DNA from: Haplodiscus bocki
Taxonomy: Eukaryota
DNA: 64,000 nt
Direction of reading: 5' to 3'
Assembly (NCBI GenBank): GCA_965655095.1
Contig: OZ296659.1
Location: forward strand, 3,348,001 to 3,412,000
Below, in pieces: positions 1 through 64,000 of this stretch. The notes under the pieces are model-generated. The model saw only the letters and a list, made by a program, of their open reading frames with translations, was not told the origin of the DNA and did not search any database. The position numbers were made by a program, and so were the translations under genes. Each line of letters opens with the position of its first letter. Positions within the stretch are counted from its first letter, which is position 1.

Positions 1-572
1 AAAGATTTGATTTAGGAGCGGGTTTATCCATTACAGATGTGTACGTTCAAGTATATTGTTTCCATCCTTCTAATGAACAAGTTTGCATCGTGTAAATACC
101 AATTTAGGCACAAATAAAGACATTCTGGTAGACGTATCACCCAAGAGCCCATTTGGTTAAATCGATGAAACACAATTTATTGTTTACCACTTCAATAACT
201 GTATTCAAAGTAGTATGATTAGGCTAATATAAACAAGCCTGGAAGGCTAAAGTCGGAGTCGCCCGAAACGTACTTGCACCTTTTGAAGGCTCGTTGACTT
301 TGAGTGCTGGTAATGACTTCGGGAGATATATGAGGTGGTATCACGGTATTATTCTGAACCAAAATTCTAAATATCTTTCGAGAACAAGTGTAGTTTTTGG
401 ATCGTTTCCGTTATGAAATAGATAAAAAAATAGCCTTTACTGGGATCAAAATATGGCCTTGTAAATTTTGGAACACTGTTGCCCTGCCCACGAGACCACG
501 ATTGTACCATATGAACAAGAAAATCAATATAATAATACTAGTTGGCTCATTGTGGCAAAAAGCAAAATGAAC

Positions 573-1253
573 ATGTCGAATCCTAATGATAGTCAAATGG
601 GTGATGGTATCACAGGAGATTGTAACACAATGGGTCAACCAGGGCCGTGATACCAAGACAAAACGTTCATCATGCAAAGCAATGTGTGACAAGGTCAGCC
701 CCTGAACTCAGTCCCTGGATTGAATCAGAAGACGTCTTGTTATTGAAATTGATGAAAGTATCCAAAGATCGTTTAAAGCTCTGGTTCCTGACATCGGCAA
801 TTCCTTCAGGAATGAGTTTCACCGACTACTATTGGAAAGTTCTGACAAGGCTTTTCAAGCTGGGAACCAGGATGTGCTGGAGGAGATGAAAAGGTAGCTT
901 TAGCTAATGGTAGAAACTTTACAAATTTTCTCAGCAGCCGAAAGTTTGGCTATTCAACTGGAGTGATGATGTTGAAGTTTCTTTCCATGGAACTCTTGAA
1001 GTACTTTGAGAGAGAGAGAGAGCGAGCTAATGATATACCCAGAAAAGCCCTTAATGTTCCGAGGACGATAGATGTTGGCGTATCAGAAGATGGCATTTCA
1101 TTGGCACATTGATTACCCTCAAATATGCCAGTCTTTTCCATGACTGTGCGTTTGTCGCTCAGAATCGCCATATTTGATCTGCTTCAAGTTCAGGGGAAAT
1201 CCCCCGGCAACAACTGACTTCATTTCTGTGAAATATAATGGAATTTTACCCAA
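573..1253 (+). pseudogene. Representative amplified LINE ORF1 fragment (U1; an equivalent copy is in every monomer)
   Basis: Same frameshifted motifs as in U41, including DVGVSEDGISLAH*LPSNMP with CAT-TGA at 1107-1112. The fragment is truncated at the monomer junction (the ..SVKINEI.. position of most monomers, equivalent to ..YENITQ in the LINE body). Confidence 0.78.
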
Positions 1254-4200
1254 GTTTGAAAGAATAGATTTGATTTAGGAGCGGGTTTATCCATAACAGA
1301 TGTGTACGTTCAAGTATATTGTTTCCATCCTTCTAATGAACAAGTTTGCATCGTGTAAATACCAATTTAGGCACAAGTAAAGACATTCTGGTACACGTTT
1401 CACCTAAGAACCCTTTTGGTTAAATCGATGAAGCACAATTTATTGTTTACCACCTCAATAACTGTATTCAAATTAGTATGATATGGCTAATATAAACGAG
1501 CCTGGAAGGCTAAAGTCGGAGTCGCCCGAAACGCACTTGCACCTTTTGAAGGCTCGTTGACTTTGAGTGCTGGTAATGATTTCGGGAGATATATGAGGTG
1601 GTATTACGGTATTATTCTGAAACAAAATTCTAAATATCTTTCGAGAACAAGTGTAGTTTTTGGATCGTTTCCGTTATGAAATAGATAAAAAAATAGCCTT
1701 TACTGGGATCAAAATACGGCCTTGTGAATTTCGGAACACTGTTGCCCTGCCCACGAGACCACGATTGTACCATATGAACAAGAAAATCAATATAATAATA
1801 CTAGTTGGCTCATTGTGGCAAAAAGCAAAATAAACATGTCGAATCCTAATGATAGTCAAATGGGTGATGGTATCACAGGAGATTGTAACACAATGGGTCA
1901 ACCAGGGCCGTGATACCAAGACAAAACGTTCATCATGGAAAGCAATGTGTGACAAGGTCAGCCCCTGAACTCAGTCCCTGGATTGAATCAGAAGACGTCT
2001 TGTTATTGAAATTGATGAAAGTATCCAAAGATCGTTTGAAGCTCTGGTTTCTGACATCGGCAATTCCTTCAGGAGTGAGTTTCACCGACTTTTATTGGAA
2101 AGTTCTGACAAGGCTTTTCAAGCTGGGAACCAGGATGTGCTGAAGGAGATGAAAAGGGAGCTTTAGCTAATGGTAGAAACTTTACAAATTTTCTCAGCAG
2201 CCGAAAGTTTGGCTATTCAACTGGAGTGATGATGTTGAAGTTTCTTTCCATGGAACTCTTGAAGTAATTTGAGAGAGAGAGAGAGCGAGGTAATGATATA
2301 CCCAGAAAAGCCCTTAATGTTCCGAGGACGATAGATGTTGGCGTATCAGAAGATGGCATTTCATTGGCACATTGATTACCCTCAAATATGCCAGTCTTTT
2401 CCATCACTGTGCGTTTGTCGCTCAGAATCGCCATATTTGATCTGCTTCAAATTCAGGGGAAATCCCCCGGCAACAACTGACTTCACTTATGTGAAATATA
2501 ATGGAATTTTACCCAAGTTTGAAAGAATAGATTTGATTTAGGAGCGGGTTTATCCATTACAGATGTGTACGTTCAAGTATATTGTTTCCATCCTTCTAAT
2601 GAACAAGTTTGCATCGTGTAAATACCAATTTGGTCACAAGTAAAGACATTCTGGTACACGTTTCACCTAAGAACCCTTTTGGCTAAATCGATGAAGCACA
2701 ATTTAATGTTTACCACCTCAATAACTGTATTCAAATTAGTATGATATGGCTAATATAAACGAGCCTGGAAGGCTAAAGTCAGAGTCGCCCGAAACGTACT
2801 TGCACCTTTTGAAGGCTCGTTGACTTTCGAGTGCTGGTAATGATTTCGGGAGATATATGAGGTGGTATCACGGTATTATTCTGAACCAGAATTCTAAATA
2901 TCTTTCGAGAACAAGTGTAGTTTTTGGATCGTTTCCGTTATGAAATAGATGAAAAAATAGCCTTTACTGGGATCAAAATACGGCCTTGTAAATTTTGGAA
3001 CACTGTTGCCCTGCCCACGAGACCACGATTGTACCATATGAACAAGAAAATCAATATAATAAAACTAGTTGCCTCATTGTGGCAAAAAGCTAAATAAACA
3101 GTTTCAGATCTGGACTTGTTGATTATGTCGAATCCTAATGATAGTGAAATGGGTGATGGTATCACAGTAGATTGTAACACAATGGGTCAACCAGGGCCGT
3201 GATACCAAGACAAAACGTTCATCATGGAAAGCAATGTGTGACAAGGTCAGCCCCTGAACTCAGTCCCTGGATTGAATCAGAAGACGTCTTGTTATTGAAA
3301 TTGATGAAAGTATCCAAAGATCGTTTGAAGCTCTGGTTTCTGACATCGGCAATTCCTTCAGGAGTGAGTTTCACCGACTTTTATTGGAAAGTTCTGACAA
3401 GGCTTTTCAAGCTGGGAACCAGGATGTGCTGTAGGAGATGAAAAGGGAGCTTTAGCTAATGGTGGAAACTTTACAAATTTTCTCAGCAGCCGAAAGTTTG
3501 GTTATTCAACTGGAGTGATGATGTTGAAGTTTCTTCCCATGGAACTCTTGAAGTAATTTGAGAGAGAGAGAGAGCGAGCGAGCTAATGATATATCCAGAA
3601 AAGTCCTTAATGTTCCGAGGACGATAGATGTTGGCGTATCAGAAAATGGCATTTCATTTGCACATTGAATACCCTCAAATGTGCCAGTCTTTTCCATCAC
3701 TGTGCGTTTGTCGCTCAGAATCGCCATATTTGATCTGCTTCAAGTTCAGGGGAAATCCCCCGGCAACAACTGACTTCATTTCTGTGAAAATTAATGAAAT
3801 TTCACCCAAGTTTGAAAGAATAGATTTGATTTAGGAGCGGGTTTATCCATTACAGATGTGTACGTTCAAGTATATTGTTTGCATCCTTCTAATGAACAAG
3901 TTTGCATCGTGTAAATACCAATTTAGGCACAAATAAAGACATTCTGGTAGACGTATCACCTAAGAACCCATTTGGTTAAATCGATGCAACACAATTTATT
4001 GTTTACCACTTCAATAACTGTATTCAAAGTAGTATGATTAGGCTAATATAAACAAGCCTGGAAGGCTAAAGTCGGAGTCGCCCGAAACGTACTTGCACCT
4101 TTTGAAGGCTCGTTGACTTTGAGTGCTGGTAATGATTTCGGGAGATATATGAGGTGGTATCACGGTATTTTTCTGAACCAAAATTCTAAATATCTTTCGA

Positions 4201-6337
4201 GAACAAGTGTAGTTTTTGGATCGTTTCCGTTATGAAATAGATAAAAAAATAGCCTTTACTGGGATCAAAATACGGCCTTGTAAATTTTGGAACACTGTTG
4301 CCCTGCCCACGAGACCACGATTGTACCATATGAACAAGAAAATCAATATAATAATACTAGTTGGCTCATTGTGGCAAAAAGCAAAATAAACATGTCGAAT
4401 CCTAATGATAGTCAAATGGGTGATGGTATCACAGGAGATTGTAACACAATGGGTCAACCAGGGCCGTGATACCAAGACAAAACGTTCATCATGGAAAGCA
4501 ATGTGTGACAAGGTCAGCCCCTGAACTCAGTCCGTGGACTGAATCAGAAGACGTCTTGTTATTGAAATTGATGAAAGTATCCAAAGATCGTTTAAAGCTC
4601 TGGTTCCTGACATCGGCAATTCCTTCAGGAATGAGTTTCACCGACTACTATTGGAAAGTTCTGACAAGGCTTTTCAAGCTGGGAACCAGGATGTGCTGGA
4701 GGAGATGAAAAGGGAGCATTAGCTAATGGTAGAAACTTTACAAATTTTCTCAGCAGCCGAAAGTTTGGCTATTCAACTGGAGTGATGATGTTGAAGTTTC
4801 TTTCCATGCAACTCTTGAAGTAATTTGAGAGAGAGAGAGAGCGAGCTAATGATATACCCAGAAAAGCCCTTAATGTTCCGAGGACGATAGATGTTGGCGT
4901 ATCAGAAGATGGCATTTCATTGGCACATTGATTACCCTCAAATATGCCAGTCTTTTCCATCACTGTGCGTTTGTCGCTCAGAATCGTCATATTTGACCTG
5001 CTTCAAGTTCAGGGGAAATCCCCCGGCAACAACTGACTTCATTTCTGTGAAAATTAATGAAATTTCACCCAAGTTTGAAAGAATAGATTTGATTTAGGAG
5101 CGGGTTTATCCATTACAGATGTGTACGTTCAAGTATATTGTTTCCATCCTTCTAATGAACAAGTTTGCATCGTGTAAATACCAATTTAGGCACAAATAAA
5201 GACATTCTGGTAGACGTATCACCTAAGAACCCATTTGGTTAAATCGATGCAACACAATTTATTGTTTACCACTTCAATAACTGTATTCAAAGTAGTATGA
5301 TTAGGCTAATATAAACAAGCCTGGAAGGCTAAAGTCGGAGTCGCCCGAAACGTACTTGCACCTTTTGAAGGCTCGTTGACTTTGAGTGCCGGTAATGATT
5401 TCGGGAGATATATGAGGTGGTATCACGGTATTTTTCTGAACCAAAATTCTAAATATCTTTCGAGAACAAGTGTAGTTTTTGGATCGTTTCCGTTATGAAA
5501 TAGATAAAAAAATAGCCTTTACTGGGATCAAAATACGGCCTTGTAAATTTTGGAACACTGTTGCCCTGCCCACGAGACCACGATTGTACCATATGAACAA
5601 GAAAATCAATATAATAATACTAGTTGGCTCATTGTGGCAAAAAGCAAAATAAACATGTCGAATCCTAATGATAGTCAAATGGGTGATGGTATCACAGGAG
5701 ATTGTAACACAATGGGTCAACCAGGGCCGTGATACCAAGACAAAACGTTCATCATGGAAAGCAATGTGTGACAAGGTCAGCCCCTGAACTCAGTCCGTGG
5801 ACTGAATCAGAAGACGTCTTGTTATTGAAATTGATGAAAGTATCCAAAGATCGTTTAAAGCTCTGGTTCCTGACATCGGCAATTCCTTCAGGAATGAGTT
5901 TCACCGACTACTATTGGAAAGTTCTGACAAGGATTTTCAAGCTGGGAACCAGGATGTGCTGGAGGAGATGAAAAGGGAGCTTTAGCTAATGGTAGAAACT
6001 TTACAAATTTTCTCAGCAGCCGAAAGTTTGGCTATTCAACTGGAGTGATGATGTTGAAGTTTCTTTCCATGCAACTCTTGAAGTAATTTGAGAGAGAGAG
6101 AGAGAGCGAGCTAATGATATACCCAGAAAAGCCCTTAATGTTCCGAGGACGATAGATGTTGGCGTATCAGAAGATGGCATTTCATTGGCACATTGATTAC
6201 CCTCAAATATGCCAGTCTTTTCCACCACTGTGCGTTTGTCGCTCAGAATCGTCATATTTGACCTGCTTCAAGTTCAGGGGAAATCCCCCGGCAACAACTG
6301 ACTTCATTTCTGTGAAAATTAATGAAATTTCACCCAA

Positions 6338-9300
6338 GTTTGAAAGAATAGATTTGATTTAGGAGCGGGTTTATCCATTACAGATGTGTACGGTCAAGTA
6401 TATTGTTTCCATCCTTCTAATGAACAAGTTTGCATCGTGTAAATACCAATTTAGGCACAAATAAAGACATTCTGGTAGACGTATCACCTAAGAACCCATT
6501 TGGTTAAATCGATGAAACACAATTTATTGTTTACCACTTCAATAACTGTATTCAAAGTAGTATGATTAGGCTAATATAAACAAGCCTGGAAGGCTAAAGT
6601 CGGAGTCGCCCGAAACGTACTTGCACCTTTTGAAGGCTCGTTGACTTTGAGTGCTGGTAATGATTTCGGGAGATATATGAGGTGGTATCACGGTATTATT
6701 CTGAACCAGAATTCTAAATATCTTTCGAGAACAAGTGTAGTTTTTGGATCGTTTCCGTTATGAAATAGATGAAAAAATAGCCTTTACTGGGATCAAAATA
6801 CGGCCTTGTAAATTTTGGAACACTGTTGCCCTGCCCACGAGACCACGGTTGTACCATATGAACAAGAAAATCAATATAATAATACTAGTTGGCTCATTGT
6901 GGCAAAAAGCAAAATAAACATGTCGAATCCTAATGATAGTCAAATGGGTGATGGTATCACAGGAGATTGTAACACAATGGGTCAACCAGGGCCGTGATAC
7001 CAAGACAAAACGTTCATCATGGAAAGCAATGTGTGACAAGGTCAGCCCCTGAACTCAGTCCGTGGACTGAATCAGAAGACGTCTTGTTATTGAAATTGAT
7101 GAAAGTATCCAAAGATCGTTTAAAGCTCTGGTTCCTGACATCGGCAATTCCTTGAGGAATGAGTTTCACCGACTACTATTGGAAAGTTCTGACAAGGCTT
7201 TTCAAGCTGGGAACCAGGATGTGCTGGAGGAGATGAAAAGGGAGCTTTAGCTAATGGTAGAAACTTTACAAATTTTCTCAGCAGCCGAAAGTTTGGCTAT
7301 TCAACTGGAGTGATGATGTTGAAGTTTCTTTTCATGCAACTCTTGAAGTAATTTGAGAGAGAGAGAGAGCGAGCTAATGATATACCCAGAAAAGCCCTTA
7401 ATGTTCCGAGGACGATAGATGTTGGCGTATCAGAAGATGGCATTTCATTGGCACATTGATTACCCTCAAATATGCCAGTCTTTTCCATCACTGTGCGTTT
7501 GTCGCTCAGAATCGTCATATTTGATCTGCTTCAAGTTCAGGGGAAATCCCCCGGCAACAACTGACTTCATTTCTGTGAAAATTAATGAAATTTCACCCAA
7601 GTTTGAAAGAATAGATTTGATTTAGGAGCGGGTTTATCCATTACAGATGTGTACGTTCAAGTATACTGTTTCCATCCTTCTATTGAACAAGTTTGCATCG
7701 TGTAAATACCAATTTAGGCACAAATAAAGTCATTCTGGTACACGTATCACCTAAGAACCCATTTGGTTAAATCGATGAAACACAATTTATTGTTTACCAC
7801 TTCAATAACTGTATTCAAAGTAGTATGATTAGGCTAATATAAACAAGCCTGGAAGGCTAAAGTCGGAGTCGCCCGAAACGTACTTGCACCTTTTGAAGGC
7901 TCGTTGACTTTGAGTGCTGGTAATGATTTCGGGAGATATATGAGGTGGTATCACGGTATTATTCTGAACCAAAATTCTAAATATCTTTCGAGAACAAGTG
8001 TAGTTTTTGGATCGTTTCCGTTATGAAATAGATAAAAAAATAGCCTTTACTGGGATCAAAATACGGCCTTGTAAATTTTGGAACACTGTTGCCCTGCCCA
8101 CGAGACCACGATTGTACCATATGAACAAGAAAATCAATATAATAATACTAGTTGGCTCATTGTGGCAAAAAGCAAAATAAACATGTCGAATCCTAATGAT
8201 AGTCAAATGGGTGATGGTATCACAGGAGATTGTAACACAATGGGTCAACCAGGGCCGTGATACCAAGACAAAACGTTCATCATGGAAAGCAATGTGTGAC
8301 AAGGTCAGCCCCTGAACTCAGTCCGTGGACTGAATCAGAAGACGTCTTGTTATTGAAATTGATGAATGTATCCAAAGATCGTTTAAACCTCTGGTTCCTG
8401 ACATCGGCAATTCCTTCAGGAATGAGTTTCACCGACTACTATTGGAAAGTTCTGACAAGGTTATTCAAGCTGGGAGCCAGGATGTGCTGGAGGAGATGAA
8501 AAGGGAGCTTTAGCTAATGTTAGAAACTTTACAAATTTTCTCAGCAGCCGAAAGTTTGGCTATTCAACTGGAGTGATGATGTTGAAGTTTCTTTCCATGG
8601 AACTCTTGAAGTAATTTGAGAGAGAGAGAGAGAGCGAGCTAATGATTTACCCAGAAAAGCCCTTAATGTTCCGAGGACGATAGATGTTGGCGTATCAGAA
8701 GATGGCATTTCATTGGCACATTGATTACCCTCAAATATGCCAGTCTTTTCCATCACTGTGCGTTTGTCGCTCAGAATCGTCATATTTGATCTGCTTCAAG
8801 TTCAGGGGAAATCCCCCGGCAACAACTGACTTCATATCTGTGAAAATTAATGAAATTTCACCCAAGTTTGAAAGAATAGATTTGATTTAGGAGCGGGTTT
8901 ATCCATTACAGATGTGTACGTTCAAGTATATTGTTTCCATCCTTCTATTGAACAAGTTTGCATCGTGTAAATACCAATTTAGGCACAAATAAAGTCATTC
9001 TGGTACACGTATCACCTAAGAACCCATTTGGTTAAATCGATGAAACACAATTTATTGTTTACCACTTCAATAACTGTATTCAAAGTAGTATGATTAGGCT
9101 AATATAAACAAGCCTGGAAGGCTAAAGTCGGAGTCGCCCGAAACGCACTTGCACCTTTTGAAGGCTCGTTGACTTTGAGTGCTGGTAATGATTTCGGGAG
9201 ATATATGAGGTGGTATCACGGTATTATTCTGAACCAGAATTCTAAATATCTTTCGAGAACAAGTGTAGTTTTTGGATCGTTTCCGTTATGAAATAGATGA

Positions 9301-11800
9301 AAAAATAGCCTTTACTGGGATCAAAATACGGCCTTGTAAATTTTGGAACACTGTTGCCCTGCCCACGAGACCACGGTTGTACCATATGAACAAGAAAATC
9401 AATATAATAATACTAGTTGGCTCATTGTGGCAAAAAGCAAAATAAACATGTCGAATCCTAATGATAGTCAAATGGGTGATGGTATCACAGGAGATTGTAA
9501 CACAATGGGTCAACCAGGGCCGTGATACCAAGACAAAACGTTCATCATGGAAAGCAATGTGTGACAAGGTCAGCCCCTGAACTCAGTCCGTGGACTGAAT
9601 CAGAAGACGTCTTGTTATTGAAATTGATGAAAGTATCCAAAGATCGTTTAAAGCTCTGGTTCCTGACATCGGCAATTCCTTGAGGAATGAGTTTCACCGA
9701 CTACTATTGGAAAGTTCTGACAAGGCTTTTCAAGCTGGGAACCAGGATGTGCTGGAGGAGATGAAAAGGGAGCTTTAGCTAATGGTAGAAACTTTACAAA
9801 TTTTCTCAGCAGCCGAAAGTTTGGCTATTCAACTGGAGTGATGATGTTGAAGTTTCTTTCCATGCAACTCTTGAAGTAATTTGAGAGAGAGAGAGAGAGA
9901 GCGAGCTAATGATATACCCAGAAAAGCCCTTAATGTTCCGAGGACGATAGATGTTGGCGTATCAGAAGATGGCATTTCATTGGCACATTGATTACCCTCA
10001 AATATGCCAGTCTTTTCCATCACTGTGCGTTTGTCGCTCAGAATCGTCATATTTGATCTGCTTCAAGTTCAGGGGAAATCCCCCGGCAACAACTGACTTC
10101 ATTTCTGTGAAAATTAATGAAATTTCACCCAAGTTTGAAAGAATAGATTTGATTTAGGAGCGGGTTTATCCATTACAGATGTGTACGTTCAAGTATACTG
10201 TTTCCATCCTTCTATTGAACAAGTTTGCATCGTGTAAATACCAATTTAGGCACAAATAAAGTCATTCTGGTACACGTATCACCTAAGAACCCATTTGGTT
10301 AAATCGATGAAACACAATTTATTGTTTACCACTTCAATAACTGTATTCAAAGTAGTATGATTAGGCTAATATAAACAAGCCTGGAAGGCTAAAGTCGGAG
10401 TCGCCCGAAACGTACTTGCACCTTTTGAAGGCTCGTTGACTTTGAGTGCTGGTAATGATTTCGGGAGATATATGAGGTGGTATCACGGTATTATTCTGAA
10501 CCAAAATTCTAAATATCTTTCGAGAACAAGTGTAGTTTTTGGATCGTTTCCGTTATGAAATAGATAAAAAAATAGCCTTTACTGGGATCAAAATACGGCC
10601 TTGTAAGTTTTGGAACACTGTTGCCCTGCCCACGAGACCACGATTGTACCATATGAACAAGAAAATCAATATAATAATACTAGTTGGCTCATTGTGGCAA
10701 AAAGCAAAATAAACATGTCGAATCCTAATGATAGTCAAATGGGTGATGGTATCACAGGAGATTGTAACACAATGGGTCAACCAGGGCCGTGATACCAAGA
10801 CAAAACGTTCATCATGGAAAGCAATGTGTGACAAGGTCAGCCCCTGAACTCAGTCCGTGGACTGAATCAGAAGACGTCTTGTTATTGAAATTGATGAATG
10901 TATCCAAAGATCGTTTAAAGCTCTGGTTCCTGACATCGGCAATTCCTTCAGGAATGAGTTTCACCGACTACTATTGGAAAGTTCTGACAAGGTTATTCAA
11001 GCTGGGAACCAGGATGTGCTGGAGGAGATGAAAAGGGAGCTTTAGCTAATGTTAGAAACTTTACAAATTTTCTCAGCAGCCGAAAGTTTGGCTATTCAAC
11101 TGGAGTGATGATGTTGAAGTTTCTTTCCATGGAACTCTTGCAGTAATTTGAGAGAGAGAGAGAGAGCGAGCTAATGATTTACCCAGAAAAGCCCTTAATG
11201 TTCCGAGGACGATAGATGTTGGCGTATCAGAAGATGGCATTTCATTGGCACATTGATTACCCTAAAATATGCCAGTCTTTTCCATCACTGTGCGTTTGTC
11301 GCTCAGAATCGTCATATTTGATCTGCTTCAAGTTCAGGGGAAATCCCCCGGCAACAACTGACTTCATATCTGTGAAAATTAATGAAATTTCACCCAAGTT
11401 TGAAAGAATAGATTTGATTTAGGAGCGGGTTTATCCATTACAGATGTGTACGTTCAAGTATATTGTTTCCATCCTTCTATTGAACAAGTTTGCATCGTGT
11501 AAATACCAATTTAGGCACAAATAAAGTCATTCTGGTACACGTATCACCTAAGAACCCATTTGGTTAAATCGATGAAACACAATTTATTGTTTACCACTTC
11601 AATAACTGTATTCAAAGTAGTATGATTAGGCTAATATAAACAAGCCTGGAAGGCTAAAGTCGGAGTCGCCCGAAACGCACTTGCACCTTTTGAAGGCTCG
11701 TTGACTTTGAGTGCTGGTAATGATTTCGGGAGATATATGAGGTGGTATCACGGTATTATTCTGAACCAGAATTCTAAATATCTTTCGAGAACAAGTGTAG
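6338..11800 (+). repeat. Dimeric higher-order repeat (U6-U7 / U8-U9, extending into U10), period ~2530 bp
   Basis: U6 and U8 share gaccacggtt and cttgaggaat. U7 and U9 share gatgaatgta, ttattcaag, aatgttag, aatgatttac and ttcatatctg. ORF offsets are 6758->9286 and 8021->10553. Confidence 0.85.
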
Positions 11801-14800
11801 TTTTTGGATCGTTTCCGTTATGAAATAGATGAAAAAATAGCCTTTACTGGGATCAAAATACGGCATTGTAAATTTTGGGACACTGTTGCCCTGCCCACGA
11901 GACCACGATTGTACCATATGAACAAGAAAATCGATATAATAATACTAGTTGGCTCATTGTGGCAAAAAGCAAAATAAACATGTCGAATCCTAATGATAGT
12001 CAAATGGGTGATGGTATCACAGGAGATTGTAACACAATGGGTCAACCAGGGCCGTGATACCAAGACAAAACGTTCATCATGGAAAGCAATGTGTGACAAG
12101 GTCAGCCCCTGAACTCAGTCCCTGGATTGAATCAGAAGACGTCTTGTTATTGAAATTGATGAAAGTATCCAAAGATCGTTTAAAGCCCTGGTTCCTGACT
12201 TCGGCAATTCCTTCAGGAATGAGTTTCACCGACTACTATTGGAAAGTTCTGACAAGGCTTTGCAAGCTGGGAACCAGGATGTGCTGGAGGAGATGAAAAG
12301 GGAGCTTTAGCTAATGGTAGAAACTTTACAAATTTTCTCTTTAGCCGAAAGTTTGGCTATTCAACTGGAGTGATGATGTTGAAGTTTCTTTCCATGCAAC
12401 TCTTGAAGTAATTTGAGAGAGAGAGAGAGAGCGAGCTAATGATATACCCAGAAAAGCCCTTAATGTTCCGAGGACGATAGATGTTGGCGTATCAGAAGAT
12501 GGCATTTCATTGGCACATTGATTACCCTCAAATATGCCAGTCTTTTCCATCACTGTGCGTTTGTCGCTCAGAATCGCCATATTTGATCTGCTTCAAGTTC
12601 TGGGGAAATCCCCCGGCAACAACTGACTTCATTTCTGTGAAATATAATGGAATTTTACCAGAGTTTGAAAGAATAGATTTGATTTAGGAGCGGGTTTATC
12701 CATTACAGATGTGTACGTTCAAGTATATTGTTTCCATCCTTCTAATGAACAAGTTTGCATCGTGTAAATACCAATTTAGGCACAAGTAAAGACCTTCTGG
12801 TACACGTTTCACCTAAGAACCCATTTGGTTAAATCGATGAAGCACAATTTATTGTTTACCACCTCAATAACTGTATTCAAATTAGTATGATTAGGCTAAT
12901 ATAAACGAGCCTGGAAGGCTAAAGTCGGAGTCGCCCGAAACGTACTTGCAGCTTTTGAAGGCTCGTTGACTTTGAGTGCTGGTAATGATTTTGGGAGATA
13001 TATGAGGTGGTATCACGGTATTATTCTGAACCAGAATTCTAAATAACTTTCGAGAACAAGCGTAGTTTTTGGATCGTTTCCGTTATGAAATAGATGAAAA
13101 AATAGCCTTTACTGGGATCAAAATACGGCCTTGTAAATTTTGGAACACTGTTGCCCTGCCCACGAGACCACGATTGTACCATATGAACAAGAAAATCAAT
13201 ATAATAAAACTAGTTGCCTCATTGTGGCAAAAAGCTAAATAAACAGTTTCAGATCTGGACTTGTTGATGATGTCGAATCCTAATGATAGTGAAATGGGTG
13301 ATGGTATCACAGTAGATTGTAACACAATGGGTCAACCAGGGCCGTGATACCAAGTCAAAACGTTCATCATGGAAAGCAATGTGTGACAAGGTCAGCCCCT
13401 GAACTCAGTCCCTGGATTGAATCAGAAGACGTCTTGTTATTGAAATTGATGAAAGTATCCAAAGATCGTTTGAAGCTCTGGTTTCTGACATCGGCAATTC
13501 CTTCAGGAGTGAGTTTCACCGACTTTTATTGGAACGTTCTGACAAGGCTTTTCAAGCTGGGAACCAGGATGTGCTGGAGGAGATGAAAAGGGAGCTTTAG
13601 CTAATGGTGGAAACTTTACAAATTTTCTCAGCAGCCGAAAGTTTGGTTATTCAACTGGAGTGATGATGTTGAAGTTTCTTTCCATGGAACTCTTGAAGTA
13701 ATTTGAGAGAGAGAGAGCGCGAGCGAGCTAATGATATATCCCGAAAAGTCCTCAATGTTCCGAGGACGATAGATGTTGGCGTATCAGAAAATGGCATTTC
13801 ATTTGCACATTGAATACCCTCAAATATGCCAGTCTTTTCCATCACTGTGCGTTTCTCGCTCAGAATCGCCATAGTTGATCTGCTTCAAGTTCAGGGGAAA
13901 TCCCCCCGGCAACAACTGACTTCATTTCTGTGAAAATTAATGAAGTTTTAACCCAAGTTTGAAAGAATAGATTTGATTTAGGAGCGGGTTTATCCATTAC
14001 AGATGTGTACGTTCAAATATATTGTTTCCATCCTTCTAATGAACAAGTTTGCATCGTGTAAATACCAATTTAGGCACAAGTAATGACATTCTGGTACACG
14101 TATCATCTAAGAACCCATTTGGTTAAATCGAAGAAGCGCAATTTATTGTTTACCACTTCAATAACTGTATTCAAAGTAGTATGATTAGGTTAATATAAAC
14201 AAGCCTGGAAGGCTAAAGTCGGAGTCGCCCGAAACGTACTTGCACCCTTTGAAGGCTCGTTGACTTTGAGTGCTGGTAATGATTTTGGGAGATATATGAG
14301 GTGGTATCACGGTATTATTCTGAACCAGAATTCTAAATAACTTTCGAGAACAAGTGTAGTTTTTGGATCGTTTCCGTTATGAAATAGATGAAAAAATAGC
14401 CTTTACTGGGATCAAAATACGGCCTTGTAAATTTTGGAACACTGTTGCCCTGCCCACGAGACCACGATTGTACCATATGAACAAGAAAATCAATATAATA
14501 AAACTAGTTGCCTCATTGTGGCAAAAAGCTAAATAAACAGTTTCAGATCTGGACTTGTTGATGATGTCGAATCCTAATGATAGTGAAATGGGTGATGGTA
14601 TCACAGTAGATTGTAACACAATGGGTCAACCAGGGCCGTGATACCAAGTCAAAACGTTCATCATGGAAAGCAATGTGTGACAAGGTCAGCCCCTGAACTC
14701 AGTCCCTGGATTGAATCAGAAGACGTCTTGTTATTGAAATTGATGAAAGTATCCAAAGATCGTTTGAAGCTCTGGTTTCTGACATCGGCAATTCCTTCAG

Positions 14801-16554
14801 GAGTGAGTTTCACCGACTTTTATTGGAACGTTCTGACAAGGCTTTTCAAGCTGGGAACCAGGATGTGCTGGAGGAGATGAAAAGGGAGCTTTAGCTAATG
14901 GTGGAAACTTTACAAATTTTCTCAGCAGCCGAAAGTTTGGTTATTCAACTGGAGTGATGATGTTGAAGTTTCTTTCCATGGAACTCTTGAAGTAATTTGA
15001 GAGAGAGAGAGAGAGAGCGCGAGCGAGCTAATGATATATCCCGAAAAGTCCTTAATGTTCCGAGGACGATAGATGTTGGCGTATCAGAAAATGGCATTTC
15101 GTTTGCACATTGAATACCCTCAAATATGCCAGTCTTTTCCATCACTGTGCGTTTCTCGCTCAGAATCGCCATAGTTGATCTGCTTCAAGTTCAGGGGAAA
15201 TCCCCCCGGCAACAACTGACTTCATTTCTGTAAAAATTAATGAAGTTTTAACCCAAGTTTGAAAGAATAGATTTGATTTAGGAGCGGGTTTATCCATTAC
15301 AGATGTGTACGTTCATATATATTGTTTCCATCCTTCTAATGAACAAGTTTGCATCGTGTAAAGACCAATTTAGGCACAGGTAGTGACATTGTGGTACACG
15401 TCACCTAAGAACCCATTTGGTTAAATCGAAGAAGCGCAATTTATTGTTTACCACTTCAATAACTGTATTCAAAGTAGTATGATTAGGTTAATATAAACAA
15501 GCCTGGAAGGCTAAAGTCGGAGTCGCCCGAAAGATTCTTGCACCTTTTCAAGGCTCGTTGGCTTTGAGTGCTGGTAATGATGTCGGGAGATTTATGAGGT
15601 GGTATCACGGAATTATTCTGAAACAAAATTCTAAATATCTTTCGAGAACAAGTGTAGTTTTTAGATCGTTTCCGGTATGAAATAGATGAAAAATAGCCTT
15701 CACTGTGATTAAAATACGACCTTGTACTTTTTGGGACGCTGTTGCCCTGCCCACAAGGCCACGATTGTACCATATGAAAAAGAAAATCAATATAATAATA
15801 CTAGTTGCCTCATTGTGGCAAAAAGCTAAATAAACAGTTTCAGATCTGGACTTGTTGATGATGTCGAATCCTAATGATAGTGAAATGGGTGATGGTATCA
15901 CAGTAGATTGTAACACAATGGGTCAACCAGGGCCGTGATACCAAGACAAAACGTTCATCATGGAAAGCAATGTGTGACAAGGTCAGCCCCTGAACTCAGT
16001 CCCTGGATTGAATCAAAAGACGTCTTGTTATTGAAATTGATGAAAGTATCCAAAGATCGTTTGAAGCTCTGGTTTCTGACATCGGCAATTCCTTCAGGAG
16101 TGAGTTTCACCGACTTTTATTGGAAAGTTCTGACAAGGCTTTTCAAGCTGGGAACCAGGATGTGCTGGAGGAGATGAAAAGGGAGCTTTAGCTAATGGTG
16201 GAAACTTTACAAATTTTCTCAGCAGCCGAAAGTTTGGTTATTCAACTGGAGTGATGATGTTGAAGTTTCTTTCCATGGAACTCTTGAAGTAATTTGAGAG
16301 AGAGAGAGAGAGAGCGAGCGAGCGAGCTAATGATATATCCAGAAAAGTCCTTAATGTTCCGAGGACGATAGATGTTGGCGTATCAGAAAATGGCAATTCG
16401 TTTGCACATTGAATACCCTCAAATATGCCAGTCTTTTCCATCACTGTGCGTTTCTCGCTCAGAATCGCCATAGTTGATCTGCTTCAAGTTCTGGGAAAAT
16501 CCCCCCGGCAACAACTGACTTAATTTCTGTGAAAATTAATGAAGTTTTACCCAA

Positions 16555-19500
16555 GTTTGAAAGAATAGATTTGAATTAGGAGCGGGTTTATCCATTACAG
16601 ATGTGTACGTTCAAATATATTGTTTCCATCCTTCTAATGAACAAGTTTGCATCGTGTAAATACCAATTTAGGCACAAGTTATGACATTCTGGTACACGTA
16701 TCACCTAAGAACCCATTTGGTTAAATCGAAGAAGCGCAATTTATTGTTTACCACTTCAATAACTGTATTCAAAGTAGTATGATTAGGTTAATATAAACAA
16801 GCCTGGAGGGCTAAAGTCGGAGTCGCCCGAAACGTACTTGCACCTTTTGAAGGCTCGTTGACTTTGAGTGCTGGTAATGATTTCGGGAGATATATGAGGT
16901 GGTATCACGGTATTATTCTGAACCAGAATTCTAAATATCTTTCGAGAACAAGTGTAGTTTTTGGATCGTTTCCGTTATGAAATAGATGAAAAAATAGCCT
17001 TTACTGGGATCAAAATACGGCCTTGTAATTTTTGGAACACTGTTGCCCTGCCCACGAGACCACGATTGTACCATATGAACAAGAAAATCAATATAATAAT
17101 ACTAGTTGCCTCATTGTGGCCAAAAGCTAAATAAACAGTTTCAGATCTGGACTTGTTGATGATGTCGAATCCTAATGATAGTGAAATGGATGATGGTATC
17201 ACAGTAGATTGTAACACAATGGGTCAACCAGGGCCGTGATACCAAGACAAAACGTTCATCATGGAAAGCAATGTGTGACAAGGTCAGCCCCTGAACTCAG
17301 TCCCTGGATTGAATCAGAAGACGTCTTGTTATTGAAATTGATGAAAGTATCCAAAGATCGTTTGAAGCTCTGGTTTCTGACATCGGCAATTCCTTCAGGA
17401 GTGAGTTTCACCGACTTTTATTGGAAAGTTCTGACAAGGCTTTTCAAGCGGGGAACCAGGATGTTCTGGAGGAGATGAAAAGGGAGCTTTAGCTAATGGT
17501 TGAAACTTTACAATTTTTCTCAGCAGCCGAAAGTTTGGTTATTCAACTGGAGTGATGATGTTGAAGTTTCTTTCCATGGAACTCTTGAAGTAATTTGAGA
17601 GAGAGAGCGCGCGAGCGAGCTAATGATATATCCCGAAAAGTCCTTAATGTTCCGAGGACGATAGATGTTGGCGTATCAGAAAATGGCATTTCATTTGCAC
17701 ATTGAATACCCTCAAATATGCCAGTCTTTTCCATCACTGTGCGTTTCTCGCTCAGAATCGCCATAGTTGATCTGCTGCAAGTTCAGGGGAAATCCCCCCG
17801 GCAACAATTGACTTCATTTCTGTGAAAATTAATGAAGTTTTACCCAAGTTTGAAAGAATAGATTTGATTTAGGAGCGGGTTTATCCATTACAGATGTGTA
17901 CGTTCAAATATATTGTTTCCATCCTTCTAATGAACAAGTTTGCATCGTGTAAATACCAATTTAGGCACAAGTAATGACATTCTGGTACACGTATCACCGA
18001 AGAACCCATTTGGTTAAATCGAAGAAGCGCAATTTATTGTTTACCACTTCAATAACTGTATTCAAAGTAGTATGATTAGGTTAATATAAACAAGCCTCGA
18101 AGGCTAAAGTCGGAGTCGCCCGAAACGTACTTGCACCTTTTGAAGGCTCGTTGACTTTGAGTGCTGGTAATGATTTCGGGAGATATATGAGGTGGTATCA
18201 CGGTATTATTCTGAACCAGAATTCTAAATATCTTTCGAGAACAAGTGTAGTTTTTGGATCGTTTCCGTTATGAAATAGATGAAAAAATAGCCTTTACTGG
18301 GATCAAAATACGGCCTTGTAAATTTTGGAACACTGTTGCCCTGCCCACGAGACCACGATTGTACCATATGAACAAGAAAATCAATATAATAATACTAGTT
18401 GCCTCATTGTGGCAAAAAGCTAAATAAACAGTTTCAGATCTGGACTTGTTGATGATGTCGAATCCTAATGATAGTGAAATGGGTGATGGTATCACAGTAG
18501 ATTGTAACACAATGGGTCAACCAGGGCCGTGATACCAAGACAAAACGTTCATCATGGAAAGCAATGTGTGACAAGGTCAGCCCCTGAACTCAGTCCCTGG
18601 ATTGAATCAAAAGACGTCTTGTTATTGAAATTGATGAAAGTATCCAAAGATCGTTTGAAGCTCTGGTTTCTGACATCGGCAATTCCTTCAGGAGTGAGTT
18701 TCACCGACTTTTATTGGAAAGTTCTGACAAGGCTTTTCAAGCTGGGAACCAGGATGTGCTGGAGATGATGAAAAGGGAGCTTTAGCTAATGGTGGAAACT
18801 TTACAAATTTTCTCAGCAGTCGAAAGTTTGGTTATTCAACTGGAGTGATGATGTTGAAGTTTCTTTCCATGGAACTCTTGAAGTAATTTGAGAGAGAGAG
18901 AGAGAGAGAGCGAGCGAGCTAATGATATATCCAGAAAAGTCCTTAATGTTCCGAGGACGATAGATGTTGGCGTATCAGAAAATGGCATTTCATTTGCACA
19001 TTGAATACCCTCAAATATGCCAGTCTTTTCCATCACTGTGCGTTTCTCGCTCAGAATCGCCAGTTGATCTGCTTCAAGTTCAGGGGAAATCCCCCCGGCA
19101 ACAACTGACTTCATTTCTGTGAAAATTAATGAAGTTTTACCCAAGTTTGAAAGAATAGATTTGATTTAGGAGCGGGTTTATCCATTACAGATGTGTACGT
19201 TCAAATATATTGTTTCCATCCTTCTAATGAACAAGTTTGCATCGTGTAAATACCAATTTAGGCACAAGTAATGAGATTCTGGTACACGTATCATCTAAGA
19301 ACCCATTTGGTTAAATCGAAGAAGCGCAATTTATTGTTTACCACTTCAATAACTGTATTCAAAGTAGTATGATTAGGTTAATATAAACAAGCCTGGAAGG
19401 CTAAAGTCGGAGTCGCCCGAAACGTACTTGCACCTTTTGAAGGCTCGTTGACTTTGAGTGCTGGTAATGATTTCGGGAGATATATGAGGTGGTATCACGG

Positions 19501-22500
19501 TATTATTCTGAACCAGAATTCTAAATATCTTTCGAGAACAAGTGTAGTTTTTGGATCGTTTCCGTTATGAAATAGATGAAAAAATAGCCTTTACTGGGAT
19601 CAAAATACGGCCTTGTAAATTTTGGAACACTGTTGCCCTGCCCGCGAGACCACGATTGTACCATATGAACAAGAAAATCAATATAATAATACTAGTTGCC
19701 TCATTGTGGCAAAAAGCTGAATAAACAGTTTCAGATCTGGACTTGTTGATGATGTCGAATCCTAATGATAGTGAAATGGGTGATGGTATCACAGTAGATT
19801 GTAACACAATGGGTCAACGAGGGCCGTGATACCAAGACAAAACGTTCATCATGGAAAGCAATGTGTGACAAGGTCAGCCCCTGAACTCAGTCCCTGGATT
19901 GAATCAGAAGACGTCTTGTTATTGAAATTGATGAAAGTATCCAAAGATCGTTTGAAGCTCTGGTTTCTGACATCGGCAATTCCTTCAGGAGTGAGTTTCA
20001 CCGACTTTTATTGGAAAGTTCTGACAAGGCTTTTCAAGCTGGGAACCAGGATGTGCTGGAGGAGATGAAAAGGGAGCTTTAGCTAATGGTGGAAACTTTA
20101 CAAATTTTCTCAGCAGCCGAAAGTTTGGTTATTCAACTGGAGTGATGATGTTGAAGTTTCTTTCCATGGAACTCTTGAAGTAATTTGAGAGAGAGAGAGA
20201 GAGCGAGCGAGCGAGCTAATGATATATCCAGAAAAGTCCTTAATGTTCCGAGGACGATAGATGTTGGCGTATCAGAAAATGGCATTTCATTTGCACATTG
20301 AATACCCTCAAATATGCCAGTCTTTTCCATCACTGTGCGTTTCTCGCTCAGAATCGCCATAGTTGATCTGCTTCAAGTTCAGGGGAAATCCCCCCGGCAA
20401 CAACTGACTTAATTTCTGTGAAAATTAATGAAGTTTTACCCAAGTTTGAAAGAATAGATTTGAATTAGGAGCGGGTTTATCCATTACAGATGTGTACGTT
20501 CAAATATATTGTTTCCATCCTTCTAATGAACAAGTTTGCATCGTGTAAATACCAATTTAGGCACAAGTTATGACATTCTGGTACACGTATCACCTAAGAA
20601 CCCATTTGGTTAAATCGAAGAAGCGCAATTTATTGTTTACCACTTCAATAACTGTATTCAAAGTAGTATGATTAGGTTAATATAAACAAGCCTGGAGGGC
20701 TAAAGTCGGCGTCGCCCGAAACGTACTTGCACCTTTTGAAGGCTCGTTGACTTTGAGTGCTGGTAATGATTTCGGGAGATATATGAGGTGGTATCACGGT
20801 ATTATTCTGAACCAGAATTCTAAATATCTTTCGAGAACAAGTGTAGTTTTTGGATCGTTTCCGTTATAAAATAGATGAAAAAATAGCCTTTACTGGGATC
20901 AAAATACGGCCTTGTAATTTTTGGAACACTGTTGCCCTGCCCACGAGACCACGATTGTACCATATGAACAAGAAAATCAATATAATAATACTAGTTGCCT
21001 CATTGTGGCCAAAAGCTAAATAAACAGTTTCAGATCTGGACTTGTTGATGATGTCGAATCCTAATGATAGTGAAATGGGTGATGGTATCACAGTAGATTG
21101 TAACACAATGGGTCAACCAGGTTCGTGATACCAAGACAAAACGTTCATCATGGAAAGCAATGTGTGACAAGGTCAGCCCCTGAACTCAGTCCCTGGATTG
21201 AATCAGAAGACGTCTTGTTATTGAAATTGATGTAAGTATCCAAAGATCGTTTGAAGCTCTGGTTTCTGACATCGGCAATTCCTTCAGGAGTGAGTTTCAC
21301 CGACTTTTATTGGAAAGTTCTGACAAGGCTTTTCAAGCTGGGAACCAGGATGTTCTGGAGGAGATGAAAAGGGAGCTTTAGCTAATGGTTGAAACTTTAC
21401 AATTTTTCTCAGCAGCCGAAAGTTTGGTTATTCAACTGGAGTGATGATGTTGAAGTTTCCTTCCATGGAACTCTTGAAGTAATTTGAGAGAGAGAGAGAG
21501 CGCGAGCGAGCTAATGATATATCCCGAAAAGTCCTTAATGTTCCGAGGACGATAGATGTTGGCGTATCAGAAAATGGCATTTCATTTGCACATTGAATAC
21601 CCTCAAATATGCCAGTCTTTTCCATCACTGTGCGTTTCTCGCTCAGAATCGCCATAGTTGATCTGCTGCAAGTTCAGGGGAAATCCCCCCGGCAACAATT
21701 GACTTCATTTCTGTGAAAATTAATGAAGTTTGACCCAAGTTTGAAAGAATAGATTTGATTTAGGAGCGGGTTTATCCATTACAGATGTGTACGTTCAAAT
21801 ATATTGTTTCCATCCTTCTAATGAACAAGTTTGCATCGTGTAAATACCAATTTAGGCACAAGTAATGACATTCTGGTACACGTATCACCGAAGAACCCAT
21901 TTGGTTAAATCGAAGAAGCGCAATTTATTGTTTACCACTTCAATAACTGTATTCAAAGTAGTATGATTAGGTTAATATAAACAAGCCTCGAAGGCTAAAG
22001 TCGGAGTCGCCCGAAACGTACTTGCACCTTTTGAAGGCTCGTTGACTTTGAGTGCTGGTAATGATTTCGGGAGATATATGAGGTGGTATCACGGTATTAT
22101 TCTGAACCAGAATTCTAAATATCTTTCGAGAACAAGTGTAGTTTTTGGATCGTTTCCGTTATGAAATAGATGAAAAAATAGCCTTTACTGGGATCAAAAT
22201 ACGGCCTTGTAAATTTTGGAACACTGTTGCCCTGCCCACGAGACCACGATTGTACCATATGAACAAGAAAATCAATATAATAATACTAGTTGCCTCATTG
22301 TGGCAAAAAGCTAAATAAACAGTTTCAGATCTGGACTTGTTGATGATGTCGAATCCTAATGATAGTGAAATGGGTGATGGTATCACAGTAGATTGTAACA
22401 CAATGGGTCAACCAGGGCCGTGATACCAAGACAAAACGTTCATCATGGAAAGCAATGTGTGACAAGGTCAGCCCCTGAACTCAGTCCCTGGATTGAATCA

Positions 22501-25500
22501 AAAGACGTCTTGTTATTGAAATTGATGAAAGTATCCAAAGATCGTTTGAAGCTCTGGTTTCTGACATCGGCAATTCCTTCAGGAGTGAGTTTCACCGACT
22601 TTTATTGGAAAGTTCTGACAAGGCTTTTCAAGCTGGGAACCAGGATGTGCTGGAGGAGATGAAAAGGGAGCTTTAGCTAATGGTGGAAACTTTACAAATT
22701 TTCTCAGCAGCCGAAAGTTTGGTTATTCAACTGGAGTGATGATGTTGAAGTTTCTTTCCATGGAACTCTTGAAGTAATTTGAGAGAGAGAGAGAGAGAGA
22801 GCGAGCGAGCTAATGATATATCCAGAAAAGTCCTTAATGTTCCGAGGACGATAGATGTTGGCGTATCAGAAAATGGCATTTCATTTGCACATTGAATACC
22901 CTCAAATATGCCAGTCTTTTCCATCACTGTGCGTTTCTCGCTCAGAATCGCCAGTTGATCTGCTTCAAGTTCAGGGGAAATCCCCCCGGCAACAACTGAC
23001 TTCATTTCTGTGAAAATTAATGAAGTTTCACCCAAGTTTGAAAGAATAGATTTGATTTAGGAGCGGGTTTATCCATTACAGATGTGTACGTTCAAATATA
23101 TTGTTTCCATCCTTCTAATGAACAAGTTTGCATCGTGTAAATACCAATTTAGGCACAAGTAATGAGATTCTGGTACACGTATCATCTAAGAACCCATTTG
23201 GTTAAATCGAAGAAGCGCAATTTATTGTTTACCACTTCAATAACTGTATTCAAAGTAGTATGATTAGGTTAATATAAACAAGCCTGGAAGGCTAAAGTCG
23301 GAGTCGCCCGAAACGTACTTGCACCTTTTGAAGGCTCGTTGACTTTGAGTGCTGGTAATGATTTCGGGAGATATATGAGGTGGTATCACGGTATTATTCT
23401 GAACCAGATTCTAAATATCTTTCGAGAACAAGTGTAGTTTTTGGATCGTTTCCGTTATGAAATAGATGAAAAAATAGCCTTTACTGGGATCAAAATACGG
23501 CCTTGTAAATTTTGGAACACTGTTGCCCTGCCCACGAGACCACGATTGTACCATATGAACAAGAAAATCAATATAATAATACTAGTTGCCTCATTGTGGC
23601 CAAAAGCTAAATAAACAGTTTCAGATCTGGACTTGTTGATGATGTCGAATCCTAATGATAGTGAAATGGGTGATGGTATCACAGTAGATTGTAACACAAT
23701 GGGTCAACCAGGGCCGTGATACCAAGACAAAACGTTCATCATGGAAAGCAATGTGTGACAAGGTCAGCCCCTGAACTCAGTCCCTGGATTGAATCAGAAG
23801 ACGTCTTGTTATTGAAATTGATGGAAGTATCCAAAGATCGTTTGAAGCTCTGGTTTCTGACATCGGCAATTCCTTCAGGAGTGAGTTTCACCGACTTTTA
23901 TTGGAAAGTTCTGACAAGGCTTTTCAAGCTGGGAACCAGGATGTTCTGGAGGAGATGAAAAGGGAGCTTTAGCTAATGGTTGAAACTTTACAATTTTTCT
24001 CAGCAGCCGAGAGTTTGGTTATTCAACTGGAGTGATGATGTTGAAGTTTCTTTCCATGGAACTCTTGAAGTAATTTGAGAGAGAGAGAGCGCGAGCGAGC
24101 TAATGATATATCCCGAAAAGTCCTTAATGTTCCGAGGACGATAGATGTTGGCGTATCAGAAAATGGCATTTCATTTGCACATTGAATACCCTCAAATATG
24201 CCAGTCTTTTCCATCACTGTGCGTTTCTCGCTCAGAATCGCCATAGTTGATCTGCTGCAAGTTCAGGGGAAATCCCCCCGGCAACAATTGACTTCATTTC
24301 TGTGAAAATTAATGAAGTTTTACCCAAGTTTGAAAGAATAGATTTGATTTAGGAGCGGGTTTATCCATTACAGATGTGTACGTTCAAATATATTGTTTCC
24401 ATCCTTCTAATGAACAAGTTTGCATCGTGTAAATACCAATTTAGGCACAAGTAATGACATTCTGGTACACGTATCACCGAAGAACCCATTTGGTTAAATC
24501 GAAGAAGCGCAATTTATTGTTTACCACTTCAATAACTGTATTCAAAGTAGTATGATTAGGTTAATATAAACAAGCCTCGAAGGCTAAAGTCGGAGTCGCC
24601 CGAAACGTACTTGCACCTTTTGAAGGCTCGTTGACTTTGAGTGCTGGTAATGATTTCGGGAGATATATGAGGTGGTATCACGGTATTATTCTGAACCAGA
24701 ATTCTAAATATCTTTCGAGAACAAGTGTAGTTTTTGGATCGTTTCCGTTATGAAATAGATGAAAAAATAGCCTTTACTGGGATCAAAATACGGCCTTGTA
24801 AATTTTGGAACACTGTTGCCCTGCCCACGAGACCACGATTGTACCATATGAACAAGAAAATCAATATAATAATACTAGTTGCCTCATTGTGGCAAAAAGC
24901 TAAATAAACAGTTTCAGATCTGGACTTGTTGATGATGTCGAATCCTAATGATAGTGAAATGGGTGATGGTATCACAGTAGATTGTAACACAATGGGTCAA
25001 CCAGGGCCGTGATACCAAGACAAAACGTTCATCATGGAAAGCAATGTGTGACAAGGTCAGCCCCTGAACTCAGTCCCTGGATTGAATCAAAAGACGTCTT
25101 GTTATTGAAATTGATGAAAGTATCCAAAGATCGTTTGAAGCTCTGGTTTCTGACATCGGCAATTCCTTCAGGAGTGAGTTTCACCGACTTTTATTGGAAA
25201 GTTCTGACAAGGCTTTTCAAGCTGGGAACCAGGATGTGCTGGAGGAGATGAAAAGGGAGCTTTAGCTAATGGTGGAAACTTTACAAATTTTCTCAGCAGC
25301 CGAAAGTTTGGTTATTCAACTGGAGTGATGATGTTGAAGTTTCTTTCCATGGAACTCTTGAAGTAATTTGAGAGAGAGAGAGAGCGAGCGAGCTAATGAT
25401 ATATCCAGAAAAGTCCTTAATGTTCCGAGGACGATAGATGTTGGCGTATCAGAAAATGGCATTTCATTTGCACATTGAATACCCTCAAATATGCCAGTCT

Positions 25501-26659
25501 TTTCCATCACTGTGCGTTTCTCGCTCAGAATCGCCAGTTGATCTGCTTCAAGTTCAGGGGAAATCCCCCCGGCAACAACTGACTTGATTTCTGTGAAAAT
25601 TAATGAAGTTTTACCCAAGTTTGAAAGAATAGATTTGATTTAGGAGCGGGTTTATCCATTACAGATGTGTACGTTCAAATATATTGTTTCCATCCTTCTG
25701 ATGAACAAGTTTGCATCGTGTAAATACCAATTTAGGCACAAGTAATGAGATTCTGGTACACGTATCATCTAAGAACCCATTTGGTTAAATCGAAGAAGCG
25801 CAATTTATTGTTTACCACTTCAATAACTGTATTCAAAGTAGTATGATTAGGTTAATATAAACAAGCCTGGAAGGCTAAAGTCGGAGTCGCCCGAAACGTA
25901 CTTGCACCTTTTGAAGGCTCGTTGACTTTGAGTGCTGGTAATGATTTCGGGAGATATATGAGGTGGTATCACGGTATTATTCTGAACCAGAATTCTAAAT
26001 ATCTTTCGAGAACAAGTGTAGTTTTTGGATCGTTTCCGTTATGAAATAGATGAAAAAATAGCCTTTACTGGGATCAAAATACGGCCTTGTAAATTTTGGA
26101 ACACTGTTGCCCTGCCCACGAGACCACGATTGTACCATATGAACAAGAAAATCAATATAATAATACTAGTTGCCTCATTGTGGCCAAAAGCTAAATAAAC
26201 AGTTTCAGATCTGGACTTGTTGATGATGTCGAATCCTAATGATAGTGAAATGGGTGATGGTATCACAGTAGATTGTAACACAATGGGTCAACGAGGGCCG
26301 TGATACCAAGACAAAACGTTCATCATGGAAAGCAATGTGTGACAAGGTCAGCCCCTGAACTCAGTCCCTGGATTGAATCAGAAGACGTCTTGTTATTGAA
26401 ATTGATGAAAGTATCCAAAGATCGTTTGAAGCTCTGGTTTCTGACATCGGCAATTCCTTCAGGAGTGAGTTTCACCGACTTTTATTGGAAAGTTCTGACA
26501 AGGCTTTTCAAGCTGGAACCAGGATGTGCTGGAGGAGATGAAAAGGGAGCTTTAGCTAATGGTTGAAACTCTACAAATTTTCTCAGCAGCCGAAAGTTTG
26601 GTTATTCAACTGGAGTGATGATGTTGAAGTTTCTTTCCATGGAACTCTTGAAGTAATTT

Positions 26660-26692
<33 letters not shown>

Positions 26693-26921
26693 ATAATGAT
26701 ATATCCAGAAACGTCCTTAATGTTCCGAGGACGATAGATGTTGGCGTATCAGAAAATGGCATTTTGTTTGCACATTGAATACCCTCAAATATGCCAGTTT
26801 TTTTCCATCACTGTGCGTTTCTCGCTCAGAATCGCCATAGTAAATCTGCTTCAAGTTCAGGGAAAATCCCCCCGGCAACAACTGACTTCATTTCTGTGAA
26901 AATTAATGAAGTTTTACCCAA
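16555..26921 (+). repeat. Trimeric HOR (U14-16 / U17-19, ~3890 bp) changing to a dimeric step (U18-19 / U20-21, ~2590 bp)
   Basis: U14 and U17 share gttatgac, ggagggct, atgttctgg and ctgctgcaa. U15, U18 and U20 share caccgaag, gcctcgaagg, aatcaaaag and cgccagttg. U16, U19 and U21 share gagattctgg. ORF offsets are 18529->22420->25009. Confidence 0.8.
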
Positions 26922-28599
26922 GTTTGAAAGAATAGATTTGATTTAGGAGCCGGTTTATCCATTACAGATGTGTACGTTCAAATATATTGTTTCCATCCTT
27001 CTAATGAACAAGTTTGCATCGTGTAAATACCAATTTAGGCACAAGTAATGACATTCTGGTACACGTATCATCTAAGAACCCATTTGGTTAAATCGAAGAA
27101 GCGCAATTTATTGTTTACCACTTCAATAACTGTATTCAAAGTAGTATGATTAGGTTAATATAAACAAGCCTGGAAGGCTAAAGTCGGAGTCGCCCGAAAG
27201 GTTCTTGCACCTTTTGAAGGCTCGTTGACTTTGAGTGCTGGTAATGATTTCGGGAGATATATGAGGTGGTATCACGGTATTATTCTGAACCAGAATTCTA
27301 AATATCTTTCGAGAACAAGTGTAGTTTTTGGATCGTTTCCGTTATGAAATAGATGAAAAAATAGCCTTTACTGGGATCAAAATACGGCCTTGTAAATTTT
27401 GGAACACTGTTGCCCTGCCCACGAGACCACGATTGTACCATATGAACAAGAAAATCAATATAATAATACTAGTTGGCTCATTGTGGCAAAAAGCAAAATA
27501 AACATGTCGAATCCTAATGATAGTCAAATGGGTGATGGTATCACAGGAGATTGTAACACAATGGGTCAACCAGGGCCGTGATACCAAGACAAAACGTTCA
27601 TCATGGAAAGCAATGTGTGACAAGGTCAGCCCCTGAACTCAGTCCCTGGATTGAATCAGAAGACGTCTTGTTATTGAAATTGATGAAAGTATCCAAAGAT
27701 CGTTTGAAGCTCTGGTTTCTGACATCGGCAATTCCTTCAGGAGTGAGTTTCACCGACTTTTATTGGAAAGTTCTGACAAGGCTTTTCAAGCTGGGAACCA
27801 GGATGTGCTGGAGGAGATGAAAAGGGAGCTTTAGCTAATGGTTGAATCTTTACAAATTTTCTCAGCAGCCGAAAGTTTGGTTATTCAACTGGAGTGATGA
27901 TGTTGAAGTTTCTTTCCATGGAACTCTTGAAGTAATTTGAGAGAGAGAGAGAGAGAACGAGCGAGATAATGATATATCCAGAAACGTCCTTAATGTTCCG
28001 AGGACGATAGATGTTGGCGTATCAGAAAATGGCAATTCGTTTGCACATTGAATACCCTCAAATATGCCAGTCTTTTCCATCACTGTGCGTTTCTCGCTCA
28101 GAATCGCCATAGTTGATCTGCTTCAAGTTCTGGGAAAATCCCCCCGGCAACAACTGACTTCATTTCTGTGAAAATTAATGAAGTTTTACCCAAGTTTGAA
28201 AGAATAGATTTGATTTAGGAGCGGGTTTATCTATTACAGATGTGTACGTTCAAATATATTGTTTCCATCCTTCTAATGAACCAGTTTGCATCGTGTAAAT
28301 ACCAATTTAGGCACAAGTAATGACAATCTGGTACACGTATCACCTAAGAACCCATTTGGTTAAATCGAAGAAGCGCAATTTATTGTTTACCAATTCAATA
28401 ACTGTATTCAAAGTAGTATGATTAGGTTAATATAAACAAGCCTGGAAGGCTAAAGTCGGAGTCGCCCGAAACGTACTTGCACCTTTTGAAGGCTCGTTGA
28501 CTTTGAGTGCTGGTAATGATTTCGGGAGATATATGAGGTGGTATCACGGTATTATTCTGAACCAGAATTCTAAATATCTTTCGAGAACAAGTGTAGTTT

Positions 28600-31500
28600 T
28601 TGGATCGTTTCCGTTATGAAATAGATGAAAAAATAGCCTTTACTGGGATCAAAATACGGCCTTGTAAATTTTGGAACACTGCTGCCCTGCCCACGAGACC
28701 ACGATTTTACCATATGAACAAGAAAGTCAATATAATAATACTAGTTGCCTCATTGTGGCAAAAAGCTAAATAAACAGTTTCAGATCTGGACTTGTTGATG
28801 ATGTCGAATCCTAATGATAGTGAAATGGGTGATGGTATCACAGTAGATTGTAACACACTGGGTCAACCAGGGCCGTGATACCAAGACAAAACGTTCATCA
28901 TGGAAAGCAATGTGTGACAAGGTCAGCCCCTGAACTCAGTCCCTGGATTGAATCAGAAGACGTCTTGTTATTGAAATTGATGAAAGTATCCAAAGATCGT
29001 TTGAAGCTCTGGTTTCTGACATCGGCAATTCCTTCAGGAGTGAGTTTCACCGACTTTTATTGGAAAGATCTGACAAGGCTTTTGAAGCTGGGAACCAGGA
29101 TGTGCTGGAGGAAATGAAAAGGTAGCTTTAGCTAATGGTGGAAACTTTACAAATTTTCTCAGCAGCCGAAAGTTTGGTTATTCAACTGGAGTGATGATGT
29201 TGAAATTTCTTTCCATGGAACTCTTGAAGTAATTTGAGAGGGAGAGAGAGAACGAGCGAGCTAATGATATATCCAGAAAAGTCCTTAATGTTCCGAGGAC
29301 GATAGATGTTGGCGTATCAGAAAATGGCATTTCATTTGCACATTGAATACCCTCAAATATGCCAGTCTTTTCCATCACTGTGCGTTTCTCGCTCAGAATC
29401 GCCATAGTTGATCTGCTTCAAGTTCAGGGGAAATCCCCCCGGCAACAACTGACTTCATTTCTGTGAAAATTAATGAAGTTTTACCCAAGTTTGAAAGAAT
29501 AGATTTGATCTAGGAGCGGGTTTATCCATTACAGATGTGTACGTTCAAATATATTGTTTCCATCCTTCTAATGAACAAGTTTGCATCGTGTAAATACCAA
29601 TTTAGGCACAAGTGATGACATTCTGGTACACGTATCACCTGAGAACCCATTTGGTTAAATCGAAGACGCGCAATTTATTGTTTACCACTTCAATAACTGT
29701 ATTCAAAGTAGTATGATTAGGTTAATATAAACAAGCCTGAAAGGCTAAAGTCGGAGTCGCCCGAAAGGTTCTTGCACATTTTCAAGGCTCGTTGATTTTG
29801 AGCGCTGGTAATGATTTCGGGAGATATATGAGGTGGAATCACGGAAATATTCTGAACCAAAATTCTAAATATCTTTCGAGAACAAGTGTAGTTTTTAGAT
29901 CGTTTCCGGTATGAAATAGATGAAAAATAGATTTTACTGGGATTAAAATACGGCCTTGTACTTTTTGGAACACTGTTGCCCTGCCCACAAGACCACGATT
30001 GTACCATATGAACAACAAAATCAATATAATAGTACTAGTTGCCTCATTGTGGCAAAAAGCTAAATAAACAGTTTCAGATCTGGACTTGTTGATGATGTCG
30101 AATCCTAATGATAGTCAAATGGATGGTATCACAGTAGATTGTAACACGATGGGTCAACCAGGGCCGTGATACCAAGACAAAACGTTCATCATGGAAAGCA
30201 ATGTGTGACAAGGTCAGCCCCTGAACTCAGCCCTGGATTGAATCAGAAGACGTCTTGTTATTGAAATTGATGAAAGTATCCAAAGATCGTTTAAAGCTCT
30301 GGTTCCTGACATCGGCAATTCCTTCAGGAATGAGTTTCACCGACTACTATTGGAAAGTTCTGACAAGGCTTTTCAAGCTGGGAACCAGGATGTGCTGGAG
30401 GAGATGAAAAGGGAGCTTTAGCTAATGGTAGAAACTTTACAAATTTTCTCAGCAGCCGAAAGTTTGGCTATTCAACTGGAGTGATGATGTTGAAGTTTCT
30501 TTCCATGGAACTCTTGAAGTTATTTGAGAGAGAGAGAGAGAGAGCGAGCTAATGATATGCCCAAAAAGTCCTTAATGTTCCGAGGACGATAGATGTTGGC
30601 GTATCAGAAGATGCCATTTCATTGGCACATTGATTACCCTCAAATATGCCAGTCTCTTCCATCACTGTGCGTTTGTCGCTCAGAATCGCCATATTTGATC
30701 TGCTTCAAGTTCAGGGGAAATCCCCCGGCAACAACTGACTTCATTTCTGTGAATTATAATGGAATTTTACCAGAGTTTGAAAGAATAGATTTGATTTAGG
30801 AGCGGGTTTATCCATTACACATGTGTACGTTCAAGTATATTGTTTCCATCCTTCTAATGAACAATTTTGCATCGTGTAAATACCAATTTGGGCACAAGTA
30901 AAGACATTCTGGTACACGTTTCACCTAAGAACCCATTTGGTTAAATCGATGAAGCACAATTTATTGTTTACCACCTCGAAAACTGTATTCAAAGTAGTCT
31001 GATTAGGCTAATATAAACAGGCCTGGAAGGCTAAAGTCGGAGTCGCCCGAAACGTACTTGCACCTTTTGAAGGCTCGTTGACTTTGAGTGCTGGTAATGA
31101 TTTCGGGAGATATATGAGGTGGTATCAGGGTATTATTCTGAACCAGAATTCTAAATATCTTTCGAGAACAAGTGTAGTTTGTGGATCGTTTCCGTTATGA
31201 AATAGATGAAAAAATAGCCTTTACTGGGATCAAAATACGGCCTTGTAAATTTTGGAACACTGTTGCCCTGCCCACGAGACCACGATTGTACCATATGAAC
31301 AATTGTACCACATATGCCTCATTGTGGCAAAAAGCTAAATAAACAGTTTCAGATCTGGACTTGTTGATGATGTCGAATCCTAATGATAGTGAAATGGGTG
31401 ATGGTATCACAGTAGATTGTAACACAATGGGTCAACCAGGGCGGTGATACCAAGACAAAACGTTCATCATGGAAAGCAATGTGTGACAAGGTCAGCCCCT

Positions 31501-33084
31501 GAACTCAGCCCTGGATTGAATCAGAAGACGTCTTGTTATTGAAATTGATGAAAGTATCCAAAGATCGTTTAAAGCTCTGGTTCCTGACATCGGCAATTCC
31601 TTCAGGAGTGAGTTTCACCGACTTTTTTGGAAAGTTCTGACAAGGCTTTTCAAGCTGGGAAACAGGATGTGCTGGAGGAGATGAAAATGGAGGTTTAGCT
31701 AATGGTGGAAACTTTACAAATTTTCTCAGCAGCTGAAAGTTCTGTTATTCAACTGGAGTGATGATGTTGAAGTTTCTTTCCATGGAACTCTTGAAGTAAT
31801 TTGAGAGAGAGAGCGAGCGAGCGAGCTAATGATATATCCAGAAAAGTCCTTGATGTTCCGAGGACGATAGATGTTGGCGTATCAGAAAATGGCATTTCAT
31901 TTGCACATTGAATACTCTCAAATATGCCAGTCTTTTCCATCACTGTGCGTTTGTCGCTCAGAATCGCCATATATGATCTGCTTCAAGTTCAGGGGAAATC
32001 CGCCGGCAACAACTGACTTCATTTCTGTGAAAATTAATGAAGTTTTACCCAAGTTTGAAAGAAAAGATTTGATTTAGGAGCGGGTTTATCCATTACAGAT
32101 GTGTACGTTCAAGTATATTGTTTCCATCCTTCTAATGAACAAGTTTGCATCGTGTAAATACCAATTTAGGCACAAGTAATGACATTCTGGTACACGTATC
32201 ACCTAAGAACCCATTTGGTTAAATCGAAGAAGCGCAATTTATTGTTTAACACTTCAATAACTGTATTCAAAGTAGTTTGATGAGGCTAATATAAACAAAC
32301 CTGGAAGGCTAAAGTCGGAGTCGCCCGAAAGGTTCTTGCACTTTTTCAAGGCTCGTTGAGTTTGAGCGCTGGTAATGATTTCGGGAGATATATGATGTGG
32401 TATCACGGAATTATTCTGAACCAAAATTCTAAATATCTTTCGAGAACAAGTGTAGTTTTTAGATCGTTTCCGGTATGAAATAGATGAAAAATAGACTTTA
32501 CTGGGATTAAATTACGGCCTTGTACTTTTTGGAACGCTGTTGCCCTGCCCACAAGGCCACGATTGTACTATATGAGCAAGAAAATCATTATTATACTACT
32601 AGTTGCCTCGTGGCAATAAGCTAAATAAACAGTTTCAGTTCTGAACTTGTTGATGATGTCGAATCCTAATGATAGTCAAATGGGTGATAGTATCACAGGA
32701 GATTGTAACACAATGGGTCAACCAGGGCCGTGATACCAAGACAAAACGTTCATCATGGAAAGCAATGTGTGACAAGGTCAGCCCCTGAACTCAGCCCTGG
32801 ATTGAATCAGAAGACGTCTTGTTATTGAAATTGATGAAAGTATCCAAAGATCGTTTAAAGCTCTGGTTCCTGACATCGGCAATTCCTTCAGGAATGAGTT
32901 TCACCGACTACTATTGGAAAGTTCTGACAAGGCTTTTCAAGCTGGGAACCAGGATGTGCTGGAGGAGATGAAAAGGGAGCTTTAGCTAATGGTAGAAACT
33001 TTACAAATTTTCTCAGCAGCCGAAAGTTTGGCTATTCAACTGGAGTGATGATGTTGAAGTTTCTTTCCAGGGAACTCTTGAAGT

Positions 33085-33136
<52 letters not shown>

Positions 33137-36100
33137 CTAATGATATGCCCAAAAAGTCCTTAATGTTCCGAGGACGATAGATGTTGGCGTATCAGAAGAT
33201 GGCATTTCATTGGCACATTGATTACCCTCAAATATGCCAGTCTTTTCCATCACTGTGCGTTTTTCGCTCAGAATCGCCATATTTGATCTGCTTCAAGTTC
33301 AGGGGAAATCCCCCGGCAACAACTGACTTCATTTCTGTGAATTATAATGGATTTTTACCCAAGTTTGAAAGAATAGATTTGATTTAGGAGCGGGTTTACC
33401 CATTACAGATGTGTACGTTCAAGTATATTGTTTCCATCCTTCTAATGAACAAGTTTGCATCGTGTAAATACCAGTTTGGGCACAAGTAAAGACATTCTGG
33501 TACACGTTTCACCTAAGAACCCATTTGGTTAAATCGATGAAGCACAATTTATTGTTTACCACCTCAATAACTGTATTCAAAGTAGTATGATTAGGCTGAT
33601 ATAAACAAGCCTGGAAGGCTAAAGTCGGAGTCGCCCGAAACGTACTCGCACCTTTTGAAGGCTCGTTGACTTTGAGTGCTGGTAATGATTTCGGGAGATA
33701 TATGAGGTGGTATCACGGTATTATTCTGAACCAGAATTCTAAATATCTTTCGAGAACAAGTGTAGTTTTTGGATCGTTTCCGTTATGAAATAGATGAAAA
33801 AATAGCCTTTACTGGGATCAAAATACGGCCTTGTAAATTTTGGAACACTGTTGCCCTGCCCACGAGACCACGATTGTACCATGTGAACAAGAAAATCAAT
33901 ATAATAATACTAGTTGCCTCATTGTGGCAAAAAATTAAATAAACAGTTTGAGATCTGGACTTGTTGATGTCGAATCCTAATGATAGTGAAATGGGTGATG
34001 GTATCACAGTAGATTGTAACACAATGGGTCAACCAGGGCCGTGATACCAAGACAAAACGTTCATCATGGAAAGCAATGTGTGACAAGGTCAGCCCCTGAA
34101 CTCAGTCCCTGGATTGAATCAGAAGACGTCTTGTTATTGAAATTGATGAAAGTATCCAAATATCGTTTGAAGCTCTGGTTTCTGACATCGGCAATTCCTT
34201 CAGGAGTGAGTTTCACCGACTTTTTTTTGGAAAGTTCTGACAAGGCTTTTCAAGCTGGGAACCAGGATGTGCTAGAGGAGATGAAAAGGGAGCTTTAGCT
34301 AATGGTGGAAACTTTACAAATTTTCTCAGCAGCCGAAAGTTTGGTTATTCAACTGGAGTGATGATGTTGAAGTTTCTTTCCATGGAACTCTTGAAGTAAT
34401 TTGAGAGAGAGAGCGAGCGAGCGAGCTAATGATATATCCAGAAAAGTCCTTGATGTTCCGAGGACGATAGATGTTGGCGTATCAGAAAATGGCATTTCAT
34501 TTGGACATTGAATACCCTCAAATATGCCAGTCTTTTCCATCACTGTGCGTTTGTCGCTCAGAATCGCCATATTTGATCTGTTTCAAGTTCAGGAGAAATC
34601 CGCCGGCAACAACTGACTTCATTTCTGTGAAAATTAATGAAGTTTTACCCAAGTTTGAAAGAATAGATTTGATTTAGGAGCGGGTTTACCCATTACAGAT
34701 GTGTACGTTCAAGTATATTGTTTCCATCCTTCTAATGAACAAGTTTGCATCGTGTAAATACCAGTTTGGGCACAAGTAAAGACATTCTGGTACACGTTTC
34801 ACCTAAGAACCCATTTGGTTAAATCGATGAAGCACAATTTATTGTTTACCACCTCAATAACTGTATTCAAAGTAGTATGATTAGGCTGATATAAACAAGC
34901 CTGGAAGGCTAAAGTCGGAGTCGCCCGAAACGTACTCGCACCTTTTGAAGGCTCGTTGACTTTGAGTGCTGGTAATGATTTCGGGAGATATATGAGGTGG
35001 TATCACGGTATTATTCTGAACCAGAATTCTAAATATCTTTCGAGAACAAGTGTAGTTTTTGGATCGTTTCCGTTATGAAATAGATGAAAAAATAGCCTTT
35101 ACTGGGATCAAAATACGGCCTTGTAAATTTTGGAACACTGTTGCCCTGCCCACGAGACCACGATTGTACCATGTGAACAAGAAAATCAATATAATAATAC
35201 TAGTTGCCTCATTGTGGCAAAAAATTAAATAAACAGTTTGAGATCTGGACTTGTTGATGTCGAATCCTAATGATAGTGAAATGGGTGATGGTATCACAGT
35301 AGATTGTAACACAATGGGTCAACCAGGGCCGTGATACCAAGACAAAACGTTCATCATGGAAAGCAATGTGTGACAAGGTCAGCCCCTGAACTCAGTCCCT
35401 GGATTGAATCAGAAGACGTCTTGTTATTGAAATTGATGAAAGTATCCAAATATCGTTTGAAGCTCTGGTTTCTGACATCGGCAATTCCTTCAGGAGTGAG
35501 TTTCACCGACTTTTTTTTGGAAAGTTCTGACAAGGCTTTTCAAGCTGGGAACCAGGATGTGCTAGAGGAGATGAAAAGGGAGCTTTAGCTAATGGTGGAA
35601 ACTTTACAAATTTTCTCAGCAGCCGAAAGTTTGGTTATTCAACTGGAGTGATGATGTTGAAGTTTCTTTCCATGGAACTCTTGAAGTAATTTGAGAGAGA
35701 GAGCGAGCGAGCGAGCTAATGATATATCCAGAAAAGTCCTTGATGTTCCGAGGACGATAGATGTTGGCGTATCAGAAAATGGCATTTCATTTGGACATTG
35801 AATACCCTCAAATATGCCAGTCTTTTCCATCACTGTGCGTTTGTCGCTCAGAATCGCCATATTTGATCTGTTTCAAGTTCAGGAGAAATCCGCCGGCAAC
35901 AACTGACTTCATTTCTGTGAAAATTAATGAAGTTTTACCCAAGTTTGAAAGAATAGATTTGATTTAGGAGCGGGTTTATCCATTACAGATGGTACGTTCA
36001 AGTATATTGTTTCCATCCTTCTAATGAACAAGTTTGCATCATGTAAATACCAATTTAGGCACAAGTAATGACATTCTGGTACACGTATCACCTAAGAACC

Positions 36101-39100
36101 CATTTGGTTAAATCGAAGAAGCGCAATTTATTGTTTACCACTTCAATAACTGTATTCAAAGTAGTATGATTAGGTTAATATAAACAAGCCTGGAACGCTA
36201 AAGTCGGAGTCGCCCGAAAGGTTCTTGCACATTTTCAAGGCTCGTTGAATTTGAGCGCTGGTAATGATTTCGGGAGATATATGATGTGGTATCACGGAAT
36301 TATTCTGAACCAAAATTCTAAATATCTTTCGAGAACAAGTGTAGTTTTTAGATCGTTTCCGGTATGAAATAGATGAAAAATAGACTTTACTGGGATTAAA
36401 ATACGGCCTTGTACTTTTTGGAACGCTGTTGCCCTGCCCACAAGGCCACGATTGTACTATATGAGCAAGAAAATCATTATTATACTACTAGTCGCCTCAT
36501 TGTGGCAATAAGCTAAATAAACAGTTTCAGTTCTGAACTTGTTGATGATGTCGAATCCTAATGATAGTCAAATGGGTGATAGTATCACAGGAGATTGTAA
36601 CACAATGGGTCAACCAGGGCCGTGATACCAAGACAAAACGTTCATCATGGAAAGCAATGTGTGACAAGGTCAGCCCCTGAACTCAGTCCCTGGATTGAAT
36701 CAGAAGACGTCTTGTTATTGAAATTGATGAAAGTATCCAAAGATCGTTTAAAGCTCTGGTTCCTGACATCGGCAATTCCTTCAGGAATGAGTTTCACCGA
36801 CTACTATTGGAAAGTTCTGACAAGGCTTTTCAGGCTGGGAACCAGGATGTGCTGGAGGAGATGAAAAGGGAGCTTTAGCTACTGGTAGAAACTTTACAAA
36901 TTTTCTCAGCAGCCGAAAATTTGGTTATTCAACTGGAGTGATGATGTTGAAGTTTCTTTCCATGGAACTCTCGAAGTAATTTGAGAGAGAGAGAGAGAGA
37001 GCGAGAGAGCTAATGATATACCCAGAAAAGTCCTTAAAGTTCCGAGGACGATAGATGTTGGCGTATCAGAAGATGGCATTTCATTGGCACATTGATTACC
37101 CTCAAATATGCCAGTCTTTTCCATCACTGTGCGTTTGTCGCTCAGAATCGCCATTTTTGATCTGCTTCAAGTTCAGGGGAAATCCGCCGGCAACAACTGA
37201 CTTCATTTCTGTGAAAATTAATGAAATTTTACCCAAGTTTGAAAGAATAGATTTGATTTAGGAGCGGGTTTACCCATTACAGATGTGTACGTTCAAGTAT
37301 ATTGTTTCCATCCTTCTAATGAACAAGTTTGCATCGTGTAAATATCAATTTAGGCACAAGTAATGACATTCTGGTACACGTATCACCTAAGAACCCATTT
37401 GGTTAAATCGATGAAGCACAATTTATTGTTTACCACCTCAATAACTGTTTTCAAAGTAGTATGATTAGGCTAATATAAACAAGCCTGGAAGGCTAAAGTC
37501 GGAGTCGCCCGAAACATACTTGCACCTTTTCAAGGCTCGTTGACTTTGAGTGCTGGTAATGATTTCGGGAGATATATGAGGTGGTATCACGGTATTATTC
37601 TGAACCAGAATTCTAAATATCTTTCGAGAACAAGTGTAGTTTTTGGATCGTTTCCGTTATGAAATAGATGAAAAAATAGCCTTTACTGGGATCAAAATAC
37701 GGCCTTGTAAATTTTGGAACACTGCTGCCCTGCCCACGAGACCACGATTTTACCATATGAACAAGAAAGTCAATATAATAATACTAGTTGCCTCATTGTG
37801 GCAAAAAGCTAAATAAACAGTTTCAGATCTGGACTTGTTGATGATGTCGAATCCTAATGATAGTGAAATGGGTGATGGTATCACAGTAGATTGTAACACA
37901 CTGGGTCAACCAGGGCCGTGATACCAAGACAAAACGTTCATCATGGAAAGCAATGTGTGACAAGGTCAGCCCCTGAACTCAGTCCCTGGATTGAATCAGA
38001 AGACGTCTTGTTATTGAAATTGATGAAAGTATCCAAAGATCGTTTGAAGCTCTGGTTTCTGACATCGGCAATTCCTTCAGGAGTGAGTTTCACCGACTTT
38101 TATTGGAAAGATCTGACAAGGCTTTTGAAGCTGGGAACCAGGATGTGCTGGAGGAAATGAAAAGGTAGCTTTAGCTAATGGTGGAAACTTTACAAATTTT
38201 CTCAGCAGCCGAAAGTTTGGTTATTCAACTGGAGTGATGATGTTGAAGTTTCTTTCCATGGAACTCTTGAAGTAATTTGAGAGGGAGAGAGAGAACGAGC
38301 GAGCTAATGATATATCCAGAAAAGTCCTTAATGTTCCGAGGACGATAGATGTTGGCGTATCAGAAAATGGCATTTCATTTGCACATTGAATACCCTCAAA
38401 TATGCCAGTCTTTTCCATCACTGTGCGTTTCTCGCTCAGAATCGCCATAGTTGATCTGCTTCAAGTTCAGGGGAAATCCCCCCGGCAACAACTGACTTCA
38501 TTTCTGTGAAAATTAATGAAGTTTTACCCAAGTTTGAAAGAATAGATTTGATCTAGGAGCGGGTTTATCCATTACAGATGTGTACGTTCAAATATATTGT
38601 TTCCATCCTTCTAATGAACAAGTTTGCATCGTGTAAATACCAATTTAGGCACAAGTGATGACATTCTGGTACACGTATCACCTGAGAACCCATTTGGTTA
38701 AATCGAAGACGCGCAATTTATTGTTTACCACTTCAATAACTGTATTCAAAGTAGTATGATTAGGTTAATATAAACAAGCCTGAAAGGCTAAAGTCGGAGT
38801 CGCCCGAAAGGTTCTTGCACATTTTCAAGGCTCGTTGATTTTGAGCGCTGGTAATGATTTCGGGAGATATATGAGGTGGAATCACGGAAATATTCTGAAC
38901 CAAAATTCTAAATATCTTTCGAGAACAAGTGTAGTTTTTAGATCGTTTCCGGTATGAAATAGATGAAAAATAGATTTTACTGGGATTAAAATACGGCCTT
39001 GTACTTTTTGGAACACTGTTGCCCTGCCCACAAGACCACGATTGTACCATATGAACAACAAAATCAATATAATAGTACTAGTTGCCTCATTGTGGCAAAA

Positions 39101-42100
39101 AGCTAAATAAACAGTTTCAGATCTGGACTTGTTGATGATGTCGAATACTAATGATAGTCAAATGGGTGATGGTATCACAGTAGATTGTAACACAATGGGT
39201 CAACCAGGGCCGTGATACCAAGACAAAACGTTCATCATGGAAAGCAATGTGTGACAAGGTCAGCCCCTGAACTCAGCCCTGGATTGAATCAGAAGACGTC
39301 TTGTTATTGAAATTGATGAAAGTATCCAAAGATCGTTTAAAGCTCTGGTTCCAGACATCGGCACTTCCTTCAGGAATGAGTTTCACCGACTACTATTGGA
39401 AAGTTCTGACAAGGCTTTTCAAGCTGGGAACCAGGATGTGCTGGAGGAGATGAAAAGGGAGCTTTAGCTAATGGTAGAAACTTTACAAATTTTCTCAGCA
39501 GCCGAAAGTTTGGCTATTCAACTGGAGTGATGATGTTGAAGTTTCTTTCCATGGAACTCTTGAAGTTATTTGAGAGAGAGAGAGAGAGAGCGAGCTAATG
39601 ATATGCCCAAAAAGTCCTTAATGTTCCGAGGACGATAGATGTTGGCGTATCAGAAGATGCCATTTCATTGGCACATTGATTACCCTCAAATATGCCAGTC
39701 TCTTCCATCACTGTGCGTTTTTCGCTCAGAATCGCCATATTTGATCTGCTTCAAGTTCAGGGGAAATCCCCCGGCAACAACTGACTTCATTTCTGTGAAT
39801 TATAATGGAATTTTACCAGAGTTTGAAAGAATAGATTTGATTTAGGAGCGGGTTTATCCATTACACATGTGTACGTTCAAGTATATTGTTTCCATCCTTC
39901 TAATGAACAAGTTTGCATCGTGTAAATACCAATTTGGGCACAAGTAAAGACATTCTGGTACACGTTTCACCTAAGAACCCATTTGGTTAAATCGATGAAG
40001 CACAATTTATTGTTTACCACCTCGAAAACTGTATTCAAAGTAGTCTGATTAGGCTAATATAAACAGGCCTGGAAGGCTAAAGTCGGAGTCGCCCGAAACG
40101 TACTTGCACCTTTTGAAGGCTCGTTGACTTTGAGTGCTGGTAATGATTTCGGGAGATATATGAGGTGGTATCAGGGTATTATTCTGAACCAGAATTCTAA
40201 ATATCTTTCGAGAACAAGTGTAGTTTGTGGATCGTTTCCGTTATGAAATAGATGAAAAAATAGCCTTTACTGGGATCAAAATACGGCCTTGTAAATTTTG
40301 GAACACTGTTGCCCTGCCCACGAGACCACGATTGTACCATATGAACAATTGTACCACATATGCCTCATTGTGGCAAAAAGCTAAATAAACAGTTTCAGAT
40401 CTGGACTTGTTGATGATGTCGAATCCTAATGATAGTGAAATGGGTGATGGTATCACAGTAGATTGTAACACAATGGGTCAACCAGGGCGGTGATACCAAG
40501 ACAAAACGTTCATCATGGAAAGCAATGTGTGACAAGGTCAGCCCCTGAACTCAGCCCTGGATTGAATCAGAAGACGTCTTGTTATTGAAATTGATGAAGG
40601 TATCCAAAGATCGTTTAAAGCTCTGGTTCCTGACATCGGCAATTCCTTCAGGAGTGAGTTTCACCGACTTTTTTGGAAAGTTCTGACAAGGCTTTTCAAG
40701 CTGGGAACCAGGATGTGCTGGAGGAGATGAAAATGGAGGTTTAGCTAATGGTGGAAACTTTACAAATTTTCTCAGCAGCTGAAAGTTCTGTTATTCAACT
40801 GGAGTGATGATGTTGAAGTTTCTTTCCATGGAACTCTTGAAGTAATTTGAGAGAGAGAGCGAGCGAGCGAGCTAATGATATATCCAGAAAAGTCCTTGAT
40901 GTTCCGAGGACGATAGATGTTGGCGTATCAGAAAATGGCATTTCATTTGCACATTGAATACTCTCAAATATGCCAGTCTTTTCCATCACTGTGCGTTTGT
41001 CGCTCAGAATCGCCATATTTGATCTGCTTCAAGTTCAGGGGAAATCCGCCGGCAACAACTGACTTCATTTCTGTGAAAATTAATGAAGTTTTACCCAAGT
41101 TTGAAAGAAAAGATTTGATTTAGGAGCGGGTTTATCCATTACAGATGTGTACGTTCAAGTATATTGTTTCCATCCTTCTAATGAACAAGTTTGCATCGTG
41201 TAAATACCAATTTAGGCACAAGTAATGACATTCTGGTACACGTATCACCTAAGAACCCATTTGGTTAAATCGAAGAAGCGCAATTTATTGTTTAACACTT
41301 CAATAACTGTATTCAAAGTAGTTTGATGAGGCTAATATAAACAAACCTGGAAGGCTAAAGTCGGAGTCGCCCGAAAGGTTCTTGCACTTTTTCAAGGCTC
41401 GTTGAGTTTGAGCGCTGGTAATGATTTCGGGAGATATATGATGTGGTATCACGGAATTATTCTGAACCAAAATTCTAAATATCTTTCGAGAACAAGTGTA
41501 GTTTTTAGATCGTTTCCGGTATGAAATAGATGAAAAATAGACTTTACTGGGATTAAATTACGGCCTTGTACTTTTTGGAACGCTGTTGCCCTGCCCACAA
41601 GGCCACGATTGTACTATATGAGCAAGAAAATCATTATTATACTACTAGTTGCCTCATTGTGGCAATAAGCTAAATAAACAGTTTCAGTTCTGAACTTGTT
41701 GATGATGTCGAATCCTAATGATAGTCAAATGGGTGATAGTATCACAGGAGATTGTAACACAATGGGTCAACCAGGGCCGTGGTACCAAGACAAAACGTTC
41801 ATCATGGAAAGCAATGTGTGACAAGGTCAGCCCCTGAACTCAGCCCTGGATTGAATCAGAAGACGTCTTGTTATTGAAATTGATGAAAGTATCCAAAGAT
41901 CGTTTAAAGCTCTGGTTCCTGACATCGGCAATTCCTTCAGGAATGAGTTTCACCGACTACTATTGGAAAGTTCTGACAAGGCTTTTCAAGCTGGGAACCA
42001 GGATGTGCTGGAGGAGATGAAAAGGGAGCTTTAGCTAATGGTAGAAACTTTACAAATTTTCTCAGCAGCCGAAAGTTTGGCTATTCAACTGGAGTGATGA

Positions 42101-44800
42101 TGTTGAAGTTTCTTTCCAGGGAACTCTTGAAGTTATTTGAGAGAGAGAGAGAGAGAGAGAGAGCTAATGATATGCCCAAAAAGTCCTTAATGTTCCGAGG
42201 ACGATAGATGTTGGCGTATCAGAAGATGGCATTTCATTGGCACATTGATTACCCTCAAATATGCCAGTCTTTTCCATCACTGTGCGTTTTTCGCTCAGAA
42301 TCGCCATATTTGATCTGCTTCAAGTTCAGGGGAAATCCCCCGGCAACAACTGACTTCATTTCTGTGAATTATAATGGAATTTTACCCAAGTTTGAAAGAA
42401 TAGATTTGATTTAGGAGCGGGTTTACCCATTACAGATGTGTACGTTCAAGTATATTGTTTCCATCCTTCTAATGAACAAGTTTGCATCGTGTAAATACCA
42501 GTTTGGGCACAAGTAAAGACATTCTGGTACACGTTTCACCTAAGAACCCATTTGGTTAAATCGATGAAGCACAATTTATTGTTTACCACCTCAATAACTG
42601 TATTCAAAGTAGTATGATTAGGCTGATATAAACAAGCCTGGAAGGCTAAAGTCGGAGTCGCCCGAAACGTACTCGCACCTTTTGAAGGCTCGTTGACTTT
42701 GAGTGCTGGTAATGATTTCGGGATATATATGAGTTGGTATCACGGTATTATTCTGAACCAGAATTCTAAATATCTTTCGAGAACAAGTGTCGTTTTTGGA
42801 TCGTTTCCGTTATGAAATAGATGAAAAAATAGCCTTTACTGGGATCAAAATACGGCCTTGTAAATTTTGGAACACTGTTGCCCTGCCCACGAGACCACGA
42901 TTGTACCATGTGAACAAGAAAATCAATATAATAATACTAGTTGCCTCATTGTGGCAAAAAATTAAATAAACAGTTTGAGATCTGGACTTGTTGATGTCGA
43001 ATCCTAATGATAGTGAAATGGGTGATGGTATCACAGTAGATTGTAACACAATGGGTCAACCAGGGCCGTGATACCAAGACAAAACGTTCATCATGGAAAG
43101 CAATGTGTGACAAGGTCAGCCCCTGAACTCAGTCCCTGGATTGAATCAGAAGACGTCTTGTTATTGAAATTGATGAAAGTATCCAAATATCGTTTGAAGC
43201 TCTGGTTTCTGACATCGGCAATTCCTTCAGGAGTGAGTTTCACCGACTTTTTTTGGAAAGTTCTGACAAGGCTTTTCAAGCTGGGAACCAGGATGTGCTA
43301 GAGGAGATGAAAAGGGAGCTTTAGCTAATGGTGGAAACTTTACAAATTTTCTCAGCAGCCGAAAGTTTGGTTATTCAACTGGAGTGATGATGTTGAAGTT
43401 TCTTTCCATGGAACTCTTGAAGTAATTTGAGAGAGAGAGAGCGAGCGAGCGAGCTAATGATATATCCAGAAAAGTCCTTGATGTTCCGAGGACGATAGAT
43501 GTTGGCGTATCAGAAAATGGCATTTCATTTGGACATTGAATACCCTCAAATATGCCAGTCTTTTCCATCACTGTGCGTTTGTCGCTCAGAATCGCCATAT
43601 TTGATCTGTTTCAAGTTCAGGAGAAATCCGCCGGCAACAACTGACTTCATTTCTGTGAAAATTAATGAAGTTTTACCCAAGTTTGAAAGAATAGATTTGA
43701 TTTAGGAGCGGGTTTATCCATTACAGATGGTACGTTCAAGTATATTGTTTCCATCCTTCTAATGAACAAGTTTGCATCGTGTAAATACCAATTTAGGCAC
43801 AAGTAATGACATTCTGGTACACGTATCACCTAAGAACCCATTTGGTTAAATCGAAGAAGCGCAATTTATTGTTTACCACTTCAATAACTGTATTCAAAGT
43901 AGTATGATTAGGTTAATATAAACAAGCCTGGAACGCTAAAGTCGGAGTCGCCCGAAAGGTTCTTGCACATTTTCAAGGCTCGTTGAATTTGAGCGCTGGT
44001 AATGATTTCGGGAGATATATGATGTGGTATCACGGAATTATTCTGAACCAAAATTCTAAATATCTTTCGAGAACAAGTGTAGTTTTTAGATCGTTTCCGG
44101 TATGAAATAGATGAAAAATAGACTTTACTGGGATTAAAATACGGCCTTGTACTTTTTGGAACGCTGTTGCCCTGCCCACAAGGCCACGATTGTACTATAT
44201 GAGCAAGAAAATCATTATTATACTACTAGTCGCCTCATTGTGGCAATAAGCTAAATAAACAGTTTCAGTTCTGAACTTGTTGATGATGTCGAATCCTAAT
44301 GATAGTCAAATGGGTGATAGTATCACAGGAGATTGTAACACAATGGGTCAACCAGGGCCGTGATACCAAGACAAAACGTTCATCATGGAAAGCAATGTGT
44401 GACAAGGTCAGCCCCTGAACTCAGTCCCTGGATTGAATCAGAAGACGTCTTGTTATTGAAATTGATGAAAGTATCCAAAGATCGTTTAAAGCTCTGGTTC
44501 CTGACATCGGCAATTCCTTCAGGAATGAGTTTCACCGACTACTATTGGAAAGTTCTGACAAGGCTTTTCAGGCTGGGAACCAGGATGTGCTGGAGGAGAT
44601 GAAAAGGGAGCTTTAGCTACTGGTAGAAACTTTACAAATTTTCTCAGCAGCCGAAAATTTGGTTATTCAACTGGAGTGATGATGTTGAAGTTTCTTTCCA
44701 TGGAACTCTCGAAGTAATTTGAGAGAGAGAGAGAGAGAGCTAATGATATACCCAGAAAAGTCCTTAATGTTCCGAGGACGATAGATGTTGGCGTATCAGA
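28600..44800 (+). repeat. ~9.04-kb higher-order duplication: six monomer types, with an extra internal duplication (U27=U28) in the first copy
   Basis: ORF pairs 28875/37918 and 29717/38760 are offset by 9043; 31195/40241 and 31871/40917 are offset by 9046. Private variants repeat in the same order, e.g. gctgccctgc, gagggagag, aattgtaccacatatg and cagatggtacg. Confidence 0.9.
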
Positions 44801-46002
44801 AGATGGCATTTCATTGGCACATTGATTACCCTCAAATATGCCAGTCTTTTCCATCACTGTGCGTTTTTCGCTCAGAATCGCCATATTTGATCTGCTTCAA
44901 GTTCAGGGGAAATCCCCCGGCAACAACTGACTTCATTTCTGTGAATTATAATGGAATTTTACCCAAGTTTGAAAGAATAGATTTGATTTAGGAGCGGGTT
45001 TACCCATTACAGATGTGTACGTTCAAGTATATTGTTTCCATCCTTCTAATGAACAAGTTTGCATCGTGTAAATACCAGTTTGGGCACAAGTAAAGACATT
45101 CTGGTACACGTTTCACCTAAGAACCCATTTGGTTAAATCGATGAAGCACAATTTATTGTTTACCACCTCAATAACTGTATTCAAAGTAGTATGATTAGGC
45201 TGATATAAACAAGCCTGGAAGGCTAAAGTCGGAGTCGCCCGAAACGTACTCGCACCTTTTGAAGGCTCGTTGACTTTGAGTGCTGGTAATGATTTCGGGA
45301 TATATATGAGTTGGTATCACGGTATTATTCTGAACCAGAATTCTAAATATCTTTCGAGAACAAGTGTCGTTTTTGGATCGTTTCCGTTATGAAATAGATG
45401 AAAAATAGACTTTACTGGGATTAAAATACGGCCTTGTACTTTTTGGAACGCTGTTGCCCTGCCCACAAGGCCACGATTGTACTATATGAGCAAGAAAATC
45501 ATTATTATACTACTAGTCGCCTCATTGTGGCAATAAGCTAAATAAACAGTTTCAGTTCTGAACTTGTTGATGATGTCGAATCCTAATGATAGTCAAATGG
45601 GTGATAGTATCACAGGAGATTGTAACACAATGGGTCAACCAGGGCCGTGATACCAAGACAAAACGTTCATCATGGAAAGCAATGTGTGACAAGGTCAGCC
45701 CCTGAACTCAGTCCCTGGATTGAATCAGAAGACGTCTTGTTATTGAAATTGATGAAAGTATCCAAAGATCGTTTAAAGCTCTGGTTCCTGACATCGGCAA
45801 TTCCTTCAGGAATGAGTTTCACCGACTACTATTGGAAAGTTCTGACAAGGCTTTTCAGGCTGGGAACCAGGATGTGCTGGAGGAGATGAAAAGGGAGCTT
45901 TAGCTACTGGTAGAAACTTTACAAATTTTCTCAGCAGCCGAAAATTTGGTTATTCAACTGGAGTGATGATGTTGAAGTTTCTTTCCATGGAACTCTCGAA
46001 GT

Positions 46003-46054
<52 letters not shown>

Positions 46055-49000
46055 CTAATGATATACCCAGAAAAGTCCTTAATGTTCCGAGGACGATAGA
46101 TGTTGGCGTATCAGAAGATGGCATTTCATTGGCACATTGATTACCCTCAAATATGCCAGTCTTTTCCATCACTGTGCGTTTGTCGCTCAGAATCGCCATT
46201 TTTGATCTGCTTCAAGTTCAGGGGAAATCCGCCGGCAACAACTGACTTCATTTCTGTGAAAATTAATGAAATTTTACCCAAGTTTGAAAGAATAGATTTG
46301 ATTTAGGAGCGGGTTTACCCATTACAGATGTGTACGTTCAAGTATATTGTTTCCATCCTTCTAATGAACAAGTTTGCATCGTGTAAATATCAATTTAGGC
46401 ACAAGTAATGACATTCTGGTACACGTATCACCTAAGAACCCATTTGGTTAAATCGATGAAGCACAATTTATTGTTTACCACCTCAATAACTGTTTTCAAA
46501 GTAGTATGATTAGGCTAATATAAACAAGCCTGGAAGGCTAAAGTCGGAGTCGCCCGAAACATACTTGCACCTTTTCAAGGCTCGTTGACTTTGAGTGCTG
46601 GTAATGATTTCGGGAGATATATGAGGTGGTATCACGGTATTATTCTGAACCAAAATTCTAAATATCTTTCGAGAACAAGTGTAGTTTTTGGATCGTTTCC
46701 GTTATGAAATGGTTAAAAAAATAGCCTTTACTGGGATCAAAATACGGCCTTGTAAATTTTGGAACAATGTTGCCCTGCCCACAAGACCACGATTGTACCA
46801 TATGAACAAGAAAATCAATATAATATTACTAGTTGCCTCATTGTGGCAAAAAGCTAAATAAACAGTTTCAGATCTGGACTTGTTGATGATGTCGAATCCT
46901 AATGATAGTCAAATGGGTGATGGTATCACAGTAGATTGTAACACAATGGGTCAACCAGGGCCGTGATACCAAGACAAAACGTTCATCATGGAAAGCAATG
47001 TGTGACAAGGTCAGCCCCTGAACTCAGTCCCTGGATTGAATCAGAAGACGTCTTGTTATTGAAATTAATGAAAGTATCCAAAGATCGTTTAAAGCTCTTT
47101 TTCCTGACATCGGCAATTCCTTCAGGAGTGAGTTTCACCGACTTTTAATGGAAAGTTCTGACAAGGTTATTCAAGCTGGGAACCAGGATGTGCTGGAGGA
47201 GATGAAAAGGGAGCTTTAGCTAATGGTAGAAACTTTACAAATTTTCTCAGCAGCCGAAACTTTGGTTATTCAACTGGAGTGATGATGTTGAAGTTTCTTT
47301 CCATGGAACTCTTGAAGTAATTTGAGAGAGAGAGAGAGCGAGCGAGCGAGCTAATGATATGTCCAGAAAAGTCCTTAATGTTCCGAGGACGATAGATGTT
47401 GGCGTATCAGAAGATGGCATTTCATTGGCACATTGATTACCCTCAAATATGCCAGTCTTTTCCATCACTGTGCGTTTGTCGCTCAGAATCGCCATTTTTG
47501 ATCTGCTTCAAGTTCAGGGGAAATCCGCCGGCAACAACTGACTTCATTTCTGTGAAAATTAATGAAATTTTACCCAAGTTTGAAAGAATAGATTTGATTT
47601 AGGAGCGGGTTTACCCATTACAGATGTGTACGTTCAAGTATATTGTTTCCATCCTTCTAATGAACAAGTTTGCATCGTGTAAATATCAATTTAGGCACAA
47701 GTAATGACATTCTGGTACACGTATCACCTAAGAACCCATTTGGTTAAATCGATGAAGCACAATTTATTGTTTACCACCTCAATAACTGTTTTCAAAGTAG
47801 TATGATTAGGCTAATATAAACAAGCCTGGAAGGCTAAAGTCGGAGTCGCCCGAAACATACTTGCACCTTTTCAAGGCTCGTTGACTTTGAGTGCTGGTAA
47901 TGATTTCGGGAGATATATGAGGTGGTATCACGGTATTATTCTGAACCAAAATTCTAAATATCTTTCGAGAACAAGTGTAGTTTTTGGATCGTTTCCGTTA
48001 TGAAATGGTTAAAAAAATAGCCTTTACTGGGATCAAAATACGGCCTTGTAAATTTTGGAACAATGTTGCCCTGCCCACAAGACCACGATTGTACCATATG
48101 AACAAGAAAATCAATATAATATTACTAGTTGCCTCATTGTGGCAAAAAGCTAAATAAACAGTTTCAGATCTGGACTTGTTGATGATGTCGAATCCTAATG
48201 ATAGTCAAATGGGTGATGGTATCACAGTAGATTGTAACACAATGGGTCAACCAGGGCCGTGATACCAAGACAAAACGTTCATCATGGAAAGCAATGTGTG
48301 ACAAGGTCAGCCCCTGAACTCAGTCCCTGGATTGAATCAGAAGACGTCTTGTTATTGAAATTAATGAAAGTATCCAAAGATCGTTTAAAGCTCTGGTTCC
48401 TGACATCGGCAATTCCTTCAGGAGTGAGTTTCACCGACTTTTAATGGAAAGTTCTGACAAGGTTATTCAAGCTGGGAACCAGGATGTGCTGGAGGAGATG
48501 AAAAGGGAGCTTTAGCTAATGGTAGAAACTTTACAAATTTTCTCAGCAGCCGAAACTTTGGTTATTCCACTGGAGTGATGATGTTGAAGTTTCTTTCCAT
48601 GGAACTCTTGAAGTAATTTGAGAGAGAGAGAGAGAGCGAGCGAGCGAGCTAATGATATGTCCAGAAAAGTCCTTAATGTTCCGAGGACGATAGATGTTGC
48701 CGTATCAGAAAATGGCATTTCATTTGCACATTGATTACCCTCAAATATGCCAGTCTTTTCCATCACTGTGCGTTTCTCGCTCAGAATCGCCATAGTTGAT
48801 CTGCTTCAAGTTCAGGGGAATTCCCCCCGGCAACAACTGACTTCATTTCTGTGAAAATTAATGAAGTTTTACCCAAGTTTGAAAGAATAGATTTGATTTA
48901 GGAGCGGGTTTATCCATTACAGATGTGTACGTTCAAGTATATTGTTTCCATCCTTCTAATGAACAAGTTTGCATCGTGTAAATACCAATTTTATACACAA

Positions 49001-49913
49001 GTAAGGACATTCTGGTACACGTATCACCTAAGAACCCATTTGGTTAAATCGATGAAGCACAATTTATTGTTTACCGCTTCAATAACTGTATCCAAAGTAG
49101 TATGATTAGGTTAATATAAACAAGCCTGGAAGGCTAAAGTCGGAGTCGCCCGAAAGGTTCTTGCACTTTTTCAAGGCTCGTTGAATTTGAGCTCTGGTAA
49201 TGATTTCGGGAGATATATGAGGTGGTATCACGGAATTATTCTGAACCAAAATTCTAAATATCTTTCGAGAACAAGTGTAGTTTTTAGATCGTTTCTGGTA
49301 TGAAATAGATGAAAAATAGACTTTACTGGGATTAAAATACGGCCTTGTACTTTTCGGAACGCTGTTGCGCTGCCCACAAGGTCACGATTGTACTATTTGA
49401 GCAAGAAAATCATTATAATACTACTAGTTGCCTCATTTTGGCAATAAGCTAAATAAACAGTTTCAGATCTGGACTTGTTGATGATTTCGAATCCTAATGA
49501 TAGTCAAAAGGGTGATAGTATCACAGGAGATTGTAACACAATGGGTCAACCAGGGCCGTGATACCAAGACAAAACGTTCATCATGGAAAGCAATGTGTGA
49601 CAAGGTCAGCCCCTGAACTCAGTCCCTGGATTGAATCAGAAGACGTCTTGTTATTGAAATTGATGAAAGTATCCAAAGATCGTTTAAAGCTCTGGTTCCA
49701 GACATCGGCACTTCCTTCAGGAATGAGTTTCACCGACTACTATTGGAAAGTTCTGACAAGGTTATTCAAGCTGGGAACCAGGATGTGCTGGAGGAGATGA
49801 AAAGGGAGCTTTAGCTAATGTTAGAAACTTTACAAATTTTCTCAGCAGCCGAAAATTTGGCTATTCAACTGGAGTGATGATGTTGAAGTTTCTTTCCATG
49901 GAACTCTTGAAGT

Positions 49914-49954
<41 letters not shown>

Positions 49955-52077
49955 TAATGATTTACCCAGAAAAGTCCTTAATGTTCCGAGGACGATAGAT
50001 GTTGGCGTATCAGAAGATGGCATTTCATTGGCACATTGATTACCCTCAAATATGCCAGTCTTTTCCATCACTGTGCGTTTGTCGCTCAGAATCGCCATAT
50101 TTGATCTGCTTCAAGTTCAGGTGAAATCCCCCGGCAACAACTGACTTCATTTCTGTGAAAATTAATGAAATTTTACCCAAATTTGAAAGAATAGATTTGA
50201 TTTAGGAGCGGGTTTATCCATTACAGATGTGTACGTTCAAGTATATTGTTTCCATCCTTCTAATGTACAAGTTTGCATCGTGTAATTACCAATTTAGGCA
50301 CAAATAAAGACATTCTGGTACACGTATCTCCTAAGAACCCATTTGGTTGAGTCGATGAAACACAATTTATTGTTTAACACTTCAATAACTGTATTCAAAG
50401 TAGTTTGATTAGGCTAATATAAACAAACCTGGAAGGCTAAAGTCGGAGTCGCCCGAAAGGTTCTTGCACTTTTTCAAGGCTCGTTGACTTTGAGTGCTGG
50501 TAATGATTTCGGGAGATATATGAGGTGGCATCAGGGAATTATTCTGAACCAAAATTCTAAATACCTTTCGAGAACAAGTGTAGTTTTTATATCATTTCTG
50601 GTATGAAATAGATGAAAAATAGACTTTACTGGGATTAAAATACGGCCTTGTACTTTTCGGAACGCTGTTGCGCTGCCCACAAGGCCACGATTGTACTATA
50701 TGAGCAAGAAAATCATTATAATACTACTAGTTGCCTCATTTTGGCAATAAGCTAAATAAACAGTTTCAGATCTGGACGTGTTGATGATGTCGAATCCTAA
50801 TGATAGTCAAATGGATGGTATCACAGTAGATTGTAACACGATGGGTCAACCAGGGCCGTGATACCAAGACAAAACGTTCATCATGGAAAGCAATGTGTGA
50901 CAAGGTCAGCCCCTGAACTCAGTCCCTGGATTGAATCAGAAGACGTCTTGTTATTGAAATTGATGAAAGTATCCAAAGATCGTTTAAAGCTCTGGTTCCA
51001 GACATCGGCACTTCCTTCAGGAATGAGTTTCACCGACTACTATTGGAAAGTTCTGACAAGGTTATTCAAGCTGGGAACCAGGATGTGCTGGAGGAGATGA
51101 AAAGGGAGCTTTAGCTAATGTTAGAAACTTTACAAATTTTCTCAGCAGCCGAAAGTTTGGCTATTCAACTGGAGTGGTGATGTTGAAGTTTCTTTCCATG
51201 GAACTCTTGAAGTAATTTGAGAGAGAGAGTGAGAGAGAGAGAGCGAGCTAATGATTTACCCAGAAAAGTCCTTAATGTTCCGAGGACGATAGATGTTGGC
51301 GTATCAGAAGATGGCATTTCATTGGCACATTGATTACCCTCAAATATGCCAGTCTTTTCCATCACTGTGCGTTTGTCGCTCAGAATCGCCATATTTGATC
51401 TGCTTCAAGTTCAGGTGAAATCCCCCGGCAACAACTGACTTCATTTCTGTGAAAATTAATGAAATTTTACCCAAATTTGAAAGAATAGATTTGATTTAGA
51501 AGCGGGTTTATCCATTACAGATGTGTACGTTCAAGTATATTGTTTCCATCCTTCTAATGAACAAGTTTGCATCGTGTAATTACCAATTTAGGCACAAATA
51601 AAGACATTCTGGTACACGTATCTCCTAAGAACCCATTTGGTTGAATCGATGAAACACAATTTATTGTTTAACACTTCAATAACTGTATTCAAAGTAGTTT
51701 GATTAGGCTAATATAAACAAACCTGGAAGGCTAAAGTCGGAGTCGCCCGAAAGGTTCTTGCACTTTTTCAAGGCTCGTTGACTTTGAGTGCTTGTAATGA
51801 TTTCGGGAGATATATGAGGTGGCATCAGGGAATTATTCTGAACCAAAATTCTAAATACCTTTCGAGAACAAGTGTAGTTTTTAGATCGTTTCCGGTATGA
51901 AATAGATGAAAAATAGACTTTACTGGGATTAAAATACGGCATTGTACTTTTTGGAATGCTGTTGCCCTGCCCACAAGGCCACGATTGTACTATATGAGCA
52001 AGAAAATCATTATTATACTACTAGTTGCCTCATTGTGGCAATAAGCTAAATAAACAGTTTCAGTTCTGAACTTGTTG

Positions 52078-52510
52078 ATGATGTCGAATCCTAATGATAG
52101 TCAAATGGGTGATAGTATCACAGTAGATTGTAACACGATGGGTCAACCAGGGCCGTGATACCAAGACAAAACGTTCATCATGGAAAGCAATGTGTGACAA
52201 GGTCAGCCCCTGAACTCAGTCCCTGGATTGAATCAGAAGACGTCTTGTTATTGAAATTGATGAAAGTATCCAAAGATCGTTTAAAGCTCTGGTTCCTGAC
52301 ATCGGCAATTCCATCAGGAATGAGTTTCACCGACTACTATTGGAAAGTTCTGACAAGGCTTTTCAAGCTGGGAACCAGGATGTGCTGGAGGAGATGAAAA
52401 GGGAGCTTTAGCTAATGGTAGAAACTTTACAAATTTTCTCAGCAGCCGAAACTTTGGTTATTCAACTGGAGTGATGATGTTGAAGTTTCTTTTCATGGAA
52501 CTCTTGAAGT

Positions 52511-52573
<63 letters not shown>

Positions 52574-52890
52574 TAATGATATACCCAGAAAAGTCCTTAA
52601 TGTTCCGAGGACGATAGATGTTGGCGTATCAGAAGATGGCAGTTCATTGGCACATTGATTACCTTCAAATATGCCAGTCTTTTCCATCACTGTGCGTTTC
52701 TCGCTCAGAATCGCCATAGTTGATCTGCTTCAAGTTCAGGGGAAATCCCCCCGGCAACAACTGACTTCATTTCTGAAAAAGTATGAGAACATTACCCAAC
52801 CCCGTGTGATTTTTTTAAAGCTGTTGAGAAATGATGACAATTGAATCTGTGTAGACTGGAGAAGGAACAGTCATCATTAAGAGAGTTTAA
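52078..52890 (+). pseudogene. LINE ORF1 remnant (coiled coil + RRM + CTD, L1-ORF1/Tnp22-like), spanning the array boundary
   Basis: Putative start MMSNPNDSQMG at 52078. A helical segment follows: RRLVIEIDESIQRSFKALVPDIGN...QDVLEEMKREL*LMVETLQIFSAAE. Then FNWSDDVEV..HGTLEV (cf. YNRRDNxxIxGLPE) and KVLNVPRTIDVGVSEDGSSLAH*LPSN...ITVRFSLRIA from ~52590 (cf. DISIAHRLP...IIVRF). Beyond the array come YENITQPRVIFLKLLRNDD (52782-52838, cf. IYEDLT..R) and IESV*TGEGTVIIK (52840-52881, cf. VWTxxGxI). Confidence 0.8.
52516..52568 (+). repeat. (GA)~26 microsatellite, the longest of 41 homologous (GA)n(GCGA)m tracts (one per monomer)
   Basis: Read directly. Other examples are (GA)7 at 1008-1022, ~(GA)21 at 33090-33131 and ~(GA)19 at 46008-46046. 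Confidence 0.97.
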
Positions 52891-52989
52891 ACTATCACTG
52901 CAACCGGAAGTGACCCAAAGAGCGAACTTCAAAATCTTTGAAATCTTCCTGTAACTTTGCTAACAAACCCGGATCTGCCTTCTATAGAG

Positions 52990-53620
52990 GTGCTTGTACA
53001 TAATATTTGTTCACTTGAAAGTCAATACTCAAATGTAGAACAATTTTAAGTAGCCTTGCATCTCCAGCGGCCAGATTACTCTGTTTTTTTTTAGAATTGT
53101 TTGGAGAGAAACCATGACACCAACAATTACTTGCTCGCGGGGTTTGCTGCAGCGATAGGCAAGAATAGACTATCAAATAACAGGAGGCTCGTTTTTTCAA
53201 TTGAGGTACGAAGCAAACTTTATCGGATTTGGTAACTTGGTTGCTACAATCAACCGAAGCTCTGATTGAAATTGCCAATTAGTACTTACTTGTCGTTAAT
53301 GTTGATGTAACACCGAGAACAAATGTTATGGCTTTTTTGTAGTCTTGGCAATCAACTTGAGTCCCTGACGAAATATGCATGCCCCATCTTTCTAACAGGT
53401 GACAGCAATATAGACATTCTGAAAACCAACACTTTAAGTAAGGAGTAGTTCAGTACTTTAGATGGCAATGGTTTTCAGCTGACCGAAAATTCGCCTACAC
53501 GCGTCGCCAGGAATTCTTCCTCCTTTATCAATTACATCATCACAAACTCTGTTCATTACATTATACAAGCACTCATTGACTGCTCCGCAGACCACTATAA
53601 GTTTATACTCCAATTTTTGC
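52990..53620 (+). pseudogene. LINE ORF2 apurinic-like endonuclease (APE) domain remnant
   Basis: VLVHNICSL at 52990 (cf. LNIRSL), HDTNNYLLAGF..NR, IFLTGDSNIDILK (GD at 53398; cf. GDFNIDLLK), NSPTRV (PTR at 53494), FINYIITN (53527; cf. IDHIxTN) and SADHY (53584-53598; cf. SDH). Order and spacing are canonical. Confidence 0.9.
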
Positions 53621-54179
53621 GCCTAAAAAAGGATGACCACCCTACAGAAAACATCACCGACCTTGTGCAATTTCTTTATATTGACCTATTTTTGTGGAAA
53701 TTGAGAAATAATCTGGAATTGACCTCATGCTTGAAAATGTAAATTTTGTTTTTGATCATTGCCATTCACTATATACGGAAGCTATTAGGTTTTTTGCGAC
53801 GAGCATGCGACGAGTAACATAACCGAATCACGCAAATGCCGAATGGTTTCATCGGGAGTAGAAGTCTCTTATAGTATTTTATTTGAACTACAAATTGTGG
53901 TTGAAGGACAATTGAATTTAGGAAAAGTTTCATTTTGCAGCGAAAAGGAGCGGAAAAAAAAGTATCACGTTGGTCATGAGACGTTTTTTTGAACCAAGTT
54001 TGCGGATTGTATTGAAGTTTCGATACAAGTTTCACAGTTAGTAAAAGTGATGGGTAAATGTTCAACAACTACACATTGTAGTCAACTGACCACATTGTAG
54101 TTATGGGCGAAAATGGCAGTGCTGCAAATGTCTCCAATGAGCACTCTTGCTACCCAATCCATGTGTTTTTCACAACTAA

Positions 54180-55315
54180 TAAATATGAATGACGCAGTGA
54201 TTCGACAGCTTAAAAACAGACTTTCATCTGGATCAGACGACATAAGCAACGTAGTCCTCAAAATCTGGGACGACGTATTTGCATTCTATTTAGCTGAGCT
54301 TATCAACAGAACTGGTTTTTTCCCTATGAGCTACATTTTTAGTAAGTTTTTTCACTTCATAATGGTGGATGCTACCGTGATGTGAGTTACCAATTTTTGT
54401 ATTAAATGCTTGAAATATTTTTTAAACGTGTAATTCATAGTGGAATTGACAACTTTTTGGGAAAATTTAATCTTCTTCATGGTTAGCAATTTGTTTTCCG
54501 AAAAAAAACATGCACCGGCCAAATCGACAGATATATTAGCACGTGCTAGTGGAATTGTAATTTGTAGTTTTTCTTGATCTCATGAATATGATACTCTATT
54601 TCGTCTTATTTGGCTACAGAAACCGGAAGCTCATGGACTCAGAGGCGTTGCGAATGATAGCTCACAAATTACTTAACGGGGATAGAATGCAATGTGTTGT
54701 AATCAATATTTATAATTCTGAGTGGATGCGTTTGTTTACTGGCTTTCCCCAATGTTTTGCCCCGGAACCTTTGTTTTTTAATTTTCATAAATGATATCGT
54801 CCGGGTTGTTCGAAACTCTCAGATTTATTCGCGGATTGTTCAATATTTTAAGTACTACCTCATCACATTTGAGCTTCCATACGGTCCTAAGTAGAATGTG
54901 ATTGGTTAAAATGGAATAATTGATCAATGAATGCAGACTTATAGCTTTGTTAATTCAAAGTTAGATTTTATTCTATCATAGAAACTGTCCGAAATGACTC
55001 AACGATAAAATATTGTGAGTCTTCAAGACGTTTGAATGTTTTGATCAATAGAAAACTGATATTTTGCCTTTGAATATTTTCAAAACTAAAGTTGCTAGGC
55101 ATTTTAGAATCGTAGCTAAAATGAGGCACTGACTTCTCAAAAGTGTTCTTTTAAATTATTGTTCATATTACAATAAACCGAAATTCAGTATGCGATTCTC
55201 GTCTATGATTGCAGTACCTTTTCAATAGTTAGCCAATTCTTCTCATGCAAAGAAAGTTTATTCGATTAGTTTTTTTGATGGTAAATTTGAAAGTATTTCA
55301 ACAGTTTTGGATTAC
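54180..55315 (+). pseudogene. LINE ORF2 reverse transcriptase and C-terminal region remnant
   Basis: IRQLKNRLSSGSDDISNVVLK...LAELINRTGFFP (inside ORF 54113-54385), QFVFR at 54487 (cf. QFGFR), FLDL at 54570, RMQCVVIN..SEW...TGFPQCFAPEPLFF..NDI at ~54680-54797 (cf. [20 protein letters not shown]), LFAD at 54825 (cf. LFADD), and KVARHFRIVAKMRH*LLKSVLLNY...KFESIST at ~55085-55305. Confidence 0.92.
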
Positions 55316-55327
55316 ATCAAAATTCAG

Positions 55328-55382
55328 TATATATAATATAAATAAATATAAATAAATAATATTTATAAATAAATAAATAATA
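55328..55382 (+). repeat. AT-only (TAAA/TA)n low-complexity tract where recognisable LINE ORF2 homology stops
   Basis: tatatataatataaataaatataaataaataatatttataaataaataaataata. Confidence 0.85.
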
Positions 55383-58244
55383 GGTGGAGATAAAAGGTTG
55401 ACACACCTTGGAGAAGCGAGCTTTTGTGCATCTTGGTTTTTCCGGGTGTTTTTTACTTCTATTTGCTTTTTGATGACTTTGAACAGCTTTTACGTGAGAA
55501 TGAACAATTGAAGAATACGTTGCCCGTAGGTATGCACAACATTTTCTTCCCAATATAAACCTATATTGGTTAAAAATCCAAAACTAAAGTAGATATCCTG
55601 GAAATATTTAATTGTCGCGTGTCGTGTATGTTTTTTTTATATTTTTAATTAGGCATGCCCTCCATCTTGTGAGCGCGCATCTATTCTATCCATCAATCAA
55701 AAGTAAAATCTGTTCAAATTTTATGTTAGAATCTAAATCGATAGGAAAATTTTTTGCTGATGATTATTACAAGAAATAAAGTTCTTTTTTTTGACCTTTT
55801 AGCAGTGTGCAGCAAAGAAAAAATACAACCCACTCTAATTGGGAATTTGATTTATAAAACTCGGAATAATAATTAGGATGAAGCCATAAGTTACTTCATA
55901 ATTGTGAAAATTCATACAACAAACGATTTGAGCATGCTCCTAATTAGCTGATGAAAAGAAATGAGGGTGCCGGTCTCTCTCAAACTTGAACAAATTGAGA
56001 TTTAAATTGTATCATTGAAGAATTTTCACTGGATCGAATGTGTGCGTGGAGCAAAGAAGGAAGAACTGGCCAATTCAGTGTCACTTTCAAGGATTGAATC
56101 AATGGTGGTGTTTTGGTTTTTAGGTATTAAGCGATAGCTTAAGACCTCATGCTTTTACTTCTTGCTTTGCTTAACTCCGTCACCCGAGCAGACCGCCAAA
56201 CGAACAAAAATGATGAAAAGATGTTGTAAATTGGAAGAGTGGAATACTTACTCTTTAGGACCTCCCGGAGGTGAATACTGTTGATTGTGGATTATTGCTT
56301 GTCAAGTCATTGTTGCTTTTTAAATATCACGCTTGAGTGTCTTCGAAGTTATTGAATTCTCTTTTGAATTGATAAGACTCACTAAAGACTTGATTTTTGA
56401 CCATGTAAGCAGACTTTAAATGAAAGCAGCATAAAAATGCTAGAAAAAAAAGACAACAGCGAATTAACCTGTTTTTAAAGCGATAATCCTCATCAACGTT
56501 CAATAACTGTCAATAAGGTCATATTATTGTTGATAGCCTTGAAAACTTCCTAGAATGCTATCAAGCCTAAGAAATTGAGCAAATTAAACCGTATCAATTT
56601 ACAGCTGAGGTCGATTTTCACCAAGAGGTGCCTCTGATTTGAAATCGCCTTTGAATAAAAGAGGAACAGAAGCGTCGATTTTTTTAATTAAAAGCCGCGG
56701 CTTCTGTTAATGAAAATTTTGGTAACCATCTTAATATTCCGGCACTTGGCTGAAATTGAAGCGGCAGCTAAAATGAGCAGTGGCCTCTTCAGATATCTCG
56801 AGGATCACTGACACATTGAAAGGTAACGGGACAAAGTTGAATAAGCTTTTTTATATAAGCAAAGTTGTTCAAGTGCTGAGTGATATGTTATAGGATGCAA
56901 AGCATTTGTGTTGTCTCATGTACGAATCAGAACGAGATTTACGTTAAGAGATTATGTATTGCATGCTTCTGAAAATGTAAACCATCGAAACTGGAGGCAA
57001 ACGGCTGTAGGAAATCTGATGAAAGAAATCTCACTCATATTTAGCATCTTTGTTTTTTCTCACTCTTAGTAGCTTGGGGATAAGAAAGCTTCGGGAAAAA
57101 AACTGATTAAGTTTATAGTTTTCCTCGAAGCCTGGCTTTTCTGTCCAACATTTATCATCTGATTATCCAATGGCATTGAAGCTTCTTTTCGAGAGAATGC
57201 GGTGAAGTTTAAAAAACCGGTGGTTAATTCTAGCCGCTTCATTGAGAGCTCAAAAATTTTATGGAGTTTTTTTAAGGTTCTTGATCATTCTTACTACTCA
57301 AGACCGTGTTGAAAAGTAATTATGTTCAAAAATCTCGAGAAAAAAATGATTAAATTTCTGTCAATTCATGATTCACCCAAAACGGTTGGACTTTCCTGAA
57401 TATTTGCACTGTTCAGTTTTTTTATTACACCCGAGATTTCACCCCAGCAACGTTTCCAACCCTCAACTCGGTGATGTACAATTATAGGATCATTTAGGGT
57501 AATGTTTAAATGATCCTCTAAAGTTTTATTGGCTTTCACTGAGAAATTTTTTAGTATTTTCATTTAAATGTTTCTTTCATTTTTAAAAATCTGAAAGTAT
57601 CGAAAATTCGGATTTTAGGCTTTAAAATATATCGAATCAACGCCAGAGAAGAAATTTTCTATTTGAAAAGTTACCGCAGATTAAAAGCTATGTTTTTTTG
57701 AAATGTTCAGACTAGTTTCTGAAATGTTTGTCTAGACTTTTCTTATTTTTGATTAGAAGAATGATATTTTCAAAAGTTGTTTATCTGAAAACTTTTGGTT
57801 GTATTGCATCTTTTCATTGGGCCCGCTGAAAGCCGGCGATCTGCAACTTTTTTACAGCATCCAGAAGTACATTTCAGTTCAAAAAGTTGTGAATATACTT
57901 TTTTCACACTGAGCGTTCGAACGTAATGAGGCAAGCAAGTGTTGAACGGTCGACGTTTATTTTTTTCGGCCAGCTACAAACTCGCAATTTTTTATAATAA
58001 CCCAGGCTAGATTTGTTCATGCGCTCTTGTTTTCGTCCAAATATTTGGTCACATGGCCCCATTTTATAGCGTGCCTGCTTGCCGGTAATGTGTTGTTATA
58101 CAGTGAGGCAGCAGATAGAGAGCTAAAATGTTGAAATTGCACAAAATGCTTCAGTAAAAGATAGTATTCTGCTGCTTTTTATCAAAAATATTTCGAAAGG
58201 AAAATATAGAATTCAGTAGTCGCAGTTTTTTCATTTCCTGATTT

Positions 58245-58357
58245 TGCCCATAGCGTGCAGAGTTCGAGTCTGCGGAATCACTGGCGCCTTGCATATTACA
58301 TCCGTGGTGGCGATTAGGTTTTCCACAGGTTGCGGGTTCCAATCCCTTTATGGGCCA
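58245..58357 (+). other. Possible tRNA-derived relic (pseudo-tRNA or SINE head)
   Basis: The 3' part aggttgcgggttccaatccctttatgggcca resembles a tRNA variable loop, T-arm and acceptor end (B-box-like GGTTCCAATCC). tatgggc (58349-58355) is complementary to gcccata (58246-58252). The middle does not fold as a normal D or anticodon arm, and the span is too long at 113 nt. Confidence 0.3.
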
Positions 58358-59634
58358 TACTTCTTACATATTCTTCGAAACTCGTTAACACATTCTCATT
58401 TTTCAATAGGTTAAAACGGGGCTTTATAAAAAATTTCGGGTTTTTCGGTAGGCAGGTTCTCTTTTCTCAAACATCATCCGCTTTTTGTCATCACTGAAAC
58501 GAATGCTTCTTTTTCAATCTTTTTTCAAAACTTTGGGAATTTTTTTCGACTTTCCTGAGAGAACCGAAAATATTTAAATCTCTTATAAAGTTCAATTACG
58601 TCAAATGTGAATAATTGAATTTTTTTTCAGTTTTTTGTATCAGTGTTTTCACTATCCTAATTTCTACGGGGCCGGAACATGCAATTTTATTTTGAGAGTT
58701 TCTTCAAACGCGTTTTTCTTTATAAGTGGCATGGTTGCCGCCATTTAGCCCGGATTTGGCCACTCGTGATTTAGATCATCTGTTAAGTAGCATGCCTTAT
58801 TTATGTCGTGCTGTCATCTCGAAAAAATTGAACTTGTAATTGAAGAATTATAGATACTTTTACTTATGCATTTCGTTGAATAATTTTTTTTTTGAGTTTC
58901 GTTGGTCACATTGCATCCATTCAGCATTATTTCATGTAATCTAGAGTAAGGGCGACTGTAAAGTAGCAGTGATGGTTTTTTAATACTTTCGTTAGGAGAA
59001 ACAGCAACTTCTAATTTAAAAAATTGTTTTCCATTGCGCCATTTGTCGAAAGTAGCTTTCTTGTGAGCTGCTCCTCTGATAACGTCTGTGCAGCGGCTCT
59101 TAGAATACACGTTTACTTTACCATCTGAGAAATAGCAGGGATTGTCTAATCTCTGTTCCAATAACGAGAATTTGTTATTTTTGATCGAAAAAAAATAGAT
59201 CTTCAATCAATTAGTGCGTTCCTGCAAAATATTTTTTGAAGGCATGATCTGATTGTACCATGCAGCCAAAATTCGACCACCCACAGCTCAGAACGTGTGC
59301 CAAGTAGTAGCGCAATTGATCTTTTTGCCACTTGCTGTGGAATATCCAAGCTGGCCAAGCCAGTTTATAAGAATCTATTTTTTTGTCTGTTCGGTAAACT
59401 CGGAAAAACTAAATGATAACACTCGTTTCTGCTTCCGAAATTGCTGCCTATTTTCTTTCGTAGATAAATTTCCCTGAAGTGCTTGACTTGCAACGAAACT
59501 TCAACTTTCAAAAATCCAAGTCTCTGGCGTTTTTTCCCCGAAATACCCCCAAAACCTCTATTTTCAGGGTGAAACTCGTTCAAACTTCCCTATCTTTATA
59601 CCTATTTGACGCGTCTTTCCGATTTTTTGCTTTT

Positions 59635-59677
59635 TGCAGAAAGATCAATACAACATGCAGAAAGATCAATACAACAT
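59635..59677 (+). repeat. Perfect 21-bp tandem duplication
   Basis: tgcagaaagatcaatacaaca occurs twice (59635-59655 and 59656-59676). Confidence 0.97.
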
Positions 59678-61249
59678 CCCAATGTAATGCGTTTCAACTT
59701 TAGCTTGCTGCTGACACTCCTTCGATGGACTTTTCGCCGACGAAATTTCAAATTTGAGCTATATATCTGGCTACGTTGGTTTTTTTTTCTGTTTTTTGCG
59801 TATATAGACCTCCAATTCCAGTAATTTATGCACTGTTTTTATGAGGAGACTCATCATCTAATCATTTTGGTTCGAGTGTGATTTTTCTTCAACAGGTTTT
59901 GAGCAAAAGAAAATTGAGAATCGAGCAGTTTTTGGGTATTTCGATAACTTTTTTCAAATCCCGTTTGTTTTTTCTTTGCAACCCCTAAGGCCTGAAATTG
60001 ATTCAACTTTACATTAGAATAAATAGGGAACTTCAATGTATCAGATTCTCTATTTCGGGTGCCCGCGGAAGTTTATCTGAAGTTTTTTTTTCCGCAAAAG
60101 TCTGGAAATGGAGCTGTTTTTAATCCGAATATCTTCTGTAGGTTTCTTGTCGTCCGTCGAGCAATCACACTCCAAAAATTGTATTCGCTGTTGCAAAAGA
60201 TAACTCTATTGTTTCATCTTCTCCTTTTTTAGAGTAGAAAATTTTCGGTTAGTGTTTTCGAAAGGTGCTGAAAATCCGAGCTTTGGAAACTTCAGTGCTT
60301 TATCCTAGAAGATAAATCTGAAATCCACCAATCGTTTCCGGATGTATAACTGAGGAACTACATTCCATTACATAGTGTATTTCGATCACAATCAGGAGGA
60401 TGCTCGGCAGGTTCCTGGCGGATGAAAACTTGCGAGTTGTTTTCCGTCATTTTGAGTATTTTTTGTCGAAGTTCGATCCTATATCCTCGAAGATAAGTGT
60501 GAATAGTTCAAGAGACTTAACAAACCGACATCAGTCTCGCGTATATTGAATTTTCTCTTGCTGTCAAAATTTGTTTCGATGTTTTGTGTGCGGTAGAATC
60601 TGGAAATCTAGCTGTTTTGAGTTTTTCACTTCCGATCTCACATCTTAGAAGTCAAGTCTCAAAAATACGAATAATTCCCAGAGTTAAACGAGAAGACTCC
60701 TATGTCTTGAATGTTTTTTCTCTAAGGATGTAAGAATGTTTGAATTTAGGTTTTTCTGCGAAACACAAAAATGAGTGTCTCTGGAAGACACCTTGTTGGA
60801 ATCATCATTTTAGCTTAATTCGAAATCCCCGACATACGGAGGTTTCGAGTAAAAAATGAGAGCACGTGTTGCTTGCAATATTGAGTCCTTCGTGCTGCGA
60901 TCCGAGCACCTAGCCCGTGACTGAAATTGTTTTAATTTAACTCAACTTCCTGTTTATTGGGTGCTACACTTGTCAGCTTAGCGAGCAAAATAAATGTTTT
61001 ATGATTGAATTCGTTTTTTTTCCGTCCGGTACAAACTGGCAATTGATGTACAATTCAATTTTCCTAACATCATTGCTTACAAGTGAATACAGAGTTCGTT
61101 CAAGCGCTCTCGCAATATTGCAATCTTCCGTTCATGTAGCTTAGTTTCCAGCGTCCTTGCTTCCTGTAAAGGCGTTCTTATCTAGTGAGTGAGCAAATCA
61201 ACAGCTGAAAGAGTCCTCAAAATGTTTATTTGATTACAAATTGAAGATT

Positions 61250-62340
61250 TCAATCTTCCTGAAGAATAATGATATGATTGTAGCCTGTCAAAAAGGATTC
61301 AAAAACTACCTACTGACCTAAGGCATTTACAAGTAGTAGGGATAGTTTAATTTGGACTTTCAGCTCGAAAAGTGACGAGTTGTTATTCAGAAATTTAACA
61401 ATCGCTTTTTGTTGCAAAAGATTTTCGTGAGGAGTTTTCGTCCGATTACGTCAATCCAACGTTCTTTTGACTCGCATCCACCTGGAAGACATGAGAAGTA
61501 ATAGGAATGGTTCGTTCCGTTCTGTTGTCTGGAAAAGGTCAATTTGTGCTTCTAAAACGAATGTTTATTTTACTTGCGTCGTTCGATAAATGTGTTTCTC
61601 TTGAAGACTATTGGATTTTGCGCAAGCACCGTTCTTTTGAACAGTCAATCCATCCATAATTGGACTTGTTGCCTCCTATTAGCCATGTACAGTGACAGGG
61701 ATTAATTGTTTCATGGTTTTTGGACGAAAATTTTTCACCTCTAATTAGATTTTTAACTACGACTCTAGTTGCGTCATTCGTCACAACTATTTTTTTAAAG
61801 ACTTTTGGTCGGAATGTGTCCATCCAGCGCTCAGTAGAATTGCGGCTACATAGTGATGCTCTGGAGTGGCAGAGAATTAGTTTTTCATAGTTTTTTGAGG
61901 GAAATTTGATGTAATTTGGATTGAATGCTGTTTTCACTTGCGCCGCTCGTTGAAAGCGATTTTCTCGGGGATTGTTTGTTCCATTGCGTCGATGCAGCGC
62001 TTATCAGACTAGTTGGTTCTCAAAGCATCTGAGAAGTCGGGTGGATGGTCTATTTTGTTGGTACTTAGGAAAAAATTTTCGTCACTCGAAAAAAAGTCTT
62101 CATTTTCTGCTTTTTTCAAATCTGATTGTTCACATGATTGTTTTTGAGATTGGCTCCGTCCACGGATTCTCCAACCACTCACAGCTCAGAGTATCAACGA
62201 AGTAGTACAGTTGATCTATGGAAGGTTTCAACTTTAAATTGTAGAATCAACCAAGGTCGCATTTACGTGTATTTCGAAAGTGATTGTGTTGTTGAAAGTC
62301 TTGAAGACTATTGGTAGCATTGCGTCCCGATATTTTTGGG
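61250..62340. repeat. Highly decayed ~170-bp tandem repeat (about 6 copies)
   Basis: Anchors: cgttcttttga at 61460 and 61630; gtc(a/c/g)at(c/g)ca.cg at 61450, 61818 and 61988; a.ttgcg.c..tcg at 61572, 61767 and 61936; tcttgaagactattgg at 61599 and 62299; cattgcgtc at 61982 and 62318. Confidence 0.5.
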
Positions 62341-64000
62341 AGTAATTATTTTCGTTCCGCGTAGAGGCTCCATAGAAAAGCAGTGATTTTTTTCACATTT
62401 TCGCAACCAGCAAGTGTCATATCACAGGCTTTAGATACTTTTTTGCGATCCTTTGACAACTCGCATTTGTTCCTAGATTCTAATATTCTACAGTTTGTAT
62501 CCTCGCTCTCACTTTCTTGCAAAACTTTGTTTTTGCGCCTTCGTGCAGTTCGAAAATAAAATCTTGTGTACATGGTCTATATTTCGACATGAGTGCTTGT
62601 TTTGAACATAAAGCGAAATAACTGCAAAAGCAGTTTTTCATTGTTACATTTGTGTAAAAGTTTATCCGAAATAACTGAGTTATGAATTTTGTTTGTTTGA
62701 GCAGTAGTTTTTGTAGTACGGTGGCCCCTTGGAAAGTCAGTTATTCATGTGCGATTTGTTGACTAGTTTTCAATAGGCGCAAATGTTCCGAGGGGTATCT
62801 TTTTTTCTGTGTTTATTTTTACTGTGAATAAGTTAGACTTTTTATGGGGAACTTACCGAAGTTTTTCGCGTCTTTGATCAAGCGTATTTTTCTCTGAAAC
62901 TGTTGATGACATCAGGGCCAGTGAAACATGTGTCAGGCAGAAAATAAGCGGAAAACGTGGTACAAGAAACGGCACTTTTTTGAAAATCCAATGCCAACCA
63001 CTTCGTATTCCGAAGCCCATCTCCTTTTTGGTAGTACTGATTTAACTACCAGATCCCAAAACTTGTTAACTCTGCTGAAACTTGGTTCTTCTGTCTTCCA
63101 AGTGTTATGGAATATAATTGTCACCCACTTTTTTCCCGATCCGTTGAAGATTTGCGTCGGCTTTTCAACTGTTCTCCAGCCTGCTTAGCCCGAAATAAAC
63201 TAATCAGCGGTAAACTGTCAAATGCGTATAGTTGGATAATTCTACTAGTGTCAGCTAATTACCTGATATTCGACTGTAAAATCGTGATCGTTTTTTGTAG
63301 GACATCCATTCTGTGTTCTTCGGTTTGTAAAAATCCACAGTCCATTCGGAGACACAGATTACTGGGAATCTGCAGGATACCAATGGTGTCCATTTCATGC
63401 TTTTCTAGCCAAGTATCTTTATTTGGTGTTTGAATTTCTATTGGCCATTTTTCAATTGTTTCTCTCAAAGACTGCTAGTCGTATTGCTGTCTTTCAACAC
63501 TCATTTGATATCCTTGAGAATTGATATTTTGCGGAGTACCAGAGACACGACTTCAAAATTCGCATGAAACATATCTTGACTCGTACTGTGAAGTTCGAAA
63601 AGTTTTTAATTGCGTCTCATCAATTTTGTTTTTCTCTCAGTGTATTTGTTGGATCGTGGTCATTCAGTGCTCATCAGAAATTTGCAATGTATACAGTCTG
63701 ACAAGAAGCAAAGATCTGAATTTTTGAAGGTTTCATACTCTACTCGAGAAATATTTTGAGCTGTTGGAAAATTTTTACTGGAGTCTTTCTTCGAAATTGT
63801 TTTTCCGAAGACTTCTGGCTGGATTGTGGTCGTCCTGTGCTCAATCGAAAACCGGCAATATTGAAATTCTGCCAATAAGCTAGGATCCCCGTACCCCACT
63901 TCTCTAGCTTAAAAATTGGACCTCTGGCTCGAAAAAAGCGTTTTTTGATTTTTCAGACATTTTGACTGAAAGGAAGACTCTAAGTGAATGGGGCTTATGC

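What the first reader, a model, noticed from the sequence alone, without database searches (positions are those of the whole stretch)
1..55315. A >52-kb macrosatellite built from the 5' end/ORF1 of a LINE and still attached to its parent element
Seen: about half of each 1.3-kb monomer translates, across frameshifts, to LINE ORF1 motifs. The final monomer continues without a break into the missing ORF1 C-terminus, then endonuclease, then RT. Known: TE-derived satellites exist, and LINE 5'UTRs carry internal promoters. Inference: a segment of upstream flank/5'UTR plus most of ORF1 duplicated in situ and expanded to at least 41 copies, so the birthplace of the satellite is preserved. A kilobase-scale ORF1-containing monomer with its donor LINE body at the array edge is the most unusual feature here. 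Whether it is undescribed cannot be judged without a search.
Basis: partly seen in the sequence, partly recalled or inferred. Interest (0 to 1): 0.85.

Follow-up and report, generated by a model that had tools for sequence, protein, structure and literature searches.

The report
Satellite built from LINE 5' end
A single 74-kb block of about 57 head-to-tail copies of a 1.29-kb unit arose when the front part of a dead jumping gene (a LINE) and about 550 bases of its upstream neighbourhood were duplicated on the spot; it is a clear but ordinary example of how satellite DNA is born from a transposon.

Summary
The array runs from 21.6 kb left of the window (C12:3326383) to window 52775: 74.4 kb, 57 full monomers of 1263-1316 bp plus two partial ones, mean identity 95.9%.

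Each monomer has four parts:
- 717 bp of the 5' end of an old, dead LINE (ORF1 coiled coil and RRM);
- a 30-bp diverged patch;
- 236 bp of unique DNA;
- 311 bp of the 5' part of an interspersed repeat, "R".

The last copy runs on into the same LINE: an ORF1 stub, then EN, RT and a 3' end at about 55800, not 55315. The 3' remainder of R lies directly behind the LINE. So the LINE inserted into R, and the non-LINE half of the monomer is true flank, not 5'UTR.

Independent LINE copies on two other chromosomes are collinear from the monomer part into EN/RT. An intact relative has an ORF1 with the human L1 ORF1p fold, although Pfam does not recognise it.

The founding junction occurs only at this locus. 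The left end of the array is abrupt and does not grade into flank as predicted.

All monomers share stop codons, so the array is non-coding. This is a new member of a known kind (TE-derived satellite). The scan's notes (not checked here) report similar kilobase-unit TE-derived satellites elsewhere in this genome.

The parts
1..52775 (+). The part of the tandem array inside the window (40 full monomers plus partial copies at both ends). The whole array is C12:3326383-3400775, 74.4 kb, 57 full monomers.
50704..51997 (+). Representative monomer (m57, 1294 bp), the last full one.
50733..51449 (+). LINE-derived part of the monomer: the element's 5' terminus (GCCTCATT...) and ORF1 N-terminus, coiled coil and RRM (to about aa 280 of the 360-aa intact relative). 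Stop codons are shared by all 57 monomers.
   Evidence: DNA homology to L015/L016. tblastn E 4e-21. Profile hit 50938-51456, E 5e-21. Shared stops. 5' terminus alignment.
51450..51479 (+). Founding junction: a 30-nt patch that still resembles the LINE's next 29 nt (52776-52804) but only at about 65%.
   Evidence: Alignment. Anchored score 9 against a null mean of 1.2, p about 0.002. Junction word found only in this array.
51480..51715 (+). Unique, non-LINE, non-R part of the monomer (236 bp), taken to be original flank upstream of R.
   Evidence: No match to any LINE copy, to the right flank or to R. No ORF1 C-terminal signal.
51716..52026 (+). 5' part (about 311 bp) of an interspersed repeat R (about 386 bp, at least 330 candidate copies). 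It begins at R's own terminus and is cut off by the LINE 5' end.
52027..55801 (+). The parent LINE: full length at both ends but dead, about 3.78 kb against about 4.55 kb for the intact relative L040. Its first 749 bp are the last repeat copy.
   Evidence: Collinear with L015/L016 from 52026 to 55811. 5' terminus conserved in L015, L016 and L040. 3' end just after AATAAA.
52078..52877 (+). ORF1 remnant of the parent LINE (frameshifted; reaches aa about 301, profile position 222 of 269). The C-terminal domain is mostly missing.
52516..52572 (+). (GA)28 microsatellite inside ORF1, between coiled coil and RRM. The longest (GA) run per monomer is 10-42 nt.
52969..53664 (+). Apurinic-type endonuclease remnant (ORF2 aa 28-262 of the intact relative).
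   Evidence: tblastn E 1e-25. The relative's ORF2 carries Exo_endo_phos / Exo_endo_phos_2.
53957..54779 (+). Reverse transcriptase remnant (ORF2 aa 370-681).
   Evidence: tblastn E 2e-13 and lower-scoring pieces. RVT_1 in the relative, E 7e-35.
55088..55334 (+). Remnant of the ORF2 C-terminal region (aa 791-877).
55775..55780 (+). AATAAA, conserved in all four aligned LINE copies. Homology among the copies ends a few bases later.
55802..55893 (+). 3' remainder of repeat R (R query positions 379-466). It resumes where the upstream R piece stops, directly behind the LINE.
   Evidence: Local alignment score 23.5 against shuffles (mean 12.6, max 18.5). Three-way alignment.

Best explanation
An old LINE inserted into a copy of the interspersed repeat R. 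The LINE is an APE-type element (apurinic/apyrimidinic-type endonuclease plus reverse transcriptase) whose ORF1 has the L1 ORF1p architecture. After the element was already dead, a 1.29-kb segment was duplicated in tandem at this one locus. The segment comprised about 236 bp of unique flank, the 311-bp 5' piece of R and the first about 720-750 bp of the LINE (5' terminus, ORF1 coiled coil and RRM). The duplication probably used a short diverged patch of similarity between the flank and ORF1. Unequal exchange and gene conversion then grew and homogenised the array to about 57 copies (74 kb), and blocks of 2-7 monomers were still being copied recently. The rightmost copy is the LINE's own 5' end and continues into EN-RT. 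The left edge was later lost or rearranged. The array is non-coding and most likely neutral satellite DNA. Shown: the anatomy, the homology, the single locus and the shared stops. Inferred: the order of events, the recombination mechanism and the neutrality.
For: Array structure and extent. Monomer phase 41-757 is homologous to the 5' part of independent LINE copies that run on collinearly into EN/RT. ORF1 and ORF2 protein similarity to a natural intact relative (L040). The ORF1 of the family is L1-ORF1p-like: profile against PDB 2ykp/2yko E 2e-7; AF2 model with pLDDT 76 showing a long helix, an RRM and a C-terminal domain; the Foldseek top 10 are all L1 ORF1p, E 7e-7 to 5e-5. The LINE 5' terminus GCCT(A/C)(A/C)TTG is shared by the window, L015, L016 and L040, each with unrelated DNA upstream. 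R is split by the LINE, its 5' part inside the monomer and its 3' part directly after the LINE 3' end. The junction word (up to 2 mismatches) occurs 54 times in the genome; 50 are in the array and the other 4 are at the level of the reversed-pattern control. All 40 scored DNA hits of 62 candidates lie in the array. Stops at 51112, 51178, 51184, 51331 and 51436 are shared by 57 of 57 monomers, and no open stretch exceeds 145 codons. The last copy is up to 98% identical to interior monomers right up to the breakpoint. Unitigs from two samples span the array/LINE junction and the monomer junction, and word depth is roughly 10-40 times higher in the monomer.
Against: The left end does not show the expected seamless flank. 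It starts at phase 1073, inside R, beside unrelated unique DNA, so a second event has to be assumed. The 30-nt patch of about 65% similarity after the breakpoint has more than one possible cause. The first about 28 nt of the LINE also resemble R, so the exact R/LINE boundary is uncertain by up to 30 nt (a target-site duplication or microhomology). The R 3' match is short (92 nt). Pfam finds no Transposase_22 in the ORF1. All read data come from one study, possibly the source of the assembly, and only as contigs. No RNA or chromatin data bear on function.
Confidence: 0.85

Rival explanations
1. Same origin, different amplification route. The 1.29-kb segment was excised as a circle by recombination between the two similar patches and copied by rolling-circle replication. 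The concatemer was then put back: by homology at the LINE side and by end joining at the other side.
For: The right end is seamless, while the left end is abrupt at an arbitrary phase next to unique DNA. A homeologous patch sits exactly at the junction. The scan's notes list several other kilobase-unit satellites made of arbitrary TE or viral gene pieces in this genome (untested).
Against: A later deletion at the left edge explains the asymmetry equally well. Nested duplicated blocks of 2-7 monomers and the decay of identity with distance are what unequal exchange produces. There is no direct trace of circles.
Confidence: 0.12
2. The non-ORF1 half of the monomer is the LINE's own 5'UTR. The array would then be a giant version of the promoter monomers of mouse L1 and could move with the element.
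For: One repeat copy (L011) seemed to run about 28 nt into the LINE 5' end.
Against: Four LINE copies share the same 5' terminus with unrelated DNA upstream. R is an independent repeat with its own termini and at least 330 candidate copies. Of the three R copies whose surroundings were examined (L010, L011 and the copy in L016), none is joined to a LINE. R's other half lies behind the LINE. The junction is unique to this locus.
Confidence: 0.02
3. Double insertion of the LINE into the same target gave a head-to-tail dimer that expanded (McGurk and Barbash model, PMC5932611).
For: This is a known route from non-LTR elements to satellites.
Against: The monomer has no LINE 3' part. Instead, 547 bp of non-LINE DNA lie between successive LINE 5' pieces. 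The junction is ORF1-to-flank, not 3' end-to-5' end.
Confidence: 0.01
4. Assembly artefact: a few copies were inflated by the assembler.
For: Long arrays are error-prone. Only one assembly and one study are available.
Against: Monomers differ by 0.1-7% in a structured way, with length variants and nested duplicated blocks. There are no Ns. Word depth of unitigs is roughly 10-40 times higher in the monomer than in the adjacent LINE body in three runs.
Confidence: 0.03

Closest known systems
LINE-derived satellites: common cetacean satellite (L1 3'UTR), PROsat and Pvc20 (L1 ORF2), chicken HinfI/SCR1 (CR1 3'UTR + ORF2), as tabulated in PMC9659126
   Same: A fragment of a non-LTR retrotransposon has become the unit of a tandem array and has lost its coding capacity.
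   Different: Here the fragment is the 5' end / ORF1, which that table does not list for LINEs. The unit is a composite with 547 bp of non-TE flank. The array is a single 74-kb locus, and the donor element still sits at its edge.
Tandem TE dimers from double insertion that seed satellites (McGurk and Barbash 2018, PMC5932611)
   Same: A non-LTR element supplies the raw material of a young tandem array.
   Different: The junction here is ORF1-to-flank, not element 3' end to 5' end, so the founding event was a segmental tandem duplication rather than a second insertion.
Promoter monomers of mouse L1 5'UTRs (A, Tf, Gf; PMC3600994)
   Same: Tandem repeats at the 5' end of a LINE.
   Different: Mouse monomers are about 200 bp, lie inside the element upstream of ORF1 and travel with it. 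Here the unit is 1.29 kb, includes host flank and ORF1, and exists at one locus only.
Human L1 ORF1p (PDB 2ykp/2yko/2ykq, 2w7a, 2ldy)
   Same: The ORF1 of this LINE family has the same layout of coiled coil, RRM and C-terminal domain, with sequence-profile and fold matches.
   Different: Identity is 17-20% (Foldseek). Pfam Transposase_22 does not detect it. Its ORF2 is short (984 aa).
Kilobase-unit TE-derived satellite in the same genome (scan note s1-381246: 1,063-bp unit from a recombinase-like transposon gene)
   Same: Same genome, similar unit size and array size, and a decayed internal TE gene fragment as the unit.
   Different: A different TE class. That note does not report a donor element at the array edge. 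I did not test it.

Membership tests
Macrosatellite / tandem satellite array | Head-to-tail copies of one unit, many copies, no spacer | tested here: met
   57 full units of 1263-1316 bp tile 74.4 kb without gaps.
TE-derived satellite | The unit is homologous to an internal part of a dispersed transposable element | tested here: met
   DNA homology to LINE copies on C5 and C8. Protein similarity to the intact ORF1 at E 4e-21 and to the profile at E 5e-21.
TE-derived satellite | The unit consists of TE sequence only | tested here: not met
   547 of 1294 bp are flank: 236 bp unique plus 311 bp of another repeat R.
APE-type LINE (non-LTR retrotransposon) | ORF2 with an Exo_endo_phos endonuclease and an RVT_1 reverse transcriptase | tested here: met
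   The intact relative L040 has RVT_1 at E 7e-35, Exo_endo_phos_2 at 3e-7 and Exo_endo_phos at 9e-6. The window copy matches it at E 1e-25 (EN) and 2e-13 (RT). Pfam on the window's own stop-free pieces found nothing.
L1 ORF1p / Pfam Transposase_22 | Match to PF02994 (or PF17489/PF17490) at the gathering score | tested here: not met
   No hit for L040 ORF1; only Tnp_22_trimer at E 0.21. None of the 13 relatives hits it.
L1 ORF1p / Pfam Transposase_22 | Architecture of coiled coil + RRM + C-terminal domain | tested here: met
   PDB profile hit to 2ykp at E 2e-7 over coiled coil and RRM. AF2 model with H42-125, then a beta-alpha-beta-beta-alpha unit, then a C-terminal sheet and helices. The Foldseek top 10 are all L1 ORF1p.
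Double-insertion TE tandem (McGurk-Barbash) | The junction joins the TE 3' end to the TE 5' end | tested here: not met
   The junction joins ORF1 (about aa 280) to non-LINE flank. No LINE 3' sequence is in the unit.
LINE 5'UTR promoter monomers (mouse L1 type) | The repeat unit lies within the element and is present in other transposed copies | tested here: not met
   Other copies begin at the same 5' terminus with unrelated DNA upstream. The junction is unique to this locus.
Functional satellite (centromere, piRNA cluster) | Chromatin marks, small RNAs or conservation across species | not testable with these tools
   No RNA run holds the stretch, and the genome has no relatives in the collection.

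The most novel reading that the evidence does not exclude
The locus may be a readable record of how this genome makes kilobase-unit satellites. It has a founding junction at a 30-nt diverged similarity patch, a seamless homology-side edge and an abrupt far edge. That combination would fit excision of a 1.3-kb circle, rolling-circle copying and re-insertion. The scan notes several other about 1-1.4-kb-unit arrays built from arbitrary TE or viral gene pieces in the same genome. Together these would point to a recurrent, size-selective amplification process rather than chance unequal crossing-over.
Probability: 0.12. Interest if true: 0.55.

Novelty: new member of a known kind. Interest (0 to 1): 0.3.

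Why it matters
Satellites that derive from transposons are well known, but their founding event is rarely visible. Here the donor LINE, the founding breakpoint, and the older repeat that the LINE split are all still readable at one locus. That gives an unambiguous order of events: R, then LINE insertion, then LINE decay, then tandem duplication of flank plus ORF1, then expansion. It makes a good teaching or benchmark case for models of satellite birth and for repeat annotation pipelines, which would otherwise 'LINE fragments'. It does not reveal a new kind of element or function.

Tried and rejected
- TRF cannot see a 1.3-kb period.
- Pfam on ten stop-free pieces of the window found no LINE domain, only chance-level hits; the pieces are too short and decayed.
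I used a natural intact relative (L040) and a profile of natural proteins, and read the window frames with X at stops.
- Single-sequence AF2 of ORF1 was useless (pLDDT 39). The 13-sequence alignment worked.
- I tested whether the 236-bp unique piece is the ORF1 C-terminal domain or any other LINE part. It has no profile hit, and no DNA match to the LINE body, the right flank or other LINE copies.
- I tested whether R is the LINE's 3' tail. It has no match in L040, L015 or L016 LINE regions.
- No tRNA or Rfam family was found in the monomer, the flank or R.
- ORFs in the right flank have no Pfam domain.
- ORF2 homologues carry no informative names, so the LINE clade stays unresolved. ESM Atlas leads (Baculo_FP_2nd, Transposase_22 clusters, scores 0.87-0.90) are too weak to use.
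- The 28 kb left of the array holds no further monomer. The left flank has no LINE or R, and its last 400 bp are essentially unique.
- The two edges of the array are only marginally closer to each other than to the interior (95.6% against 95.1% and 94.4%), so I make no claim of 'ancestral edge monomers'.
- A metagenome scan for the junction word found nothing.
- Reads were available only as contigs and none as RNA, so nothing can be said on expression or exact copy number.


Full report
**1. The observation**

The window is G000:C12:3348001-3412000 of a 1.5-Gb assembly. Distances between repeated 16-mers peak at 1263-1300 bp. Repeated words fill the window up to about 52.7 kb and then stop. 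BLAST of one unit tiles window 3-52775 head to tail. TRF missed the array only because its longest period is 500.

Fetching the DNA to the left showed that the array goes on for another 21.6 kb and starts at C12:3326383. The whole array is 74,393 bp. It has 57 full monomers of 1263-1316 bp, a 233-bp partial copy on the left and a 778-bp partial copy on the right.

Mean pairwise identity is 95.9% (range 93.0-99.9%). Identity falls slowly with distance, from 97.0% at lag 1 to 95.6% at lag 21. There are nested, recently duplicated blocks:
- a 7-monomer block, m40-46 against m47-53, with pairs at 99.3-99.9%;
- further pairs at spacings of 1 to 7 monomers, at 99.1-99.9%.

A run of short variants (1263-1267 bp) carries a deletion of about 24-30 bp.

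**2. What the monomer is made of**

Searching the genome with the EN-RT body and with the monomer found the same two distant loci, on C5 and C8. When these were fetched (L015, L016), both aligned collinearly with window 52026-55811. The alignment runs from inside the last repeat copy through the whole downstream element. The same 5' stretch aligns to every monomer, at 62-65% DNA identity.

A protein search with an endonuclease piece then found a related intact element (L040, minus strand). It has a 360-aa ORF1 and a 984-aa ORF2. The ORF2 carries RVT_1, Exo_endo_phos_2 and Exo_endo_phos.

tblastn of these natural proteins gave the following:

| Query | Target | Result |
|---|---|---|
| ORF1 aa 115-270 | each monomer tested | E 4e-21 |
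| ORF1 aa 115-301 | last copy, 52253-52838 | E 1e-26 |
| ORF2 aa 28-262 (EN) | 52969-53664 | E 1e-25 |
| ORF2 aa 370-681 (RT) | 53957-54779 | E 2e-13 and weaker pieces |
| ORF2 aa 791-877 | 55088-55334 | E 0.002 to 4e-5 |

A profile of 13 natural ORF1 relatives hits the monomer at 50938-51456 (E 5e-21). It hits the last copy up to 52877. It hits nothing in the rest of the monomer.

**3. What kind of ORF1**

Pfam finds nothing in the intact ORF1 or in its relatives. The other tests agree on an L1 ORF1p type:
- The sequence hits human L1 ORF1p in the PDB at E 1e-5, and the profile hits it at E 2e-7, over the end of the coiled coil and the RRM.
- An AlphaFold model built with the alignment (pLDDT 76) shows an 84-residue helix, an RRM-like unit and a C-terminal sheet/helix domain.
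- The ten best Foldseek matches are all L1 ORF1p structures, at E 7e-7 to 5e-5.

So the fold and layout are those of L1 ORF1p, but the Pfam membership criterion is not met. The monomer carries the N-terminus, coiled coil and RRM (to about aa 280) and none of the C-terminal domain. The breakpoint lies in the linker between RRM and C-terminal domain. The clade of the LINE could not be named, because its homologues carry no informative names.

**4. Flank or 5'UTR?**

The window element, L015, L016 and L040 all begin with GCCT(A/C)(A/C)TTG. L016 and L040 are 95% identical over the first 38 nt. The DNA upstream of that point is unrelated in each copy. Relatives' ORF1 proteins start MINLLN, which is encoded from about nt 12 of the element. 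The family therefore has almost no 5'UTR. The start-codon assignment is an inference.

The remaining 547 bp of the monomer are not LINE. The last 311 bp (51716-52026) match an interspersed repeat that I call R. R is about 386 bp long, has at least 330 candidate copies at 67-82% identity, and has its own recurrent termini. The match starts exactly at R's terminus.

The missing 3' part of R (query positions 379-466) lies at window 55802-55893. That is one base after the point where the four LINE copies cease to be alike, just behind AATAAA at 55775-55780. The alignment score is 23.5, against a shuffle mean of 12.6 and maximum of 18.5.

So the LINE inserted into an R copy, and the repeat unit took along true upstream flank. 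About 20-28 nt at the R/LINE 5' boundary resemble both R and the LINE terminus. They could be a target-site duplication or junction microhomology. The boundary is uncertain by that much.

**5. The founding junction**

The last copy is up to 98% identical to interior monomers right up to 52775. The next 29-30 nt (52776-52804 against monomer 51450-51479) are still alike, but only at about 65%. After that, similarity is gone. Against random 45-mers of the same window this anchored similarity has p of about 0.002.

I read the patch as a short diverged similarity between the flank and ORF1 that mediated the first unequal exchange. The alternative is a patch at the very edge that homogenisation never reached. 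That predicts a gradual decline of identity, which is not seen. Neither reading is proven.

**6. One locus only**

A 22-nt junction word, with up to 2 mismatches, occurs 54 times in the genome. Fifty occurrences lie in the array. The other four are single two-mismatch hits, which is the level of the reversed-pattern control. All 40 scored DNA matches of 62 candidates for the junction-spanning query lie in the array. A metagenome scan found nothing.

**7. The left end**

Instead the array starts abruptly at monomer phase 1073, about 50 nt inside R. It lies beside DNA with no similarity to the monomer, to R or to the LINE. The last 400 bp of that DNA are essentially unique in the genome.

In the monomers R is intact across this point. 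The left edge is therefore secondary: a deletion, or an end-joining event. Only the right edge preserves the birthplace.

**8. Coding and function**

Five stops in the ORF1-homologous frame are shared by all 57 monomers, and no monomer has an open stretch longer than 145 codons. The LINE was therefore already dead when it was amplified, or the defects were spread by homogenisation.

The monomers are only about 57-65% identical in DNA to other LINE copies, including the intact family. No tRNA or Rfam family is present. No RNA run holds the stretch. I conclude that this is neutral satellite DNA in a subterminal position: 3.3-3.4 Mb from the start of a 79-Mb sequence. This conclusion is an inference.

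**9. Is it an artefact?**

There are no Ns, and the variation among monomers is structured. Unitigs from two samples of one study span both the monomer junction and the array/LINE junction. Their word depth is roughly 10-40 times higher in the monomer than in the LINE body. The tool warns that depth is not copy number, so I use this only as consistency. The study may be the source of the assembly.

**10. Comparison and novelty**

TE-derived satellites are a known kind. A review table lists LINE-derived cases from ORF2 or 3'UTR: the cetacean satellite, PROsat, Pvc20 and chicken HinfI (PMC9659126). The double-insertion route is described in PMC5932611. I found no ORF1-plus-flank case with the donor retained, but the search was limited.

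The scan's notes report other kilobase-unit satellites made from TE or viral gene fragments in this same genome, and call it a coral. I did not test either point.

Verdict: a new member of a known kind, with an unusually legible history and modest interest.

After no more genomic DNA could be fetched.

Noticed in passing
L011:1381-1766 (G000:C3:84068582-84068967), window 51716-52026 and 55802-55893: An interspersed repeat 'R' of about 386 bp with recurrent termini and at least 330 candidate copies at 67-82% identity. It has no tRNA or Rfam match and its class is unknown.
   Followed up: partly
L011:1890-2200 (G000:C3:84069091-84069401): A very abundant repeat of about 300 bp (1353 candidates, copies 87-91% identical). 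At some loci an about 148-bp sub-unit is arrayed in tandem (for example C2:40993709-40995034).
   Followed up: no
L040:2471-6490 (G000:C8:27085470-27089489), minus strand: An apparently intact LINE of the related young family: ORF1 360 aa and ORF2 984 aa, overlapping, with a (TTTC)n tail. Many copies at 55-91% amino-acid identity lie on other chromosomes. ORF1 seems to start about 12 nt from the 5' end (MINLLN in relatives).
   Followed up: partly
window 52516-52572: The (GA)n microsatellite inside ORF1 has grown to 28 units in the edge copy. In the other monomers its longest run varies from 10 to 42 nt, so a microsatellite is evolving inside a macrosatellite.
   Followed up: partly
window 62438-62787 and G000:C12:3324879-3325231: The left and right flanks of the array share one about 350-bp repeat at 74% identity in the same orientation. 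It is probably just another interspersed repeat.
   Followed up: no
L015:6293-7566 (G000:C5): The C5 copy of the old LINE has about 1.1 kb of extra DNA between ORF1 and EN compared with the window and C8 copies, probably a nested insertion.
   Followed up: no
window 573-13188: A run of short monomer variants (1263-1267 bp) shares a deletion of about 24-30 bp near the LINE 5' end (monomer phase 70-95), marking a locally expanded subfamily.
   Followed up: partly
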